A DNA stretch of 64,000 nt from Chitinophagaceae bacterium (GTDB lineage: Bacteria; Bacteroidota; Bacteroidia; Chitinophagales; Chitinophagaceae), in contig JAQBNK010000033.1 in NCBI GenBank assembly GCA_028288595.1, positions 26 through 64,025 of the forward strand, written 5' to 3'. The translations under genes and the position numbers were made by a program. Below the pieces are notes generated by a model. The model had not been told where the DNA came from. It saw nothing but the letters and a program-made list of their open reading frames with translations, and ran no database searches. The stretch's first letter is position 1, and every line of letters begins with the position of its first letter. Shown here piece after piece: positions 1-64,000 of this stretch.

Positions 1-385
1 TCATGCGGCGGCTATCAGGATTATTTTTTATTTGATTAATCACATCAGTGACCTGGTCAACGGTCTTTCCATCGGCACCTTCCCAGCTTCTCCATTGCTT
101 ACCATACACCGGACCTAACTCTCCGTTTTCATCCGCCCATTCATTCCAGATACTTACACCATGTTCATTTAAATATTGAACATTGGTTTCGCCCTTTAAG
201 AACCAGAGTAATTCGTAAACAATACTTTTCAGATGTAATTTTTTGGTCGTCACCATAGGGAAACCTTCCTGCAGGTTAAAGCGCAACTGGTATCCAAAAC
301 AACTTTTCGTTCCTGTTCCCGTGCGATCAGATTTTTCTGCGCCATTATCTAAAATATGCTGAAGTAGCCGGAGGTATTGTTGCAT
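1..385 (-). CDS. thyA: thymidylate synthase, N-terminal 128 codons (C-terminus lies beyond the window start)
   Basis: Reverse strand from the ATG (revcomp of 383-385) reads [72 protein letters not shown]...[13 protein letters not shown]...NPDSRRM. This is colinear with the E. coli ThyA N-terminus. It is absent from the ORF track because no stop codon lies inside the window. Confidence 0.9.
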
Positions 386-467
386 GAGTGCAATCTACAT
401 TCTAAGAAAGAAAAAAACTATCGTGAAAATTCAGTGTGGAAAAATTGCGGGATGTACTGGCATTCAA

Positions 468-1658
468 TCATTTCATTATACCACGCCGCTGCATTTCTTT
501 TTTTATCAGCGATAATTCCCGGCCGGTCTGCCCGCTCATGCTGCTGTTCTCCTGTGCACGCCGCATCAGGTAGGGTATCACATCCCGTATGGGGCCGAAG
601 GGTAAATATTTACTTACCGAACATCCCGCTTTCGCAAGATTAAATGTGATGTTATCACTCATTCCGTATAACTGCGAAAAATGTACATGTGCATGATTTA
701 ACGGAAGCCCTTTCTGTTCAAGCAGTTCAGCAGCTATTTTATTACTGTGCTCATTATGTGTAGCAATGATTACCGCAATATTATCCAGGTTCTCTATTGA
801 ATAAGTAACGGCCGCATTGAAGTCTCCATCGCTTGCATCTTTATTTAGCTGTATAGGTGACTGATAACCTTTTTCATTCGCCCTTCTTCTCTCTTTTTCC
901 ATATAGGCGCCACGAACGAGTTTTACTCCGAGGATAAAATTTTTCTGACGGGCTATCTGGTGAGACATCTTCAAAAACTGCAGGCGGTCATGGCGATACA
1001 ACTGGAAAGTATTATAAACGATCGCCTTTTCATGGTTAAATTCCTCCATCATTTCCATCGTCAGCCTGTCTATCGGGTCCTGTATCCAGCTTTCTTCAGC
1101 ATCCACCAAAACACCGATCCCTTTTTCTGCCGCTACTTCACATACATCATACATCCGCTCCCGGAGCCTGTCCCACTCCTCTGTTTCAGCTTCATGATCA
1201 TGCACACCGCTTCTTAATCTCGGTGCTTCATTTAATGTGCGCAATAATTCATAGCGGGCAAAACCTGTTACTTTGATACTGATGAAAGGAATATTTTTTT
1301 GTGAAGCCGCATAGTTGATCACTTTGATGAACTGCTCTTTAGCTCTTTCAAAATTTGCTTCCCCCTCTTTTCCTTCTACACCATAATCGAGTATCACCTG
1401 TACATTATATTCTTCAAGTGTTTTTGCTATAGCGGCGGTTTGTTCTAATGTTTCACCACCAACAAATTGCTTGAAAATTGTTTTACGAACAAGGCCGTCA
1501 ATAGGCAAACCCGTTTTCATTAAAAAAGGTGTGAACCGTGTACCTAAAGCCACGAGCCAGCCAAAATCCATCGTATTAAACAGCCACTTCGCCTGCTTCA
1601 ATTCTTTATTGGATTTATAAGCGAATGCAACTTCCGTATTATCAAAAGATAGGTTCAT
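468..1658 (-). CDS. proline dehydrogenase (monofunctional PRODH type)
   Basis: ORF with PRODH barrel motifs (VILDYGVEG, ISIKVTG, VLVDAEESWIQD, LVRGAYM, ATHNEHS, FSQLYGMSD). The start at MNLSFDNTEVAF (ATG 1656-1658) is preferred; an upstream in-frame ATG at 1716-1718 is the alternative. Confidence 0.85.
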   Translation of the reverse strand: MNLSFDNTEVAFAYKSNKELKQAKWLFNTMDFGWLVALGTRFTPFLMKTGLPIDGLVRKTIFKQFVGGETLEQTAAIAKTLEEYNVQVILDYGVEGKEGEANFERAKEQFIKVINYAASQKNIPFISIKVTGFARYELLRTLNEAPRLRSGVHDHEAETEEWDRLRERMYDVCEVAAEKGIGVLVDAEESWIQDPIDRLTMEMMEEFNHEKAIVYNTFQLYRHDRLQFLKMSHQIARQKNFILGVKLVRGAYMEKERRRANEKGYQSPIQLNKDASDGDFNAAVTYSIENLDNIAVIIATHNEHSNKIAAELLEQKGLPLNHAHVHFSQLYGMSDNITFNLAKAGCSVSKYLPFGPIRDVIPYLMRRAQENSSMSGQTGRELSLIKKEMQRRGIMK

Positions 1659-1880
1659 AAAATTCTTTCCGGTGCGAATATCGGTAGTAGCCGGATAAGT
1701 AAAAAATGCAGTTTCCATCTACGAAGCAAGGCGTAGAATTTATTTTTTATGGGACGGGCTTCGGTCCTTTTCCCGGCATCCGTTGTGTCACACTCTTGTA
1801 CGTTCTGTTCTTTATTGAGCTGGCGCACTGCTTTCAAATTACTTTTTGTTTTAAGACCATTGTAAAACCACACAAACATT

Positions 1881-1991
1881 TGACTATTGACTATTGACTT
1901 GCCAACCGCCAACTGCCAACTGCCAACCGCCAACTGCCAACTGCCAACCGCCAACTGCCAACTGCCAAACGCCAACCGCCAACTGCCAACT
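1881..1991. repeat. phased heptamer tandem array: tgactat, tgactat, tgactt(g), then 13 x gccaac(c/t)
   Basis: Read directly. 1901-1991 is 13 consecutive 7-nt units with a 21-nt super-period (gccaacc gccaact gccaact). It lies in the divergent region between the proline dehydrogenase and thioesterase genes. Confidence 0.95.
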
Positions 1992-2017
1992 TCATTATCT
2001 TCGCACAAATTTTACTC

Positions 2018-2530
2018 ATGGATGCCCGCAAACCAAGTGACAGCTTTATCATAATGAACGAACTGGTTTTACCGAACGACACCAACACTTTCGGAAATCT
2101 TATGGGCGGCAGGCTGATGTACTGGATGGATATCGCCGCCAGCATTGCCGCGGGTAAACATTGCAACTCCCCCTGCATGACAGCCAGTGTCGATAATCTC
2201 AGTTTTAAGAACCCGATCAAGCTGGGCAATATTGTTCATATTGAAGCCAAGGTTACAAGAGCGTTTAACACATCAATGGAAATATTTCTAAAAGTCTGGG
2301 GCGAAGATTCTTTGCACCAGTATAAATATGAGAGTAACGAAGCCTACTTCACATTTGTAGCACTCGATCCCAACGGAAAACCAAGAAAAGTGCCACCTGT
2401 AACTGCAGAAACCGAAGAAGAACAACGCCTGTATGACGGCGCTTTAAGAAGAAGACAACTCCGTTTAATTCTCGGCGGCAAAATGAAAGCAGAAGATGCG
2501 AATGAGCTGAAAGCGCTGTTTATTAATTAG
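2018..2530 (+). CDS. acyl-CoA thioesterase (hotdog fold, YciA/BFIT-like)
   Basis: 170 aa. ELVLPNDTNTFGNLMGGRLMYWMDIAASIAA ... ASVDNLSFKNPIKLGNIVHIEAKVTRAFNTSMEI is a typical hotdog thioesterase core. Confidence 0.85.
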   Translation: MDARKPSDSFIIMNELVLPNDTNTFGNLMGGRLMYWMDIAASIAAGKHCNSPCMTASVDNLSFKNPIKLGNIVHIEAKVTRAFNTSMEIFLKVWGEDSLHQYKYESNEAYFTFVALDPNGKPRKVPPVTAETEEEQRLYDGALRRRQLRLILGGKMKAEDANELKALFIN

Positions 2531-2645
2531 CAAATTCGATAATTAGCAAATTAGCAAATGAATATGCCATTCTGCTGATAATTATTAGCACTCTTTAAAT
2601 GCAGGGACCTCATTTGCTAATTAGCTAATTAGCTAATTTGCTAAT
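2527..2645. repeat. long inverted repeat built from 8-nt words (ttagcaaa / tttgctaa) spanning the gap between convergent stop codons
   Basis: The left arm 2527-2561 (ttagcaaattcgataattagcaaattagcaaatga) pairs with the right arm 2610-2644 in 32 of 35 positions, with a roughly 48-nt loop. The thioesterase stop TAG (2528-2530) lies inside the left arm, and the acyltransferase stop (2647-2649, minus strand) abuts the right arm. Confidence 0.85.
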
Positions 2646-2646
2646 T

Positions 2647-3414
2647 CTACTTATCCATTGCACTCATCAAATGATGTCTTCCCTTCATCATAAATTTTTT
2701 ACTCTGTTCTATTGCATCCATCACCTGCTCTAAAATAATATCTACCGGCTGAGAATAATCCAGTTCAAGCGGTTCTTTAAATCTTACCGATAAAACAGAT
2801 CCTGTTTTTTTAAATTTCAACCCTTGTTTATTAAATGCTCTCCAGAACCCATTAATTACAACTGGTACAACAATAGGTTGGTTATTCTTAATAATATAGG
2901 CAGTTCCTTTTCTTCCGGGTGCAAATGGTTTTGTTGTTCCCTGCGGAAAAGTGATCACCCAGCTTTTACGCAATGCTTCATCGATCTTTTGTGTATCTGA
3001 CTCATCCCGTTCTCTTTTCACTTCTTTACCTTCTGCCCTCCAGGTGCGTTTTACTGTTAGTGCGCCGGCAATTTTAAAGAACCTGCTCATCCAGCTTCCA
3101 TTCATAGTTTCTTCTGCCGCTACAAAATAAATATTGGTAAAAGGGTTCAGTAAATAATAAGGAATGCCCAGTTTATTTTTCTTACGCCACTTAACGGCGC
3201 AGAAAATATGAACGAACATAATTACATCGGCGAAATAGGTCTGGTGGTTACTGACAAATAACACATTACTGGAAGGAAGCCTGTGTAAATATTCTGTACC
3301 TTCTATTTTAATGCGATTCATAATGGCGATCATAGGATAAGTAAAAAGTCCTATGATGGCATAAACAGGTGCACGGATCAGTTTAATATGCTTTAGCTTC
3401 TCTGCTATCTTCAT
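2647..3414 (-). CDS. lysophospholipid (1-acyl-sn-glycerol-3-phosphate-type) acyltransferase family protein
   Basis: 255 aa. It has an N-terminal membrane helix, an NHQTYFAD box (a variant of the H-x4-D acyltransferase motif) and FPQGTT (an FPEGTR-like block). Confidence 0.7.
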   Translation of the reverse strand: MKIAEKLKHIKLIRAPVYAIIGLFTYPMIAIMNRIKIEGTEYLHRLPSSNVLFVSNHQTYFADVIMFVHIFCAVKWRKKNKLGIPYYLLNPFTNIYFVAAEETMNGSWMSRFFKIAGALTVKRTWRAEGKEVKRERDESDTQKIDEALRKSWVITFPQGTTKPFAPGRKGTAYIIKNNQPIVVPVVINGFWRAFNKQGLKFKKTGSVLSVRFKEPLELDYSQPVDIILEQVMDAIEQSKKFMMKGRHHLMSAMDK

Positions 3415-3552
3415 GGGGGAATTTTACAGGCAATCTTTACAAATGTACATTGCAAATGAATTGTTAAGGCACTAAAATTGTTTATGTAATCAAACACTTT
3501 CTTTCATCCCTTATTAAACAGGTTATTTTCTGACTTTACTAAAACAAATACG

Positions 3553-4272
3553 ATGAAAAAAATTTTCGCTATCGCACTGACTGTTCTCACCCTGAATTAT
3601 GCAGTTGCCCAGGAAGTTAGACAACAAAGGACTATTAATGTTAGTGGCTCTGCCGAAACAGAAGTAACCCCAGACGAGATCTATGTGCAAATAGATCTTA
3701 GAGAGTATGATAAAAAAGGTGCAGGAAAAGTGGATATACAAACGATCCGCAATCACTTCTTAAATAATGTAAAAGCGCTGGGTATTCCTGAAACCGATAT
3801 TAGTGTGCAGGGCTTTAGCGGTTATGATAATTATTATACCTGGTACAAAAAGAATAAACAAAAAAACCCGGACCTGAAAGCGTCCATTAGTTACGTGGTT
3901 AAATTCAGCAGCATAGCAAAGATGGATGAGCTCGTAGCTAAACTGGATGATGAAGCCACGCAAAATTTCTATATTCAGAAAGTTGATTACAGCAAAAAAT
4001 TTGATCTGAAAAAACAATTGAAAATACAAGCCGTAAAAAATGCAAAAGAAAAAGCCGCCTATCTCGCTGAAGCAATTGGAGAACAGGTTGGCGGCGCCAT
4101 CACGATCAACGAACCTAATGAAGTTACCGGCTGGCCGCAACCACGTGTTTATGCAAATTCCATGATGAAAGTCGATGCTGTGGAATCTGCACAGGCTGCA
4201 CCAGCGATGAATGTGGATTATAAAAAGATAAAGATCCAGTTTGATGTGCAGGTGACGTTTGCATTGAAATAA
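3553..4272 (+). CDS. secreted SIMPL-domain (DUF541) protein
   Basis: 239 aa. It has a signal peptide (MKKIFAIALTVLTLNYAVAQ) followed by the SIMPL-like layout (INVSGSAETEVTPDEIYVQI ... KNAKEKAAYLAEAIGEQVG). Confidence 0.7.
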   Translation: MKKIFAIALTVLTLNYAVAQEVRQQRTINVSGSAETEVTPDEIYVQIDLREYDKKGAGKVDIQTIRNHFLNNVKALGIPETDISVQGFSGYDNYYTWYKKNKQKNPDLKASISYVVKFSSIAKMDELVAKLDDEATQNFYIQKVDYSKKFDLKKQLKIQAVKNAKEKAAYLAEAIGEQVGGAITINEPNEVTGWPQPRVYANSMMKVDAVESAQAAPAMNVDYKKIKIQFDVQVTFALK

Positions 4273-4297
4273 GGAATAGCGATCAAAATTTATTCGA

Positions 4298-4951
4298 ATG
4301 CTTGATACGGTGATCTTCGATATGGATGGTGTGTTGATTGACAGCGAGCCGCTGTGGGCAGAAGCTGCTGATGAAGTTTTAAAAGAATTCAATGTTCGTT
4401 TGTCCAAAGAACAATATGCAACCACTGTGGGTATGCGCACCAAAGAATTTATTCAATCCTGGTTCGCACATTATAATATAGCGGAAGAACATTGCAGCAT
4501 GGCTGAGAAAAAAATAGTGGAGATCATTCTTGAAAAAGTAAAAACAAATGGCGCAGTAATGCCAGGCGTGGATTATATTTTTAATTTCTTCAAACAAAGG
4601 AATTTTAAAATAGGATTGGCGTCTTCTTCGCCGATGGAATTGATTGATCTTGTTGTTGAATTAACGGGCATTAAACCGTTTTTAAATGGTATCGCTTCCG
4701 CGGAGGATCTGCCTTATGGCAAACCGCACCCGCAGGTTTATTTGAATTGTGCAGAAAGTTTGGGTTCTGAACCTGTTAACTGTATTTGCTTCGAAGATTC
4801 TTATAATGGCATGATCGCGGCTAAAGCTGCTAAAATGAAATGCGTTATTGTTCCTGCACATGCACAATTGAAAGATGAACGCTGGGGCGCTGCTGATCTT
4901 AAACTTTCTTCGTTGCAGAATTTTGGGGAACTGCATTTAAATTCTTTATAA
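4298..4951 (+). CDS. HAD-IA family sugar phosphatase (beta-phosphoglucomutase / hexitol-phosphatase-like)
   Basis: 217 aa. HAD motif I is FDMDGVLIDSE, motif II is LASSS, and motifs III/IV are the GKPHP ... FEDSYNGMIAAKAAKM region. Confidence 0.8.
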   Translation: MLDTVIFDMDGVLIDSEPLWAEAADEVLKEFNVRLSKEQYATTVGMRTKEFIQSWFAHYNIAEEHCSMAEKKIVEIILEKVKTNGAVMPGVDYIFNFFKQRNFKIGLASSSPMELIDLVVELTGIKPFLNGIASAEDLPYGKPHPQVYLNCAESLGSEPVNCICFEDSYNGMIAAKAAKMKCVIVPAHAQLKDERWGAADLKLSSLQNFGELHLNSL

Positions 4952-4960
4952 AAAGCCCTT

Positions 4961-5368
4961 ATGCCAACTGCCGGATATTCCTCAACTCCCTTATTTAAAA
5001 AACTTGGTTTAAAACCTAAGATGAATGTTTTATTCATCAACGCTCCGGAAGCATACAAAGAATACATTTCAGAAATTTATAACGACGTGCAGATTTCCAA
5101 ACAAAAGAAAGAGCTCGATTTCGTTCATCTCTTCACCAACAAAATTTCTGAATTTGAAAGGCAACTGAAGCAATTGAAAGATGCCATTAAAAAAGACGGA
5201 ACGATCTGGGTTTCCTGGTATAAAAAAGCGGCGAAGAAACCAACAGAATTAACTGAAGATATTATTCGGGATACCGCATTAGCAATTGGATTGGTAGATG
5301 TGAAAGTTTGTGCCGTTGATGAAGAATGGTCGGGATTGAAATTGGTGTATCGTTTAAAAGACAGATAA
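4961..5368 (+). CDS. DUF3052-family conserved protein
   Basis: 135 aa. TAGYSSTPLFKKLGLKP ... WVSWYKKAAKKPTELTEDIIRDTALAIGLVDVKVCAVDEEWSGLKLVYRLKDR matches my recollection of the DUF3052 consensus. Confidence 0.65.
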   Translation: MPTAGYSSTPLFKKLGLKPKMNVLFINAPEAYKEYISEIYNDVQISKQKKELDFVHLFTNKISEFERQLKQLKDAIKKDGTIWVSWYKKAAKKPTELTEDIIRDTALAIGLVDVKVCAVDEEWSGLKLVYRLKDR

Positions 5369-5371
5369 AAG

Positions 5372-5414
5372 TTGAACCACAGAGACATTGTGGCGCTGTG
5401 TCTCTGTGGTTCAA
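5372..5414. repeat. perfect 16-bp inverted repeat (hairpin) between convergent genes
   Basis: ttgaaccacagagaca (5372-5387), an 11-nt loop, then tgtctctgtggttcaa (5399-5414). It starts 4 nt after the DUF3052 stop. No T-tract follows, so it is not called as a canonical terminator. Confidence 0.8.
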
Positions 5415-5499
5415 AGAAAAGTTCCTCAAAGAACCGAACGTTCAAATGTCCCGCCGTTGGCGGCAAGGAACGATCCCAGGGAAAACTAAAGCCGGGGTC

Positions 5500-5534
5500 A
5501 AAAAAAGATCCCGCTCATTGCTGAACGGGATCTT
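5500..5534 (-). terminator. intrinsic terminator of rpsA
   Basis: The stem is aagatcccg (5505-5513) with cgggatctt (5526-5534). On the minus strand it is followed by a 7-T run (complement of A 5500-5506), 23 nt downstream of the rpsA stop. Confidence 0.75.
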
Positions 5535-5556
5535 ATTATTTAAAAAGAATTAACGA

Positions 5557-7488
5557 CTACTCTTCAGTTTTAGGTTCTGCAGGTCCGCCTTCTTCTTTCT
5601 TTAATTTTTCTTTGATCTGTGCTAAAGCTCCAAGATCGCCAAGTGTTGCTTTCTCCACTTTACCCTGAAGTGTTTTCACGGCTTTCTTAGTGTTGTCAGA
5701 TTCCACTTTTGCTTCTTTCTTGGCTACTTCTTTCTCTTCTGTTTTAGCTTGTTCCCAGATGCGTGTATGGCTAACGAGAATGCGTTTTTCGTTGCGATCA
5801 AATTCGATCACCATGAATTGTGCTGTCTCATCTGCATTCACCGTTTTACCGTCTTCTTTGAAAAGGTGACGGCTAGGTGCAAACCCTTCCAGGCCATACT
5901 GTAACTGAACGATAGCGCCTTTATCATCTTTGCGTGTAACCGTTCCTTCGTGAACCGTTCCTACTGCAAATGTATCTTCCAAAGAATTCCATGGATCTTC
6001 TTCCAGTTGTTTATGACCGAGCTGAAGTTTGCGGTTTTCTTTATCAATACTTAAGATAGCGATGTCTATGTGCTCACCCACTTTTGTATATTCAGAAGGA
6101 TGATTGAAACGTTTCAGCCAGCTTAAATCGCTGATGTGTATCATTCCACCGATGCCAGGCTCAAGCTCAACAAACACACCGTACGGTGTAATGTTTTTCA
6201 CTAAACCTTTATGCTTGCTGTGTTCAGGGAACTTAGTTTCGATAGTGCTCCATGGGTCCTCGGATAATTGCTTAATAGAAAGACTCATTTTGCGTGCATC
6301 TTTATCTAAGGTCACCACTTTGGCTTCATGCTCATCTCCTAATTTGAAGAATTCTTTCGCATTGATCGGCGTGTTAGCCCAGGTAATTTCACTTACGTGA
6401 ACAAGACCTTCAACACCAGGAAGTATTTCAAGGAAAGCACCGTAATCTTCAATGTTCACTACTTTACCTTTCACTTTAGCGCCTTCTACAACTGCTTCAG
6501 GCAGCACATCCCAAGGGTGCGGAGTTAATTGTTTCAGACCAAGACTGATACGTTTTTTGTCGTCGTCGAAATCTAACACAACCACTTGTAATTTCTGGTC
6601 CAGTTTCACCACTTCTGCAGGGTGAGAGATACGTCCCCATGAAATATCGGTGATGTACAACAGGCCATCCAAACCGCCAAGGTCCATGAATGCACCGAAG
6701 TCTGTAATGTTCTTCACAGTTCCTTCTAACACTTGTCCTTTTTCCAGTTTGCTCATGATCTCTGCACGCTGTGCTTCGATATCGCTTTCTATAAGTGCTT
6801 TGTGAGATACAACGGCATTCTTAATTGCTTCGTTGATCTTCACCACTTTAAATTCCATTGTTTTACCAACGAACTGATCGTAATCAGTTACAGGTTTCAC
6901 ATCGATCTGGGAACCCGGTAAGAATGTTTCCATACCGAATACGTCAACGATAAGACCACCTTTAGTTTTGCTGGTAACAGTACCGGTAATGATCTCGCCG
7001 GTTTTGTGAACTTCAACGATACGCTCCCACGCACGGAAGATGCGGGCAGATTTACGGCTAAGGTGTAAGTGACCCTGCCTGTCTTCTTTTTCAACCACCA
7101 TCACTTCAACAGTGTCGCCGATGTTTACACCCGGCAGATCACGGAATTCGTTCAGTGATACAAGACCATCGCTTTTAAAACCGATGTTAATTACAGCGTC
7201 TGTTTTAGTAAGGGCAACGATGTTACCGTTTACAATTTCGCTGTCTTCAATCTGAACAAAAGTGTTGTCGTACACTTTGTCATACTTCACTCTTTCATCT
7301 TCCGGGTAATGGCTCACATTACGTTTGTCGATACTCCAGTCAAAATCATCATGCGCAGTCTTCGCGATCGTTTCCGCGACAGGCTGTTGTACAGGTACAT
7401 TTGATGTCGCTGTAGCAGTAGATTCAGCCGTAGCCGTTTCCTGCTCCTGTTCTTCAGCGTTTGGGTTAACAATATTGTTTTCAGACAT
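5557..7488 (-). CDS. rpsA: 30S ribosomal protein S1
   Basis: 643 aa with six tandem S1 OB-fold repeats (for example GxVxGxVxxxxxxGaFVxL patterns: GTVKNITDFGAFMDLGG, GKVVNIEDYGAFLEILPG, GLVKNITPYGVFVELEPG). Confidence 0.95.
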   Translation of the reverse strand: MSENNIVNPNAEEQEQETATAESTATATSNVPVQQPVAETIAKTAHDDFDWSIDKRNVSHYPEDERVKYDKVYDNTFVQIEDSEIVNGNIVALTKTDAVINIGFKSDGLVSLNEFRDLPGVNIGDTVEVMVVEKEDRQGHLHLSRKSARIFRAWERIVEVHKTGEIITGTVTSKTKGGLIVDVFGMETFLPGSQIDVKPVTDYDQFVGKTMEFKVVKINEAIKNAVVSHKALIESDIEAQRAEIMSKLEKGQVLEGTVKNITDFGAFMDLGGLDGLLYITDISWGRISHPAEVVKLDQKLQVVVLDFDDDKKRISLGLKQLTPHPWDVLPEAVVEGAKVKGKVVNIEDYGAFLEILPGVEGLVHVSEITWANTPINAKEFFKLGDEHEAKVVTLDKDARKMSLSIKQLSEDPWSTIETKFPEHSKHKGLVKNITPYGVFVELEPGIGGMIHISDLSWLKRFNHPSEYTKVGEHIDIAILSIDKENRKLQLGHKQLEEDPWNSLEDTFAVGTVHEGTVTRKDDKGAIVQLQYGLEGFAPSRHLFKEDGKTVNADETAQFMVIEFDRNEKRILVSHTRIWEQAKTEEKEVAKKEAKVESDNTKKAVKTLQGKVEKATLGDLGALAQIKEKLKKEEGGPAEPKTEE

Positions 7489-7782
7489 AAAATAATCCGG
7501 CGTTTTTTATTCCGGGGTGCAAAGATAAGAAAAAACGGCTTTCTGAAAGGGTTTGAAAGGAATTTAAGAGCAATTTTTATCCGGCTTAAGCTACTGAAAA
7601 TGAAAGGTTTGGAAACCAGCCAAACAATTCTATTGGGCACCCGTTGCTACGCTCAGTTTATCGTTCGCCTGAACAGCAGCTTCAGAGCAGGTATTAGGGT
7701 AGAACCACAGAGGCACGGAGAACACAGAATCTTTACAAAAGGAACACAAGGAATGAATATCTTAATCTCTCAAACGCTAAAC

Positions 7783-8232
7783 ATGAAAACACTAATTGCA
7801 ATCTTATTCATCAGCATACTCATCTTATCCTGCAGCCAGCAATCAAAAACATCAACCCAACCAATCGCCGGCACGTGGAAACTCATCACCGGAACGCTAA
7901 CAGAAAAAGGCAACACCGTTGTTACTGACTATACTAAAAACATCTCCTTCATTAAGATCATCAATGAAACTCATTTTGCTTTTTTACAACACGATCTTAC
8001 CAAAGGAAAAGATTCTGCAATTTATGTTTCAGGGGGTGGCCGCTATACACTTACCGATAGCACTTACACCGAACATTTAGAATATTGTTCCGCAAGAGAA
8101 TGGGAAGGAAATGATTTTAAATTCACTATCAAAATAAATGGAGATACGCTCATTCAACAAGGAATTGAGAAAGTTGAAAGCGCCGGAGTTAACAGGATAA
8201 ATACTGAAAAATATGTAAGGGTAAAAAACTAA
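7783..8232 (+). CDS. small lipoprotein, possibly lipocalin-like
   Basis: 149 aa from ATG 7783. It has a lipobox-type signal (MKTLIAILFISILILSC) and a GTWKLITGT beta-rich body. The upstream part of the track ORF (7600-7782) runs through a repeat word and is not counted. Confidence 0.6.
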   Translation: MKTLIAILFISILILSCSQQSKTSTQPIAGTWKLITGTLTEKGNTVVTDYTKNISFIKIINETHFAFLQHDLTKGKDSAIYVSGGGRYTLTDSTYTEHLEYCSAREWEGNDFKFTIKINGDTLIQQGIEKVESAGVNRINTEKYVRVKN

Positions 8233-8255
8233 TTCGTACCGAAAATTCAGTCAAC

Positions 8256-8882
8256 ATGACCGTTATCGCCAAACTAGCCTCCTCTTTAAACCGCAGGGAT
8301 GAAGTTCCCAACCAGGAACTGGCTAAAACTATTGCTGCGGGCAACGATAAAAAAGCGGTAAAAGAATTATTTGAAAACTTAAAGAATAAAGACAAGGCTA
8401 TACAAAGCGACTGCATAAAAGTGATCTATGAAATTGGTGTGCTGAATCCAAAATTAGTATCACCATTTTCTAATGAACTCGTTGCATTGCTCGACACTAA
8501 AAATAATCGTTTGCAATGGGGAGCAATGACAGCACTAAAAACCATCACCGACGAAGATCCAAAAGCCATTTATTCGGCGTTAGCAAAGATCATCAGCGTT
8601 GCCGACAAAGGCTCAGTGATCACCAATGATAGTTGCGTGGCCATCCTCGTAAAACTCTGCAAAATAAAAGAATATGCAAAGCAGGCTTTTTCATTGCTGA
8701 ATGAACGTTTATTGATAAGCCCGACCAACCAGCTTGCCATGTATGCAGAAAATTCGTTGCCGGTGATCACCGATAAATACAAGGCGATATTTATTAAAAC
8801 TTTAAACTCCAGGCTCGGAGAAATCGAAAGAGACACGCTGCGGTTAAGAGTTGAAAAAGTGATCAGAAAACTAAGTAAATAA
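8256..8882 (+). CDS. hypothetical helical-repeat protein
   Basis: 208-aa ORF with good coding appearance and helical (HEAT/ARM-like) character. I recognise no diagnostic motif. Confidence 0.5.
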   Translation: MTVIAKLASSLNRRDEVPNQELAKTIAAGNDKKAVKELFENLKNKDKAIQSDCIKVIYEIGVLNPKLVSPFSNELVALLDTKNNRLQWGAMTALKTITDEDPKAIYSALAKIISVADKGSVITNDSCVAILVKLCKIKEYAKQAFSLLNERLLISPTNQLAMYAENSLPVITDKYKAIFIKTLNSRLGEIERDTLRLRVEKVIRKLSK

Positions 8883-9014
8883 AATGCCGTCAGCATCTTC
8901 CCGAGCTACCGATCGGTCGACTTTTCTTTCGAGAACTGCCCCGGTACATTTGATTAATCGCATCAAATGATTAAATTTATTTTCTCCATTATTATTAAAC
9001 TAAAACTTTCCGCT

Positions 9015-9287
9015 ATGCCTAAGTATGTAATAGAAAGAGAAATTCCCGGTGCAGGAAAATTATCCGCCGAACAATTGAAAGGTATCTCGCAAACCTCCTG
9101 CGGCGTCTTAAGTAAGATGGGCCCACAGATACAATGGGTAAATAGTTTTGTAACGGGCGATAAGATATACTGTGTTTACATTGCACCCAACGAAGAAATG
9201 GTTCGTGAACATGCAAAGCAGGGAGGTTTTCCTGCCAACTCAGTGAACGAGGTATCAACTATTATAGATCCAACCACGGCAGAATAA
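9015..9287 (+). CDS. DUF4242-family small protein
   Basis: 90 aa from ATG 9015 (MPKYVIEREIPGAGKLS ... KIYCVYIAPNEEMVREHAKQGGFPA). The track ORF start at 8967 adds a hydrophobic low-complexity extension and is judged unlikely. Confidence 0.6.
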   Translation: MPKYVIEREIPGAGKLSAEQLKGISQTSCGVLSKMGPQIQWVNSFVTGDKIYCVYIAPNEEMVREHAKQGGFPANSVNEVSTIIDPTTAE

Positions 9288-9330
9288 ATTAATTACCAGT
9301 TCCACAGATTAAACAACCTTACCTTGGCTT

Positions 9331-9891
9331 ATGAAGATTTATGTAAAAAACATGGCCTGTGAAAGTTGCAAAGTTGTGGTTAGGGTTGCCTTGGAAGAAC
9401 TCGACATTCATGCAGTAAAAATAGAATTAGGTGAAATAGAAACGAAAGCAGATGTTACCGACGATGAAAAACGACAACTAAACCGCATTATCAAAAAAGC
9501 AGGTTTGGAATTATTAGAAAAAAAACAGGGGATAATAATTGAGAAGATCAGGAAAGTGATGGTTGATTATGTTTATAATTCAGACGAAAAACCTACCGCT
9601 AATTTTTCCACTTTATTAAGCAGGGAGTTAAATCATAATTATACCTACCTGTCCAACTTTTTTTCCGAGATAGAGGCTACAACGATAGAGCAGTATGTTA
9701 TTTCTTTGAAAATAGAAAGAATAAAAGAGTTAATTGTTCTCGAAGAATATTCACTTTCAGAAATTGCAAATAAGTTGCATTACAGCAGTGTTGCGCATTT
9801 ATCCAACCAGTTTAAGAAAGTAACCGGGGTAACGCCATCACATTTTAAAAGACTAAAAGAGAAAAGAAGAATCACCATCCAGGAATTATAA
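9331..9891 (+). CDS. AraC-family transcriptional regulator with N-terminal HMA-like CxxC domain
   Basis: 186 aa. The N-terminus is MKIYVKNMACESCKVVV (a ferredoxin-fold metal-binding-like M-x-C-x-x-C). The C-terminus is an AraC HTH (LSEIANKLHYSSVAHLSNQFKKVTGVTPSHFK). Confidence 0.75.
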   Translation: MKIYVKNMACESCKVVVRVALEELDIHAVKIELGEIETKADVTDDEKRQLNRIIKKAGLELLEKKQGIIIEKIRKVMVDYVYNSDEKPTANFSTLLSRELNHNYTYLSNFFSEIEATTIEQYVISLKIERIKELIVLEEYSLSEIANKLHYSSVAHLSNQFKKVTGVTPSHFKRLKEKRRITIQEL

Positions 9892-9903
9892 GCAGTTCGT
9901 TTT

Positions 9904-11247
9904 TTAAAACTGAAGCATGAACGCCGTACCCTCGCCCATTACAGACTGAACCTGTATATTTCCTTTATGCAGCAACATGATCTGTTTGCATAAACTCAGA
10001 CCAATACCACTTCCGTTTTTCTTCGTACTAAAGAAGGGAATAAAAATTTTATCCAGCAATTCTTCTTCTATTCCTGAACCGTTATCAGCAATGCGAATTA
10101 TTTTTCTTTTAAAAGACGTTTCATACGCTGTTAAAGTAATTTTTGGTTGCGGCCTGTCTTTCACTGCTTCGATTGCATTGATAATAAGATTGATAACAAC
10201 CTGTTCAACGAGTTCGGGGTCGAGCTCAATATTCAATTCGGGTTCTTTCAATAAAATTTCGAGTTCAATATTTTTCTGATCGAGTGTGGGTTGCATTAAC
10301 TGGTGCATGGTGCTGAATAGTTCCCGCACATATACTTTCCGAACATTAGGTGTAGTGATCTTATTCAGGTTGCGATAAGTCTCGGCAAATTTCAGAAGTC
10401 CCTCGCTTCGTTTGCGGATCGTGGCAATTCCTAATTTAAGGTCTTCCCACTCACCCTCATCCGCATCTATACTCGCAACAGATACAGCCAGCCTGTTCTC
10501 CAGCGTATTTGCAAGCGATGATATAGGCGCAACCGAATTCATGATCTCATGTGTAAGTACACTTAATAATCTTTGCCATGCCTTCGATTCTGTTTCATCC
10601 AGCGCTTCATCAACATTCTGAAAAGCGATCAGTTTATATTTTCTCGAATCTGTTTGAAAAGCAGTTGCGGATAACAACATTTTAAAAGTGCGATTGTCCA
10701 CATGTGCAGTAGCAATCTTTTGATCGCCGGGTTTAATGTCCAAAACAAGTTGCGCTAATTCAGAATCTCTTTTAGTAAGGCTGCTAACCGTTTTTAAATA
10801 CGGAAGGCCCAATAATTTTTTTAGTGATTCATTCATCCATACTACTTCCCCGGTTTCAGTATCGAAAGAAAGAATACCGGTATCTACCAGCTCCAGTATC
10901 TTTTGTAAATATTGATACTGTGTTTCTTTTTCCTTACTGATAACCTTAAAAGTGGTGTTGATATCATTAAAACCTTTTCTTAAAGCTTTAATTTCCATTG
11001 GCGCATTGCGCACATTAAAATAGCGGGAGAAATCACGATAGTGTATAGACTCAACAAACTCTTCAACTTCCTCCTGTGCTTTGCGGTGAAGACGATAAAA
11101 ATCCGCGATCTGCATCAATATTACAGGAACAAGAATGATCTCATAAACGTACCACTCTTTAAAAACACAAAATGACGCCACGCTAATAACGGCCGTCATC
11201 AGCACCACCTTCACCAGGATCAGCCATTCATTCTTTTTATATGTCAT
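9904..11247 (-). CDS. sensor histidine kinase (two N-terminal TM helices with a minimal loop, PAS-like region, HisKA, HATPase_c)
   Basis: 447 aa. TM1 is roughly aa 8-29, the loop is KEWY, and TM2 is roughly aa 34-51. The H-box is LSVLTHEIMNSVAPI, and the ATPase boxes are NLIINAIEA and DNGSGI ... GSGIGLSLCKQIM. It overlaps the response regulator gene by 11 nt. Confidence 0.85.
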   Translation of the reverse strand: MTYKKNEWLILVKVVLMTAVISVASFCVFKEWYVYEIILVPVILMQIADFYRLHRKAQEEVEEFVESIHYRDFSRYFNVRNAPMEIKALRKGFNDINTTFKVISKEKETQYQYLQKILELVDTGILSFDTETGEVVWMNESLKKLLGLPYLKTVSSLTKRDSELAQLVLDIKPGDQKIATAHVDNRTFKMLLSATAFQTDSRKYKLIAFQNVDEALDETESKAWQRLLSVLTHEIMNSVAPISSLANTLENRLAVSVASIDADEGEWEDLKLGIATIRKRSEGLLKFAETYRNLNKITTPNVRKVYVRELFSTMHQLMQPTLDQKNIELEILLKEPELNIELDPELVEQVVINLIINAIEAVKDRPQPKITLTAYETSFKRKIIRIADNGSGIEEELLDKIFIPFFSTKKNGSGIGLSLCKQIMLLHKGNIQVQSVMGEGTAFMLQF

Positions 11248-12598
11248 ATTTACTTAGTCTCCGGTATAAAGCAGTACGGGTTAACCCGAGTTCTTTCGCT
11301 GCTTTGGTAATATTACCCTGGTGTTTTTCGATCACTTTCAGGATCGTGTTTTTTTCCATTGTACTCAGCTTGAAATCGGCGGGTTCATCACTCATCGTTA
11401 TTTCACCGGTACTTGATTCAATAGGAGAAAATAAGAGATCTTTTTCAGATAATACACTTCCTTCAGCCATGATCATTGCTCTTTCGATCGTATACTGTAG
11501 CTCTCTCACATTGCCAGGAAAAGGATATTGCTGTAATTTTTTCAATGCACCGTCTGCCAGTTCAATATTATTCTTAAAATATTTTTTCTCATACATCTTT
11601 AAAAAATGTTTCGCCAGCAGTGGAATGTCATCAGGTCTTTTTCTTAATGGGGGAACGGTGATCTCTACAGTATTGATCCGGTAAATAAGATCCTTCCTGA
11701 AGCGGTTCTCATTCGCCATTTCTGATAAAGGAACATTGGTTGCGCAGATGAGCCGTATGTCTACGGGCACAGGTTGATTGGCGCCCAGCCGCGTTACCTG
11801 CCGGTTCTGCAAAACAGATAAAAGTTTCGCTTGTTGCTGCAGGCTGATATTTCCTATTTCATCAAGAAATAAAGTACCGCCATTGGCTGTTTCAAATCTT
11901 CCCACACGGTCTTCTCTGGCATCTGTAAATGCTCCTTTTTTATGCCCGAACAATTCACTCTCGAACAGAGATTCTGTAAGCGCACCTACATCCACTTTTA
12001 CAAAAGGCTGGTTTTTACGGAGCGACCTGTCATGTATGGCTTTCGAAATAAGATCCTTACCAGTTCCGTTCTCACCCAGTATTAAAATATTAGCGTCTGT
12101 AGGCGCTACTTTTTCAATCTTATAAAAAATGTCCTGCATTATTTCAGATTCGCCCAGCAGGTCTGATGCTGAAAAATCAGGTGCGTGTTTTTTTTCACCC
12201 GCAAATGCAGGACTTTTCTTCAATGCTTCGGAAATCGTTTCTACTAATTTTTCGTTGTGCCAGGGCTTTACAACAAAATCAGCGGCGCCTTCTTTTAGCG
12301 ATCTTACCGCCAGGTCAATATGACCATAAGCTGTGATCATGATCACGCAAACAGAAGGCTGCATTTCTTTGATCCGCTTCAGCCAGTAAATTCCTTCGTT
12401 GCCGGTATTAATAGAACTGTTGAAGTTCATATCCAGCAAAACCAGGTCGTAATGTGGCTTTGCCAGTAACGAAGTAATATTTTCCGGGTTCTTTTCAGTA
12501 ACCACTTCTTTTACTTCTGTTTTCAGCAAGAGTCTGACCGCAGTCAGTACATCGGGGTCGTCATCAATGACGAGTATCGAACATTTTTTAAGGTTCAT
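11237..12598 (-). CDS. sigma-54-dependent (NtrC/Fis-family) response regulator
   Basis: It has a REC domain (ILVIDDDPDV ... LLDMNF), an AAA+ domain (Walker A GENGTGKD, ESELFGHKKGAFTDA as a GAFTGA variant, LFLDEIG) and a C-terminal Fis HTH (GNITKAAKELGLTRTALYRRL). ATG 12596-12598 is preferred over the TTG at 12613 used by the track. Confidence 0.9.
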   Translation of the reverse strand: MNLKKCSILVIDDDPDVLTAVRLLLKTEVKEVVTEKNPENITSLLAKPHYDLVLLDMNFNSSINTGNEGIYWLKRIKEMQPSVCVIMITAYGHIDLAVRSLKEGAADFVVKPWHNEKLVETISEALKKSPAFAGEKKHAPDFSASDLLGESEIMQDIFYKIEKVAPTDANILILGENGTGKDLISKAIHDRSLRKNQPFVKVDVGALTESLFESELFGHKKGAFTDAREDRVGRFETANGGTLFLDEIGNISLQQQAKLLSVLQNRQVTRLGANQPVPVDIRLICATNVPLSEMANENRFRKDLIYRINTVEITVPPLRKRPDDIPLLAKHFLKMYEKKYFKNNIELADGALKKLQQYPFPGNVRELQYTIERAMIMAEGSVLSEKDLLFSPIESSTGEITMSDEPADFKLSTMEKNTILKVIEKHQGNITKAAKELGLTRTALYRRLSKYDI

Positions 12599-12687
12599 AG
12601 TAGTGAATCGCAAAATACATTCTATTAATATACCATTTTCCTAATTAGCTCTAACTGAGTGGATTATTTTTTTATTACCGCAAGCAG

Positions 12688-12714
12688 GGTGTATCAAAAC
12701 CGTACACCTGTTGT
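12688..12714. promoter_or_regulatory. conserved palindromic element, copy A (GGTGTA-n9-TACACC + CTGTTGT)
   Basis: ggtgtatcaaaaccgtacacctgttgt. It is near-identical to 40559-40585 and 18/21 identical to 51834-51854. It sits in the divergent regulator/adaptor intergenic region, 203 nt upstream of the adaptor start. Confidence 0.55.
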
Positions 12715-12830
12715 TCAGAAGCGGACGATAAGCCTCGTAAATAAATTACTTAGCAATTCATTTTCAAACAGTTAAGGTTCTGGCACTAATTTGATAAATA
12801 TCCTGTCAGTGTTTCTCATGTGCAATATTG

Positions 12831-12860
12831 AACCGGGTGTTTTTACACCGGGTTATTTTT
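12831..12860 (+). terminator. terminator-like leader hairpin upstream of the adaptor gene (candidate attenuator)
   Basis: aaccgggtgt (12831-12840), loop tttt, acaccgggtt (12845-12854), then attttt. This is a perfect 10-bp stem plus a T-tract on the plus strand, 31 nt before the GTG start at 12891. No upstream plus-strand gene exists for it to terminate. Confidence 0.5.
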
Positions 12861-12890
12861 AAAAATTTCTAAACTAAAACTTAAAAAACC

Positions 12891-14147
12891 GTGGACAGAG
12901 TCGTTGCCAAAAAGAGATGGAGCCGTAAAAGAATTCTTACAATCGCAGCAATAGTTGGTATTGTGGCATTAATAGCAGGAAGCGTTTATTACACATCAGG
13001 AAAATCAAAATTGAATGTAGACACCGAGCGCATTACTGTAAGCACTGTCACCAAGGGCCCCTTCCAGGTAACCATTCCGGTAAATGGCATTGTATTACCC
13101 ATCAGCACAATTTACCTGGATGCCACTGAAGGCGGAAGAGTAGAAGAGAAATATGTTGAAGATGGCGCAGTGATGAAAAAAGGCGAGCCTATTTTGAGGC
13201 TTTCCAACACAGATCTTACCCTCAATCTCGTAACCCAGGAAACATCGGTATATAATTTATTAACCCAAATGCAGATAGCCCGTACTGCGGCCCAGCAGAA
13301 TACGGTTTCTAAACTGAACCAGATGACAGATGTAGATAATGCATTGAAAGAAGCTGAAAGGGTCTACCTGCTGGATAAACATTTATACGAGCAGAAAGCA
13401 ATTGGGTCGCAGGAATACAAACAGGCTGAAAACAATTATAATTACCAGTTACAAAAGAAAAAGCTGACACAACAAATATTAAAACAGGATTCTGTTACAA
13501 CGAACCAGGGTGTGGCACAGGCTAAACAATTATACGACGGATCACAAAACGCTTTGCAGCTTACCCGTAAAAAAGTAGGTGACCTGATTGTAAGAGCGCC
13601 GGTTGACGGACAACTAACATCGCTTGATGCAGAGATAGGACAAAATAAAAATAAAGGTGAGCGCCTGGGCCAGCTGGATGTGCTGAGCGGGTTTAAAGTA
13701 CGTGTAGATGTTGATGAACATTATATCTCGCAGGTATATACGGGTTTACTTGGCACTTTCACTTTTGCTGATAAAAATTATACACTGAAAATTCAAAAGA
13801 TCTATACGCAGGTTACGAATGGCCGTTTCCAGGTGGATATGATGTTTGTGGGTGCGGTTCCGCAAGGTATCCGTCGCGGGCAAACACTGCAGATCTTATT
13901 AGCGTTGAGTGACGAAACACAGGCTATCCTTCTTCCTAAAGGCGGTTTCTACCAACAAACCGGTGGTAACTGGATATTTAAAGTAAGCGATAACGGCAGC
14001 ACGGCTTTTAAAACCGATATACAATTAGGAAGACAGAATACTGATTACTACGAAGTATTACAGGGATTAAAACCAGGAGAGAAAGTAGTGACATCCAGTT
14101 ATGAAAATTATGGGACGATGCAGGAACTGGTGCTGAAGAAGAATTAG
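12891..14147 (+). CDS. HlyD/MacA-family periplasmic adaptor (membrane fusion protein)
   Basis: 418 aa. It has an N-terminal TM anchor (ILTIAAIVGIVALIAGSVYY), a lipoyl/barrel segment, a long coiled-coil-like Q/K-rich hairpin (aa ~110-230), and LIVRAPVDGQLTSL, typical of MFPs. It starts with GTG, and there is no in-frame ATG nearby. Confidence 0.85.
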   Translation: MDRVVAKKRWSRKRILTIAAIVGIVALIAGSVYYTSGKSKLNVDTERITVSTVTKGPFQVTIPVNGIVLPISTIYLDATEGGRVEEKYVEDGAVMKKGEPILRLSNTDLTLNLVTQETSVYNLLTQMQIARTAAQQNTVSKLNQMTDVDNALKEAERVYLLDKHLYEQKAIGSQEYKQAENNYNYQLQKKKLTQQILKQDSVTTNQGVAQAKQLYDGSQNALQLTRKKVGDLIVRAPVDGQLTSLDAEIGQNKNKGERLGQLDVLSGFKVRVDVDEHYISQVYTGLLGTFTFADKNYTLKIQKIYTQVTNGRFQVDMMFVGAVPQGIRRGQTLQILLALSDETQAILLPKGGFYQQTGGNWIFKVSDNGSTAFKTDIQLGRQNTDYYEVLQGLKPGEKVVTSSYENYGTMQELVLKKN

Positions 14148-14168
14148 GAGTGATGAGTGATGAGTGAC
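14148..14168. repeat. 3 x heptamer gagtgat/gagtgat/gagtgac directly after the adaptor stop codon
   Basis: Read directly; it begins 1 nt after TAG 14145-14147. Confidence 0.9.
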
Positions 14169-14226
14169 GGATCAAACATTAAAATTTTAATTCGAAAATT
14201 GAAATAACCAAAACATAAACTAACAA

Positions 14227-14418
14227 ATGAAACTGCTGATACATTTACCGCTGCTGGCTTTCTGCCTGAGCCTGACGGGACCACCGCTGCAGAAAGCTGA
14301 TAGTTTTAAGGTGGTGGAAAAAGTAAAAACCAAAAAAATTTCGCAGAAGAAAGATTCGACAGACGCGGAAGAACCTATCTATCAATTTCTTCTTTCGATC
14401 ATAACAAATAAATTTTAA
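14227..14418 (+). CDS. possible small secreted/lipid-anchored Lys-rich peptide (63 aa), uncertain
   Basis: It is the only plus-strand ORF in the 348-nt adaptor-ATPase gap. The N-terminus is signal-peptide-like (MKLLIHLPLLAFCLSLTG) and is followed by a charged KVVEKVKTKKISQKKDSTDAEEP tail. I recognise no homology. Confidence 0.3.
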   Translation: MKLLIHLPLLAFCLSLTGPPLQKADSFKVVEKVKTKKISQKKDSTDAEEPIYQFLLSIITNKF

Positions 14419-14495
14419 ATCAAATAGAAAACAGTTATACGATGAAATCGAGTTTACGAGATTCCATCTGACCATTAAAAAAATAAAAATATACA

Positions 14496-15182
14496 ATGAA
14501 ACACATGATCAAAATCACCAACCTGGAAAAGATCTACCGTACAGAAGAGGTAGAAACTGTAGCCCTTAACAAATTGAACATGGATGTTAAAGAAGGAGAA
14601 TTTGTTGCCGTGATGGGACCTTCTGGTTGCGGCAAATCTACCCTGCTTAACATTTTGGGGTTGCTGGACGAACCTGATACCGGCAGCTTTGAATTTAATG
14701 GCCAGGAGATCGCTCATTATAATGAAAGAAAAAGAGCCGACATCCGTAAACACAATATCGGTTTCGTGTTTCAGAGTTTTAACCTGATAGATGAACTTAC
14801 TGTTTTTGAAAACGTAGAACTTCCTTTAATATATACCGGTGTTTCAACGGTAGAAAGAAAAAAGCGTGTTGAAGAAGTGCTTGATAAAATGCAGATCATG
14901 CATCGCCGTAATCACTACCCACAGCAATTATCCGGTGGTCAGCAACAGCGTGTGGCTGTAGCAAGAGCCGTGGTAAACAAACCCAAACTGATCCTCGCGG
15001 ATGAGCCTACAGGAAACCTCGATTCATCGAATGGTAACGAAGTGATGGAATTGTTAACAGACCTGAATGAGCACGGCACCACTATCATCATGGTAACGCA
15101 CTCTGAACATGATGCACGTTACAGTCACCGTATTATCCGAATGCTGGACGGACAGACCGTTACTGAAAATATACTGGTATAA
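14496..15182 (+). CDS. ABC transporter ATP-binding protein, MacB/LolD-type NBD (ATPase 1)
   Basis: 228 aa. Walker A is GPSGCGKST, the Q-loop is FVFQSFNL, the signature is LSGGQQQRVAVARA, Walker B/D-loop is LILADEPTGNLD, and the H-loop is VTHSE. Confidence 0.93.
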   Translation: MKHMIKITNLEKIYRTEEVETVALNKLNMDVKEGEFVAVMGPSGCGKSTLLNILGLLDEPDTGSFEFNGQEIAHYNERKRADIRKHNIGFVFQSFNLIDELTVFENVELPLIYTGVSTVERKKRVEEVLDKMQIMHRRNHYPQQLSGGQQQRVAVARAVVNKPKLILADEPTGNLDSSNGNEVMELLTDLNEHGTTIIMVTHSEHDARYSHRIIRMLDGQTVTENILV

Positions 15183-15197
15183 ACGTGAATTGTGAGT

Positions 15198-15240
15198 CGT
15201 GAAACGTGAATGCATTGAGACTCACGATTCACGTTTCACG
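15198..15240 (+). repeat. perfect 14-bp stem hairpin between ATPase 1 and permease 1
   Basis: cgtgaaacgtgaat (15198-15211), a 15-nt loop, then attcacgtttcacg (15227-15240). It is built from cgtgaa/ttcacg words and has no T-tract. Confidence 0.85.
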
Positions 15241-15276
15241 ATCTTACGCTTCTCTGCCGCTTATAAATCCATCTCC

Positions 15277-17640
15277 ATGTTTAAAAATTTCTTCAAAGTT
15301 GCAGTCAGAAACCTTGTACGGGGTAAAGGTTTTTCAATCATTAATATCTCCGGTCTTGCGATAGGTATGGCAAGCGCCGTACTTATTTTATTATGGATAC
15401 AAAATGAAGTTAGCTACGACCAGTTCCATGCAAAAAAAGACCGTATTTATGAAGCATGGAACAAAGCTGAATTCAGTGGCGATCTTAACTGCTGGAACAC
15501 TACACCCAAAGTGCTCGCCCGTTCTATGGAGCGTGACCTTCCTGAAGTAGAACAGGCTGTAAGGGTTGATTGGGGCAGTAACTTTTTATTCGGGATAGGA
15601 GACAAAAAACTTACCGTTCCGGGAAATATCGTTGACTCCAATTTTTTACAGGTGTTTAGTTTTCCTCTCCTGAAAGGAAATCCTTTAACTGTCTTAAAAG
15701 ACATGCATTCCATTGTGCTTACTGAAACGTTGGCGAAGAAACTATTCAGCGGCCAGGATGCGATGGGTAAAGTGATTAAGATAGATAACAAAGAAAACTT
15801 TACCGTAACAGGTATTCTAAAAGATCTTCCAAATAATACCAGGTTCAAATTTGAATATTTAGTACCCTGGGCATATAAGCGCTTTTTAGGTGATGATGAT
15901 CAGAACTGGGGTAACAACAGCACCCGCACTTATGTTTTATTAAAACCGAATGCCAGTGTTGCGGCGATAAATGCAAAACTTAAAACTTATAAGCGCCAGT
16001 ACGACAAAGAAGAGCCCAAATGGGAAATGTTCGTTTATCCAATGAGTAAATGGAGATTGCATTCAAGCTTTACCAATGGCGTGGAAGATGGCGGTGGAAG
16101 AATTGAGTTTGTAAGATTGTTCGGCATCATTGCTGCATTTATATTATTGATCGCCTGCATCAACTTTATGAATCTAAGCACGGCCCGCAGCGAGAAACGT
16201 GCTAAAGAAGTAGGCATCCGTAAAGTAGTTGGCGCACAAAAGATTTCTATCATAGGCCAGTTTATTGGCGAATCAATCTTACTGGCATTGGTTGCAGGTG
16301 TGCTGGCAATTTTTATTGTACAATTAAGTTTAAAAGGATTTAATGAACTCACCGACAAAAAACTATTCATTGATTACAGCAGTGTAAGCTTCTGGCTCAC
16401 AGGTATTGGCTTTATTATTTTTACAGGCATACTCGCAGGCAGTTACCCTGCATTTTTTCTTTCCTCTTTTCAGCCGGTGAAAGTCTTAAAAGGAACATTT
16501 AAAAAAGCAAATGGTTTAGTTACACCACGCAAAGTGCTGGTGGTATTACAATTTACTTTCGCTATCATATTGATCATTTGTACCATCATAGTAAAACAAC
16601 AAATAGATTATGCCCGTGACAGGGAAACCGGTTACAATAAAAACAATCTCATTTATCATTTGTTTACCGGGGATCTTGAAAAAAATTATCCTCTTATTAA
16701 AAATGAATTACTGGCATCACGGGTAGCTTCATCTGTAACAAAAACCAGCGCCCCTCCTACACAGAGCTGGAGTGATGGATGGGGACAGGAATGGGAAGGA
16801 AAAGATCCGAACGACAAAACAGATTTCTATCGTTACAATGAAGACGAGGACCTGGGAACTACTGCAGGCTTAACTTTCGTGCAGGGCCGGGATTTTAACT
16901 TAAAACAATATCCTACTGATTCCACCGGGATGATCATTAATGAATCAGCATTAAAGATCATGAAATTTAAAAATCCCATTGGAAAACTGGTAAAAGACAA
17001 TGGCCGGCAATGGCACATTGTAGGCGTGATAAAAGATTTTATTTTAACGAACCCCTATGAGCCGACGAAGCCAATGCTCATCGCCGGATCAAAAGCATGG
17101 TTTCAAACCATTCTTGTAAAATTCAATAATAAAAACCCAGTCTCCCGGAATTTAGCTAAAGCCGAGACCATCTTCAAAAAATATAACCCGGCCTATCCAT
17201 TCGAATACAAATTCGTTGATGAAGAATATGCTAAGAAATTCTCTGATGAAAAACGCACAGGTACTTTAGCAGGATTATTTGCGGGCCTCACGATCTTTAT
17301 TTCCTGTCTTGGATTATTCGGGCTCGCCACTTACATGGCGGAGAACCGCATTAAAGAAATCGGCGTACGAAAAGTATTAGGCGCATCAGTAACAAACATC
17401 ACCACACTTTTATCAAAAGACTTTTTAAAACTGGTAATCATTTCTTTTATCATCGCTTCTCCTATCGCATGGTGGGCAATGAATAAATGGTTGCAGGGAT
17501 ATAATTACAGGATCAATATACAATGGTGGGTACTTGCGCTGGCTGGGTTATTATCAGTTATGATTGCTATTGTAACGGTAAGTTACCAGGCCATCAGGGC
17601 TGCTGTTGCAAACCCGGTGAAGAGTTTAAGAACAGAATAG
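15277..17640 (+). CDS. duplicated MacB/FtsX-type ABC permease, paralogue 1
   Basis: 787 aa from ATG 15277; the track start at 15199 reads through the hairpin. MFKNFFKVAVRNL + TM1, periplasmic domain, LIACINFMNLSTARSEKRAKEVGIRKVVGA, second TM/periplasmic half, ENRIKEIGVRKVLGAS, C-terminus AVANPVKSLRTE*. Confidence 0.92.
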   Translation: MFKNFFKVAVRNLVRGKGFSIINISGLAIGMASAVLILLWIQNEVSYDQFHAKKDRIYEAWNKAEFSGDLNCWNTTPKVLARSMERDLPEVEQAVRVDWGSNFLFGIGDKKLTVPGNIVDSNFLQVFSFPLLKGNPLTVLKDMHSIVLTETLAKKLFSGQDAMGKVIKIDNKENFTVTGILKDLPNNTRFKFEYLVPWAYKRFLGDDDQNWGNNSTRTYVLLKPNASVAAINAKLKTYKRQYDKEEPKWEMFVYPMSKWRLHSSFTNGVEDGGGRIEFVRLFGIIAAFILLIACINFMNLSTARSEKRAKEVGIRKVVGAQKISIIGQFIGESILLALVAGVLAIFIVQLSLKGFNELTDKKLFIDYSSVSFWLTGIGFIIFTGILAGSYPAFFLSSFQPVKVLKGTFKKANGLVTPRKVLVVLQFTFAIILIICTIIVKQQIDYARDRETGYNKNNLIYHLFTGDLEKNYPLIKNELLASRVASSVTKTSAPPTQSWSDGWGQEWEGKDPNDKTDFYRYNEDEDLGTTAGLTFVQGRDFNLKQYPTDSTGMIINESALKIMKFKNPIGKLVKDNGRQWHIVGVIKDFILTNPYEPTKPMLIAGSKAWFQTILVKFNNKNPVSRNLAKAETIFKKYNPAYPFEYKFVDEEYAKKFSDEKRTGTLAGLFAGLTIFISCLGLFGLATYMAENRIKEIGVRKVLGASVTNITTLLSKDFLKLVIISFIIASPIAWWAMNKWLQGYNYRINIQWWVLALAGLLSVMIAIVTVSYQAIRAAVANPVKSLRTE

Positions 17641-17660
17641 AGTTAAATAGTACGAGGCGT

Positions 17661-17709
17661 GATGTACGATGTACGACTCATTCACCATTCACGATACAGG
17701 ATTCACGAT
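17661..17709. repeat. seven phased heptamers (gatgtac gatgtac gactcat tcaccat tcacgat acaggat tcacgat)
   Basis: Read directly in the 84-nt spacer between permeases 1 and 2; one 7-nt register is kept throughout. Confidence 0.85.
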
Positions 17710-17724
17710 TAGTAAAAAAATACG

Positions 17725-20106
17725 ATGATAAAAAATTATTTCAAGGTTGCATTCAGGAATCTTTCTCGTCACAAAGCGTTTTCATTTCTGAACATTATAG
17801 GTCTTGCAGCAGGAATGACGGCATGCCTTCTCATATTTCTATATATAAGTTTTGAATTGAGCTATGATAATTTTCATACTAAATCAGACCGCATCTACAG
17901 GGTAGTTGCCGATATAAAAACGCCTACTGAAACACTTAATGCAGATGGCCCGTCCTGGGCAGTAGCACCTAATGCGAAACTTGAGTTCCCGGAGATAGAA
18001 TCTGCTGTCCGCATCGCAGCCAATGGCCAGGTACTTGTGAGAAAAGGCAATATAAAATTCCAGGAGACAAGCACTGCCTGGGCTGACTCTTCATTGTTTA
18101 ACATCTTTGATTTTAAATTATTGAAAGGTGATCGAAAAACATCATTAAAAGAACCATATAGTATTGTCTTAAGTGAATCAACAGCAAGAAAATACTTCGG
18201 CAATAATGATCCCATGGGTCAAATCTTACTGGTAGACAGCGATGGTAAACCGACGAAAGTAACAGGAGTAATGAAAGATATTCCTGAGAATTCGCAGGTA
18301 AAAATGGATATCGTCATATCCATGTCAACTATTACTCAACAGTATAAAAATCTTGACAGCAGCTGGGGTGGCTATGGTTCTTACGCTTATTTCTTATTGA
18401 AGCCGGGAGTGGATCCAAAAAAATTGGAAAAAAAATTTCCGGGATTCCTGGAAAGCCGCAATGGTACACAGATGAAGAAGTCGCAAATGTACCCAACGCT
18501 TTTTCTTGAGCCTTTAAGGGACGTATACCTGCACTCGACCCGTAATGGAAGCAAAACGCCGGTAATTTCCAACGTTTACATTTTCGCCATTATTGCTGTA
18601 TTTATTTTACTGATCGCCTGCATCAATTTTATTAATCTCACTACGGCAAGATCGACTGAAAGAGCCAAAGAAGTAGGTATAAGAAAAGTGGTGGGCGCAG
18701 GAAAAAAACAACTGACCGGACAGTTTATCGGTGAGTCAATTATCCTGTGTGTAATTGCATTTTTCCTCACACTGCTTTTATCTTCTTTACTGCTGCCATT
18801 GTTTAACCAGCTAGCCGGAAAAAAGATCAGCGAAGGAATCTTTACAGACCCGCTTACGCTGTTAATGCTCCTGGGCAGTGCCATTATTATTGGTTTGCTC
18901 GCAGGTGTTTATCCTGCCCTTGTATTATCTTCTTTTAAACCGGTGATTGTTTTAAAAGGACGATTTTCTACCGGCACACGAGGCATTCTTTTAAGAAAAG
19001 GATTAGTGGTTGCACAGTTCACTATTTCAATCGCACTCATTATAGGAACTATTGTTGTCTATAAGCAAATGCATTATATGCGCACGCAGGATCTTGGTTT
19101 TAATAAAGACCAGATGCTGGTGATAGATACAGATGGCGACCCTGCAAGAACCGCTTTCTTTCAATCGTTAAATACTATTCCGCAGGTTAAATCCGCGTCC
19201 GCTTCTTCGAGTGTACCCGGCGGAGGAAACCCCGGCGCTTACTCTGAAATAGAAAATAAAAAAGGCGACCTGCAGATAGCCAACCTCGATCTTTATTTTG
19301 TTGACTTTGATTATATCAACCAGTATAAAATAAAAATTATTGCGGGCCGTGGTTTCAACAGGCAGTTTGCTACAGACACAACGCAGGCGATGGTATTAAA
19401 CGAAGCTGCGATTAAAATGTTTGGTTACACTTCTCCGCAACAGGCAATTGGCAAACGTTTTAAACAATGGGGTCGTGAAGGAAAGATCATAGGTGTAATG
19501 AAAGATTTCCATTTCCGTTCCTTGCAGCAGGAGATCAAACCGTTGAGCATGCGGATAGAGCCGGACAGATGCAATCTTATTTCTGCAAATATTTCTGGCA
19601 AAGATGTTACCGCCACTATTGCCGCAATTGAAAAAAAGTGGAAAGCGATGATCCCTAACAGGCCATTCAGTTATTATTTTCTCGATGAATTTTTCGACAG
19701 GCAGTACAGAAGCGAAGTACGCTTTGGTAATCTGTTCCTCAATTTTGCCGTACTCGCAATTCTTATTTCCTGTCTCGGCTTACTGGGTCTTGCATCTTAC
19801 AGCACTATACAAAGAACAAAAGAAATTGGCGTTAGAAAAGTAATGGGCGCAACAGTTATGGGCCTGGTAGGTATGCTGTCAAAAGATTTTTTAAAGCTGG
19901 TGTTGATCGCATTCGTGATCGCCTCTCCTATTGCGTGGTTCACCCTTTATAAATGGCTTCAAAGTTTTGCTTACAGAATTTCGTTGGGTGCAGAAGCATT
20001 TATACTCGCAGGACTTGCAGCATTATTTATTGCTGTCGCAACAGTAAGTTACCAGGCAATAAAAGCAGCGGTGGCGAACCCGGTGAAGAGTTTGAGAACG
20101 GAGTAA
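17725..20106 (+). CDS. duplicated MacB/FtsX-type ABC permease, paralogue 2
   Basis: 793 aa. MIKNYFKVAFRNL; LIACINFINLTTARSTERAKEVGIRKVVGA; QRTKEIGVRKVMGAT; C-terminus AVANPVKSLRTE*. Confidence 0.92.
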   Translation: MIKNYFKVAFRNLSRHKAFSFLNIIGLAAGMTACLLIFLYISFELSYDNFHTKSDRIYRVVADIKTPTETLNADGPSWAVAPNAKLEFPEIESAVRIAANGQVLVRKGNIKFQETSTAWADSSLFNIFDFKLLKGDRKTSLKEPYSIVLSESTARKYFGNNDPMGQILLVDSDGKPTKVTGVMKDIPENSQVKMDIVISMSTITQQYKNLDSSWGGYGSYAYFLLKPGVDPKKLEKKFPGFLESRNGTQMKKSQMYPTLFLEPLRDVYLHSTRNGSKTPVISNVYIFAIIAVFILLIACINFINLTTARSTERAKEVGIRKVVGAGKKQLTGQFIGESIILCVIAFFLTLLLSSLLLPLFNQLAGKKISEGIFTDPLTLLMLLGSAIIIGLLAGVYPALVLSSFKPVIVLKGRFSTGTRGILLRKGLVVAQFTISIALIIGTIVVYKQMHYMRTQDLGFNKDQMLVIDTDGDPARTAFFQSLNTIPQVKSASASSSVPGGGNPGAYSEIENKKGDLQIANLDLYFVDFDYINQYKIKIIAGRGFNRQFATDTTQAMVLNEAAIKMFGYTSPQQAIGKRFKQWGREGKIIGVMKDFHFRSLQQEIKPLSMRIEPDRCNLISANISGKDVTATIAAIEKKWKAMIPNRPFSYYFLDEFFDRQYRSEVRFGNLFLNFAVLAILISCLGLLGLASYSTIQRTKEIGVRKVMGATVMGLVGMLSKDFLKLVLIAFVIASPIAWFTLYKWLQSFAYRISLGAEAFILAGLAALFIAVATVSYQAIKAAVANPVKSLRTE

Positions 20107-20132
20107 ACACATAGAGGAGGCACCAAATAATT

Positions 20133-20167
20133 CAGAATTCTGAATTCTGAATTCTGAATTCCGTATT
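20133..20167. repeat. five phased heptamers (cagaatt ctgaatt ctgaatt ctgaatt ccgtatt)
   Basis: Read directly in the 83-nt spacer between permeases 2 and 3. The unit contains the GAATTC palindrome, so the run is self-complementary. Confidence 0.9.
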
Positions 20168-20189
20168 GAGTTCTGATAAAACCTGAAAT

Positions 20190-22670
20190 ATGATAAAGAA
20201 CTATTTTAAGATCGCCTGGCGAAATATACAGCGTAATAAAATGAGCAGCTTTATCCATATTTCAGGATTAAGCATCGGCATAGCCTGCGCATTAATGATC
20301 GTGATCTTTATTCAACACGAACTGAGCTATGACAAATTCCATAAAGATGCAGGCCGTATTTTCCAGGTAACGCTCAATGGCATGAACGATGGACAGGAAT
20401 ACTGGGCAGGTAATACGCCACCTCCCGTTGGTTCTGCGCTTGCCCGAAACATCCCTGAAATAGAAAGCTTCGCAAGATTTTATAAGCCAAATGATATTGT
20501 TGTTCGTTATGAGAGTAATAGTCAGTCACAAAAATCCTTCACAGAAAAAAATGTACTTGCTGTAGATTCTAATTTTTTGCAGCTCTTCGATTTTAAAGTT
20601 CTTGAAGGCGATGTTTCTACTGCTTTATTAAGGCCGGGCTCTGTTGTGCTTACAGAAGATATGGCTACAAAATATTTTGGCAATGAACGACCTGTTCTTG
20701 GCAGAACGCTTCTGCTTAACCATGACAAAAAACCCTTTACGGTAACAGCAGTATTAAAAAACGTTCCCGCAGAATCTTCTATACAATTTGATTTTCTTGC
20801 ACCAGTTGCAGACTTTCCTGTGGTAAAACGCTTTAGCTGGAGCTGGGTTTGGTTGCAAACCATGTGCTATGTAAAACTTCGCGAAGGTGTAAGAACTGAC
20901 AGAGTAAGTATTCAGCAACTGGAAGCAAAGTTTCGTCCGGTTATTAAAGTAGAATCTGTAAGTGGTTTAAAAAGACTAGGCACTTCTTACGATGAGATCA
21001 TAAAGAAAACCGGTAAATGGGATTTTCGTTTATTTCCCCTCACAGGCATTCATTTGCGTTCTGGTATAATAGGCATGCCGTGGTTAAGTAAGATCAGCGA
21101 TATTAAGTACGTCTATATTTTTGCCAGCGTTGCGCTCTTCATTATTATTCTTGCCTGCGTAAACTTCATGAATCTTTCTACTGCCCGTTCTTCTAAGAGA
21201 GCCAAAGAAGTAGGTATCCGTAAAGTCGCCGGCTCATCAAGAGGGCAATTGATCAGGCAGTTTCTTGCGGAAGCATTTTTATTCACTATTATTTCATCGA
21301 TCATCGCGGTTGCTTTGGTAATACTCTTATTAAAACCATTTGCAAATATTACTGGTGAGACCATCAATCCGAATAATGCTTTCACTCCTGCGGTTTTATT
21401 TGCAATCATAGGACTTATTATCATTATTGGTTTTCTAGCAGGAAGCTACCCGGCGTTTTATCTCACTTCATTTAAACCTGCAGCAGTTTTAAAAGGCAAA
21501 AATCTTTTCTCTTCCGGTAAAAAAAGTTTGCTGATCAGGAACGGCCTCGTTGTTTTCCAGTTTACTATCTCTTCCATTATTATCATTAGTACACTGATCG
21601 TGTGGAAGCAACTGAAATTTTTCAGAAATGCTGATATGGGATTAAATAAAGAAAATGTACTCGTGATCACCAGCACAAACAGGCTCGGTAAAAGCGAGGA
21701 GAGTTTTCGTGAGACCATCAGCCAGTTACCCGGTGTAAGCAATGCAAGTATTTCAACCAGCATTCCTACCGGTTCTCTTTTTGGAGATGGATATGAGCCC
21801 AAAGCGGAAAATAATGAGCATATCGCCAGGGAAATCGCCCTGTCTTCTTTTATGGTAGACGAGGCTTTTGTACCGACATTAAAAATAAAAGTTTTAAAAG
21901 GCCGGAACTTTTCAAAAGCATTTTCAGATTCTGCTTCTGTCGTTCTAAATGAAGAAGCTGCAAAACAGATCGGGTGGAAGGATCCTGTTGGTAAATGGAT
22001 ACAATATCCCGGTAATAATAACCAGCTTTTCCAGGTGATAGGCGTTGTAAAAAACTTCAATGTACAATCGCTGCAAAATTCGATGATACCTTTTGCACTG
22101 TTTCATACATCTTCCCGAACTTATGATATCGGGGTGTCTCATATCCTTGCAAGAATACGGCCCGGCAATATCAACAATACGATCAGTCAACTGGAAAGTA
22201 AATGGAAATCATTTGCCCCGGGCGAACCATTTGATTACAATTTCCTCGATGCAGAGTTCGATTCGCAGTACCGTTCTGAACAACGCTTAGGAAAATTATT
22301 CAGCGTATTCGCCGGCCTTTCCATTTTTATCGCCTGCCTTGGTTTATTTGGCTTATGTGCATTTGTTGCAGAGAGACGAACGAAAGAAATCGGCATTCGC
22401 AAAGTATTGGGCGCATCTGTTCAGAGCCTTGTTAGCTTATTATCAAAAGACTTTTTAAAACTGACTATAGCTGCAGCCTTGATCTCTTTTCCTGTTGCAT
22501 GGTGGGCCATGCATAAATGGCTGGAAGATTTTGCGTACAGGATAAATATTGGCTGGACAGTATTCGTCATAGCCGGGTTAAGCATCTTATTGATAGCACT
22601 TGCAACCATCAGCTTCCAGGCGATAAAAGCAGCGGTTGCCAATCCTGTAAAAAGTTTAAGAACTGAATAA
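20190..22670 (+). CDS. duplicated MacB/FtsX-type ABC permease, paralogue 3
   Basis: 826 aa. MIKNYFKIAWRNI; ILACVNFMNLSTARSSKRAKEVGIRKVAGS; ERRTKEIGIRKVLGAS; C-terminus AVANPVKSLRTE*. Confidence 0.92.
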   Translation: MIKNYFKIAWRNIQRNKMSSFIHISGLSIGIACALMIVIFIQHELSYDKFHKDAGRIFQVTLNGMNDGQEYWAGNTPPPVGSALARNIPEIESFARFYKPNDIVVRYESNSQSQKSFTEKNVLAVDSNFLQLFDFKVLEGDVSTALLRPGSVVLTEDMATKYFGNERPVLGRTLLLNHDKKPFTVTAVLKNVPAESSIQFDFLAPVADFPVVKRFSWSWVWLQTMCYVKLREGVRTDRVSIQQLEAKFRPVIKVESVSGLKRLGTSYDEIIKKTGKWDFRLFPLTGIHLRSGIIGMPWLSKISDIKYVYIFASVALFIIILACVNFMNLSTARSSKRAKEVGIRKVAGSSRGQLIRQFLAEAFLFTIISSIIAVALVILLLKPFANITGETINPNNAFTPAVLFAIIGLIIIIGFLAGSYPAFYLTSFKPAAVLKGKNLFSSGKKSLLIRNGLVVFQFTISSIIIISTLIVWKQLKFFRNADMGLNKENVLVITSTNRLGKSEESFRETISQLPGVSNASISTSIPTGSLFGDGYEPKAENNEHIAREIALSSFMVDEAFVPTLKIKVLKGRNFSKAFSDSASVVLNEEAAKQIGWKDPVGKWIQYPGNNNQLFQVIGVVKNFNVQSLQNSMIPFALFHTSSRTYDIGVSHILARIRPGNINNTISQLESKWKSFAPGEPFDYNFLDAEFDSQYRSEQRLGKLFSVFAGLSIFIACLGLFGLCAFVAERRTKEIGIRKVLGASVQSLVSLLSKDFLKLTIAAALISFPVAWWAMHKWLEDFAYRINIGWTVFVIAGLSILLIALATISFQAIKAAVANPVKSLRTE

Positions 22671-22699
22671 AGTAAAAAATAACATAATACGATCAAAAC

Positions 22700-25123
22700 A
22701 TGTTGAAGAATTATTTCAGGATCGCCTGGAGAAATGTGATAAGGCATAAAGCTTATACGGCTATAAACATTATAGGTCTTGCCATAGGTATTGCGGCTTG
22801 TCTCCTGTTGTTCACAGTAGTGAAGTATGAATTGAGCTATGATAAATTTCAACCGAACTACGATCATATTTATCATGTAGCTTCTACCCGTGTAAATGAA
22901 GAAGGAACTTATTATGGTGAAGGTGTTCCTTTCCCGGCCTATGATGCCCTGCGTGCCCAGTGTCCGCAAGCAAAAACAGGTGCCATGTTCTCCAATTATA
23001 ATTGCCAGGTAACGGTGCTGGATCCAAAAGATGCGAATGCATTCTCCAATAAAAAATTCATAGAAGAGACGGGGATATTCTTTTCTGATCCGCAGATATT
23101 TTCAGTGTTCCAATATAAGTGGCTCATTGGTTCACCTGATGTTTTGAAGGCACCGAACGTAGCCGTGCTGACAAAAAAAATGGCCGAAAAATATTATGGC
23201 AAATGGCAGTCTGCCATTGGCGGACTTATCAAACTGGATAATACAGCAACTGTAAAAATCGCAGGTGTGTTAGAAGATATTGCGGTGAACACTGATTTTC
23301 CTTTGGGTGTCATTGCTTCTTACGAGACGATGAAGAGCTATCCGAATGTATATGGATATACAACAGATTTTGGAAATGTAACCAGCAGTTTTCAGGCTTT
23401 TATGTTGCTGCCTCCCAATGTTTCTGCAGAAGGCATTAATAAACTATTGGTTCGCTTTAGCAATGAACATTATAATAAGGGTTCAAAGAAAAATGATAAA
23501 GTTTACAACTTTCTGCAACCTTTAAAAGAGGTACACTTCGATAACAGGATCGGCACATTTGGCAATCATATCACCAGCAAAACAACTTTGTGGACCTTAT
23601 CGCTGATCGGTTTGTTCATCATTATTATGGCTTGCATCAACTTCATTAACCTGGCCACTGCACAGGCTGTGGGCCGTTCAAAAGAAGTAGGTATAAGAAA
23701 AGTTTTAGGAAGCAACAGGCGTCAACTTTTCTGGCAGGTGATTGGCGAAACCTGGATCATTGTCTTAACTGCTATCATACTTGCTTCTGTGATCGCAACT
23801 ATTTGTTTGCCTTACATAAAAAACGTGGCTTCGATTGAAGAAAAACTTAGCCTGCTTAATTTATCAACCATCGGTTTCATGGCGGCGCTTGCTGTAGTAG
23901 TAACGCTGCTTGCAGGTACCTATCCTTCACTTATTTTATCTGGCTTTAAACCTGCGCTTGCCTTAAAAAATAAAATTACCTCAGCGACGGTAGGCGGCAT
24001 TTCATTGAGAAGAGGATTGGTGGTAACACAGTTTGCTATCTCGCAGGTACTGATCATAGGAACCATCGTGGCGGTGAGCCAGATGAACTTTATTCGCAAG
24101 GCAGATCTTGGATTTAATAAAGAAGCGGTACTTGTACTTAATAGCAATGTTGACAGTTCTGTAAATCTGCGGCAGCCCGCATTTAAGCAAAAACTTTTAT
24201 CTATCAATGGTGTTAAATCGGTGAGTTTCAGTTCTGATGTGCCTTCTTCTGAAAGTAACAACAGCGGCAATTTCGCCTTTGATCATAAGCCCGATGAGAA
24301 GTTTGACATCTTCAGAAAATTTGGTGATGAAGATTATTTTAAAACATACGGGCTTCAATTAGTTGCGGGCCGCATTTTTACTAAGAGCGATACGATAAAT
24401 GAAATTGTCGTGAATGAGACGCTGGTAAAAAAATTAGGAATAAAAACACCAGCAGATATACTTGGCCATGTCTTAAGGGTAAACCGGAATTCATGGCGCA
24501 CTATCGTAGGTGTGGTAAAAGATTTTAAAACCAATTCGCTTAGAGAATCTGTAAAGCCTTTAATGCTGGCACAAAGAGCGAAGCGTTATTATTTTACCGG
24601 CGTTAAATTAACTACAAGCAACCTTAAACAAACACAGGCAGAAATAGAGAAAGTCTGGAACCAGTTTTTCCCTGAATACGTATATGCTCCAACTTTTATG
24701 GATGAACGTATCAACAAGTTCTATGAGCAGGAAAACCAGCTTTCACTATTATATAAAATTTTTGCAGGCATTGCTATTTTGATCTCCTGCTTAGGGTTAT
24801 ACGGACTTGTTTCTTTTATGGCCGCGCAGAGAACAAAAGAAGTGGGGATCAGAAAAGTGCTGGGTGCTTCAGTAGCCAATATCATTTTCCTGTTCTCAAA
24901 AGAATTTACAATTCTCATTCTTGTCGCATTTGCGGTAGCAGTACCCGTAGCGTATTATATGATGAGCAACTGGCTGAACAATTTTGCTTACAAAGTGAGC
25001 CTGAGTATATGGGTGTTCGCACTGGCAATTCTTTCATCGGTAATTATTGCATGGTTAACTGTAGGATATAAATCGATTAAAGCGGCGCTGAGTAACCCTG
25101 TGAAGAGTTTGAGATCGGAATGA
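22700..25123 (+). CDS. duplicated MacB/FtsX-type ABC permease, paralogue 4 (subfamily with paralogue 10)
   Basis: 807 aa, only 29 nt after paralogue 3. MLKNYFRIAWRNV; NLATAQAVGRSKEVGIRKVLGS; GGISLRRGLVVTQFAISQVLIIG; AQRTKEVGIRKVLGAS; C-terminus ALSNPVKSLRSE*. Confidence 0.92.
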   Translation: MLKNYFRIAWRNVIRHKAYTAINIIGLAIGIAACLLLFTVVKYELSYDKFQPNYDHIYHVASTRVNEEGTYYGEGVPFPAYDALRAQCPQAKTGAMFSNYNCQVTVLDPKDANAFSNKKFIEETGIFFSDPQIFSVFQYKWLIGSPDVLKAPNVAVLTKKMAEKYYGKWQSAIGGLIKLDNTATVKIAGVLEDIAVNTDFPLGVIASYETMKSYPNVYGYTTDFGNVTSSFQAFMLLPPNVSAEGINKLLVRFSNEHYNKGSKKNDKVYNFLQPLKEVHFDNRIGTFGNHITSKTTLWTLSLIGLFIIIMACINFINLATAQAVGRSKEVGIRKVLGSNRRQLFWQVIGETWIIVLTAIILASVIATICLPYIKNVASIEEKLSLLNLSTIGFMAALAVVVTLLAGTYPSLILSGFKPALALKNKITSATVGGISLRRGLVVTQFAISQVLIIGTIVAVSQMNFIRKADLGFNKEAVLVLNSNVDSSVNLRQPAFKQKLLSINGVKSVSFSSDVPSSESNNSGNFAFDHKPDEKFDIFRKFGDEDYFKTYGLQLVAGRIFTKSDTINEIVVNETLVKKLGIKTPADILGHVLRVNRNSWRTIVGVVKDFKTNSLRESVKPLMLAQRAKRYYFTGVKLTTSNLKQTQAEIEKVWNQFFPEYVYAPTFMDERINKFYEQENQLSLLYKIFAGIAILISCLGLYGLVSFMAAQRTKEVGIRKVLGASVANIIFLFSKEFTILILVAFAVAVPVAYYMMSNWLNNFAYKVSLSIWVFALAILSSVIIAWLTVGYKSIKAALSNPVKSLRSE

Positions 25124-25127
25124 GGCG

Positions 25128-25162
25128 AATGAGTGATGAGTAATGAGTGATGAGAAATGAGC
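25128..25162. repeat. five phased heptamers aatgagt gatgagt aatgagt gatgaga aatgagc, starting 5 nt after the stop
   Basis: Read directly. TGA trinucleotides at 25130, 25137, 25144, 25151 and 25158 fall in all three reading frames. Confidence 0.9.
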
Positions 25163-25215
25163 CCGGAAACACTTTGGTAATTCGACAATTGAATAAATTT
25201 TATAAACCCTGAGTT

Positions 25216-27642
25216 ATGTTTAAAAACTATATCCGCATAAGCGTAAGGAACCTGATGAAATACAAATTCATCTCGTTTATTAACTTGTTTGGTTTAACAG
25301 TCGGCTTCGCCTGCTGCCTGCTGATCCTTTCTTATATATTGAATGAAGTGAGTTTTGATAAGAATCAGCCGAATGCAAATAATGTATATCGTGTTACGCG
25401 AAGTTTTCATAACGACCAGGGAGTTGTGAGCCTGAAACTCAGTGCAGTAGCACCGCCGGTGGGTCCGTTACTCAAAAACGATTTCCCCGAAGTAAAATCG
25501 ATGACCCGTTTATTATCTAACGGAAACACTTCGTTTGTTTTTGGCGATAAAAAATTCTTTGAAACCAAAGTATTTTTTGCTGATGAAAATATAGGGAACG
25601 TGTTTGATGTGAAAATGAAATCAGGCAGTTTAAAACAAGCTTTGGAACAGCCGTTTCATATACTGATCACCGAAGAAGTCGCTAAAAAATATTTCGGCAA
25701 TGAAAACCCCGTCAATAAATTAGTAAGGCTCGACAACCAGTTAAACTGTACCGTGGCTGGTGTTTACCAAGCCTTCCCTTCTAATACGCATGTTCATCCT
25801 GAAATTCTGATCTCATTTAACACACTTAAAGATACTTCGGTTTATGGTGAAGAAGGATTGCGTACCAACTGGGGAAATAATTCATTCTATACTTATATCA
25901 CTTTACCTGCAAATTATGATGGCAAAAAGTTAGAGGCACAGCTTCCTGCTTTTATTGACAGGCACATGCACTTCCCCGGCGAGCCCGCTAATTTTAAAGG
26001 ATCGAAATTCACGCATTTATACCTGCAGAAATTTACAGACATCCATCTTAACTCACATCTGGATGATGAAATAGAAGCGAATGGCGATATCAAACGTGTT
26101 TACATTTTTTCAGTTATTGCTTTCTTTATTTTACTGATCGCTGGTATTAATTACATGAATCTTTCTACGGCCCGTTCTTCTTTAAGAGCAAAAGAAATTG
26201 GTATCCGCAAAACAATTGGTGCAAGGAAAAAAGAAATTATATGGCAGTTTCTTTCAGAATCAGTTTTTATTTCGCTCGTCGCTTTAGTACTGGCAATAGC
26301 CATTTCTGCACTCGCATTACCATGGCTGAATAAACTGACAGGTCAGGAATTATCATTATCCATTTTATTAAAATGGTACATACTTCTTCCATTGTTCGTA
26401 ACACCTTTTTTAGTAGGTGTTCTTTCCGGGTTATATCCTGCATTGTTCATGTCCTCTTTTCAACCGGTAAAAGTTTTGAAAGGAGTTTTTAGTACTGGTA
26501 AAAGCACTTTTTCTTTCAGGCAGGTTTTGGTTGTGTTCCAATTTGCTGTTTCTATCATATTGATCATTTGCACGGCTATTGTTTTTCGCCAGCTGAAATA
26601 TGTGCAGGAAAAATCGTTAGGGCTTAATAAAGATCATGTGATCACCATGAGCTATACCACCGCACTTGCTCCGCAGTACGATGCCTTCAGGAATGAACTA
26701 TTGAGAAATCCTGGTATTAAATCTATCTCACGTTCTTCCCGGATACCTTCCGGAAGATTACTGGATGCTTTGGGTGTTGCATTGCCCGCAGGCGATTCTA
26801 TGCAACCGCAGCAGCTGGATGTAAAATGGATGAGGATCGATGAGGATTTCATTCCTACATACGGAATTCAAATGGCAGCGGGCAGAAATTTCTCAAGAGA
26901 TTTTTCAACAGATACTTCTTCTTTCGTTTTGAATGAAGCTGCGGTAAAAATAATCGGTTGGAAATCTCCGCAAGCTGCACTGGGTAAAAAGGTTCAGTAT
27001 GGCGGCCGTCTCGGTACCGTTGCGGGAGTAGTAAAAGATTTTCATTTTGAATCGCTGCATGAGAAAATTGTTCCGATACTTTTCCAGTTACCTCCAAGAA
27101 GAGGTTATAATCGTTTGTCTGTTAAGCTTACTGGTCAGAACCTGCAGGCGACCTTGAAATATGTGGAACATGTATGGACCAAATTCTTGCCCGAAACACC
27201 TTATTCATTCACATTCCAGGATGAGAATTTTAATAAACTATATGAGGCAGAACAAAAGCAAGGCACATTGATCAGCAGCTTCGCCTGTATAGCGATCTTC
27301 ATTGCATGCCTCGGCTTATTCGGTCTCTCTGCATTTACCATTTCCCAAAGAGTAAAAGAGATCGGTATTCGCAAAGTACTGGGTGCTTCTATTAATAATA
27401 TCGTTCAGCTATTATCAAAAGATTTTTTAAAGCTGGTTGGAATTTCCGCCGTTATCGCGTTTCCGGTAGCATGGTACTCTATGCACCAGTGGTTGCAGGA
27501 CTTCGCATACCGAACCAATATCAGCTGGTGGATATTCGCCGTGAGTGCAGCAATTGCAGCATTAATTGCTTTAGTAACAATTGGTGTGCAGGCAGTGAAA
27601 GCGGCGATGGCAAACCCGGTGAATAGTTTGAGAACGGAATGA
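25216..27642 (+). CDS. duplicated MacB/FtsX-type ABC permease, paralogue 5
   Basis: 808 aa. MFKNYIRISVRNL; NLSTARSSLRAKEIGIRKTIGA; SQRVKEIGIRKVLGAS; C-terminus AMANPVNSLRTE*. Confidence 0.92.
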   Translation: MFKNYIRISVRNLMKYKFISFINLFGLTVGFACCLLILSYILNEVSFDKNQPNANNVYRVTRSFHNDQGVVSLKLSAVAPPVGPLLKNDFPEVKSMTRLLSNGNTSFVFGDKKFFETKVFFADENIGNVFDVKMKSGSLKQALEQPFHILITEEVAKKYFGNENPVNKLVRLDNQLNCTVAGVYQAFPSNTHVHPEILISFNTLKDTSVYGEEGLRTNWGNNSFYTYITLPANYDGKKLEAQLPAFIDRHMHFPGEPANFKGSKFTHLYLQKFTDIHLNSHLDDEIEANGDIKRVYIFSVIAFFILLIAGINYMNLSTARSSLRAKEIGIRKTIGARKKEIIWQFLSESVFISLVALVLAIAISALALPWLNKLTGQELSLSILLKWYILLPLFVTPFLVGVLSGLYPALFMSSFQPVKVLKGVFSTGKSTFSFRQVLVVFQFAVSIILIICTAIVFRQLKYVQEKSLGLNKDHVITMSYTTALAPQYDAFRNELLRNPGIKSISRSSRIPSGRLLDALGVALPAGDSMQPQQLDVKWMRIDEDFIPTYGIQMAAGRNFSRDFSTDTSSFVLNEAAVKIIGWKSPQAALGKKVQYGGRLGTVAGVVKDFHFESLHEKIVPILFQLPPRRGYNRLSVKLTGQNLQATLKYVEHVWTKFLPETPYSFTFQDENFNKLYEAEQKQGTLISSFACIAIFIACLGLFGLSAFTISQRVKEIGIRKVLGASINNIVQLLSKDFLKLVGISAVIAFPVAWYSMHQWLQDFAYRTNISWWIFAVSAAIAALIALVTIGVQAVKAAMANPVNSLRTE

Positions 27643-27708
27643 TGAGTAATGAGGGATGAGATGAGTAATGAATGAGTAGAAATTATAGTGCTTATATAAA
27701 TCAAAAGA

Positions 27709-30123
27709 ATGTTACTACATAATTTAAAGCAGGTGTTGCGTGGAATGCTGAGGTATAAAAGCTTTACGCTGATCAATTTACTGGGACTATCAGTAAGTAT
27801 CGCGGCCATAGTGATCATTTTTTTGATTGATGATTATGAAAACAGGTTCGATGACCTTCATTCTAACAGTAACCATGTTTTCAGGGTGGTAAGTAAAACA
27901 GACAGAGACGCTAAGGCAACGGACAGGGCCATTGTTCCTTATCCGCTTGCAAAATTATTAAGAACTGAGTCTGCAGGCATTAAGGCAACTGAAATTCATT
28001 TTGTAAAAGAGATGAACGTGAAGATTGGCGGCAATGCGCCGTTCATTGAAAAGAATGTGGTGTTTGCTGATTCACTTTTTTTTGATGTGCTTAACTATAG
28101 CAGGATCAAAGGATTTTGGCTGAGAGGAAGTGCTGCAGCATTGAAGGAGCCAAAGAAAGCCATTCTGACAGCATCTCTTGCTAAAAGATATTTTGGCAAC
28201 GAGGATCCGATAGGAAAAATAATCAGGGTGGATAATAAAGCTGATATCCAGGTAGCAGCGATCATCAAAGACATTCCGGTTACGACACATTTACCGGTGA
28301 GCATGTTTGTTTCCTTTTCTACGCTAACACCTGAATTTTTAGCTGGTATCAGTCCTGACCAATGGGGCGTTCACAGCAATGGTTTCTGTTATGTAAGATT
28401 ACCGGACCTCTCACAAATCAATGAAACCGAAAAAGCACTTTATAACGTAGTACAAAAAAGCGCTACGAACGACAGGGAGAAGAAGGAAAAAATGTTTTTA
28501 CAACCTTTGCAGCAAATTCACTTTGACCCGGTATATGAAAATGAAAATCCTTCTTACACGATCAGCAAAAAATATATTGACATGCTGCTCCTGCTGGGTG
28601 GATTTATCTTACTGATCGCCTGCGTTAATTATATTAACCTTTCCACCTCTCTCGCATTTTCCAAATCAAAAGAAGTAGGTATCAGGAAAACGATTGGCGC
28701 CTCTAAAGCACAATTATTTTCATTTTACCTGTACGAGACATTCGTTATTACTTTTATCGCAGCACTGATCGGTATTGTGATTGCATCGGCTATGATCAGC
28801 CCGATCAATCATATACTGGATAAATCAGTTTCCCTTACACAGTTATTGAATCCAAAATTTTTCATTGGTGGAATATTGCTCGTTGTGTTCATCAGCTTTA
28901 TATCAGGTGCTTATCCGGCAATTATACTGGCGGGCTTTAACCCGATAGATTCTTTAAAGAATCAATTAAGTATGCCCGGCAAATCTTCAACGCTGATCAG
29001 GAAAGGCCTTGTAGTATTTCAGTTCACCACTTCGATCGCATTAATTATTTGCACTATCATTATTTCTAAACAGGTGAATTATTTCAACAGCAAATCGCTC
29101 GGCTTTAATAAAGAGGCTGTTGTTGAAGTAGGATTACCGGTAAGTGACAGTGCGAAAATGGAAGCGTTCAAAAATTTATTACAAAATGAGCCTGGTATTC
29201 AAAAAATGTCTTTCTGCCTTGGCGCTCCCATCTCCGATAATGGATTTAGTACCAGTATGGAAGCTCCGCAACTTTCTTCTAAAACAGATTACAGTATCAG
29301 GATCATCCCATGCGATGCAGCTTACCTGGAGACTTATGGTATTCGCCTCGTAGCCGGCAGATGGTTCTTTGATTCGGAAGAAAAAAATATTAATAAAACC
29401 ATTGTCATCAATGAGACGGCGGTAAAAACATTGGGTTACAAAAAGAATTCAGATGCTATTGGAAAACGCTTTAAAATAGGTATCAATGATTACCAGCCTA
29501 CTATTGTTGGCGTTACAAAAGATTTTCATACAACTTCCCTGCACCAGGGTATAACACAGGTTGGACTGATGCCGTTCCGTTACTTCTATTATGCCGCAGG
29601 TATTAAGATCGCGCCGGCAAGTTTACGAACAACGCTTGCTAAAGTGGAAAACGCATGGAGAAAGGTTTATCCTAATGATGTGTATGGGATGAAGTTTATT
29701 GATGAAACACTTGCAGCAAGGTATGAGCAGGAAACAAAAGATTTCAATTTATTCAAAGCATTCTCAGGCATTTCAATTTTCATTTGCTGTATTGGTCTAT
29801 GGGGATTGATCGCTTTTGTGGTTAGCAGAAAAACAAAAGAGATTGGCATTCGCAAAGTGCTGGGTGCTACCGTTAATGAAATTATACTGCTGCTATCGAA
29901 AGATTTTATCCTGCTCGTATTAGTTGCATTGATCATTGCATCTCCTCTTGCCTGGTACTTTATGAATAAGTGGCTGAACAATTTCGCTTACAGAATTAAC
30001 ATAAGTGTATGGGTATTTGTTTTGGCCGGTGCATTTGCCATGGTGATCGCATTTATGACGATCAGTTTCCAGGCAATAAAAGCGGCACTTGCAAACCCGG
30101 TGAAAAGTTTGAGAACGGAGTAG
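27709..30123 (+). CDS. duplicated MacB/FtsX-type ABC permease, paralogue 6 (most divergent N-terminus)
   Basis: 804 aa. MLLHNLKQVLRGML; NLSTSLAFSKSKEVGIRKTIGA; SRKTKEIGIRKVLGAT; C-terminus ALANPVKSLRTE*. Confidence 0.9.
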   Translation: MLLHNLKQVLRGMLRYKSFTLINLLGLSVSIAAIVIIFLIDDYENRFDDLHSNSNHVFRVVSKTDRDAKATDRAIVPYPLAKLLRTESAGIKATEIHFVKEMNVKIGGNAPFIEKNVVFADSLFFDVLNYSRIKGFWLRGSAAALKEPKKAILTASLAKRYFGNEDPIGKIIRVDNKADIQVAAIIKDIPVTTHLPVSMFVSFSTLTPEFLAGISPDQWGVHSNGFCYVRLPDLSQINETEKALYNVVQKSATNDREKKEKMFLQPLQQIHFDPVYENENPSYTISKKYIDMLLLLGGFILLIACVNYINLSTSLAFSKSKEVGIRKTIGASKAQLFSFYLYETFVITFIAALIGIVIASAMISPINHILDKSVSLTQLLNPKFFIGGILLVVFISFISGAYPAIILAGFNPIDSLKNQLSMPGKSSTLIRKGLVVFQFTTSIALIICTIIISKQVNYFNSKSLGFNKEAVVEVGLPVSDSAKMEAFKNLLQNEPGIQKMSFCLGAPISDNGFSTSMEAPQLSSKTDYSIRIIPCDAAYLETYGIRLVAGRWFFDSEEKNINKTIVINETAVKTLGYKKNSDAIGKRFKIGINDYQPTIVGVTKDFHTTSLHQGITQVGLMPFRYFYYAAGIKIAPASLRTTLAKVENAWRKVYPNDVYGMKFIDETLAARYEQETKDFNLFKAFSGISIFICCIGLWGLIAFVVSRKTKEIGIRKVLGATVNEIILLLSKDFILLVLVALIIASPLAWYFMNKWLNNFAYRINISVWVFVLAGAFAMVIAFMTISFQAIKAALANPVKSLRTE

Positions 30124-30246
30124 TATCTGAACGGGGATTTGGGGGATTTAAAAGATTTGAAGGAAAAGGCAATTCAACAATTTGGTAATTCGACAATTTG
30201 ACAATGGCCTGGAGAAAATGCAAATACTAAACAAACTATGAATGAG

Positions 30247-30270
30247 GCATCGCCCTGAAAGGGCGAATGC
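30247..30270 (+). repeat. GC-rich hairpin inside a spacer-specific ~130-nt insertion
   Basis: gcatcgccct (30247-30256), loop gaa, agggcgaatgc (30260-30270). This is a 10-bp stem with one bulged A. A second small hairpin is gcgac/gtcgc at 30298-30316. Confidence 0.7.
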
Positions 30271-30370
30271 TGCAAAAAGATCGGGACGTAGAAAAGTGCG
30301 ACGCAACAGGTGTCGCTATGAAAAATCAAAAGCCGGGTCACAAAAAAATTTATCATCTAAAGCTTCTCTT

Positions 30371-32758
30371 ATGTTTAAAAACTATCTGAAAACAGCGTTG
30401 AGGAATTTATGGAGGAACAAAAGTTTTTCGATCATTAATATCGCCGGACTTAGCGTTGGACTTGCGTGTTGCATGCTGATATTTCTTTATAGCAAGGATG
30501 AGGTTAGTTATGACCGGTTTCATGAAAAGAAAGAAAATATATTTCGCATTACTTCAGTTCTGACCGGTGATGATGGCCATGTAACTAAAACGGGAAATAC
30601 AGGTATGGTACCGGGGCCGAAGTTTAAACAGTCCATCCCTGAAATTGAAGAGTTTGTAAGGGTGCAAAGCGCTTCCTTCGCTGTTAAACACGGAACAGAA
30701 GCATTTGAGCAGACCGCACTTTATGTTGATGAAAATTTCTTTTCTGTGTTTTCATTTCCGTTAATCGCCGGGAACCGAAAAACTGCGCTAAAGGACATTC
30801 ATTCAATTGTGCTTTCTGAAGACATTGCAGAAAAATATTTTGGCAAAAAAAATCCTGTGGGCCAGGTACTTGAATTAAACACAGGAGAAAAATTTGAACC
30901 CTTTACCGTGTCGGCAGTAACAAAAAGATCGCCGCAAAATTCTTCGATCAAGATCAAAATGCTTGTGCCCATCAAGTTCGAACAATTGAAGAACAATGAT
31001 GACCAGTGGATGAATTTTTTCCTCAACACTTTTGTTGTGCTTAGACCAGGTGCAAATGCTAAAGCAGTTGAGGCGAAATTTGCAAGTGTATTCAGGACCG
31101 ATGCGGCACAGCAGTTAAAAGAGATGGCTGATAAATTTGGGTTCAAAGAGAAGGCGCAATTCGGCCTGCAACCATTACTGGATATGCACATGAGCACCGA
31201 CTTTGCATCTGATAACGGGTTAACGGATGCGAGCAACCCGATGTATTCTTATATTCTTACAGGGATAGCTTTGTTTATTCTGCTAATAGCGTGTATTAAC
31301 TTCATCAACCTTACAGTAGCGCAATCTTTAAAGAGAGCAAAAGAAATCGGCATACGCAAAGTGGTGGGCGGACAAAGGAAACAACTGATCGCACAGTTCC
31401 TGGGGGAATCCTTTATTCTTAGCTTCTTCTCTTTCTTATTAGCTATTATTTTAGTACAACTGGCCCTTCCTTTTTTTAATACCCTTTCAAATAAGGCGCT
31501 TGCTTTTTCTTATTTATTCGACTTTAAACTGATTGCTGGTTATATTTTACTTTTTCTTTTTACCGGGCTGATGGCAGGCTTTTACCCGGCAATTATTTTA
31601 TCGAAGTTTAATCCTGTACAAACTTTATATGGTCGTTTCAGGCTGGGAGGAAAAAATTATCTCGCAAAAGGATTAGTGATATTTCAATTTACGCTTGCGA
31701 CTTTTCTTATTGTTTCTACAATGATCATTTATTCGCAGTTCAACTATCTCACCCACTTTGACCTGGGTTATAATGATAAAAATGTGGCGATCGTAGATGC
31801 CGGCTCTATAGACAGGCAAAAGCTGGACGTTTTCAGGAATGAACTTTTAAAAAATCCTTCTATACAAACTGTTTCATCTGACCAGGGCGGAAGGTGGGGA
31901 ACGGTTGCCCGTATTAACGGAGGAAAAGACATCCACTTTGATTTTAAACATGTGGATGAAAACTATCTGCCGCTCTTCCAGATACCAATATCAAAAGGAA
32001 GAAATTTTTCTAAAGATTTTACAAGTGATAGCGCTGATGCGGCTGTCATTAATGAAACGTTTGCAAAAGAAGCGGGCTGGAAAGATCCGCTGGGAAAGCA
32101 GGTCGACTTTTTCTATCGTAATAAAAAATACAGAGTAATTGGTGTCTTTAAAGACTACCACTACACGGCGCTTACTGAAAAGATCGGTCCGCAACTTTTT
32201 ACAATGAACCCAAGCTACCATTACGGTGATGTGTTCATTAAACTAAAACCCGGCGGCACGTCCAGCACATTGCGTTTTATTGAAAAGACGTTTAAAAAAA
32301 TGTTCCTTTTTCAACCTTATCATTATTCTTTTAAAGATGAAAAAAATGAGGAGCAATATGAGAAAGAAGCGAAGTGGAAACAGATCATCACTTTCGGGGC
32401 ACTGCTAACCATCTTCATTTCTTGCATCGGTTTATTCGGCCTAGCCACGCTGTCAGCAGAAAAACGTACAAAAGAAATTGGCATCAGGAAAGTGCTCGGC
32501 GCTTCTGTGGCACTTATAGTGAGAAAATTATCAGTGGATTTTTTAAAGCTGGTGATCATTGCTGCATTGATCGCGTCGCCTGCAGCATGGTTAGTAATGA
32601 ATAAATGGCTGGAAGATTATCCTTATCGTATCAGTATCACCTGGTGGATGTTTGGACTTTCTGCATTGGCGGTAATACTGGTGGCGCTGGTTACAATAGG
32701 CTACCAGTCGATAAGAGCGGCTGTAGCAAACCCTGTAAAGAGTTTGAGGACGGAGTAA
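30371..32758 (+). CDS. duplicated MacB/FtsX-type ABC permease, paralogue 7
   Basis: 795 aa from ATG 30371; the track start at 30242 adds an Arg-rich extension that reads through the hairpins. MFKNYLKTALRNLW; NLTVAQSLKRAKEIGIRKVVGG; EKRTKEIGIRKVLGAS; C-terminus AVANPVKSLRTE*. Confidence 0.92.
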   Translation: MFKNYLKTALRNLWRNKSFSIINIAGLSVGLACCMLIFLYSKDEVSYDRFHEKKENIFRITSVLTGDDGHVTKTGNTGMVPGPKFKQSIPEIEEFVRVQSASFAVKHGTEAFEQTALYVDENFFSVFSFPLIAGNRKTALKDIHSIVLSEDIAEKYFGKKNPVGQVLELNTGEKFEPFTVSAVTKRSPQNSSIKIKMLVPIKFEQLKNNDDQWMNFFLNTFVVLRPGANAKAVEAKFASVFRTDAAQQLKEMADKFGFKEKAQFGLQPLLDMHMSTDFASDNGLTDASNPMYSYILTGIALFILLIACINFINLTVAQSLKRAKEIGIRKVVGGQRKQLIAQFLGESFILSFFSFLLAIILVQLALPFFNTLSNKALAFSYLFDFKLIAGYILLFLFTGLMAGFYPAIILSKFNPVQTLYGRFRLGGKNYLAKGLVIFQFTLATFLIVSTMIIYSQFNYLTHFDLGYNDKNVAIVDAGSIDRQKLDVFRNELLKNPSIQTVSSDQGGRWGTVARINGGKDIHFDFKHVDENYLPLFQIPISKGRNFSKDFTSDSADAAVINETFAKEAGWKDPLGKQVDFFYRNKKYRVIGVFKDYHYTALTEKIGPQLFTMNPSYHYGDVFIKLKPGGTSSTLRFIEKTFKKMFLFQPYHYSFKDEKNEEQYEKEAKWKQIITFGALLTIFISCIGLFGLATLSAEKRTKEIGIRKVLGASVALIVRKLSVDFLKLVIIAALIASPAAWLVMNKWLEDYPYRISITWWMFGLSALAVILVALVTIGYQSIRAAVANPVKSLRTE

Positions 32759-32889
32759 GTTTCTGAACCTTGATTTGGGAGGATTTAAAGGATTAGGAGG
32801 AAAAGGCAATTTGACAATTCGATAATTAGACAATTAGAATACAATAAGTAACAATAGCTGGAGCAAAACGTAATACATAAAAGCTTTTT

Positions 32890-35316
32890 ATGTTTAAAAA
32901 CTACATCAAAACTGCACTGCGAAATCTTTGGAAGAACAAAGGCTTTTCGGCCATTAATATTTTTGGCCTTGCCATTGGTATTGCGACCTGTTTGCTTATC
33001 TCATTATATGTGATTGATGAACTGGGCTATGACCGCTATAATGAAAAAGCAGATCGTACTTACCGCATTAATGCCGATATTAAATTCGGCGAAATTCCCC
33101 AGATGCTTGCGGTATGTCCTGACCCTTTAGCAGCTACACTCATTCATGATTTTCCGGAAGTTGAAACCGCTGTGCGTTTTCGTGACTACGGTTCGTCGCT
33201 GGTAAAAAAGGGAAATGAAAACCTGAAAGAGAACCGCATCATTTATACAGACTCCACTGTCTTTAAAGTTTTTACTATTCCTTTTGTTGCCGGTGATCCG
33301 CGGACAGCATTAAAAGATCCGAATACCGTTGTGATCAGCGAATCAACTGCTAAAAAATATTTTGGCAGTAAAAATGCCATCGGGCAAACAATGCGTTTTG
33401 ATAACACCGACAACTATAAAGTAAGTGGTATAGTAAAAGACATGCCGGATAACTCGCATTTTAAATATGACTTCTTCGTATCACTTGCTGGAGTTGAAGA
33501 AGCAAAAAGAAATACCTGGGTCAGTTTTAATTTCAATACCTATGTTGTTTTAAGAAAAGATGCAAATGCTAAATCCTTTGAAAAGAAATTACCTGGTTTA
33601 CTGAGTCGTTATATATTTCCGCAGGCTAAACAATTGCTCAATATTACAGAGGAGGAATTCAGGAAATCAGGAAACTTTATAAAGCTTTCTATCATTCCTT
33701 TAACAGACATCCACCTTCATTCGGATCGTATTGCTGAACTCGGACCGACATCAGACATAAAAATTGTTTACATCTTTTCTTTCATAGCAGTTTTTATTCT
33801 CCTTATCGCTTGTGTTAATTTCATGAACCTGTCAACGGCCCGTTCTTCTTCAAGAGCAAAAGAAGTGGGTATAAGAAAAGTACTTGGCACACAGAAGAAA
33901 AATCTCATTACACAATTCCTTTCTGAGTCTGTACTGATGAGCTTACTGGGTTTTGTTATCGCCCTGGTCATTGCGTATTTAATACTCCCCTACTTTAATA
34001 ATGTGGCGGTGAAAACGATCAGTCTTTCGCCATCGGCACATCCTTTAATGCTTCCTGCAGTTATATTATTTGCCATTGTTACCGGCATGGTTGCAGGTAT
34101 CTACCCTGCTTTTTATCTCTCCTCCTTTAAACCGATCGCTGTTCTGAAAGGCACACTGGCAAACGGTTTCAAAAGAAGTTTTTTCAGAAATGCGCTGGTG
34201 GTTTTTCAGTTTTTTATTTCCATTACACTGATCATTTCAACGATTGTTATTTACAGCCAGCTTAAGTTCATTCAAAATAAAAAATTAGGATTCAATAAAG
34301 AGCAGGTATTGATCATAAGGGATGCCTATGTGCTCGATAAACAATCGGGGACCTTTAAAAAAGAAATTTTACAGAACTCAAATATTGTTTCCGGAACAAG
34401 GTCTGGTTACCTGCCGGTAAACCCTTCCAGTCGCGATGAAGAAGCTTTCTTCGCAGGTACCGTTGTTGATAACAGTAAGGCTGTGTCTTCGCAATATTGG
34501 GCAGTTGATGAAGATTATATCAAAACTTTCGGAATGCAGATCATTGCAGGAAGAGGTTTTATGCATGATATGCCCACAGACAGCAACAGCGTACTTATTA
34601 ATGAGACAGCAGCAAAACTTTTTGGATTTAAAAATGCCGTTGGCCAGAAAATCACTGTGGTGAAAGAGGTTAAAACAGGCCAGACACAAACACTCAATGT
34701 GCTCGGAGTAATAAAGGATTTTAATTTTTCTTCACTTCGCCAGAATATCGGTGCGCTTTGTATGCACCTGGGCAAGAGCACATCTGCGATGTCTTTCAGA
34801 ATAAAACCAGGCAATACACAGGCAACGATCGACGCTGTGAAAAAAACATGGAAAGCTTACGTTCCGGGGCAACCGGTTAATTATAGTTTCCTCAATGAAG
34901 ATTTCGACGAGATGTACAGAACGGAACAAAGGTCGGGTCAGATATTTATCGCTTTTGCGGTACTCGCCATTTTAATAGCATGCCTTGGATTATTTGGCCT
35001 TGTTACTTATGCTGCAGAACAGCGAATAAAAGAGATCGGTATAAGAAAAGTGCTGGGAGCATCTGTTGCAAATGTGGTTGGATTGCTGGCAAAAGATTTT
35101 ATAAAACTGGTAATGATCGCTTTTGTTATTGCAGCACCGGTTGCATGGTATTTCATGCACACGTGGTTGCAGGATTTCGCATACAGGATCAATATGAGCG
35201 TGTGGATATTCGCAGGTGCAGCGATACTTGCGCTGGTAATCGCATTTGTTACTGTGAGCTTCCAGGCAATAAAAGCAGCGATTGCGAACCCGGTGAAGAG
35301 TTTGAGGACGGAATGA
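32890..35316 (+). CDS. duplicated MacB/FtsX-type ABC permease, paralogue 8
   Basis: 808 aa. MFKNYIKTALRNLW; NLSTARSSSRAKEVGIRKVLGT; EQRIKEIGIRKVLGAS; C-terminus AIANPVKSLRTE*. Confidence 0.92.
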   Translation: MFKNYIKTALRNLWKNKGFSAINIFGLAIGIATCLLISLYVIDELGYDRYNEKADRTYRINADIKFGEIPQMLAVCPDPLAATLIHDFPEVETAVRFRDYGSSLVKKGNENLKENRIIYTDSTVFKVFTIPFVAGDPRTALKDPNTVVISESTAKKYFGSKNAIGQTMRFDNTDNYKVSGIVKDMPDNSHFKYDFFVSLAGVEEAKRNTWVSFNFNTYVVLRKDANAKSFEKKLPGLLSRYIFPQAKQLLNITEEEFRKSGNFIKLSIIPLTDIHLHSDRIAELGPTSDIKIVYIFSFIAVFILLIACVNFMNLSTARSSSRAKEVGIRKVLGTQKKNLITQFLSESVLMSLLGFVIALVIAYLILPYFNNVAVKTISLSPSAHPLMLPAVILFAIVTGMVAGIYPAFYLSSFKPIAVLKGTLANGFKRSFFRNALVVFQFFISITLIISTIVIYSQLKFIQNKKLGFNKEQVLIIRDAYVLDKQSGTFKKEILQNSNIVSGTRSGYLPVNPSSRDEEAFFAGTVVDNSKAVSSQYWAVDEDYIKTFGMQIIAGRGFMHDMPTDSNSVLINETAAKLFGFKNAVGQKITVVKEVKTGQTQTLNVLGVIKDFNFSSLRQNIGALCMHLGKSTSAMSFRIKPGNTQATIDAVKKTWKAYVPGQPVNYSFLNEDFDEMYRTEQRSGQIFIAFAVLAILIACLGLFGLVTYAAEQRIKEIGIRKVLGASVANVVGLLAKDFIKLVMIAFVIAAPVAWYFMHTWLQDFAYRINMSVWIFAGAAILALVIAFVTVSFQAIKAAIANPVKSLRTE

Positions 35317-35359
35317 TGAGAAATGAGGGATGAGATCGGGGAAATAAATAAACCAAAGG

Positions 35360-35386
35360 GTTGACAACTTTTAGCCAGTTGTCAAC
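35360..35386 (+). repeat. 10-bp stem hairpin in the spacer after paralogue 8
   Basis: gttgacaact (35360-35369), loop tttagcc, agttgtcaac (35377-35386). There is no T-tract. Confidence 0.8.
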
Positions 35387-35436
35387 TCTTAATAATAAGC
35401 AAAACTTAAACATTCTACACCAGCTAATACTTTTTT

Positions 35437-37854
35437 ATGATTAGAAACTACTTCAAAACCGCCCTCAGGAATTTGAGCCGCCACAAAGGCTTCGCCATCA
35501 TTAATATTGCCAGTCTTACAATTGGCATAATCGGTTGTATGGCCATTGGTTTATTTGTGTGGGATGAATGGCAATTTGATAAAAGCATTGCCGGGGGAGA
35601 AAATGTTTACCGCATTTATGAAGAAAGAAAAGATAATAATACCGTTACATTCAATGCGCCTATTGCGCCGGCATTCGCAACTTTTTTAAAGCGACAGTAT
35701 CCTGAGGTTGATGAGACCGCGAGGATCATGATGTCGGGTGATAAATTCCTGATGGAAACTGGTGCCAAAAAAGGTTATGAAGAAAAAGGCTGGATCGTAG
35801 ACTCCACTTTCTTCCGCGTGTTTCCATTGAAGTTCCTTAAAGGCGATATTAATACAGCGCTTAATGCACCTTCTTCTATTGTTATTTCTGAGGAACTGGC
35901 AAAAAAATATTTCGGTAATGAAAACCCGATCGGTAAAGTATTGAAGATCGATAAAGGAGACCTGATGGTAAAAGGCGTATTAGCTAAACTGCCTGATCAT
36001 TTTCACCTGAACTTTAATTACCTGATGCCTATGTCGGCTGCCGGCCTTCCGAAAGCAAGAATGGAAAAATGGACATGGCAACAGTTTTTTACTTATGCAA
36101 AATTAAAGCCAGGCGCTAATGCACAGCTATTGCAAAACAAACTGCAGGCGTATGTTAAAAAAGAAATTTATCCAACATTCGAAGGTGCAAAATACCTGCC
36201 TTTCTTTCAGCATCTGTATGACATCCATCTTAAATCTGCAGACTTCATTTATGATAATGCAATCCGCGGAAATGAAACCTATGTGAAAGCATTAACGATC
36301 ATCGCATTGTTTGTGCTCATTATTGCCTGTTTTAATTTTATCAATCTCGCAACCGCGAGGTCATTCAGGAGAGCTAAAGAGATTGGTGTACGAAAAGTAG
36401 TGGGGGCAGACCGCAGGCAGTTAGTTTTTCAATTCATTGGTGAAACTGTTTTTCTTGCAGTTATTTCCATGATCATCGCAACAATAGCCACGGTTTTCAT
36501 TGTTCCGGCATTAAATAATTTTACAGATAAATCAATTGAATTCAATCCTGTTACTCACCCGCTTTTGGGATTATTTATTTTAGCAGCTGGCGTGGTCATC
36601 GGTATGCTGGCAGGTATTTATCCTGCTTTGGTGCTCTCTGGTTTTCAGCCGATCAAAGTTTTAAAAAGTATGAAACCGACTGGAGGCGGCGCAGGTAATG
36701 CGTGGTTGAGGCAGGCACTCGTAGTAATGCAATTTGCACTCTCTGCATTACTTATTGTTTCTACCATGATCGTTTACAAGCAAACAAAATATTTAAATAA
36801 TAAAGATCTTGGTTTCAACAAAGAACAAATTCTTTACTTCCAGATAAGAGGTGATGTGGAGAAAAACCTGGAGACATTTAAATCAGAGCTTAAGCGTTCA
36901 CCAAATGTGGTATCAGTCACTTCCGGTTATGGATTGCCGGGAGACCAGTTTGCCGGTGATGGCGTGAAGGTGCCGGGCAAAAATGACAATAAAGAATTTC
37001 CTTCCAGTGTATTTATCGGTGATTATGATTATATAAAAACGCTGGGTCTCAGAATTATTGCCGGAAGAGATTTCTCAAAAGATATGGCTACCGATGAGAG
37101 ACAAGCTTTTATTATTAATGAAACCGCAGTAAAAGAATTTGGTTTAGGTTCTGCGCAAAAAGCGATTGGTCAGCCGATTAGCTGGAACGAATGGGTGCCG
37201 AAAGACACAGCACATCCTGTAAAAGAAGGAAGGATCATCGGTGTGGTTCAGGACTTTCATTATAAGAGCCTGCATGAGAAAGTGAGCGCTTCCGTCATCC
37301 AGATCTATCCGCAGGTGGCCTTTAAAGTTGCTGTGAAATTGAAGACTGCTGACATGAAAGGCACAATCGCATTCATCAATAATATATGGAATAAATTTTC
37401 CCCTGGTTACCCGCTCGATTACAAGTTCATGGATGACAGCTATGGCAAAATGTATAAGAATGAAGAAAAGCTGAGTGATCTTCTTTGGATTTTCGCTTTA
37501 ATGGCCATCATCGTAGGATGCATGGGTCTCTTTGGTTTAGCGGCATTCAGCGCTGAGCAACGCACCAAAGAAATAGGAATAAGAAAAGTATTAGGCGCTA
37601 ACGTATTCAATATTGTCGCATTGCTTTCCAAAAACTTCCTCAAGCTCGTTTTAATTGCATCCATCATTGCTTTTCCGGTTGCATGGTGGGCTATGAATAA
37701 CTGGCTCGCAGATTTTCCATACAGGGTTAATATCAGCTGGTGGATTTTTGCAGTGGCCACGATTGTTGCTTTACTGATTGCATTGTTAACAGTTAGTTTC
37801 CAATCGATAAAAGCCGCAACAGCTAACCCCGTGAGAAGTTTGAGAACGGAGTGA
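35437..37854 (+). CDS. duplicated MacB/FtsX-type ABC permease, paralogue 9
   Basis: 805 aa. MIRNYFKTALRNL; NLATARSFRRAKEIGVRKVVGA; EQRTKEIGIRKVLGAN; C-terminus ATANPVRSLRTE*. Confidence 0.92.
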   Translation: MIRNYFKTALRNLSRHKGFAIINIASLTIGIIGCMAIGLFVWDEWQFDKSIAGGENVYRIYEERKDNNTVTFNAPIAPAFATFLKRQYPEVDETARIMMSGDKFLMETGAKKGYEEKGWIVDSTFFRVFPLKFLKGDINTALNAPSSIVISEELAKKYFGNENPIGKVLKIDKGDLMVKGVLAKLPDHFHLNFNYLMPMSAAGLPKARMEKWTWQQFFTYAKLKPGANAQLLQNKLQAYVKKEIYPTFEGAKYLPFFQHLYDIHLKSADFIYDNAIRGNETYVKALTIIALFVLIIACFNFINLATARSFRRAKEIGVRKVVGADRRQLVFQFIGETVFLAVISMIIATIATVFIVPALNNFTDKSIEFNPVTHPLLGLFILAAGVVIGMLAGIYPALVLSGFQPIKVLKSMKPTGGGAGNAWLRQALVVMQFALSALLIVSTMIVYKQTKYLNNKDLGFNKEQILYFQIRGDVEKNLETFKSELKRSPNVVSVTSGYGLPGDQFAGDGVKVPGKNDNKEFPSSVFIGDYDYIKTLGLRIIAGRDFSKDMATDERQAFIINETAVKEFGLGSAQKAIGQPISWNEWVPKDTAHPVKEGRIIGVVQDFHYKSLHEKVSASVIQIYPQVAFKVAVKLKTADMKGTIAFINNIWNKFSPGYPLDYKFMDDSYGKMYKNEEKLSDLLWIFALMAIIVGCMGLFGLAAFSAEQRTKEIGIRKVLGANVFNIVALLSKNFLKLVLIASIIAFPVAWWAMNNWLADFPYRVNISWWIFAVATIVALLIALLTVSFQSIKAATANPVRSLRTE

Positions 37855-37965
37855 GGAGTGATGAGTAATGAGTTGACAAGTTTTTTTGAGCCCGGCTGTA
37901 GAATATAATTGATCGTCCCTTGGTGATGGGTCAGCGGACAGAACGCCGGGTCAAAAAAGTAAAAA

Positions 37966-38016
37966 GTCAAAATTAAAAATTCAAAAGCACCGCCCTTTTG
38001 ACTTTTGAATTTTGAC
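37966..38016 (+). repeat. AT-rich 22-bp (20/22) hairpin built from t(t/c)(a/c)aaaa heptamers
   Basis: gtcaaaattaaaaattcaaaag (37966-37987), loop caccgcc, cttttgacttttgaattttgac (37995-38016). It ends 27 nt before the paralogue 10 start. Confidence 0.8.
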
Positions 38017-38043
38017 TTATCACCATACACAAAACCTGCTCTT

Positions 38044-40455
38044 ATGATAAAAAATTATTTCAAAACTGCTTTCAGAAATTTGAAGCGCAATAAGACTTAT
38101 GCATTTATTAATGCGATGGGATTAGCAGTGGGTATTGCAGCCTGCTTTTTAATATTCTTAGTTGTGCGGTTTGAAACAAGTTTCGATAATTATCATGCGA
38201 AGGGAAAGAGTATTTACCGGGTAGGTACAGCGTTTCACAACCAGGATGGTATTTCGTATTCTGAGGGTGTTTCATTTCCCGTTGCGAAAACATTACGATT
38301 AGATTTCCCGCAGATAAAACAAGTGGCTTCTCTTTACCGAAACAACGGGCAGATCACCGCACTGAACGGAAATGTGGAAATAAAGAAATTAAATGAACAT
38401 CATTTCTATTATGCAGAGCCGCAGTTTTTCAGCATGTTTGATTTTAAATGGTTAGCCGGCAATGCAAGAACATCTTTAAACAATCCCAATAATGCTGTGC
38501 TTACACAGGCAACTGCAGAAAAATTCTTTGGTAGCTGGAAAGCTGCACTGGGCAAGACGATCAAGTATGAGAATAAAGACCTTTATACGATTACAGGTAT
38601 CTTAAAAAATCCGCCGCCCAATACTGATTTCCCTTTAAGTATTGTAGTTCCTTACAGCGCCCTGCAGCATACTTATATCAAGAATAATCTCAATGATTGG
38701 GTGAGTACTTTCGGTGGCGCTTCTACGTTTGTCGTGCTTCCGCCGGAGCTTCCTGTTACAAAATTCAATGCGCTTCTAACGTCATTTGCTAAAAAACACA
38801 AGCCAGTCGAGTATGCTAAAGACGGATACGTTGCACAGCCATTATCAGAGATCCATTTTGATGAACGATTCGGTAATTACAGGAATCATACATTTAGTCA
38901 TTCACTGATTAATGCCTTATCACTCATCGGAATTTTTCTCATCGTTATTGCATGTGTCAATTTTATCAACCTCGCCACAGCACAGGCGGTGAACCGTTCC
39001 AAAGAAGTGGGTATAAGAAAAGTTTTAGGAAGTAAGCGTTCTCAACTCGCATGGCAATTTTTAGGTGAGACTGCGTTGATAGTAACTATTGCACTGGCCG
39101 CCGCAATTATTATTGCTGAATCGGCGCTCCCTTTCTTAAATAGTTTACTTGAAGTAGAAATAAAAATGAACTTCTTTACCGACCCTTCATTAATTCTCTT
39201 CGTGGTTTGCATGGCGGTATCTGTTACGATATTATCAGGGCTTTACCCTGCCATTATTTTATCAGGCTTTAGCCCGATCACAGCGCTGAAGAGCAGGGTA
39301 ACCTCGAAAATGGTGGGTGGAATTTCTTTGAGAAGAGGATTGGTGATACTTCAATTTTCGATAGCTCATGTACTGATCATCGGTATGCTGATCGTGGTGA
39401 GCCAAATGAATTTTTTTACTAACGCTTCACTTGGATTTACCAAAGCGGCGATCGTGAATGTACCCGTTCCGGGCGATAGCATTACCCATTCGAAGCTCGA
39501 TTACATGCGTGACCAGTTCAGGGCAAATCCAGATATCCAGGATGTGAGTTTTAGTTATGCAAGTCCATCATCAGCAAACAATAACTGGAGCAGCGATTTT
39601 AAATTTGATCACTCTCCAAAAAGTACTGACTTCAGCGCTGCACTGAAATGGGCGGATCCAAATTACTTTAAAACGTTTGACCTGAAGTTTGTTGCAGGAA
39701 GACCATATTTCTTAAGTGATACAATAAAAGAATTTGTGGTGAATGAAACGCTCATTCATAAATTGGGCATCACCGATCCAAAGCAGGCCATTGGCAAACA
39801 GATCAACTTCTGGGACGGTGGTAAAATAGGAAACATTGTTGGGGTGATAAGAGATTTCAACTCCTACTCTTTACGGGAACCCATGGCACCTGTAGTACTG
39901 AGCACATGGAAAGATGTGTACCAGACGATCAACATCAAAATAAAACCCGGCAGTGAAAAAGCTGTTCTTCCATTTATTGAAAAATTATGGACAAGCAGTT
40001 TCCCTGATTATGTATATGAATATAAATTCCTCGATGAAACTATCGAAAACTTTTATAAACAGGAAGAGCAACTATCACAGTTGTATAAAATTTTTGCAGG
40101 GATTGCGATTTTTATCAGTTGCTTAGGACTATACGGACTTGTTTCTTTTATGGCCGTTCAGCGAACAAAAGAAGTGGGTATAAGAAAAGTGTTGGGTGCT
40201 TCTGTTTCAAATATTATTTATCTGCTATCAAAAGAATTCTCACTGCTGATCATTATCGCGTTTATCATTGCAGCGCCTGTTGCCTATTTTATCATGCATA
40301 AATGGCTGCAGAATTATACTTACCGCATACATCTTGGTGCCATGATCTTTATAGTGGCACTTGGCAGTTCTGTTATTATCGCATGGATCACGGCAGGGCA
40401 CAGGGCGTTACAAGCTGCGAAAGCAAATCCCGTGAAGAGTCTTCGGACGGAATGA
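38044..40455 (+). CDS. duplicated MacB/FtsX-type ABC permease, paralogue 10 (subfamily with paralogue 4)
   Basis: 803 aa from ATG 38044. MIKNYFKTAFRNL; NLATAQAVNRSKEVGIRKVLGS; GGISLRRGLVILQFSIAHVLIIG; VQRTKEVGIRKVLGAS; C-terminus AKANPVKSLRTE*. Confidence 0.92.
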   Translation: MIKNYFKTAFRNLKRNKTYAFINAMGLAVGIAACFLIFLVVRFETSFDNYHAKGKSIYRVGTAFHNQDGISYSEGVSFPVAKTLRLDFPQIKQVASLYRNNGQITALNGNVEIKKLNEHHFYYAEPQFFSMFDFKWLAGNARTSLNNPNNAVLTQATAEKFFGSWKAALGKTIKYENKDLYTITGILKNPPPNTDFPLSIVVPYSALQHTYIKNNLNDWVSTFGGASTFVVLPPELPVTKFNALLTSFAKKHKPVEYAKDGYVAQPLSEIHFDERFGNYRNHTFSHSLINALSLIGIFLIVIACVNFINLATAQAVNRSKEVGIRKVLGSKRSQLAWQFLGETALIVTIALAAAIIIAESALPFLNSLLEVEIKMNFFTDPSLILFVVCMAVSVTILSGLYPAIILSGFSPITALKSRVTSKMVGGISLRRGLVILQFSIAHVLIIGMLIVVSQMNFFTNASLGFTKAAIVNVPVPGDSITHSKLDYMRDQFRANPDIQDVSFSYASPSSANNNWSSDFKFDHSPKSTDFSAALKWADPNYFKTFDLKFVAGRPYFLSDTIKEFVVNETLIHKLGITDPKQAIGKQINFWDGGKIGNIVGVIRDFNSYSLREPMAPVVLSTWKDVYQTINIKIKPGSEKAVLPFIEKLWTSSFPDYVYEYKFLDETIENFYKQEEQLSQLYKIFAGIAIFISCLGLYGLVSFMAVQRTKEVGIRKVLGASVSNIIYLLSKEFSLLIIIAFIIAAPVAYFIMHKWLQNYTYRIHLGAMIFIVALGSSVIIAWITAGHRALQAAKANPVKSLRTE

Positions 40456-40478
40456 GGAATGAGTAATGAGGAATGAGG
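40451..40478. repeat. four phased heptamers aatgagg aatgagt aatgagg aatgagg; the first contains the gene's own stop codon
   Basis: Read directly; the stop TGA at 40453-40455 is part of unit 1. Confidence 0.9.
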
Positions 40479-40558
40479 GAATGCAAGCTGCAAATTGACC
40501 ATTGAAAATTGAGCATTGAGCATTTAAAATAAATTGGTGAAATAAATTTCAGCGGGGC

Positions 40559-40585
40559 TGTGTATCAAAAACGTACACCTGTTGT
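40559..40585. promoter_or_regulatory. conserved palindromic element, copy B
   Basis: tgtgtatcaaaaacgtacacctgttgt. It matches copy A in 25/27 positions, and similarity continues for about 18 more nt. It lies in the 235-nt gap before paralogue 11, 132 nt upstream of ATG 40691. Confidence 0.55.
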
Positions 40586-40690
40586 ACGGAAACGAACGAA
40601 CCTGTATATATTATTGATCATAAATGGCTGTTTTTCAATAATATACAAACAGGCATCATTTATTCATATACAAAGAAAAATTCCTGCTTC

Positions 40691-43147
40691 ATGCTCACCA
40701 ACTACCTGAAGATCGCCTGGCGCAACTTAATGAAGAACAAGATTTTTTCTTTCATCAACATTTTCGGATTAACGGTTGGACTCACCTGTTGTATGCTGAT
40801 CTCGTTGTATTTAAAATATGAGACCAGTTATGATACGCATCATAAAGATGTAAGCAGGCTTTACCAGCTAGGAACCATTTTTATTAAGAGCGGGCAAAAA
40901 GAAGATAAAAGCGCCAACACTCCTGCGCCAATGGCCGAAGGATTGAAAAATGAATTTCCGGAAATCGAACAATCCACCAGGATACTGGGACTTTTTGGCG
41001 AAGACAAAACTTTGTTTCAAAGAGACATGGGTAAGGGAGAAAAGAAATCATTTTATGAATCGAAAGGTTATGTGACCGAGCCCACATTTTTTAAATTATT
41101 CAATTACGATTTTATTGAAGGAAATGCGACCACCGCCTTGCATGAACCCAACAGCATTGTTATCAGCCAGGAAATAGCGCAGAAATTATTTGATAAAGAA
41201 TCTGCGCTTAACCAGCGCATCCATATCAGCAGTAATACGAATGGTGATAGAGATTATTTGATCTCCGGTGTATTTAAACCTTCCGTTACTCCTTCTCACC
41301 TGCCTGCAAGATTTTTTATGAGCATTAAAGGTGGCGACATGGAAGGTTATATTAAAAATCATGGGAATGATTTTGCCAGCAATAACATGTTCTACACCTA
41401 CCTGAAGCTAAGGCCCGATGCAGATGCTAAAAAGCTGGAAGCGAAGTTTCCCTCCTTCATGAAAAAATATGCCGCTGAGGATCTGAAGAAAATGGGGTTT
41501 GATAAAAAACAATTTTTAATACCTGTAAAAGATATTCATTTATCCTCTGATGTTCCCCGTAATGCAACACCACCTGCAAGCAGAACTTACTTATACATTT
41601 TAGCTTCGATCGCGGTATTTACTTTACTGATCGCTTGCATCAACTTTATGAATCTTGCCACTGCGAGATCATCCAAACGTTCTACAGAAGTAGGCGTTAG
41701 AAAAGTATTGGGAGCGAAAAAAAATATTCTCATCTGGCAATTTATCGGAGAATCACTTTTAATGTCGGTACTGGCTTTTATGCTGGCCATAGTACTAACT
41801 GCTGTCCTGCTCCCGCTTTTTAATAAAGCATCGGGCCGGGAATTAAATATTTCGCAGTTAACCAATGGATGGCTCGTTGCCGGGTTTTTTGCATTAGCCA
41901 TATTAACAGGTTTACTCGCCGGCAGTTATCCTGCTTTTTATTTATCATCCTTTAAACCTGCAAGTGTATTAAAAGGGAAGTTCCAGAATTCATTAGCGGC
42001 AGTAAGTCTTAGAAAAGGCCTGGTTGTTTTCCAGTTTATTATTTCAGTTGTGTTGATCACTGCGGCTGTTATCATTTCCAGGCAAATGCAATACCTGCGT
42101 AAAGCGGATCTTGGATTTGCAAAGGAACAGCAGGTAATTATTCCATTACGCAGTGGCAATGCGAAGAACATGTACCAGGCATTCTCTACCCAGGTGAGGA
42201 ATGATCCGCAGGTTGCATCTGTAGGCGCATCGCTTTATTACCCTGGCATTTTTAACCCGGCTGATAATGGTTTTTATAAAGCGGGGCAAACCATGAATGA
42301 TGCAAAACGCACAAGAATGAATTGGGTGGATGTTGACTTTCTTAAAACATTAGGTGTCCAGGTTTTGGCCGGACGCTTATTTTCTGAAAAATTTCCTTCA
42401 GATACTTCTTTCAGGGTTGTGCTGAATGAAAAAGCAGTAAAAGATATAGGTCTCGGTACGGCACAAAAAGCGGTTGGACAAAAAGTATTCTTTGACTGGC
42501 AGGGAAAAAATTATGGATTTGAGATCATTGGTGTAGTAAAAGATTTTCATTTTGAAGACCTGCATTTACCTATTACTCCTTATGCGTTTCAACTGAACAC
42601 AGGCAATGGTTATAATTATTTGATGGTTCATGCAAAACAAGGAAATGTGCAACCATTGTTAGACCGCATGAAAATCTTGTGGCACAAGTATAATTCAGAT
42701 GAACCGTTTGAATATAGTTTCCTCGATGAAGACTTCCAGAGAAATTATGTAGCCGAAGACAGGCTGGCTTCGATCGTAAATTATTTTACACTGATCGCAA
42801 TTGTGATCTCCTGCCTCGGGTTATTTGGTTTGGCAACATTCAGTGCAGAACAACGCATTAAAGAAATTGGAGTAAGAAAAGTTTTAGGAGCAAGTGTATC
42901 CAGCATCGTTACTCTATTATCTAAAGACTTTCTGAAACTCGTAATCGTCGCAGTGGTTATTGCTTGTCCACTTGCATGGTGGGCGATGAATAAATGGCTG
43001 GAGGATTTCGCCTATAGAACAAATATTAGCTGGACGGTATTTGCAATAACAGCTTTAATAGCGGTAGTGATTGCATTATTGACAATCAGCTTCCAGGCAA
43101 TAAAAGCCGCGACTGCAAACCCTGTAAAGAGTTTAAGAACTGAATAA
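40691..43147 (+). CDS. duplicated MacB/FtsX-type ABC permease, paralogue 11
   Basis: 818 aa. MLTNYLKIAWRNL; NLATARSSKRSTEVGVRKVLGA; EQRIKEIGVRKVLGAS; C-terminus ATANPVKSLRTE*. Confidence 0.92.
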   Translation: MLTNYLKIAWRNLMKNKIFSFINIFGLTVGLTCCMLISLYLKYETSYDTHHKDVSRLYQLGTIFIKSGQKEDKSANTPAPMAEGLKNEFPEIEQSTRILGLFGEDKTLFQRDMGKGEKKSFYESKGYVTEPTFFKLFNYDFIEGNATTALHEPNSIVISQEIAQKLFDKESALNQRIHISSNTNGDRDYLISGVFKPSVTPSHLPARFFMSIKGGDMEGYIKNHGNDFASNNMFYTYLKLRPDADAKKLEAKFPSFMKKYAAEDLKKMGFDKKQFLIPVKDIHLSSDVPRNATPPASRTYLYILASIAVFTLLIACINFMNLATARSSKRSTEVGVRKVLGAKKNILIWQFIGESLLMSVLAFMLAIVLTAVLLPLFNKASGRELNISQLTNGWLVAGFFALAILTGLLAGSYPAFYLSSFKPASVLKGKFQNSLAAVSLRKGLVVFQFIISVVLITAAVIISRQMQYLRKADLGFAKEQQVIIPLRSGNAKNMYQAFSTQVRNDPQVASVGASLYYPGIFNPADNGFYKAGQTMNDAKRTRMNWVDVDFLKTLGVQVLAGRLFSEKFPSDTSFRVVLNEKAVKDIGLGTAQKAVGQKVFFDWQGKNYGFEIIGVVKDFHFEDLHLPITPYAFQLNTGNGYNYLMVHAKQGNVQPLLDRMKILWHKYNSDEPFEYSFLDEDFQRNYVAEDRLASIVNYFTLIAIVISCLGLFGLATFSAEQRIKEIGVRKVLGASVSSIVTLLSKDFLKLVIVAVVIACPLAWWAMNKWLEDFAYRTNISWTVFAITALIAVVIALLTISFQAIKAATANPVKSLRTE

Positions 43148-43215
43148 AAGAGCAAACAACTTGCAAGGTTGTCGACTCTACAATATAAAATCAGGAAACA
43201 CCAAAAACTACAACC

Positions 43216-45609
43216 ATGTTTACTAACTACTTTAAGATCGCATGGCGCTATTTATTAAAGACCAAGTTATATGCGCTGGTAAATATTCTGGGCCTTGCGC
43301 TTGGAATGACAAGCTGCCTGCTGATCGGTATCTACATTTTTAATGAACTGAGTTTCGATCATTTTAATAAGAATGCAAACAGGATAGTTCGTGCAACGAT
43401 GGATTATAATTCCGGCGATGCACCGAATACCACAGCAATGACCGGAACTAAGGTTGGACCGCAATTCAAAAGAACGTTTCCGCAGGTAGAAGCTTATGTA
43501 CGTACTATAAAGTACCCAAGAGTAATTGGTTATAAGGATAAAGTTTTCGATGAGAAACGGTTTCTCTATGCAGACCCTGCGTTTTTTAATGTCTTCTCAT
43601 TTAAACTGCTGAATGGTAATGCTGCAACAGTATTGGATGCGCCTGATAAAATAGTGCTGACACAATCCATGTCGAAGAAATATTTTGGTGATGAAAATCC
43701 CATAGGAAAAACGGTGACGGTGGGAATCAAACAATTGATTGTTTCAGGTATTGCAGCGGATGCTCCGAATAATTCACAGATCAAATTTGACTTTGTAAGT
43801 TCTTTTATGGGGTTTAGCTCAGCTAAAGAAGAAAAATGGTGGGAAGCGAATTATATCACTTATCTCCTGTTGCATAACGCCAGCGATATTCCTGTACTGC
43901 AAAAGCAGGTGGCCGGTTATATGAAAACAGTAAGCAGGGATGAATTGAAAATGACAGGTGCTAACAATTATCTTACTTATCATTTAGAGCCTTTTTTGAA
44001 AGTTCATTTGTATTCTTCGCTTGAAGGATTAGAGCCTAACAATAATATTTTATACATCTATATTTTGGGCATCGTTGCAATTTTAATTTTACTGATCGCC
44101 TGCGTGAATTATACGAACCTGAGTACCGCACAGGCCGCGGGCAGAAGCGCAGAAGTAGGCATGCGTAAGGTAATGGGTGCAGGAAAAATGCAGGTGTTTT
44201 ACCAGTTTATCTGTGAATCATTTTTGCTTACCCTCATTGCAGTTATCACCGGTGTTGTTCTTTCATTGATACTGCTCCCTTATTTTAATCAACTCTCAGG
44301 ACAGGAACTTACAACGGGTGTATTGTTTCATCCCGTGACTATCATTTCCTTATTACTACTTGCCATTATTGTCGCATTTATGGCAGGCGCTTATCCTGCA
44401 ATCGTTCTTTCGAATGGAAAGATTATACAGGTGTTAAAAAGCGGCTTCAATTTTACAGGCGGAAGTACCTTGAGAAAAACCCTGATCGTATTCCAGTTTA
44501 CGATTTCTATTTTTCTCATCATTGCAACGATTGTAATTCTGCAACAACTTTCATATGTGAGAAATAAGGACCTCGGTTATGATAAAGAGCACATACTTGT
44601 TCTTCCCGTGGACAGGAAGATGAGCCCTGATTATGACGCTATAAGAGCAGCCATCGCATCAGCACCTAATGTTGTTTCTGTGGCCGGAGCTTATGAAACA
44701 CCCACTGATATTGGCTGGGGGGATGGTATGCACAAGGGCACCGGTGATAATGAAAAAAGTGTAACGGTAAATGCATTTCCTGTTGATGAACATATTGTAA
44801 AAACACTGGGGCTTAGAATTATCGCGGGAAGTGATTATACAAATGCAGATGTGCAACAATTCGATACAAGTAACGGCGGTGAAAACCTTCACTATACTTA
44901 TATGCTGAATGAATCTGCTGTTAAAGCATTAGGCTGGACGCCGCAGGAAGCAATTGGCAAAACGATCACAAAAGGAAGAAGTGGGGTAGTTAAAGCAGTG
45001 ATCAAAGATTTTCATTTACATTCTTTTCATGAGCCCATCAATCCGCTCGTCGTATTTCTTGATAAGAGAATGGTACTCTCCATGTTTGTTAAGATATCAG
45101 GGAAAGATGTGCAGTCGACCCTGAATAGTCTTCAAAAAGTTTGGAAACAGCGGGTAACACATCGCCCTTTCGATTATCATTTTTTAGATGAAGAATATGA
45201 TGCGATGTACAAAACAGAACAACGCACTGCAGGTGTTTTCACCACGTTCGCCTCTCTTGCCATTCTGCTTGCATGTCTCGGGCTATTTGCACTCACGGCT
45301 TATACAATGGTACAGCGCACTAAAGAGATCGGCATAAGGAAAGTATTGGGGGCAACTATCCCTGATATTCTTTCCTTGGTGTCGAAAGACTTTTTGAAAC
45401 TTGTAATTCTTGCCCTGGTAATTGCTGTTCCTGTTGGATACTATGCAACCAATAAGTGGCTCGACAACTTTAGCTATAAAATAAGTATCACTCCATGGGT
45501 TTTTATAATTGCAGGGCTCGCAACTATAATTATTGCTTTTATAACGATCAGCGCACAGGCTATAAAAACAGCGATGGCTAACCCGGTGAAGAGCTTGAGA
45601 ACGGAATGA
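43216..45609 (+). CDS. duplicated MacB/FtsX-type ABC permease, paralogue 12
   Basis: 797 aa. MFTNYFKIAWRYL; NLSTAQAAGRSAEVGMRKVMGA; VQRTKEIGIRKVLGAT; C-terminus AMANPVKSLRTE*. Confidence 0.92.
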   Translation: MFTNYFKIAWRYLLKTKLYALVNILGLALGMTSCLLIGIYIFNELSFDHFNKNANRIVRATMDYNSGDAPNTTAMTGTKVGPQFKRTFPQVEAYVRTIKYPRVIGYKDKVFDEKRFLYADPAFFNVFSFKLLNGNAATVLDAPDKIVLTQSMSKKYFGDENPIGKTVTVGIKQLIVSGIAADAPNNSQIKFDFVSSFMGFSSAKEEKWWEANYITYLLLHNASDIPVLQKQVAGYMKTVSRDELKMTGANNYLTYHLEPFLKVHLYSSLEGLEPNNNILYIYILGIVAILILLIACVNYTNLSTAQAAGRSAEVGMRKVMGAGKMQVFYQFICESFLLTLIAVITGVVLSLILLPYFNQLSGQELTTGVLFHPVTIISLLLLAIIVAFMAGAYPAIVLSNGKIIQVLKSGFNFTGGSTLRKTLIVFQFTISIFLIIATIVILQQLSYVRNKDLGYDKEHILVLPVDRKMSPDYDAIRAAIASAPNVVSVAGAYETPTDIGWGDGMHKGTGDNEKSVTVNAFPVDEHIVKTLGLRIIAGSDYTNADVQQFDTSNGGENLHYTYMLNESAVKALGWTPQEAIGKTITKGRSGVVKAVIKDFHLHSFHEPINPLVVFLDKRMVLSMFVKISGKDVQSTLNSLQKVWKQRVTHRPFDYHFLDEEYDAMYKTEQRTAGVFTTFASLAILLACLGLFALTAYTMVQRTKEIGIRKVLGATIPDILSLVSKDFLKLVILALVIAVPVGYYATNKWLDNFSYKISITPWVFIIAGLATIIIAFITISAQAIKTAMANPVKSLRTE

Positions 45610-45612
45610 AAA

Positions 45613-45646
45613 TAATTTGACAATTCGGCAATTTGAAAATTTGAAA
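45613..45646. repeat. left copy of the direct repeat bracketing the DUF4097 gene
   Basis: taatttgacaattcggcaatt + tgaaaatttgaaa. The 21-mer is identical to 46725-46745, and the 18-mer caatttgaaaatttgaaa is identical to 46757-46774. Confidence 0.9.
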
Positions 45647-45683
45647 ATTAATACACAGACATACAACTCTAAAACAAAACAAT

Positions 45684-46727
45684 ATGAAAAAATATCTTTT
45701 ACTAATTGCACTGGTTGCCTTTGCAATAAATACGAAGGCGCAGCGCAATGAGGAAGAACCTTATATGACAAAGTCCCTGAAGAGCGATAATATAAAAAAC
45801 GTTGAAGTAAGAACTTCTGGTGGAAGTATCGGCGTAACGGGTATTACTTCAGGTGAAGCACGTATTGAAGTTTATATCTGGCCAAATAATAGCCGGGATG
45901 GAAATAGAATAACTAAAGAAGAAATTGACCGGCGACTACAAAACTATGATCTGAATATATCATCGGCAAATAACAAACTAACCGCTACTGCAAAAAGAAA
46001 AAAGCGTGAAGATGATGACTGGAAAGACGGCCTGAGTATTTCATTTAAAATTTTCGTTCCTGTAAATATTACTACTGATCTTTCAACGAGCGGAGGAAGT
46101 ATTGCCCTGGTTAATGTAACCGGTAAACAGGATTTTGCTACCAGTGGCGGAAGTCTTCGTATTGACAAGGTGAGTGGTAATGTACACGGCCGCACTTCAG
46201 GCGGAAGCATACATGTAACAGATTCTAAGGATGACCTGGATCTTAGTACAAGTGGCGGAAGCATTGATGCAAGGAACTGTAAAGGCATTCTTAAATTAAA
46301 TACATCGGGCGGGTCTCTTAACCTCGAGCAATTAGGCGGAACCATCACCGCACATACCAGTGGCGGAAGCATTCATGGCAGTAATATCGAAGGCGATCTT
46401 AGTACACATACATCAGGCGGAAGCGTTAAACTTTCTGATCTCAGCGGCAGCGTGGATGCATCTACCAGCGGAGGAAGTATGGACGTAACAATCAGCAACC
46501 CGTCTAAGTTCGTCAAGCTCCATAATTCTAGCGGCAGCATCGACGTTACGCTTCCCGGTAACAAAGGATACGATCTCAGGTTGTCTGGTAACCGCGTTAA
46601 AACACCCACACTGAATAATTTTAAAGGAACAATGGACGATGATTCCGTTAATGGCAGTATTAATGGTGGTGGTATTCCTGTTACTATTAATGCAGGCAGC
46701 GGAAGAGTTTATTTGACACTTAAGTAA
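45684..46727 (+). CDS. secreted DUF4097 (Toastrack-type) beta-repeat protein
   Basis: 347 aa. It has a signal peptide (MKKYLLLIALVAFAINTKAQ) followed by about 10 repeats of the (T/S)SGGS(I/L/V/M) strand motif at roughly 20-aa spacing, typical of the DUF4097 putative-adhesin beta-helix. Confidence 0.8.
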   Translation: MKKYLLLIALVAFAINTKAQRNEEEPYMTKSLKSDNIKNVEVRTSGGSIGVTGITSGEARIEVYIWPNNSRDGNRITKEEIDRRLQNYDLNISSANNKLTATAKRKKREDDDWKDGLSISFKIFVPVNITTDLSTSGGSIALVNVTGKQDFATSGGSLRIDKVSGNVHGRTSGGSIHVTDSKDDLDLSTSGGSIDARNCKGILKLNTSGGSLNLEQLGGTITAHTSGGSIHGSNIEGDLSTHTSGGSVKLSDLSGSVDASTSGGSMDVTISNPSKFVKLHNSSGSIDVTLPGNKGYDLRLSGNRVKTPTLNNFKGTMDDDSVNGSINGGGIPVTINAGSGRVYLTLK

Positions 46728-46818
46728 TTTGACAATTCGGCAATTCAACAATTCAACAATTTGAAAATTTGAAACTTAATTCGGGGTTTCATTGTCGAGT
46801 TGCCGAATTGTTGAATTG
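46725..46818. repeat. right copy of the direct repeat (with a 16-nt word expansion) plus its inverted partner
   Basis: 46725-46774 matches the left copy, with an extra caattcaacaattcaa-type insert. ttgccgaattgttgaattg (46800-46818) is the reverse complement of words in 46732-46754, giving alternative 12-14-bp stems. Confidence 0.8.
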
Positions 46819-46836
46819 ATTAATAAAAAACAAAAC

Positions 46837-49254
46837 ATGCTTAGAAACTATCTGAAAGTTGCCATGCGTTACCTCGTAAGACACAAAGGTTATACGATCA
46901 TAAATATTCTTGGGCTTGCAGTGGGCATTACCTGCTGCATTCTTATTATGCTTTTTGTGAAAAGTGAATGGAGCTACGATAAATTTCATAGTAAGTCAGA
47001 CCGGTTGTACCGTGCATGGGTAAAAGAGAAATACCAGAAAGAAGATTTTATCGACATCACTACACCGGTAGTAATGGCTCCGACATTGCAAAGCAATTTT
47101 CCTGAAATAGAATCTACATGCAGGGTCGCTGCATTCAATAGCATTTTTAAATCCGGCGTAACATCGTTCAATGAAAACCTCAGGATGGTAGATTCCACTT
47201 TCTTTCGTGTTTTTGATTTTGAATTAATTAAAGGTGATAGAAAGAATCCGTTTCCAACCAGCAATTCAATCATACTTACAGAAAAACTGGCAAAAAAATA
47301 TTTTGGCAACAGCGATCCTGTAGGAAAGAGCATTGAACTGCAAATGAGTCTTGATACGGTTGTTTTTTCTGTATCCGGAATTGCAAAAGAGGCACCGGTA
47401 GAATCGAGTATTCGTTACACTGCTTTAATTCCTTTTTCTAACGCAAAATCCTATTTCAGTAAGAATGCGATGAGGAGCTGGTTCAATATTAATCCTGAGA
47501 CATATGTATTGCTGGGCAAAGGAGTAAACCCGAAACAGCTTGAAGCGAAGTTTCCATCAATGCTGAAACAGCAGTTGGGGGCAGACTATAAGCCGGGGAA
47601 TTATATCATCAACTTACAACCGATGACAACTATTCACCTGGATGCTTCGCTGCCCGACCAGGGAATTGAAAATATAAGCAACCCAAAATATTCTTACATC
47701 CTATTAACCATTGGCTTTCTTATTTTATTTATTGCCTGTATCAATTTTATTACGTTGTCTCTTGGCCGCTCTACCAGCAGGGCGATGGAAGTTGGCGTAA
47801 GAAAAGTATTAGGGGCAGAACGCAGGCAGATCATCAGGCAGTTCTGGGGCGAAGCGATATTGTTAACACTGGTCTCTGTTGTTATCGGGATAATCTTCGC
47901 TGCCGTATTTGTAAAGCCGTTTAATACTTTGATCAACCGCGAACTAGTTCTCCGTCCCGATCTTTTCTTTATCGGTTTTTGTTTATTGCTTATTGTGATT
48001 ATTGGTATGATAGCAGGTATTTATCCTGCATTAATACTTTCCTCTTTCAAACCTGTTGAAGTATTAAAAGGAAAATTAAAGCTGAGTAATAACAGCAGTA
48101 TTTTCCGGAAGAGCCTTATAACAGGACAGTTTGTTGTTTCTATTGCAATGATAGTTTGCACACTTGTAATAGGTCAGCAAATGAATTACCTGCAGAATAA
48201 AGATCTTGGGTATGGAAAGGAACAGGTTGTTGTAGTATCAACTCATAAACCTGTTTCAAAAGGAATGCCTCTCGCTGAGTTATTCCGCAATGAGCTGCAA
48301 AAAATACCACAGGTTGCAAGCGCTTCCGTAGCACTTTACAGTATGGCGCAGACACCATGGATCGACCTGGGGTATACAGACGATAAAAAGATATACAGAA
48401 CGTTCCAGTTTAATGCCGTAGATCCGCAATTTATTCCGACCATGAAAATTCAAATGGTTCAGGGAAGAAATTTCTCAGCGGATAATGCTTCAGACGCAAC
48501 TACTGCTATGGTAGTGAATGAGTCGCTGGTAAAACAATATGGCTGGAAAGATGCTATCGGCAAAAAGTTACCCGGCAAGTTTGAGCAGCAGATCATTGGT
48601 GTAATGAAAGACTTTAATTACGAATCCCTTCATACAAAAATTCAACCATTGGTATTGGTAATTAAACCGGATAGTGTTTACCGGCGTATCGAGAATATAA
48701 ATGTAGCGGCACCACGGCAACCCAGGATTTCGGTGCGCATGAAAGCAGGAAGTATTACCGCGAACATTGCTATGCTAAAACAAGCCTGGAAAAAAGTAGC
48801 CGGTGAGCAGGAGTTCGATTACACCTTCCTCGATGAAAATATTGCAGCGCAATATGAGCAGGAGAAACGCACCAGCACCATTGTAAAACTGGCATCCGGA
48901 CTTTCCATTTTTATCGCCTGCATGGGATTGTTTGGTTTAGCCACACTTGCAGTAGTAAGAAGAACAAAAGAGATAGGCATAAGAAAAGTTTTAGGAGCGA
49001 GTACGCAGAGCATTGTTTCGCTGATATCAAAAGAATTTATCACACTGGTAGTGTTAGCGGCCATTATTGCTTTTCCGCTTGCATGGATGTTCCTGAATAA
49101 ATGGCTCGGGGATTTTGCTTACCGGATCGATATCAACTGGTGGGTATTTATACTTGCAGCTTTCATCGCTATAGTAATTACGCTTCTTACAGTTGGATTC
49201 CAGGCAATAAAAGCAGCCCTTTCTAACCCGGTGAAAAGTTTAAGAACGGAATGA
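46837..49254 (+). CDS. duplicated MacB/FtsX-type ABC permease, paralogue 13
   Basis: 805 aa from ATG 46837. MLRNYLKVAMRYL; ITLSLGRSTSRAMEVGVRKVLGA; VRRTKEIGIRKVLGAS; C-terminus ALSNPVKSLRTE*. Confidence 0.92.
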   Translation: MLRNYLKVAMRYLVRHKGYTIINILGLAVGITCCILIMLFVKSEWSYDKFHSKSDRLYRAWVKEKYQKEDFIDITTPVVMAPTLQSNFPEIESTCRVAAFNSIFKSGVTSFNENLRMVDSTFFRVFDFELIKGDRKNPFPTSNSIILTEKLAKKYFGNSDPVGKSIELQMSLDTVVFSVSGIAKEAPVESSIRYTALIPFSNAKSYFSKNAMRSWFNINPETYVLLGKGVNPKQLEAKFPSMLKQQLGADYKPGNYIINLQPMTTIHLDASLPDQGIENISNPKYSYILLTIGFLILFIACINFITLSLGRSTSRAMEVGVRKVLGAERRQIIRQFWGEAILLTLVSVVIGIIFAAVFVKPFNTLINRELVLRPDLFFIGFCLLLIVIIGMIAGIYPALILSSFKPVEVLKGKLKLSNNSSIFRKSLITGQFVVSIAMIVCTLVIGQQMNYLQNKDLGYGKEQVVVVSTHKPVSKGMPLAELFRNELQKIPQVASASVALYSMAQTPWIDLGYTDDKKIYRTFQFNAVDPQFIPTMKIQMVQGRNFSADNASDATTAMVVNESLVKQYGWKDAIGKKLPGKFEQQIIGVMKDFNYESLHTKIQPLVLVIKPDSVYRRIENINVAAPRQPRISVRMKAGSITANIAMLKQAWKKVAGEQEFDYTFLDENIAAQYEQEKRTSTIVKLASGLSIFIACMGLFGLATLAVVRRTKEIGIRKVLGASTQSIVSLISKEFITLVVLAAIIAFPLAWMFLNKWLGDFAYRIDINWWVFILAAFIAIVITLLTVGFQAIKAALSNPVKSLRTE

Positions 49255-49277
49255 GGGATGAGGAATGAGTAATAAGT
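49250..49277. repeat. four phased heptamers aatgagg gatgagg aatgagt aataagt; the first contains the stop codon
   Basis: Read directly; the stop TGA at 49252-49254 is in unit 1. Confidence 0.9.
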
Positions 49278-49297
49278 AAACTACTAAATGATATATT

Positions 49298-51730
49298 ATG
49301 CTACTGATGTATTTTAAAATAGCGTGGCGAAACTTGCTGAAACATAAAAGTTTTTCCTTCATTAATATTTTCGGTTTAACTACAGGACTTAGTTGTTTCC
49401 TGTTAATAGCACTCTATATTTTTGATGAACTTACTTATGACCGCTTCAATAAGAATGCAGATGCTATGTACCGCATCGTTGAAGACAAGACTTCGGCTGA
49501 AGGAAAACAATCGAAGGTTGCAGCAGTAGCCTATAATATATCTGAACGGGCAAAGAAAGATTTTCCTGAAGTAGAGAATGCTACGAGGTTTAGTATGCTT
49601 GGAAGATCTAATGTGCTGAATAATGAGAATACATCTGTCTTTTATGAATCTTATTTTGTTAGTGACGAATCATTCTTTCGCATGTTCGATTTTCATTTCC
49701 TCCAGGGAGACCGTACTACAGCGTTAAAAGACCCTTATACTGTTGTAATAACAGATGAAACAGCAAAGAAAATATTCGGAACGGAAAACGCTATTGGAAA
49801 AGTGATCAGGACAGACAGGGACAGCACACCATACAAGATCACGGGCATTGTAAATATTCCTGCCAACTCACACCTTAATTTCAATCTTGTTTTTTCTGAA
49901 GCAACCTTATTTGCTTCAGAAAACTTTAAAAAATTTATGACCAGCGACTGGTCCTCTAATACTTTTGTAAGTTACCTGCAGTTGAAAAAAAATACTAATG
50001 CAAGCGTAGTCAGTGATAAGATAAACCAGCTGGTTAAAGCGAACAGGGAGAAGAAAGCGGCCGGCACATCGTCGCTCTATCTTCAGCCTTTAACTGCCAT
50101 TCATTTTTATTCTGAAGGAATTGATAGTTCAGAAAACTCCGGCAACATAACACACATGTATGTTTTTGGGATCGTCGCCCTGTTTGCCTTACTGATAGCC
50201 TGCATTAATTATATGAATCTTACTACTGCAAGATTTTCAGGCAGGTCAAAAGAAATAGCAGTGCGAAAAGTGGCTGGTGCATCGCAGCGAACTTTAATGT
50301 TCCAGTTCCTGTCTGAGTCTTTCCTTGTTACCATTATTGCGTTAATATTTTCCCTTGCACTGGTGAAACTTACATTACCCTGGTTCAATTCATTCACAGA
50401 AAAAAAATTATCGCTAGGCACTGATACAGACTACCGCATCTGGATGGGTATCGTTTTCATTACCATTTTCACCAGTATCATTTCCGGTATTTATCCCGCG
50501 CTTTTCCAGTCGCGTTTAAAACCTTACCTCCTGCTCAAAAACAAACTGGCAGGTATAAAAGGGAACATTTCATTAAGAAAAGTTTTAGTGATATTCCAGT
50601 TTGCCGTTTCTATTATTATGATCATATCAACCATTATTGTTTACCAGCAATTGCAATATGTAAACAAAAAAGATATGGGCTTCAATAAAGAGCAATTACT
50701 GGTTGTAGATATTAATAGCGGTGCAGTGAGGAGGTCTGCAGAAACCATCAAATCTGAGTTCAGTAAAATAGCTGCGGTTAAATCTGTAAGTGTTACATCC
50801 CGTGTGCCAGGCGAATGGAAAGTGATACCAAAAGTTAAAGTAAAAAAAGATGCGCAGGCAGGTAGCGGAGAGGACATGTATTTTATGAGCGCTGATGAAC
50901 AGTTTCTCAAAACCTTTGCTGTACAGTTACAGAGTGGCAGAAATTTTACGAATTCGAACAGTGATTCCGGTGCAGTAATGATCAATGAAACAGCAGCAAA
51001 AATATTAGGCATTAACAAACCATCGGAGCAGGTGATATCGATTCCCAGTATAGACTTTAGCGGAAACGTTTCTTCTCTCAGGCAACCTTATGTTGCAAGG
51101 GTTATCGCAATCGTAAAAGATTTTAACTTTCAGTCACTGCGGCAAACAATAGCGCCGATGGTCATCAGCTACCAGAAAAATCCTGTACACAACATTGATT
51201 ATTTTACTGCCAGGATATCTTCGGCGCATACAGATGCTATACTTCAACAAATGAAAGCTGTTTTAGCCAATATTGATCCGTCGCATCTGTTCGAATATAA
51301 TTTCCTCGATAAGCAATGGGAAGTGTTTTACAGGGAAGACCAAAAAAGAGAAACCATATTTCTCGGAGTAGCCTTCATCACAATACTGATCGCTTGTATG
51401 GGCCTGTTCGCTTTAGCCACTTATGCGGCTGAACAACGCACTAAAGAAATAGGGATTAGAAAAGTCTTAGGGGCCAGCGTTCCGGTTCTCGTTACACTTC
51501 TATCCAAAGATTTTTTAAAACTCGTATTGATCGCAGATGTTATAGCCTTCCCTGTTGCACTCTGGGCCATGAAAAGCTGGCTGAAAGATTTTGCTTACCG
51601 GGTAAACATCAGCTGGTGGGTATTTGTGCTGGCAGGCGCGGCAGCATTGATCATTGCTTTTGTAACAGTCAGTTTCCAGGCGATTAAAGCTGCCATGTCT
51701 AACCCGGTTAAAAGTTTGAGAACGGAATAG
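49298..51730 (+). CDS. duplicated MacB/FtsX-type ABC permease, paralogue 14
   Basis: 810 aa. MLLMYFKIAWRNL; NLTTARFSGRSKEIAVRKVAGA; EQRTKEIGIRKVLGAS; C-terminus AMSNPVKSLRTE*. Confidence 0.92.
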   Translation: MLLMYFKIAWRNLLKHKSFSFINIFGLTTGLSCFLLIALYIFDELTYDRFNKNADAMYRIVEDKTSAEGKQSKVAAVAYNISERAKKDFPEVENATRFSMLGRSNVLNNENTSVFYESYFVSDESFFRMFDFHFLQGDRTTALKDPYTVVITDETAKKIFGTENAIGKVIRTDRDSTPYKITGIVNIPANSHLNFNLVFSEATLFASENFKKFMTSDWSSNTFVSYLQLKKNTNASVVSDKINQLVKANREKKAAGTSSLYLQPLTAIHFYSEGIDSSENSGNITHMYVFGIVALFALLIACINYMNLTTARFSGRSKEIAVRKVAGASQRTLMFQFLSESFLVTIIALIFSLALVKLTLPWFNSFTEKKLSLGTDTDYRIWMGIVFITIFTSIISGIYPALFQSRLKPYLLLKNKLAGIKGNISLRKVLVIFQFAVSIIMIISTIIVYQQLQYVNKKDMGFNKEQLLVVDINSGAVRRSAETIKSEFSKIAAVKSVSVTSRVPGEWKVIPKVKVKKDAQAGSGEDMYFMSADEQFLKTFAVQLQSGRNFTNSNSDSGAVMINETAAKILGINKPSEQVISIPSIDFSGNVSSLRQPYVARVIAIVKDFNFQSLRQTIAPMVISYQKNPVHNIDYFTARISSAHTDAILQQMKAVLANIDPSHLFEYNFLDKQWEVFYREDQKRETIFLGVAFITILIACMGLFALATYAAEQRTKEIGIRKVLGASVPVLVTLLSKDFLKLVLIADVIAFPVALWAMKSWLKDFAYRVNISWWVFVLAGAAALIIAFVTVSFQAIKAAMSNPVKSLRTE

Positions 51731-51802
51731 CAATTTAACAAGCAACAATTAAGCAACTTGGCACTTTTCAAAGAGTGTTGAATTGTTTAATTGTTGAATT
51801 GC
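51730..51802 (+). repeat. imperfect long hairpin of caatt/aacaa words immediately after the last permease
   Basis: gcaatttaacaagcaacaattaagcaac (51730-51757) is opposed to gttgaattgtttaattgttgaattgc (51777-51802). The arms are complementary at most positions, in several possible registers. Confidence 0.65.
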
Positions 51803-51833
51803 TAACCGCCATCTGTATCACTTTAAAACAACA

Positions 51834-51854
51834 ACTGTATCAAAACCGGACACC
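51834..51854. promoter_or_regulatory. conserved palindromic element, copy C (degenerate)
   Basis: actgtatcaaaaccggacacc matches copy A (ggtgtatcaaaaccgtacacc) in 18/21 positions. It is 112 nt upstream of the ATPase 2 start. Confidence 0.45.
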
Positions 51855-51899
51855 ATCATATTTAAAATAAATTGCAATCCATTTATTTTCAGGCACCTA

Positions 51900-51907
51900 T
51901 ATCTTTG
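51900..51907 (+). promoter_or_regulatory. candidate Bacteroidota-type -7 promoter box (TAnnTTTG)
   Basis: tatctttg is a perfect match to the TAnnTTTG consensus described for Bacteroides primary-sigma promoters. It lies 38 nt upstream of ATG 51946. I found no convincing TTTG -33 box at standard spacing. Confidence 0.35.
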
Positions 51908-51945
51908 GTACATATTTCTCCATAACAAGTAAATTCTTAAAAAAC

Positions 51946-52617
51946 ATGATAGAGCTGCAGCATATCTATAAATGGATCAACTCGGGCGGGAACAGAACAT
52001 TTCTCCTCAAAGACATTAACCTCTCGATTGCTGAGGGCGACTTCATTTCTATTATGGGCCCTTCCGGTTCAGGAAAATCTACGCTGCTGAATGTAATGGG
52101 TATGCTGGACGAACCCTCAGAGGGCCAATATGTTTTTATGGGCGACGATGTTTTCAAAATGAAAGAAAAGCAACGCTCCAATTTATATAAACAACATATC
52201 GGTTTTGTTTTCCAGGCTTATCACCTGATCGATGAACTGACCGTTTATGAGAATATTGAAACGCCTTTGCTCTACCAGGACATAAAAGGCGCCGAAAGAA
52301 AAGCTATCGTTGCAGATATGCTGGACCGCTTCCAGATCGTTGGCAAGAAAGATCTTTTCCCTGCGCAATTATCCGGCGGTCAGCAACAACTGGTTGGTGT
52401 TGCAAGAGCATTGGTGGCCAAACCAAAATTATTACTGGCTGATGAACCAACTGGGAACCTCAACTCCAAGCAGGGCGAAGAAATTATGGAACTTTTTAAA
52501 AAAATAAATGAAGAAGATGGTGTTACTATAGTACAGGTAACGCACTCAGAAAAAAATGCCGCGTATGGTTCAAGAATTATTCATTTACTCGACGGCAGAA
52601 TTGAATCAACCCAATAA
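51946..52617 (+). CDS. ABC transporter ATP-binding protein, MacB/LolD-type NBD (ATPase 2)
   Basis: 223 aa. Walker A is GPSGSGKST, the Q-loop is FVFQAYHL, the signature is LSGGQQQLVGVARA (Leu where Arg is usual), Walker B/D-loop is LLLADEPTGNLN, and the H-loop is VTHSE. Confidence 0.92.
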   Translation: MIELQHIYKWINSGGNRTFLLKDINLSIAEGDFISIMGPSGSGKSTLLNVMGMLDEPSEGQYVFMGDDVFKMKEKQRSNLYKQHIGFVFQAYHLIDELTVYENIETPLLYQDIKGAERKAIVADMLDRFQIVGKKDLFPAQLSGGQQQLVGVARALVAKPKLLLADEPTGNLNSKQGEEIMELFKKINEEDGVTIVQVTHSEKNAAYGSRIIHLLDGRIESTQ

Positions 52618-52620
52618 TAA

Positions 52621-54060
52621 ATGACAATGAAGCGTACAAAAAGATGGAGCGGTTTAATATTAGCTTGCTGCTTTTATATAGTGGCATCGGCACAGAGCGA
52701 CAGCATGAATTTTACTTTGCAGAAATGTATTGAAACGGCGATCCGGAATAATCTTACGATCAAACAAACAGAATGGCAGATGAGAACGGGAAAGGTTACT
52801 ATGGATGAAGCGAAAGCCAACCTGTTGCCTTATGTGTCTGGTAATATTTCTCATGGTATGAACCGCGGCCGCAATATTGATCCCTTTACAAATAGTTACG
52901 TGAACCAGCAGATCACTTTTGCAAATTATGGATTGAATGGTTCTATGATCTTATGGAACGCAGGCTCTAACCGCAATGCATTAACTGCCAGCCGCGAAGC
53001 TTATGAAGCCGGCAGAATGGATGTACAACAGGCCAAAGAAAATATTACGATCAACGTGATACTCGCTTATTTGCAAGTCGTGAATAACGAGGAACAACTG
53101 CTACAGGCTACGAGACAAACCGATGTTACGAGACAACAACTGAAAAGACTTGACATATTAAATAATGGCGGCGCCATTGCACCGGCCACTTATTATGATA
53201 TGAAAGGACAGCTTGCCAGTGATGAAATAAACGAATTAAATATAAGAGGCGCATTGGAATCTTCTAAACTTGTACTGGCTGAATTAATGAATGTACCTTA
53301 TTCATCTTCTATACAATTAGCGCCTGTCGAAATAAACAGCTTACCAGAAAAAGCAGAAGAGCATTTACAGCAGGTGTATGATGCAGCCAGTAAACAGCTC
53401 GCTGTTATTAAAGCAGCCGATCTCCGCATAGCCAGTGCACAGGCTGGTTACAGGTCTGCACTCGGGCAACGTCTACCCAGTTTATATGTGAGCACCGGGT
53501 TGGGAACAAATTATTCCAGCGCAGCCAGCACCGCACAGTTAGTTAGCTCAACCGATGTTCCTACTTCGGATTATGTAACTGTAAATGGAAATAAACTTCC
53601 TGTATTCACTACGCAGAGAACTTATAACGATTCCAAAATCAATTACATCAACCAGTTTACCAATAACTTCAACTCCTCTTTAAGTGTAGGCATCCGTGTT
53701 CCTATTTTAAATGGAGGACAGGCACGGGGGAGAATTGAACTTTCCAAAATAGATATTGAGCGGGCTAATTTCCAGGCGCTCACAACACGCAATCAATTGC
53801 AGCAACAGATTGAACAGGCAATTTTGAACAAAAGTCTTGCCTATGATAAACTCGCAAAACTTACACAACAGGTAAATGATTTTACAGCCTCATTCAAAGC
53901 TGCTGAGATCCGCTTCAGCGCAGGTGTTGGTTCTATCGTTGAATATGTGATCGCTAAAAATAACCTGGACAGGGCGAATAGTAATCTCATAGCTGCACGA
54001 TATGAATACCTGGTGAGAAATAAGATTATGGATTATTATCTTGGGCGCCCCCTGTTTTAG
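52621..54060 (+). CDS. TolC-family outer-membrane efflux factor
   Basis: 479 aa, 3 nt after ATPase 2. It has a signal peptide (LILACCFYIVASAQ), the typical OMF opening (LQKCIETAIRNNLTIKQ), two-fold repeat coiled-coil/beta architecture, and an aromatic C-terminal residue (...YYLGRPLF). Confidence 0.85.
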   Translation: MTMKRTKRWSGLILACCFYIVASAQSDSMNFTLQKCIETAIRNNLTIKQTEWQMRTGKVTMDEAKANLLPYVSGNISHGMNRGRNIDPFTNSYVNQQITFANYGLNGSMILWNAGSNRNALTASREAYEAGRMDVQQAKENITINVILAYLQVVNNEEQLLQATRQTDVTRQQLKRLDILNNGGAIAPATYYDMKGQLASDEINELNIRGALESSKLVLAELMNVPYSSSIQLAPVEINSLPEKAEEHLQQVYDAASKQLAVIKAADLRIASAQAGYRSALGQRLPSLYVSTGLGTNYSSAASTAQLVSSTDVPTSDYVTVNGNKLPVFTTQRTYNDSKINYINQFTNNFNSSLSVGIRVPILNGGQARGRIELSKIDIERANFQALTTRNQLQQQIEQAILNKSLAYDKLAKLTQQVNDFTASFKAAEIRFSAGVGSIVEYVIAKNNLDRANSNLIAARYEYLVRNKIMDYYLGRPLF

Positions 54061-54085
54061 AAATCGAAAATAGATTCCGTTTAGG

Positions 54086-54117
54086 ATGCGTTACTGTTTT
54101 AGTAACGCATTTTTTTA
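54086..54117 (+). terminator. intrinsic terminator closing the transporter super-locus
   Basis: atgcgttact (54086-54095), loop gtttt, agtaacgcat (54101-54110), then tttttt. This is a 10-bp perfect stem plus a T-run, 26 nt after the TolC stop. Confidence 0.85.
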
Positions 54118-54203
54118 TACTTTACCTGTAATATACCATTGCTTCGAGGCCTAACAGCATAAAATTATAAAGAGTCATTAAATTCAGTGTAGATTCATTT
54201 TGA

Positions 54204-54428
54204 ATGAATAACAATATTCCGATAACTGCACATGCAATACTGCAGGAATTACTTGACGGAATCATGAAGCTGGATCATGCTTTTATCACCGGCATGTATG
54301 TAACCGGTTCGCTGGCGTTAAATGATTTTCATCCGGGAAAAAGTGCTGTTTCTGACGAAATAATTTGGGGTATAATTATAAAACACATACCAACATTAAA
54401 AATTGAAGTTGAAGCGTTCTTAAAATAA
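54204..54428 (+). pseudogene. truncated N-terminal remnant of a nucleotidyltransferase-domain (adenylyltransferase-like) gene
   Basis: The 74-aa ORF carries GMYVTGSLALNDFHPGKS, the G-S...(D/N)-x-x-x-x-S-D-hD-type NTase start. It loses the expected DID motif and stops early. Confidence 0.35.
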
Positions 54429-54449
54429 CCATCTTTCATCATCACTTTC

Positions 54450-55004
54450 CTACGCATTCATCTTCCAGATATAAAAATTAAGTACACCAGTAAAAGTTAC
54501 CCAGCAGATATAGGGTACCATCGACCATGCCGCAGTTTTAGAAATATCATCAAAATCAAAAATCGTAAGCAGGATAAATATCCAGAGTACGACCATGCAG
54601 ATCATCGCCCAGCCCACCTGGTGAAATTCAAAAAATAATACGGTCCATAAAAAATTAAACATCAGTTGTAAAAGAAAAAGAAAGATAGCCGCATTGCGTT
54701 CTTCAGACAAAGGTTTTTTCCAGACACGATAAAAAGAATATCCGATTAAAACATAGAGTATCGTCCATACTGGTCCAAATACATTATTCGGTGGAGTAAA
54801 AAAAGGTTTTTGAATAGTATTGTACCAGTTATTTACCTGGTCCATCGTGATCCAGCCGCTGATGGCCCCAACAGAAAGTGTGAGCAATAATGCAAGTATT
54901 AATTTCGTCCACTTGGGCGCACTGGTAACTTTCTGTTCCAATCCTGCCTCCCCCGGCACATTCACCACACTTGTATTCATGTTTCTTTTCATTAAAAAAA
55001 GCAA
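54450..55004 (-). CDS. tspO: TspO/MBR tryptophan-rich sensory protein
   Basis: WYNTIQKPFFTPPNNVFGPVWTILYVLIGYSFYRVW plus five TM helices. The true start is probably an internal Met (MKRNMNTS region), since the family is usually about 155-165 aa. Confidence 0.85.
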   Translation of the reverse strand: MLFLMKRNMNTSVVNVPGEAGLEQKVTSAPKWTKLILALLLTLSVGAISGWITMDQVNNWYNTIQKPFFTPPNNVFGPVWTILYVLIGYSFYRVWKKPLSEERNAAIFLFLLQLMFNFLWTVLFFEFHQVGWAMICMVVLWIFILLTIFDFDDISKTAAWSMVPYICWVTFTGVLNFYIWKMNA

Positions 55005-55115
55005 CTATCCTGCCAAGACCATTTTTGCTCACTTCGCCCCTATCTTTGTTATTAACGATTGTTTAAGAGATATGCCCCGCATCATCTCATTCAAAAAACA
55101 AAAATTCACAGTTGA

Positions 55116-56759
55116 ATGAATATGGAATTTAACAGGAATGAAGACTGGATGAAATTGCTGGTGAGCCAGGTGAATCAATATGCAGAACAGGTAAAACTGG
55201 GCGGCGGAAAAAAAGCGATCGAAAAACAAAGAGAAAAAAACAAACTCACTGCAAGAGAAAGAATAGCTTATTTAACTGACAGCGGTAAACCGTTTACAGA
55301 GATAGGCATGTTCGCGGGATATGAAATGTATGCTGAAGAAGGTGGTTGCCCCTCGGGTGGCACCGTTGCGGGAGTAGGTTATGTGAGCGGAAGACAATGC
55401 GTGATCGTCGCGAATGATCAGACTGTTAAAGCCGGTGCATGGTTCCCGATCACAGGTAAAAAAAATTTAAGATTACAGGAGATCGCGATGGAAAATCGTT
55501 TGCCCATTATTTACCTGGTAGATAGTGCGGGCGTTTTTCTTCCCATGCAGGACGAAATATTTCCCGATAAAGAACATTTTGGCCGCATCTTCCGCAATAA
55601 TGCTCGTATGAGTGCTATGGGCCTTACGCAGATCGCTGCGGTAATGGGTGCCTGTGTTGCAGGTGGTGCTTACCTGCCTATCATGAGCGATGAAACACTG
55701 ATGGTAGAAGGTAACGGTTCTATTTATTTGGCCGGCCCTTATTTAGTAAAGGCGGCGGTTGGCGAAGACGCTGATACGCAAACTTTAGGAGGTGCAGTAA
55801 CGCATACGGAGATATCGGGTATAGCTGATTATAAATTTAAAACGGAACAGGAATGTTTGGATGAAGTGAAGAAGATCATGAGCCGGTTAGGTCCTGATAA
55901 ACTGGCGGGTTTTAATCGCATTGAATCCATTCCTCCTGCAAAAGATCCCGCGACTTTATATGGAGTGATGGCCGAGGGGAATGCAAAGCCTTATAATATG
56001 CTGGATATCATCGAAAGACTGGTTGATGGCGGTGAAAAAGGCGAAACATCGTTCGAAGAATTCAAAAAGGATTATGGCAAAACAATAATATGCGGCTATG
56101 GCCGTATTGAAGGCTGGGCAGTGGGTGTTGTGGCCAACCAGCGTCTCATCACCAAAAATAAAAAAGGTGAGATGCAGATGGGAGGCGTAATATATAATGA
56201 CAGTGCGGACAAAGCAGCCCGTTTTATTTTAAACTGCAACCAAAAGAAAATACCGCTGATCTTTTTACAGGATGTAACGGGTTTTATGGTAGGCAGCCGC
56301 AGCGAACATTCCGGTATCATTAAAGATGGAGCGAAGCTGGTAAATGCGGTAGCGAATTCTGTGGTTCCGAAAATTACGGTGATCGTAGGTAATAGTTATG
56401 GGGCCGGAAATTATGCGATGTGCGGCAAAGCTTACGATCCAAGGTTTATTTATGCATGGCCATCTGCGAAGATCGCGGTGATGGGTGGTGAACAGGCAGC
56501 GAAAACTTTATTACAGATACAGGTGTCGGCATTAAAATCAAAAGGAAAAGAGATTGGGGCTGAAGAAGAAAACGCACTGCTCGAAAAAATTAAGGGCCGT
56601 TATGAAAAACAAACGTCACCCTATTATGCCGCGGCAAGATTATGGGTGGACGCAATTATTGATCCTTTAGAAACAAGATCCATAATTACAGAAAACCTCG
56701 AAGCTGCGAATCATAACCCCGAGATAGCAGAAATGAAGCTGGGTGTTTTCCAGGTATAA
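55116..56759 (+). CDS. acyl-CoA carboxylase carboxyltransferase (beta) subunit, methylcrotonyl/propionyl-CoA type
   Basis: 547 aa. GGGKKAIEKQREKNKLTARERIAYL, AGVGYVSGRQCVIVANDQTVKAGAW, GACVAGGAYLPIMSD and FLQDVTGFMVGS are the two carboxyltransferase half-domains. Confidence 0.9.
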   Translation: MNMEFNRNEDWMKLLVSQVNQYAEQVKLGGGKKAIEKQREKNKLTARERIAYLTDSGKPFTEIGMFAGYEMYAEEGGCPSGGTVAGVGYVSGRQCVIVANDQTVKAGAWFPITGKKNLRLQEIAMENRLPIIYLVDSAGVFLPMQDEIFPDKEHFGRIFRNNARMSAMGLTQIAAVMGACVAGGAYLPIMSDETLMVEGNGSIYLAGPYLVKAAVGEDADTQTLGGAVTHTEISGIADYKFKTEQECLDEVKKIMSRLGPDKLAGFNRIESIPPAKDPATLYGVMAEGNAKPYNMLDIIERLVDGGEKGETSFEEFKKDYGKTIICGYGRIEGWAVGVVANQRLITKNKKGEMQMGGVIYNDSADKAARFILNCNQKKIPLIFLQDVTGFMVGSRSEHSGIIKDGAKLVNAVANSVVPKITVIVGNSYGAGNYAMCGKAYDPRFIYAWPSAKIAVMGGEQAAKTLLQIQVSALKSKGKEIGAEEENALLEKIKGRYEKQTSPYYAAARLWVDAIIDPLETRSIITENLEAANHNPEIAEMKLGVFQV

Positions 56760-56761
56760 GA

Positions 56762-56887
56762 GATGGTTGGCAATTGGCAGTGGATGGTTGGCGTTAGAAT
56801 TTAGATATTAGTATTTAGTATTTAGTATTTAGTATTCAGACAATAGATTCCTGGTATTTGGCCAACTATCAACAGACAACTGCCAAC
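56762..56887. repeat. composite word repeat: GTTGGC words, 6 phased heptamers (tagaatt tagatat tagtatt x4, 56795-56836), then inverted GCCAAC words
   Basis: Read directly. gttggca (56766-56772) is the reverse complement of tgccaac (56881-87). It uses the same GCCAAC word as the array at 1901-1991 and is followed by an A9 run. Confidence 0.85.
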
Positions 56888-56928
56888 TAAAAAAAAATAA
56901 ACCAGATTAATAGTTATTTTTAAACCGC

Positions 56929-57675
56929 ATGCATTACTTCCAGCAATATAAAAATCCTTTTGTTTTGATAAAAACGTTTTTGTGTATAGCAGTAATTGTA
57001 ACAGTTGTTACGTCCTGCAAGAAATATGATTATGTTTCTACCGTGGAGGTACCCAATCAATCTTTTTCTGAAGAATTTGATACCATGGATGCAGCATACA
57101 GCCGCGGCTGGCGTTTTGTAAACAGGAGTCTTCCGCTTGGAAATGAAACCTGGAGCCAGGGTAATATTTTATATTTCAATGCTTACTCACAGGCCGGCGT
57201 TGCACCTGGCAGCCCCTATAATGCGGGTTATGCGGTAGCCACTGCTTATGCAACAACGGGTACGAATCCGGAAGGTCTCGCAGTGATCAGTAACTGGCTG
57301 GTGAGTCCTCCCGTAACAATGCAAAATGGTGACAAGATCATTTTCTATGCCCGTGATACATTGAATGCCTATGTTGACCGTTTGCAGTTACGCATCAATC
57401 CGCATAATGAAAGTATAGAGGCCGGAAGTGGTAAAGCACCGGGATCGTTCGATGTGCTGTTACTCGATATCAATCCAAAATATTTTCCTGGTCCCGACCC
57501 TAATGCAATGCCTGAAAACTGGACAAGGTTTGAGGCCACTATCTCAGGACTTGCAAAAGCAGTAACCGGAAGATTTGCATTCAGGCAATTCCTGGAAGGC
57601 GGTGGCCCCGGCAATACAGAATACGGTGGAATTTTAGGCATCGATCATGTGCAGTACCTGAGCATCAGCAAATAA
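56929..57675 (+). CDS. lipoprotein with cleaved-adhesin / choice-of-anchor-J-like beta-sandwich domain
   Basis: 248 aa with a lipobox (VVTSC). FSEEFD ... GW ... NWLVSPP ... FYAR ... LQLRI ... W(T)RFE resembles that domain family. This is a recollection-based call. Confidence 0.5.
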   Translation: MHYFQQYKNPFVLIKTFLCIAVIVTVVTSCKKYDYVSTVEVPNQSFSEEFDTMDAAYSRGWRFVNRSLPLGNETWSQGNILYFNAYSQAGVAPGSPYNAGYAVATAYATTGTNPEGLAVISNWLVSPPVTMQNGDKIIFYARDTLNAYVDRLQLRINPHNESIEAGSGKAPGSFDVLLLDINPKYFPGPDPNAMPENWTRFEATISGLAKAVTGRFAFRQFLEGGGPGNTEYGGILGIDHVQYLSISK

Positions 57676-57733
57676 ATTTTAGTCAACCGGTAAATATTAT
57701 TCTGCTTACACTGGTTTCATTTTAATTATAAAC

Positions 57734-58148
57734 ATGCGTGGCTTTATAATAAAAACGCAGGATGATCAAACACTGCATTTTAATTTCTATTTAAATGATG
57801 CGCCGCTTACCTGCGCCGCTTTCCAAAATACTTCCTTTTAAAAAAACTTTCCTTCACGCAAGCATTTCCGGGCAGGAGATCTGGGTTGATGAGGCGCATA
57901 ACTTAGACATCATCCAGGAAAATGCTTCTGTTTTTACGGAGCCGGGCGAAATTGTTCTCGGTCCTCTTCATCCTTCAAGAACAAAAACAGCCAAATGTAT
58001 CGGCATTTATTATGGTGAAGGTAGAGGCCTCGATTGCTGCAATATCTTCGGAAAAATAATTGACGAAGACCTGGCATTATTGAAAAACTTAGGCGAAATC
58101 ACCTGGCGAAAAGGTGCACAGGAACTTGTTTTCAAACCATGGTTTTAG
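57734..58148 (+). pseudogene. cyclophilin-like (TM1367/DUF3830-type) gene split by a frameshift near 57828-57841
   Basis: Frame A runs from ATG 57734 and reads MRGFIIKTQDDQTLHFNFYLNDAPLTCAAFQNTSF*. Frame B is the track ORF 57795-58148 and reads ...LPFKKTFLHASISGQEIWVDEA ... EPGEIVLGP ... CIGIYYGEG ... NIFGKIIDEDLALLKNLGE. Joined, the two give the full family layout. Confidence 0.5.
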
Positions 58149-58334
58149 CCTGTAATTGTTAACCGAATAAGAATACCCCAATTAGTGCAATTATCCCGGT
58201 AACCATTTTTGGGGAGCGCTTATTTCCCCCTTAAAGCCCTGTCAGGCGATATGTTATCAAACTTTCTTTTTTCGGGCCGTTTTTTGTTGCATGCGGCCTA
58301 CTTGCCAGCAGGCGAAGAGACTTAAAACAACATC

Positions 58335-58709
58335 ATGGATAAACTCCCGGACAGGACCTTATTGATTGTGGACGACGAAAAAGATGTATTGGTTTTTTTA
58401 TCTATGATACTTTCAAAACGAGGGTTCCGGGTAACTACCTCCCACTCAACAGATTCCATTAATGAACTGCTTGATACTTCACCTGAACTGATATTACTGG
58501 ATATTAATATGCCCGGCATGCAGGGCACCGAAATATGTGATCTCGTAAAACATTCCCCGGGCAAAATGAACACCCCGGTTATCCTCATGTCTGGTAATTA
58601 TGATCTCGAAAAACAAGCGAAGAACTGTGGCGCAGATGCCTGGCTCGCTAAACCTTTTGATACGTCGTCTCTTGTTGCCATGATCGAAAAGCTTCTTCCG
58701 CGTCATTAG
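58335..58709 (+). CDS. single-domain response regulator receiver (CheY-like)
   Basis: 124 aa with LLIVDDEKDV, the phospho-acceptor context LILLDINMPGM, and KPF near the C-terminus. Confidence 0.85.
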   Translation: MDKLPDRTLLIVDDEKDVLVFLSMILSKRGFRVTTSHSTDSINELLDTSPELILLDINMPGMQGTEICDLVKHSPGKMNTPVILMSGNYDLEKQAKNCGADAWLAKPFDTSSLVAMIEKLLPRH

Positions 58710-58765
58710 AAAGCCCACATCAAATGTTGTCATTTTTGTACCTTAACAGGGTTTAAAAAAGAAAT

Positions 58766-61700
58766 GTGGCAAAACAACAAACAAAGGAAGCTAAGAAGAT
58801 ACCTGTAAAGACAAATACTAAAGAAGCAAAACAAATAACGCCGGCAGTGATTACACCGCTGAAACCATTTCCTGTTGTTGGTATTGGTGCATCGGCCGGC
58901 GGTATAGAAGCCATCTCTTTATTGTTAGCGCATTTGCCTGAGAATCTCAGGATGTCTTATGTTATCATCCAGCATTTATCCAATTCAGACGAAAGCATCT
59001 TACCCGAAATTTTACAGCGAAAAACTAAAATGCCTGTTTTACAGGTTGACCCTGGTATGAAAGTTCAACCGGATCATGTATATGTGATCCCGCCCGGAAA
59101 ATATATACGCATTGTTGAAGGCGAGTTCCAGGTGTCCCCACGAAATATGTTTGATAAAACTATTCGTACGATAGATTTCTTTTTTACAACCATTGCATCC
59201 AGCTACCAGCATAATTCTATCGGCATCATTTTATCCGGCACGGGTTCGGATGGAACACTTGGTGTTCAATCAATAAAAGCGGAAGGCGGAATTACTTTTG
59301 CGCAGGATGAAACGGCAGATTTCCAGGGTATGGTGCGCAGCGCTTACGATTCAGGATACATCGACTTTTTATTGCCCCCACAGGATATTGCTAAAGAACT
59401 GGCGGTACTCGTTAAACATCCCTATGCGAGTACCCCGGATTCAGATACAATCTCAGCCGACGAAAAAGACTATGCTAAAATTCATGTCATCCTGCATAAC
59501 AGGAAGGGTGTGGATTTTTCTAATTATAAACAAACAACGATCATTCGCCGCATCATGCGGAGAATGGCGCTGAATAAAGTTGAATCACTAAGTGCTTATA
59601 TTAAAATGCTTCGTGATAATTCAGTGGAAGCGGATCTTCTTTACCGTGACCTCCTCATTAACGTTACCAGTTTTTTCAGGGACCCGCCACTTTACGCGGC
59701 ACTTTCAAAAAAAATATTTCCTTCTATTTTAAAAAACAGAAAGCCGCTGGAGCCCATTCGCATATGGGTGCCGGCCTGTGCCACCGGCGAGGAGGCCTGT
59801 TCAATTGCCATTACCCTGTTTGAATATTTAGGTGATGCAGCCGTTACCACTCCCATCCAGATATTTGCGACAGACCTTAGCGAACCCGCTATTGAAAAAG
59901 CAAGGACCGGGATTTATACTAAAACTGCTTTGCAAAATGTTTCAGCACAAAGACTAAAAAGATTTTTTATTAAGATCGATGGCAGTTATCAGATCATAAA
60001 ACCCATCCGGGATGCATGCATTTTTGCCACACATAATCTTTTAAAAGACCCGCCGTTCTCAAGAATGGATATTATCAGTTGCCAGAATGTAATGATCTAT
60101 CTCGATAACAATCTTCAAAAAAAAGTACTGCAGGCTTTTAATTATTCCTTAAAGCCGGATGGTTGTTTATTGCTCGGGAAATCTGAAACGGTTGGCGGTT
60201 CAACTGATCTTTTTGAACAGGCGGATAAAGATTTGAAGATCTATTCAAAAAAAATAGCGGGTCATAATACCCGGTTCGATTTTTCTGTACGGTCACTACC
60301 CTACGCAAGAGATTTTATCGGGGAAGAAACAAGACAGTCAAAGCCTGTTAATGAAACGGATATCGATAAAGAGGTTGATAAATTATTGCTTTCCCGTTAT
60401 GTACCCGCAAGTGTATTTGTGAACAAAGACATGCAGATACTGCGCTTTAACGGACCGATGGCGAATTTTCTGCAACCTACAGCAGGCAAGGCCACGCTTA
60501 CTTTAATGAAGATGGTAAGAGAGGAACTGGTGTTCGATCTGAGAAGACTTACCACCAAAGCAAAAAAAGAGAACCAGGCTGTTAGAAAAGAGGGCATTGC
60601 TCTGAAAAATCACGACCAGATTAAAGAAATCACTATTGAAGTTGCGCCTGTAAAATCGTCCGGAGCTAACGACTCTTTCTTCCTGATCGTTTTTAAAGAG
60701 GCCGTTAAACCGATCGATATTCCTGCAGCATCTTCCGGAAAGACAGACCGTAAGGAACGCCGGATGATGGAAGAAGAACTGAGAGAAGCCAGGGAACAGA
60801 TGAAGACGATGAGTGAAGAATTTGAAGCGACAAGAGAAGAACTGCAATCGGCCAATGAAGAAATATTATCATCCAACGAAGAATTGCAAAGTATAAATGA
60901 AGAATTAGAAACATCGAAAGAAGAATTGCAATCAACCAACGAAGAACTCTCCACTATAAACGATGAATTACAGAACCGGAACATCGAGCTGAGAGAAGCA
61001 GTTGAATTTTCGGAGGCGATCGTTCAAACAATCCGCGAGCCGCTGGTAGTATTAAACAGCGATCTCAGGTTGCGTTCAGCCAACAAGGCATTTTACCAGG
61101 TTTTCAAGCAATATGAAGATGATACCGAGGGGTATAATTTATACGAGATATGGAACGGCGACTGGAACATACCCGAATTGAAAAAGCAACTGGCCGAGGT
61201 GATTAATAAAAATAAAACCTTTCTCAATTTTGAACTGAAGCATACTTTTTCCAGGGTGGGAGAAAAAACGCTGCTCATCAGTGCGATGCGCATGAACCCG
61301 GAGAACAGTAAAAACGGCAGGATACTTCTTGCAATAGCTGATATCACCCAAAGAAAAATAGCAGAGGACCAGCTTCGTGAAAGTGAAGAAAGATTTCGCC
61401 TGCTCGTTCAAAACTCGTTTGACATTATTACCATTTTTGCTGAAGACGGCACCATACAATACCAGAGTGAATCAGTAAAATCAGTACTTGGTTTTAAACC
61501 ACAGGATATGCTGGGACAAAATATTTTCAAAGATGGCTTCATTCATCCTTCGGACCTGGCAACTGAAGAAAGATTATTTAATAAATGTAAACAGAATGAA
61601 AAGGAGAATGTAAAATCTGAATTCAGGATAAGGGATAAATCTGGTAAATACCGTGTAATAGAATCGGTATCTATCAACCTGCTTCATCATCCGCGGGTGC

Positions 61701-62446
61701 ATGGGATCGTGGCGAATTACCGCGACGTAACAGATAGAAAATTACTGGAAAAACAAAAAGAAGAATTCCTGAGCATTGCCAGTCATGAGTTAAGAACACC
61801 GGTTACCAGTATCAGGAGTTATACTGAAATATTGCAGGATATGTTTGTTGAAGCAAATGATGATGCTTCCGCTGCGATAGCAGGTAAATTAAGTCAGCAG
61901 GTAGACCGGCTCGCCAATCTCATCAACAACCTGCTTGATGTAAGCAAGCTGAGAGAAGGACAAATGGAAATTCATCATGAGTCATTCGATATCAATGAAC
62001 TTGTAAATGAAATAACCGAGGATATGAAACACACCATACAGCTTCACTCCTTCGTTAAAGAATTAGCTGCAACAAAAAAGATCACGGCAGACAGGGAACG
62101 CATTGGGCAGGTCTTAACTAATTTATTAAGCAACGCGGTTAAATATTCACCTTCCGGCGGGGCGATCATCATCAAAACAAAAACTGCTAATAACCAGTTG
62201 ACCGTTTCAGTGCAGGACTTTGGTATCGGCATGGATAGCGGAATGGAAGAAAAAGTTTTCGAAAGATTTTTCCGGGCCACGGATGATGTTTCAAAAACTT
62301 TTCCCGGCTTAGGTCTTGGCCTTTTTATCGCCGCAGGCATTATAAAAAAGCATGAAGGAAATATCTGGGCCGAAAGTGTAAAAGGAAAAGGTTCGACGTT
62401 CAGTTTTTCTCTCCCATTAGAAAATATAAAAGAGAGGAATCAATAG
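58766..62446 (+). CDS. CheB-methylesterase / CheR-methyltransferase / PAS / histidine kinase fusion sensor
   Basis: 1226 aa; GTG start, uncertain. The CheB domain has VVGIGASAGGIEA and SGTGSDGTLG. The CheR domain has TSFFRD and IWVPACATGEEACSIA. There is a coiled coil with 7-aa NEEL(Q/E)S(x) repeats (aa ~690-750), PAS repeats, HisKA (SIASHELRTPVTSI) and HATPase_c (NLLSNAVKYSP, GLGLGLFIA). Confidence 0.88.
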   Translation: MAKQQTKEAKKIPVKTNTKEAKQITPAVITPLKPFPVVGIGASAGGIEAISLLLAHLPENLRMSYVIIQHLSNSDESILPEILQRKTKMPVLQVDPGMKVQPDHVYVIPPGKYIRIVEGEFQVSPRNMFDKTIRTIDFFFTTIASSYQHNSIGIILSGTGSDGTLGVQSIKAEGGITFAQDETADFQGMVRSAYDSGYIDFLLPPQDIAKELAVLVKHPYASTPDSDTISADEKDYAKIHVILHNRKGVDFSNYKQTTIIRRIMRRMALNKVESLSAYIKMLRDNSVEADLLYRDLLINVTSFFRDPPLYAALSKKIFPSILKNRKPLEPIRIWVPACATGEEACSIAITLFEYLGDAAVTTPIQIFATDLSEPAIEKARTGIYTKTALQNVSAQRLKRFFIKIDGSYQIIKPIRDACIFATHNLLKDPPFSRMDIISCQNVMIYLDNNLQKKVLQAFNYSLKPDGCLLLGKSETVGGSTDLFEQADKDLKIYSKKIAGHNTRFDFSVRSLPYARDFIGEETRQSKPVNETDIDKEVDKLLLSRYVPASVFVNKDMQILRFNGPMANFLQPTAGKATLTLMKMVREELVFDLRRLTTKAKKENQAVRKEGIALKNHDQIKEITIEVAPVKSSGANDSFFLIVFKEAVKPIDIPAASSGKTDRKERRMMEEELREAREQMKTMSEEFEATREELQSANEEILSSNEELQSINEELETSKEELQSTNEELSTINDELQNRNIELREAVEFSEAIVQTIREPLVVLNSDLRLRSANKAFYQVFKQYEDDTEGYNLYEIWNGDWNIPELKKQLAEVINKNKTFLNFELKHTFSRVGEKTLLISAMRMNPENSKNGRILLAIADITQRKIAEDQLRESEERFRLLVQNSFDIITIFAEDGTIQYQSESVKSVLGFKPQDMLGQNIFKDGFIHPSDLATEERLFNKCKQNEKENVKSEFRIRDKSGKYRVIESVSINLLHHPRVHGIVANYRDVTDRKLLEKQKEEFLSIASHELRTPVTSIRSYTEILQDMFVEANDDASAAIAGKLSQQVDRLANLINNLLDVSKLREGQMEIHHESFDINELVNEITEDMKHTIQLHSFVKELAATKKITADRERIGQVLTNLLSNAVKYSPSGGAIIIKTKTANNQLTVSVQDFGIGMDSGMEEKVFERFFRATDDVSKTFPGLGLGLFIAAGIIKKHEGNIWAESVKGKGSTFSFSLPLENIKERNQ

Positions 62447-62815
62447 ATGAATAAAACGCTGGTGATAGTGGATGATGATCCGGGGGTACAGGATGTTTTC
62501 AAACTGATATTTGAACGGGCCGGTTATACCACCATCATTTATACAGATCCTAAACCGATTTTTGAAAAATCATTTATACAGCCGGATCTTTTCATTCTTG
62601 ATAAACAACTTTCCGGTGTTGATGGTCTTGATATTTGCCGCCTGTTAAAGAGCCAGGATACAACAAGGCACATTCCGGTTATCATGCTTTCTGCCTCGCC
62701 ACATATTGAAAGGCTTGCACTGGCAGCGGGGGCAAATGAGTTCATAGAAAAACCATTCAGGAACAAAGTACTTGTTGCCACCGTTGAAAAATACATTGGT
62801 CTATCTGGGCACTAA
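62447..62815 (+). CDS. single-domain response regulator receiver (CheY-like)
   Basis: 122 aa with LVIVDDDPGV, FILDKQLSGVDG and EKPF. The ATG directly follows the kinase stop codon (tagatg). Confidence 0.85.
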   Translation: MNKTLVIVDDDPGVQDVFKLIFERAGYTTIIYTDPKPIFEKSFIQPDLFILDKQLSGVDGLDICRLLKSQDTTRHIPVIMLSASPHIERLALAAGANEFIEKPFRNKVLVATVEKYIGLSGH

Positions 62816-63807
62816 TCTTCATGAACCTTAAATAATATCTGTTTCAGGTTATCGATATGTGTTTTTAAGTCCCCTGCTCTTTCCCTGTGCTCTTCAGCAA
62901 TTCTTGACAGACCCTTCCCCCCTTCTTCATCTGCAATTTTTATTAAGAGGTTTCGTCTTTCTTCCATCATCCGCATAGCCACCCAGAAAGTAGATTCCAG
63001 CGCATCATATTGTTTTTTTAAAAGATCATCCTGCGAATAGGAATGACCCACATGGCATTTGTACCTTTTAAAATTATTGAACTCGTTTATTTGCCAGAGC
63101 CCGCCGCCACAATCAGGACAGGAATACATACTATGAGTTCCCAGCTTACTCACATACTCGATTCCAACGGCTGCTTTTTCGGCGATCTCGGCTTCAATCA
63201 AAAGTTCGGGCGGGGTATTTCCACCTGAAGTTTCTTTATTAGTTACAGTGTTAAATACAACAAAACCAACCTGGGCCAGTGGTATGCAATAGTCTACCTC
63301 AATGTTATTCAAAACAGACAAGGGCATCTCGGGGTATTCCGCTTCATTAGGATCCTGTACGATGGTTGTGCCGCCGCATTTCTTTATCCCTATCATTCCC
63401 GAGGTTCCATCATCTAAAAGACCGGTAAGAATAATACCGATAACCCGGTCGCAATAAGCTGCCGCAGCCGAGCGGAATAAAATATCTATTGAGGGCCGCC
63501 AGCGATTTTCTGTGGCCCCGCTGCCAATCATGATATAATTCTGCTTCACGATCATGTGGTAGCCCGGCGGCGCAATATATATATGCCCGCGTCTTATCGG
63601 TTCATTATCCGTGGCTACGGTGCAGGGAAGCTTTGTAAATCGCTGAAGGGTGCTGCTTAAAAAATCGCCGATCCCTCTTTTAGATAAGTGCAGCACAATA
63701 AAAAATGCCGCATCAATATTTTCATCTATTTGAGTAACGATTTCAGTGAGCGCCTTCAGCCCACCGGCCGAAGCGCCTATCACCACAATAAACTTAGGTT
63801 CACTCAT
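62812..63807 (-). CDS. orphan CheB-like methylesterase with C-terminal Cys-rich (zinc-ribbon-like) and helical extension
   Basis: 331 aa with FIVVIGASAGGLKAL, FFIVLHL and ILTGLLDDGTSG, then CPDCGGGLWQ...YKCHVGHSY. Its stop codon overlaps the stop of the convergent receiver gene by 2 nt. Confidence 0.8.
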   Translation of the reverse strand: MSEPKFIVVIGASAGGLKALTEIVTQIDENIDAAFFIVLHLSKRGIGDFLSSTLQRFTKLPCTVATDNEPIRRGHIYIAPPGYHMIVKQNYIMIGSGATENRWRPSIDILFRSAAAAYCDRVIGIILTGLLDDGTSGMIGIKKCGGTTIVQDPNEAEYPEMPLSVLNNIEVDYCIPLAQVGFVVFNTVTNKETSGGNTPPELLIEAEIAEKAAVGIEYVSKLGTHSMYSCPDCGGGLWQINEFNNFKRYKCHVGHSYSQDDLLKKQYDALESTFWVAMRMMEERRNLLIKIADEEGGKGLSRIAEEHRERAGDLKTHIDNLKQILFKVHED

Positions 63808-63908
63808 AACAAATTAGTAACAGCAAATAATATCCCAAACAAAATCAAAGGGTTTTAAACTGGTATAATTTTTAGTTTGACTATCTTTAAAAGGCAGACC
63901 ACCAGCAC

Positions 63909-64000
63909 ATGAAAGTGAGCGAAAAGATAACGGCGCCAAGCCTTGCAGAGATGCTGAATGATTGCAGCATCGACCGTGTAATGGCGATCGATACAGATAT
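63909..64000 (+). CDS. 5' end of an unidentified ORF running off the window
   Basis: ATG 63909, MKVSEKITAPSLAEMLNDCSIDRVMAIDTD..., open to the window end. It is too short to classify. Confidence 0.25.
   Translation, partial: MKVSEKITAPSLAEMLNDCSIDRVMAIDTD

Follow-up and report, generated by a model that had tools for sequence, protein, structure and literature searches.

Three copies of a site-plus-promoter cassette lie within the efflux locus of the 64,000-nucleotide stretch of DNA analysed here (the window), and we propose that the three elements, designated A, B, and C, are very probably enhancers, or upstream activating sites, for the NtrC-family regulator encoded at 11237-12598. The sequence-only reading had offered this as a suggestion, and it is now supported by the fixed distance between the element and a TGGCAY motif, by the transporter genes that accompany the element in other genomes, and by the regulator orthologues that adjoin it in at least about 49 loci. 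The cassette is conserved in many Bacteroidota, and in that sense it is an ordinary regulatory element and not surprising in principle. The specific element appears to be previously undescribed.

Occurrence of the element in the window

The locus begins, downstream of site A, with a HlyD-type periplasmic adaptor gene on the plus strand (12891..14147, GTG start, Pfam HlyD_3), followed by a 63-aa open reading frame on the same strand (14227-14418) and by an array that comprises an ABC ATPase and about 14 MacB_PCD/FtsX permeases (Pfam) of approximately 800 aa each. Matches of the permease paralogues to the ADOP family do not reach its cut-off. A second ATPase (51946-52617) and a TolC-type outer-membrane protein (52621-54060), both on the plus strand, lie at the far end. 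A search of the whole window finds the 19-mer TGTATCAAAAMCGKACACC exactly three times, each time on the plus strand, at positions 12690, 40561, and 51836, and the sequences and coordinates originally given for the three copies prove correct when the window is read again. If up to three mismatches are allowed there are still three matches, compared with 0.04 expected, and none of 100 shuffled sequences reaches that number. The bare dyad GTGTA-N9-TACAC, with at most one mismatch, likewise gives three matches in the window but against 1.0 expected, which is not significant by itself, and hence the specificity resides in the whole 17-19-mer. A two-unit weight matrix trained on related loci and applied to both strands (128 kb) scores 36.6 at A, 38.2 at B (the window maximum), and 30.0 at C (over 51814-51852). 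Nothing else in the window looks like such a pair, the best unrelated position reaching 10.

All three copies point toward the downstream gene and all precede module starts. The sequence-only reading had placed them in three of the five longest plus-strand gaps of the locus, and when the 63-aa open reading frame is counted as a gene, the gaps that carry the element (292, 235, and 215 nt) are in fact the three longest of the array, the next longest being 150 nt. The element occupies 3 of the 19 array gaps and is absent from all of the permease-permease spacers, those being 150 nt or shorter, and here the matrix scan agrees with what had been claimed.

Structure of the three sites

The 17-bp unit, TGTATCAnnAnCGnACA, occurs twice in tandem at each site, with a start-to-start distance of 22 bp, or about two helical turns. 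The exact copy is the distal unit in A and B and the promoter-proximal unit in C. The element had been described as palindromic, and this holds for the TGT...ACA dyad; the rest of the 17-bp unit is asymmetric, and it is the tandem direct repeat that makes up the functional unit. The likeness of A and B that had been seen to continue for some 18 nt beyond the 27-mer is real and corresponds to the degenerate second repeat unit. In site A, the distal unit TGTATCAAAACCGTACA (12690..12706, plus strand) is an exact match with a unit-matrix score of 26.5, the maximum in the window, and 22 nt past it lies the degenerate proximal unit TGTTCAGAAGCGGACGA (12712..12728, plus strand). Site B has the same arrangement, with the distal unit TGTATCAAAAACGTACA at 40561..40577, which matches both the 19-mer and the matrix, and the degenerate proximal unit TGTACGGAAACGAACGA at 40583..40599, both on the plus strand. 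In site C the order is inverted, such that the degenerate unit TGTATCACTTTAAAACA is distal (51814..51830, plus strand) and the unit matching the 19-mer and the matrix, TGTATCAAAACCGGACA (51836..51852, plus strand), which is the copy C recognised earlier, is proximal to the promoter.

Between the paired units and the promoter of each site is an A/T-rich, IHF-like box on the plus strand. That of site A, TTCATTTTCAAACAGTTA (12757..12774), resembles the family logo described below, that of site B, CTGTTTTTCAATAATAT (40628..40644), was read against the same logo, and that of site C is TTTATTTTCAGGCACCTA (51882..51899). The motif T(T/G)nnTTTTCA is present in A, B, and C where the family box falls. 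The promoters follow on the plus strand, each with a -24-like element (TGGCAC at 12781, AGGCAT at 40651, and TGGTAC at 51906). Promoter A, TGGCAC-taat-TTGA (12781..12794), has a matrix score of 25.9, which equals the median of the training set and is exceeded nowhere in the window, and transcription from it would start near 12806-12807. Promoter C, TGGTAC-atat-TTCT (51906..51919), scores 18.6, the second best in the window, and lies 40 nt before the ATG of ATPase 2 (51946). Promoter B, AGGCAT-catt-TATT (40651..40664), which is also 40 nt before an ATG, that of permease 11 (40691), is a weak match in which the most strongly conserved -12 position has A in place of T. Its score is 4.3, and 24 of 127,906 window positions reach 5 or more, but it sits at the predicted distance.

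It is the distance that unites the three sites. Measured from the start of the proximal unit, the spacing to the promoter is 69 nt in A, 68 nt in B, and 70 nt in C. The GGCA motifs noted in the sequence-only reading were correctly located for A and B, at 92 and 91 nt from the G of GTGTA, whereas the AGGCAC that had been counted for C at +56 does exist but is not homologous to them. As a -24 element for site C we rejected AGGCAC, which scores 0.5 with the promoter matrix compared with 18.6 for TGGTAC at 51906 and is enclosed by the A/T-rich box. With TGGTAC as the -24 element of C, all three sites share one geometry. Activators of the NtrC family bind inverted repeats approximately 80-150 bp upstream of a -24/-12 promoter, and the units here, at about -79 to -117 relative to the inferred start, match that range and are paired with a 22-bp phase.

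Conservation of the cassette in other genomes

A collection containing one genome per species (GTDB) was scanned with the pattern TGTATCAAAANCGNACACC, which gave at least 119 loci, and related loci were examined as 8-kb pieces. The matches listed come nearly all from Chitinophagaceae, Saprospiraceae, and other Bacteroidota, together with two Latescibacterota assemblies, and the handful in unrelated phyla look like chance. The closest relatives of the locus among the matches listed are Chitinophagaceae assemblies, and cultured carriers of the cassette include Niastella vici, Lacibacter cauensis, Flavihumibacter cheonanensis, and Compostibacter hankyongensis. The sequence-only reading had called for the element to be followed into orthologous loci, and among the matches listed it indeed recurs in such loci, in most cases with its spacing to the promoter and the accompanying transporter genes. 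Among the matches listed from these loci, the partner unit is at +22 in 53 sites or at -22 in 28, and no other offset is enriched. The logo of the partner copy, which is unbiased by the search pattern, is TGTATCA-nn-A-n-CG-n-ACA; TGT-N11-ACA is the sole dyad within it and encloses a conserved, asymmetric interior.

The promoter is equally constrained among the matches listed. In 74 of 120 sites, TGG[CT]A[CT] follows the start of the proximal unit at a distance of 68-70 nt, and the family logo, built from 83 unique sites anchored on TGG, is TGGCAY-N4-TT(G/T)(A/T), in which GGCA is the most conserved feature and its distance to the enhancer is fixed within 1 nt. The spacings of 69, 68, and 70 nt in the window obey this family rule and promoter A is at the family median, both of which favor the enhancer reading. 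The family box, TAA-N5-TTGawTATCAa-N4-TT, resembles the IHF consensus WATCAANNNNTTR as a matter of sequence only, and it is unusually close to the -24 element, its TTGawTATCAa-N4-TT part spanning positions -23 to -8 relative to the T of TGG.

The gene downstream of the listed sites belongs to the same kind of transporter in 94 of 120 cases (adaptor in 58, permease in 28, and ATPase in 8). Promoter and transporter gene are both present in 85 of 120, and one or both in 102 of 120. The remaining 18 have neither, and they include about six from other phyla and about four truncated loci; as these matches are mostly single copies in other phyla or unrelated contexts, one of them (L030) at a transposase-like gene, we treated them as chance and not as true sites.

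Promoter class

The sequence-only reading had remarked that the -12 GC is not at canonical spacing in any copy. This is confirmed, and it proves to be a property of the family and not a defect of this locus. The GC expected of GG-N10-GC (TTGCW) is absent from the window promoters, which have TTGA, TATT, and TTCT instead, and among the listed sites GC occupies the canonical positions, +13/+14 from the T of TGG, in 7 of 92, while TT is at +10/+11 in 65 of 92. The family TT(G) is thus one nucleotide nearer to GG than in TGGCACG-N4-TTGC, and the two Latescibacterota sites keep the canonical N5 spacing (TGGCACagtaaTTGC in L029). A scan of the window for the canonical TGGCAC-N5-TTGC with up to two mismatches returns 54 matches against 56.6 expected, which is chance level, and it is uninformative because the family -12 element deviates from that pattern.

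These same observations, namely a family logo without the -12 GC and a canonical sigma-54 scan at chance level, are also what speaks for a different arrangement, in which the regulator binds the two-unit sites but the promoter is of a sigma-A or other type and TGGCAY is something else. The Bacteroidetes -7 box has the consensus TAnnTTTG and is separated from its -33 TTG by 19-21 nt, and positions +5 to +12 of the family promoter (Y-A-n-n-t-T-T-K) resemble it loosely. However, the candidate -33 TTG is 25 nt from the candidate -7 box, not 19-21 nt, the conserved GGCA keeps its distance to the enhancer to within 1 nt, as is characteristic of a -24 element, and the regulator has a complete sigma-54 interaction domain with its GAFTDA loop. 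Moreover, the accessible text of an in-silico survey treats TGGCAC-N5-7-TGC as lying in the sigma-54 range (PMC12316311), which places the family spacing, but not the loss of the C, within reported variation. We therefore consider a promoter independent of sigma-54 to be improbable.

That a -12 element lacking GC and lying one nucleotide nearer to GG (TGGCAY-N4-TT(G/T)A) is recognized as such by Bacteroidota sigma-54 is a tentative suggestion, which we make together with the linked and equally doubtful possibility that a box and hairpin in the adaptor leader of a Chitinophagaceae subgroup that includes the window (12812-12860 there) represent a sigma-54-dependent attenuator or small RNA. If the GC-less -12 element is read in this way, scans with the canonical consensus would be blind to much of the sigma-54 regulon of the phylum. 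The consistent lack of the -12 GC also makes the approximately 90 family promoters a natural set for studying how promoter recognition differs in it.

The regulator and its sensor kinase

The presumed binder of the two-unit sites is the sigma-54-dependent response regulator encoded on the minus strand at 11237..12598 (ATG at 12598), which has REC, AAA+, and HTH_8 domains by Pfam (Sigma54_activat, 4e-67; Response_reg; HTH_8) together with the GAFTDA loop and reaches no NCBIfam equivalog cut-off. Its cognate sensor histidine kinase (9904..11247, minus strand) was assigned from the Pfam HATPase_c match. No rpoN gene is present among the window ORFs scanned against Pfam. A protein identical to the regulator is found on the Logan metagenome contig SRR13312994, where the gene order is unchanged.

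Orthologues of the regulator with 62-75% identity lie divergently upstream of the motif in at least about 49 loci of many genera among the matches listed. When 41 full-length orthologues are compared with the window protein, conservation is highest in the HTH (0.84) and the AAA+ core (0.82) and falls to 0.25 in the linker that precedes the HTH. The GAFTDA loop is conserved in these 41 proteins, and the recognition helix, LGLTRTALYRRL, is nearly invariant across the orthologues, matching a DNA unit that is itself nearly invariant. Orthologues of the kinase stand beside the regulator in the related loci, mostly with 53-67% identity among the matches listed, and with 42-45% in three marine loci of the Flavobacteriaceae type.

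The element might instead be the operator of another factor, either a repressor or the AraC/HMA protein encoded at 9331-9891, and merely travel with the transporters. Two of the listed loci lend themselves to such a view, as the tandem pairs of L045 and L049 precede other response-regulator genes and not transporters. Nevertheless, among the matches listed the sigma-54 regulator with its kinase is the only regulator that adjoins the motif across genera, and the sites are at enhancer distance upstream of the promoter and do not overlap it, so that we regard an operator of this kind as quite unlikely.

Transcription units and a hypothetical mechanism of activation

Following the paradigm of the NtrC family, we put forward a hypothetical mechanism for the enhancers and the regulator. 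The sensor kinase would phosphorylate the regulator, dimers of which would occupy the two units along the same side of the helix and build the AAA+ ring. A loop would then form over the bent A/T-rich box, bringing the regulator to the sigma-54 holoenzyme at TGGCAY, where ATP hydrolysis would open the closed complex. In this scheme cassette A would drive the adaptor-ATPase-permease array, and cassettes B and C would re-boost transcription before permease 11 and before the ATPase 2-TolC pair, respectively. With A, B, and C under one regulator, we propose that a single signal activates the MacB-type efflux locus over its full 41 kb.

The elements had been thought to divide the locus into at least three co-regulated transcription units. 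Predicted promoters are present at all three gaps, but no terminator-like hairpin is found on the plus strand in the gaps that precede B and C. We therefore interpret these two as internal boosters within nested units and not as clean operon boundaries. The only strong hairpin of this kind comes after the TolC gene (54083..54113, plus strand); it resembles an intrinsic terminator, with a 14-bp stem and a T-run, and is likely to be the common end of all three units.

With no terminator-like hairpin before either, transcription of the upstream permease genes would run on through B and C, and GTGTA and TACAC could pair as a 5-bp stem. Both points fit the suggestion, made earlier from the roughly 45-nt similarity between A and B, that the element works in the transcript, as a structured leader or a processing signal. 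Several points speak against this suggestion, and we consider an RNA role to be very unlikely. A second copy of the direct repeat, placed at exactly 22 nt, accounts for the 45-nt similarity, so that no RNA role is needed, and such a spacing is meaningful for DNA and not for RNA. Site A lies ahead of the point at which transcription from promoter A would begin, the TGT and ACA arms are invariant and do not covary, and there is no Rfam match at the gathering threshold in the window and none better than chance level at E ≤5 in the interval 12600-12900. Finally, the array plainly grew by permease duplication and A and B are identical at 25 of 27 positions, yet it is hardly credible that the copies are functionless remnants of module duplication or a dispersed (REP/MITE-like) repeat, since the element has three copies in a single orientation, always toward the downstream gene at a module start and in so few of the array gaps, and since the conservation of the exact 19-mer, with unchanged spacing to the promoter, across families and orders and in the two Latescibacterota assemblies among the matches listed largely refutes such a reading.

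Comparison with known systems

The enteric activator NtrC at glnAp2 has a REC-AAA+-HTH (Fis-type) architecture and acts from two dimer sites approximately 100 bp upstream of the promoter by oligomerization and DNA looping. The system described here is like it in having a two-component activator, paired sites on the same face, and a promoter of the sigma-54 type, the counterparts here being read from sequence. It differs in several respects. The NtrC unit is a 17-bp TGCACC-N5-GGTGCA dyad, whereas in TGTATCAnnAnCGnACA only TGT...ACA is symmetric, the NtrC sites are about 32 bp apart compared with 22 bp here, and the targets are nitrogen genes rather than an efflux array with a -12 element that lacks GC. 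The NifA system, in which a TGT-N10-ACA activating sequence is combined with an IHF site and a sigma-54 promoter, and in which TGGTAT and TGGTAC occur as -24 variants, is similar in its TGT...ACA dyad, its intervening IHF-type box (IHF-like here), and its promoter type. However, all copies in the window and the partner logo have TGT-N11-ACA and not the N10 form, the interior (TCA...A.CG) is conserved and asymmetric, and the units form a fixed tandem pair. In addition, NifA is a GAF-domain protein, whereas the activator here is a response regulator of the phosphorylated type. In the BceRS-BceAB-type modules of Firmicutes, a two-component system adjoins and induces an ABC transporter with a permease of the FtsX/MacB type. 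These modules use an OmpR-type regulator, a sigma-A promoter, and a single permease, in contrast to the sigma-54 activator, the tripartite adaptor/TolC system, and the approximately 14 duplicated permease paralogues of the present locus.

The nearest report in the literature searched is the in-silico survey cited above (PLoS One 2025), which in its accessible text describes an enrichment of sigma-54 promoters in front of the genes for FtsX-type (COG0577) permeases of Bacteroidia (PMC12316311), an independent observation in favor of the present reading. The two studies share the axis from sigma-54 promoter to FtsX-type permease. What the accessible text of the survey reports is promoter enrichment; keyword searches of that text turned up neither an activator nor an enhancer motif, and no spacing or locus anatomy, and its supplements, as far as they are accessible, hold no class-specific promoter lists (PMC12316311). 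The motif string, the unit, the 22-bp tandem, and the regulon were likewise not found in the literature searched.

What the present analysis adds is a precise cis-code consisting of the unit sequence, the 22-bp tandem, the 69-bp spacing, the putative bend box, and the promoter variant. The corresponding regulon spans Chitinophagales, Saprospiraceae, Sphingobacteriales, Cytophagales, and Flavobacteriaceae, and it is predicted to govern large arrays of MacB/FtsX-type efflux permeases. The motif permits prediction of the regulon in any Bacteroidota genome and the design of reporters for finding the inducing signal.

Divergent promoter-like element and adaptor leader

Two further elements lie around site A. 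One is a promoter-like TGGTAT on the minus strand (12635..12630), 37 nt upstream of the ATG of the regulator and 55 nt from the distal unit, which has a matrix score of 13.8, the third best in the window. In 23 of 86 listed loci the minus strand carries a conserved TGGTATAATTG(C/T)AGCA at a distance of 53-57 nt from the distal unit. We did not accept TGGTAT as a second, autoregulatory sigma-54 promoter, as its conserved form can also be read as a Bacteroidetes sigma-A promoter (TTG-N20-TATAATTG). Because the element fits both that arrangement and GG-N10-GC, its promoter class is ambiguous.

The other is in the adaptor leader (12812..12860, plus strand), where a box, TTTCTCAT (12812-12819), is followed by a GC-rich hairpin formed by AACCGGGTGT and ACACCGGGTT (12831-12854), the core of which (12836-12849) is listed as terminator-like, and by a T-run. 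Because this hairpin lies between promoter A and the start codon of the adaptor gene, transcripts from A could reach the array only by read-through or antitermination, a point against the proposed activation from A. Neither the box nor the hairpin matches an Rfam family, and a leader peptide was rejected because the open reading frames around TTTCTCAT, on both strands, vary in length and sequence between loci. The box is far above background in leaders of the adaptor type and is present in none of 27 permease- and ATPase-type leaders. Among the 56 adaptor-type leaders compared, 19, that of the window included, have the box and then, 10-20 nt later, a hairpin of -11 to -25 kcal/mol. Many of these hairpins were missed by a strict hairpin finder, whereas single-sequence folds show all 19, with stems that differ in sequence between loci. 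RNAalifold, applied to a MAFFT alignment of the leaders in which the hairpins were out of register, predicted no pairs. The box and hairpin could possibly serve as an attenuator, as a sigma-54-dependent small RNA, or to mask the A-rich translation start region, and if the attenuator or small RNA is real it would constitute a second checkpoint on efflux expression.

A box and hairpin in the adaptor leader

Between the sigma-54-type promoter and the start codon of the adaptor gene, the plus strand carries a leader (12812-12860) in which a TTTCTCAT box is followed, after 10-20 nt, by a GC-rich hairpin, a T-run and an A-run, an order that is shared by the window and related loci that carry the 17-bp unit (L001, L005, L011, L012, L021, L054, L060, and L062, and further L063, L077, L089, L091, L095, L111, and L117). 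The stem sequences of the hairpin vary from locus to locus. Among the matches listed, the element is confined to the adaptor type, with a strict pattern found in 14 of the 57 adaptor-type leaders and in none of the 27 permease or ATPase leaders. It had no match among Rfam families, and we consider an attenuator or a small RNA to be possible roles for it.

A divergent element before the regulator-kinase genes

A promoter-like element (12630-12635, context 12620-12667) lies on the minus strand directly upstream of the genes for the sigma-54 response regulator and its sensor histidine kinase. Its conserved form, TGGTATAATTG(C/T)AGCA, is present in 23 of 86 loci among the matches listed, and in related loci the element stands 53-57 nt from the distal unit of the tandem pair. 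It is compatible alike with a sigma-54 promoter of the GG-N10-GC type and with a Bacteroidetes sigma-A promoter, the latter read as a -33 TTG, 20 nt and TAtaATTG.

A terminator-like hairpin, repeats and additional reading frames

A strong terminator-like hairpin on the plus strand (54083-54113; a 14-bp stem and then a T-run) starts 23 nt past the TolC stop codon, and no other convincing plus-strand terminator was found in the scanned region 36500-56000, a stretch that takes in the locus end as well as the gaps ahead of sites B and C (the unit copies before permease 11 and ATPase 2). Directly behind the stop codons of permease 10 (gaatgaggaatgagtaatgaggaatgaggg and cattgaaaattgagcattgagcatt, 40450-40525, plus strand) and of the adaptor (ggagtgatgagtgatgagtgacgg, 14148-14172, plus strand) there are short, imperfect tandem repeats. 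Comparable low-complexity repeats occur in the intergenic DNA of several related loci (e.g., L020, L050, and L088).

What looks like a gap of 348 nt separating the adaptor from ATPase 1 is mostly occupied by a plus-strand ORF of 63 aa (14227-14418) with a signal-peptide-like N-terminus (MKLLIHLPLLAFCLSLTG...), which has a gene call on the matching metagenome contig L120 and no family assignment. Amid the permease genes lies a plus-strand ORF of 347 aa (45684-46727) with no Pfam match at E up to 0.001, whose neighbours all encode MacB_PCD/FtsX proteins of ~800 aa; it may be what is left of a permease gene in decay, or an insert of unrelated origin. Farther downstream, a 1226-aa CheB-CheR-PAS-histidine kinase fusion protein (58766-62446, plus strand) adjoins a separate CheB-type methylesterase (62812-63807, minus strand), and neither appears to be linked to the efflux locus.

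The unit at other genes and in another phylum

Good tandem unit pairs also lie upstream of other response-regulator genes in two Bacteroidota assemblies (L045, 1201-1241; L049, 889-929; motif-oriented coordinates), where the genes behind them encode a REC-only protein and a REC protein with a LuxR-type HTH. TGGCAY, the -24 element, is absent at the usual distance from both pairs, and these loci may either belong to the regulon as extra members or put the site to another use. The 17-bp unit precedes permease genes in the Latescibacterota assemblies L029 and L110 as well, with canonical -24/-12 spacing (TGGCACagtaaTTGC and TGGCACgattaTTGA) and a site-to-promoter distance of ~82 nt as against 69 nt.

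Follow-up and report, generated by a model that had tools for sequence, protein, structure and literature searches.

The window, i.e., the whole stretch of 64,000 nucleotides analysed here, carries between nt 15277 and 51730 an array of 14 intact permease ORFs, all on the same strand and coding for proteins of 793–826 aa after start correction. The genes, designated as X01 to X14, are located on the forward strand at nt 15277–17640 (X01), 17725–20106 (X02), 20190–22670 (X03), 22700–25123 (X04), 25216–27642 (X05), 27709–30123 (X06), 30371–32758 (X07), 32890–35316 (X08), 35437–37854 (X09), 38044–40455 (X10), 40691–43147 (X11), 43216–45609 (X12), 46837–49254 (X13) and 49298–51730 (X14). For X07, X10 and X13 the coordinates refer to the conserved start, the ORF listing beginning at nt 30242, 38005 and 46792, respectively. 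The sole non-permease gene within the array, located between X12 and X13 (nt 45684–46727, forward strand), codes for a LiaG/DUF4097-like secreted repeat protein, with an NCBIfam LiaG match under the cut-off (E = 1e-8) and no match in Pfam.

Upstream of the array, on the same strand, a HlyD/DarC-like periplasmic adaptor (MFP; nt 12891–14147), matched by Pfam HlyD_3 and, above cut-off, by NCBIfam RND_mfp (122 bits), is followed by the ABC ATPase A1 (nt 14496–15182; ABC_tran, E = 2e-38), of the MacB/LolD/DarD type with canonical motifs, which lies 94 nt upstream of X01. Downstream, the ABC ATPase A2 (nt 51946–52617, forward strand) is found 215 nt past X14, and the gene for a TolC-like outer-membrane factor (nt 52621–54060, forward strand; Pfam OEP, E = 2e-44) begins 3 nt past A2. 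A1 is about 90% identical between genera, and A2 shows LSGGQQQ(L/I), where R is usual, plus an NLN D-loop, both kept phylum-wide. The context of the locus also includes a divergent regulator pair on the reverse strand, namely a histidine kinase (nt 9904–11247; Pfam HATPase_c, E = 5e-21, and a weak PAS match) and a sigma-54-dependent response regulator with REC-AAA+-HTH_8 organization (nt 11237–12613; Pfam Sigma54_activat, E = 4e-67, Response_reg and HTH_8). The canonical sigma-54 promoter TGGCAC-N5-TTGC had no match in the window, and a relaxed pattern did not occur there above chance. A small ORF with a signal peptide, lying between the genes for the adaptor and A1, was considered as a candidate substrate and rejected, being not conserved in relatives.

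Each of the permeases X02 and X14 contains two FtsX domains (PF02687), each preceded by a MacB_PCD domain (PF12704), with E values from 1e-23 to 1e-34. Indeed, the N-terminal and C-terminal halves matched each other by BLASTP in all of the 14 proteins (23–35% identity, E from 3e-4 to 2e-14), thus bearing out the internal tandem duplication suggested in a preliminary description of this DNA. The AF2 model of X02, taken as the reference copy, has a pLDDT of 81 and a pTM of 0.72, with 8 TM helices, short helices at residues 314–323, 406–410, 698–706 and 786–792, and, between the two halves, a short linker modelled with low confidence and about 8 residues long (409–419). When this model was used as query in Foldseek, YbbAP (9GE6) was the top match (E = 1.7e-18), followed by MacB (9e-15), with LolCDE, BceAB and HrtBA also retrieved, and the X02 periplasmic domain matched 3IS6 with a TM score of 0.79. 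By domain content, motif homology and fold, the array permeases are type VII (MacB/FtsX-fold) ABC membrane subunits. Each of them consists of two 4-helix FtsX units fused head-to-tail, giving 8 TM helices and no linker helices, with one MacB-type periplasmic domain in each half (in X02, PCD1, 235 aa, nt 17860–18564, and PCD2, 198 aa, nt 19087–19680). With two FtsX units in one chain, a single permease therefore mimics a MacB dimer.

The C-terminus of every one of the 14 proteins reads A-x-(A/S)-N-P-V-(K/R/N)-S-L-R-(T/S)-E and is followed by the stop codon, with NPVKSLRTE as the ending in 11 and ...SLRSE, NPVNSLRTE and NPVRSLRTE in X04, X05 and X09, respectively; the ORF ends are thus in full accordance with the C-terminal pattern first described. 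A cognate motif, F(K/Q/N/S)P(V/I/A)xxLK, closes the first half in 11 of the 14 copies, while X07 (LY), X12 (GKIIQVLK) and X14 (LKPYLLLK) deviate from it, so that the first-half pattern originally proposed holds for most copies and was slightly too strict in its wording. Comparison of the 14 sequences also confirmed that the KE(V/I)G(I/V)RK..G coupling loop is kept in both halves, the second copy reading R(T/I/V)KE(I/V)G(I/V)RKV(L/M)GA(S/T/N), and an A(K/E)KYFG motif was found in the periplasmic segments of most copies. In X02 the coupling loops and the motifs closing the two halves correspond to the major coupling helices at nt 18661–18702 and 19813–19854, and to the minor helices at nt 18931–18957 and, at the C-terminus, 20074–20103. 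Between paralogues, identity is 85–92% in the C-terminal motif and 70–87% in the second coupling helix, as compared with 27–29% in the periplasmic segments, which are indeed far less alike than the cytoplasmic motifs. Among 827 sliding windows of 10 codons, pN was lowest at the C-terminal one (0.05 vs. a mean of 0.45), and the next-lowest values fell in the second coupling helix.

HMMER alignments to 5LIL, 5NIK and 5XU1 span both coupling motifs of both halves, with RTKEIGVRMAIGA as the MacB counterpart in the major coupling helix and ..LNPITALA / ..LDPVDAL as that in the minor helix at the C-terminus. In MacB, the major coupling helix, located between TM2 and TM3, relays conformational changes of the NBD to the TMDs, and solved structures show contacts of the NBD with both this helix and the minor helix at the C-terminus (PMC5985334); the fused homologue YbbP binds two YbbA, one by each half through its coupling helix (PMC12646458). 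The alignments agree with the original assignment of the motifs to the NBD-contacting elements of MacB and, judged by homology, they are the major and minor coupling helices that are canonical for type VII ABC transporters, which is already known biology, with the C-terminal helix placed at the NBD interface by its likeness to MacB-type structures. The motif pattern itself is ordinary and teaches nothing new on MacB-type transporters. According to this scheme, the NBD would be docked by the major coupling helix that follows TM2 and TM6 (KE(I/V)G(I/V)RK..GA) and by the short minor helix that follows TM4 and TM8 (..P(V/I)xxLK / NPVKSLRTE), each half would hold one ATPase subunit through its major and minor helices, and ATP-driven closure would pass to the periplasmic domains by mechanotransmission.

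Other causes for the constancy of the C-terminal motif were weighed. E. coli MacB lacking the minor helix shows only a modest effect (PMC5985334), and the extreme conservation seen here is therefore not fully explained by the MacB data; moreover, AF2 confidence is low (45–57) at the tail residues 784–793 of X02. A role other than NBD docking, e.g., in membrane insertion or topology, or as a tag for degradation or quality control, is nonetheless very unlikely, since the motif is homologous to the C-termini of MacB, Spr0695 and LolC/E-type proteins, which contact the NBD in structures, and a cognate motif also closes the first half, where, being internal, it cannot serve as a C-terminal tag. The motif might also be uniform through recent duplication or gene conversion, i.e., concerted evolution at the DNA level, as the tandem, same-strand arrangement of the genes, the C-terminal pS (0.67, at the 5th percentile of the sliding windows) and the identical tail codons of two copies in another genome (G053) could suggest. 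On the contrary, the paralogues are only 31–48% identical, synonymous sites are saturated throughout (pS 0.67–0.95), the C-terminal motif is written with 3–4 different codons for each of A, P, V, L and T, and every copy is more closely related to copies of other genera than to its array neighbours, so that recent events of this kind are largely refuted and highly improbable as an explanation. Likewise, it had been proposed that heptamer runs starting in the final GAA-TGA codons may also constrain the 3′ end at the DNA level. Six of the seven TGA-ending genes do pass straight into (A/G)ATGAG-type heptamers; however, the other seven genes end in TAA or TAG with no such run and keep the same peptide motif, which is also conserved in more than 100 copies from other genera. 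The repeat overlaps only the final codon and the stop, heptamer/octamer runs occur in intergenic spacers throughout the window, and the C-terminal pS is just below the mean (0.77). Any such constraint is negligible, and we regard this explanation, at the DNA or the RNA level, as very unlikely. Conservation of the motifs acts at the protein level.

The paralogues are ancient, each with orthologues in other genera. All of those in the host genome (G000) cluster with copies of other genera and not with their array neighbours, and the closest homologue of X02 found anywhere shares only 77% identity with it by BLASTP, or 78% when aligned with MAFFT. This bears on the periplasmic domains, which had been described as hypervariable and diversifying, a view that our data do not sustain. 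Between paralogues they are indeed the least conserved part (dN about 0.84, besides the low identity reported above), as might result from positive selection, e.g., if antimicrobial compounds drove an arms race. Among the 41 sequences of the X02 orthologue group, on the contrary, the PCDs are 75–77% identical, at least matching several TM helices (0.67–0.68 for TM3, TM4, TM7 and TM8), and the orthologue/paralogue identity ratio reaches 2.7–2.8 for the PCDs vs. about 1.0 in coupling helix 2 and 0.9 at the C-terminus. Because dS was saturated in all comparisons, both among paralogues and in 14 cross-genus orthologue pairs, a true per-domain dN/dS was not computable, and dN and identity ratios were used instead; in the orthologue pairs, a PCD dN of 0.38 together with saturated dS indicates purifying selection. 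Both PCDs, furthermore, are still strongly recognised by Pfam. Diversifying selection on these domains is thus improbable, and their divergence reflects old specialisation under purifying selection: the PCDs split long ago into separate lineages, each conserved afterwards. They are likely the seat of substrate or partner specificity, and each paralogue would handle a different ligand.

The gene content of related genomes bears on the sharing of the ATPases. In 10 relatives carrying 8–33 permeases, exactly one A2 (78–83% identity), one A1 and one adaptor orthologue (68–77% identity) were found in each, the adaptor thus being 1:1 with the arrays. Genome G005 has a second, weaker adaptor match (62%), with an in-frame TGA, and 17 permease copies at three loci without an ATPase gene. 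Among 251 sampled Bacteroidota genomes, 54 have A2 as a single copy, and ADOP-like permeases (see below) are present in every one of these. The phylum survey of permeases scored three candidates per genome and is to be read only as presence or at least two copies; the system occurs in about a fifth of the sampled genomes and in 30 of 126 genera, and A1-(permease)n-A2 cassettes recur in other Bacteroidota families. The suggestion that all paralogues dock the same ATPases is well supported by the presence of one A1, one A2 and one adaptor for 8–33 permeases, and ATPase sharing across permeases appears, on these genomic grounds, well founded. All paralogues most likely use one set of parts encoded at the array ends, with the adaptor and A1 upstream and A2 and the TolC-like channel downstream; ATPases, adaptor and channel would be physically shared, presumably with efflux as the activity, and the constancy of the docking motifs among paralogues would be accounted for by such a common set. 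The reading that we favour, and consider probable, is an array of 14 anciently diverged type VII permeases in which the coupling helices are kept constant through common end-encoded parts and the PCDs are specialised.

It is rather unlikely that the permeases do not share both ATPases, either with A1 homodimers serving all of them and A2 acting separately, or with subsets of copies on A1, A2 or outside ATPases. The host genome has other MacB-type ATPases (C130, C39 and C47), which could serve some array copies; a solitary duplicated permease at its C130 locus has one ATPase, and DarBCD works with one ATPase as well (PMC8442675). The asymmetry between N-half and C-half motifs, considered as evidence for an A1/A2 heterodimer, was dropped because it is equally seen in the C130 copy, which has just one ATPase gene next to it. 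Against separate use, A1 and A2 co-occur 1:1 in all of the array-bearing genomes examined and, in several families, lie on either side of the array, A2 is confined to permease-carrying genomes, and charge covariation with the C-terminal motif was seen in A2 only.

Distant lineages have variants of the C-terminal motif of their own, present in all or most of their paralogues (EALRYE in f33 and (E/D)SLKSE in f37, as compared with KSLRTE in the host's family). Paralogues of the variant-bearing lineages interleave in the tree and the variants use varied synonymous codons; gene conversion in the distant past, with later decay at synonymous sites, could also have given rise to them. Motif position 5 co-varies in charge with the residue that follows ETPLLY in A2 and not with its A1 equivalent, with few independent contrasts and two exceptions (G221 and G148). 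Beyond the shared-parts reading, it is possible, although we propose it only tentatively, that the system is a modular machine in which an A1/A2 heterodimer motor, one adaptor and one TolC-like channel serve 8–33 interchangeable permease heads, with the two halves docking different ATPases and the C-terminal minor helix on A2, the latter being suggested by the charge covariation. If so, the whole permease family of a genome would co-evolve in concert with the motor. We know of no heterodimeric NBD pair described for type VII ABC systems.

Like the array permeases, MacB (MacAB-TolC; PDB 5LIL, 5GKO, 5NIK) has an FtsX 4-TM unit in which a periplasmic domain of the Porter/Sabre type separates TM1 from TM2, an RTKEIGxR..GA major coupling helix and a ..P(V/I)xxL C-terminal minor helix, and MacAB-TolC includes adaptor and TolC-like parts, as do the genes in the locus. 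However, MacB is a homodimer with an N-terminal fused NBD, encoded by one gene, whereas the array combines two permease units in one chain, two kinds of separate NBD and 14 permease genes. The best structural match, E. coli YbbAP(-TesA) (PDB 9GE6-8), has a fused pseudo-symmetric type VII permease too, but YbbP has 10 TM helices, two of them linker helices that are missing from the 8-TM array permeases, one ATPase species and TesA as partner, and works with neither adaptor nor TolC; the two share 14% sequence identity and the YbbP HMM gives only 18 bits.

The best NCBIfam match of the permeases is ADOP (TIGR03434, 'acidobacterial duplicated orphan permease'), with 276–351 bits over the full length (model positions 5–803), below the cut-off of 622.3. 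The host genome contains 22 ADOP matches in total, three of them partial (69–214 bits), and a score above the cut-off was reached in only 1 of the 251 phylum genomes. ADOP shares with the array the length of about 800 aa, the two FtsX and two MacB_PCD domains and a large paralogous family, with many copies devoid of an adjacent ATPase; the interior copies of the array and the dispersed copies of G005 are likewise orphan-like. To our knowledge, ADOP genes essentially never adjoin an ABC ATPase gene. The array differs in its Bacteroidota host and in being bracketed by dedicated ATPases, adaptor and outer-membrane factor, and as a locus it is therefore not 'orphan'. After ADOP, the next match of the permeases is to DarBCD, which also ranks first for both ATPases and near the top for the adaptor, with scores far below the DarB/DarC/DarD equivalog cut-offs of 700/450/375 bits (116–125 for the permease, 155 for the adaptor, 304 and 246 for A1 and A2, respectively). 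This darobactin exporter is a tripartite ABC trans-envelope system with a duplicated permease, as in the array, but has one permease and one ATPase; unlike in DarBCD, no RiPP precursor or radical-SAM gene was found at the array.

The sole description of such arrays that we found in the literature is a passing mention in Psychroflexus torquis, also a member of the Bacteroidota, where a genomic island carries a 42-kb cluster with about ten ADOP paralogues in tandem and transporter genes nearby, and the ADOP-like proteins are abundant in the proteome (PMC3914696). Its likeness to our array is by description; that account did not go into motifs, orthology or ATPase stoichiometry. The array is a real and widespread system, probably a variant of the MacB-type tripartite pump.

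A 'multitask' ATPase such as MsmK or MsiK serves many different membrane subunits whose genes lie elsewhere, and docking motifs must be conserved for this; these systems are type I carbohydrate importers with EAA-loop docking, an unrelated permease fold and no tripartite organization. The array is unusual in its gene arithmetic, i.e., one adaptor, one channel, two distinct ATPases and up to dozens of ancient permease paralogues, which makes it a concrete case in which the idea of a 'one motor, many heads' envelope machine can be tested. In addition, the co-evolution of a hub ATPase with many partners can be followed here as a natural experiment and, if the PCDs set specificity, the family would be a ready-made specificity panel on a constant chassis.

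The array comprises 14 same-strand ORFs (15277-51730) that code, after correction of the starts, for permeases of 793-826 aa (X01-X14), each having two MacB_PCD and two FtsX domains. Every motif reported in the preliminary description was found. The C-terminus A-x-(A/S)-NPV(K/R/N)SLR(T/S)E stands directly before the stop codon in 14/14 proteins (NPVKSLRTE in 11), and the coupling loop KE(V/I)G(I/V)RK..G follows the first FtsX helix in both halves, the second copy being nearly invariant. The first half closes with F(K/Q/N/S)P(V/I/A)xxLK in 11/14 permeases, X07, X12 and X14 deviating. The suspected internal duplication was recovered in all 14 proteins, N- and C-halves sharing 23-35% identity (E 3e-4 to 2e-14).

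When both halves were aligned with solved MacB proteins by HMMER, R(A/T)KE(V/I)G(I/V)RK..GA matched MacB RTREIGIRMAVGA / RTKEIGVRMAIGA, and FKPVIVL and AIKAAVANPVKSLR matched the C-terminus of MacB (ARNAARLDPVDAL; AKKAAELNPITALA) and of Spr0695 (ANKASKLDPIEALRY). In MacB structures the major coupling helix is the one between TM2 and TM3 (PMC5985334), and the fused homologue YbbP engages one YbbA per pseudo-half, each via its own coupling helix (PMC12646458). The AF2 model of X02, our reference copy (pLDDT 81.3, pTM 0.72), has eight TM helices, lacks linker TM helices and places short cytoplasmic helices at residues 314-323, 406-410, 698-706 and 786-792, exactly the motif positions; the structures it matches best are YbbAP, MacB, LolCDE and BceAB. 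Together, alignments, structures and model identify the invariant cytoplasmic motifs as canonical superfamily docking elements, in agreement with the docking to the ATPase nucleotide-binding domains claimed for them, and such a pattern is nothing unusual in this family. A protein encoded elsewhere in the host genome, with a single FtsX domain, ends in ...LDPIVALRYE.

Among the paralogues, identity rises from the periplasmic domains (0.27 for PCD1, 0.29 for PCD2) through the TM helices (0.34-0.57) and major coupling helices 1 (0.56-0.66) and 2 (0.70-0.87) to the C-terminal motif (0.85-0.92). The last 10 codons show the lowest non-synonymous difference among 827 ten-codon windows (pN 0.05; mean 0.45), the runners-up lying within coupling helix 2. 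Recent gene conversion could be thought to have caused this identity, and the heptamer runs had been suggested to constrain the 3' end at the DNA level. Both explanations were rejected because synonymous sites are saturated throughout the paralogues (pS 0.67-0.95), A, P, V, L and T are each encoded in 3-4 synonymous ways within the last 14 codons, and the same C-terminal peptide is carried by the seven TAA/TAG-ending genes, which are without heptamer runs, and by some 100 copies in eight further genera. The pS of the tail (0.67) corresponds to the 5th percentile of windows, yet is near saturation.

A tree with 103 family members, later extended to 135, joins each host paralogue to copies from other genera rather than to its array neighbours; the duplications are therefore older than the genera. 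Segments were compared by identity and dN in 14 cross-genus orthologue pairs, dS being saturated, giving 0.54 and 0.38 for the PCDs, 0.68 and 0.24 for TM helices, and 0.80 and 0.16 for coupling elements. Sampling is densest for the X02 lineage, where 40 orthologues at 70-78% join X02; there the PCDs (0.75-0.77 identical) are better conserved than TM3, TM4, TM7 and TM8 (0.67-0.68). What is informative is how orthologue identity relates to paralogue identity: this ratio reaches 2.7-2.8 in the PCDs and is 1.0 in coupling helix 2 and 0.9 at the C-terminus. Judged from these comparisons, the docking elements are held by a constraint that all paralogues share, and the PCDs by a lineage-specific purifying one, which points to old specialisation instead of the ongoing diversification that the supposed hypervariability of these domains had implied.

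The window corresponds to contig C101 of the host genome (4.14 Mb, 190 contigs), with named homologues in Ginsengibacter, Ferruginibacter, Foetidibacter and Segetibacter, all Chitinophagaceae. Upstream of the array lie the genes of a HlyD/DarC-like adaptor (12891-14147) and of ABC ATPase A1 (14496-15182); downstream are ABC ATPase A2 (51946-52617) and, 3 nt after it, a TolC-like gene (52621-54060). A regulatory pair, histidine kinase plus sigma-54 response regulator, occupies 9904-12613 and is divergent from the locus. Full-length permeases, 8-33 per genome, occur in 10/30 relatives, all ten having exactly one orthologue each of A2 (78-83% identity), A1 and the adaptor (68-77%); relatives lacking permeases lack A1, A2 and adaptor as well. 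One relative (G005) has an additional, weaker adaptor-like match (62%, in-frame TGA) and bears 17 of its 33 permease copies in three loci without an ATPase gene. Across 251 sampled Bacteroidota genomes, A2 was found in 54 (30/126 genera), single-copy every time and always within the 86 genomes having ADOP-like permeases; among the 32 genomes with permeases but no A2, 27 had only 1-2 permease matches, the best 3 candidates per genome being scored. Other families show the same gene order, A1-(permease)n-A2: complete cassettes hold 4, 8 and about 9 permeases, and in a fourth genome 13 permeases precede A2, the A1 end lying beyond the region examined. Cross-genus identity is about 90% for A1, about 81% for A2 and 50-73% for permease orthologues. 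By this gene arithmetic the paralogues would indeed share their ATPases, as had been proposed. The earlier interpretation is partly supported, for docking and common ATPases and not for diversifying domains or DNA-level constraint.

The C-terminal motif has a lineage-specific form in most or all paralogues of distant lineages: NPV(E/D)ALRYE in f33 and NPV(E/D/K/N)SLKSE in f37, against NPVKSLR(T/S)E in the host array family. Even so, the paralogues of these lineages interleave with those of the host at well-supported nodes (e.g., seven copies of one genome, G053, in six clades), and the variants are encoded by varied synonymous codons. This is what a whole paralogue family co-evolving with one common partner would produce; the alternative is ancient gene conversion. 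The charge at motif position 5 co-varies with the A2 residue following ETPLLY, which is Q/L where the permeases have K (mean net charge +0.58, 7 genomes) and K/R where they are acidic or mixed (-0.35, 28 genomes; Mann-Whitney p = 8e-4, ignoring phylogeny, with about three independent contrasts and two exceptions). In A1 the corresponding residue is T or L whatever this charge. Since the charge tracks A2 and not A1, there is a hint that the C-terminal helix might face A2, and hence that the motor might be an A1/A2 heterodimer, a reading we regard as rather unlikely. Across the phylum (orthologues in 54 genomes), A2 keeps an atypical L or I in place of R after the LSGGQQQ signature and an NLN D-loop with N replacing aspartate, its Walker A, Walker B-E and H-loop being intact, a conserved asymmetry relative to A1. 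Unequal conservation of the permease halves was discarded as heterodimer evidence because a solitary duplicated permease with a single neighbouring ATPase (C130) has the same asymmetry.

Other features of the locus were also recorded. The sole non-permease gene within the array, between X12 and X13, encodes a secreted LiaG/DUF4097-like protein (45684-46727) with about 10 TSGGS(I/L) repeats and no Pfam match at E <= 0.001. The 348-nt adaptor-A1 gap contains a 63-aa ORF (14227-14418) with a signal-peptide-like N-terminus (MKLLIHLPLLAFCLSLTG...), which is not conserved, 2/4 relatives having similar but unrelated small ORFs. A 25-nt element, TGTATCAAAA(C/A)CGTACACCTGTTGT, is present upstream of the adaptor gene (12690-12714) and in the long X10-X11 spacer (40561-40585), with 0 and 1 mismatch, where chance predicts none; the X14-A2 spacer has a looser copy (CTGTATCAAAACCGGACACC) near 51830. 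Most intergenic spacers of the window are built of words of 7 or 8 nt, from several unrelated families, in short tandem runs (e.g., 1880-1991, 2525-2646, 14148-14167, 17661-17710, 20129-20161, 25128-25161, 40449-40524, 45614-45649, 46711-46774 and 56794-56840), and, as they extend beyond the permease array, this looks like a genome-wide spacer habit of the organism.

Six further family copies were found in the host genome outside the array: one with its own A1-like ATPase (C130:38343-41460), a split system of two single-FtsX genes following an ATPase (C39:66-3338), and three solitary copies (C10, C183 and C189). The non-array C-termini SPVKNLKQD, DPAKSLRTE and NPVTSLRAE deviate more than any array member. 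The cassette is patchy, being missing from 7/18 same-family genera and from 12/12 sampled genomes of the order's other families, and found in several other classes of the phylum sample; together with a Pedobacter protein 71% identical to X02, this suggests that whole arrays were lost and/or horizontally transferred.

Domains, motifs and fold all place the array permeases in the type VII ABC superfamily. They align full-length to the ADOP model but, with 276-351 bits, stay below its cut-off of 622, and their locus is not orphan; the locus proteins resemble DarB/C/D, yet fall far below the equivalog cut-offs, and YbbP differs in having 10 TM helices instead of 8. A literature search for this array type retrieved nothing besides a cluster of about 10 ADOP paralogues in Psychroflexus torquis, abundant in the proteome and mentioned without analysis in 2014 (PMC3914696). 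The cassette, a probable shared chassis that includes two ATPases, is a widespread, uncharacterised variant of the MacB-type tripartite system.
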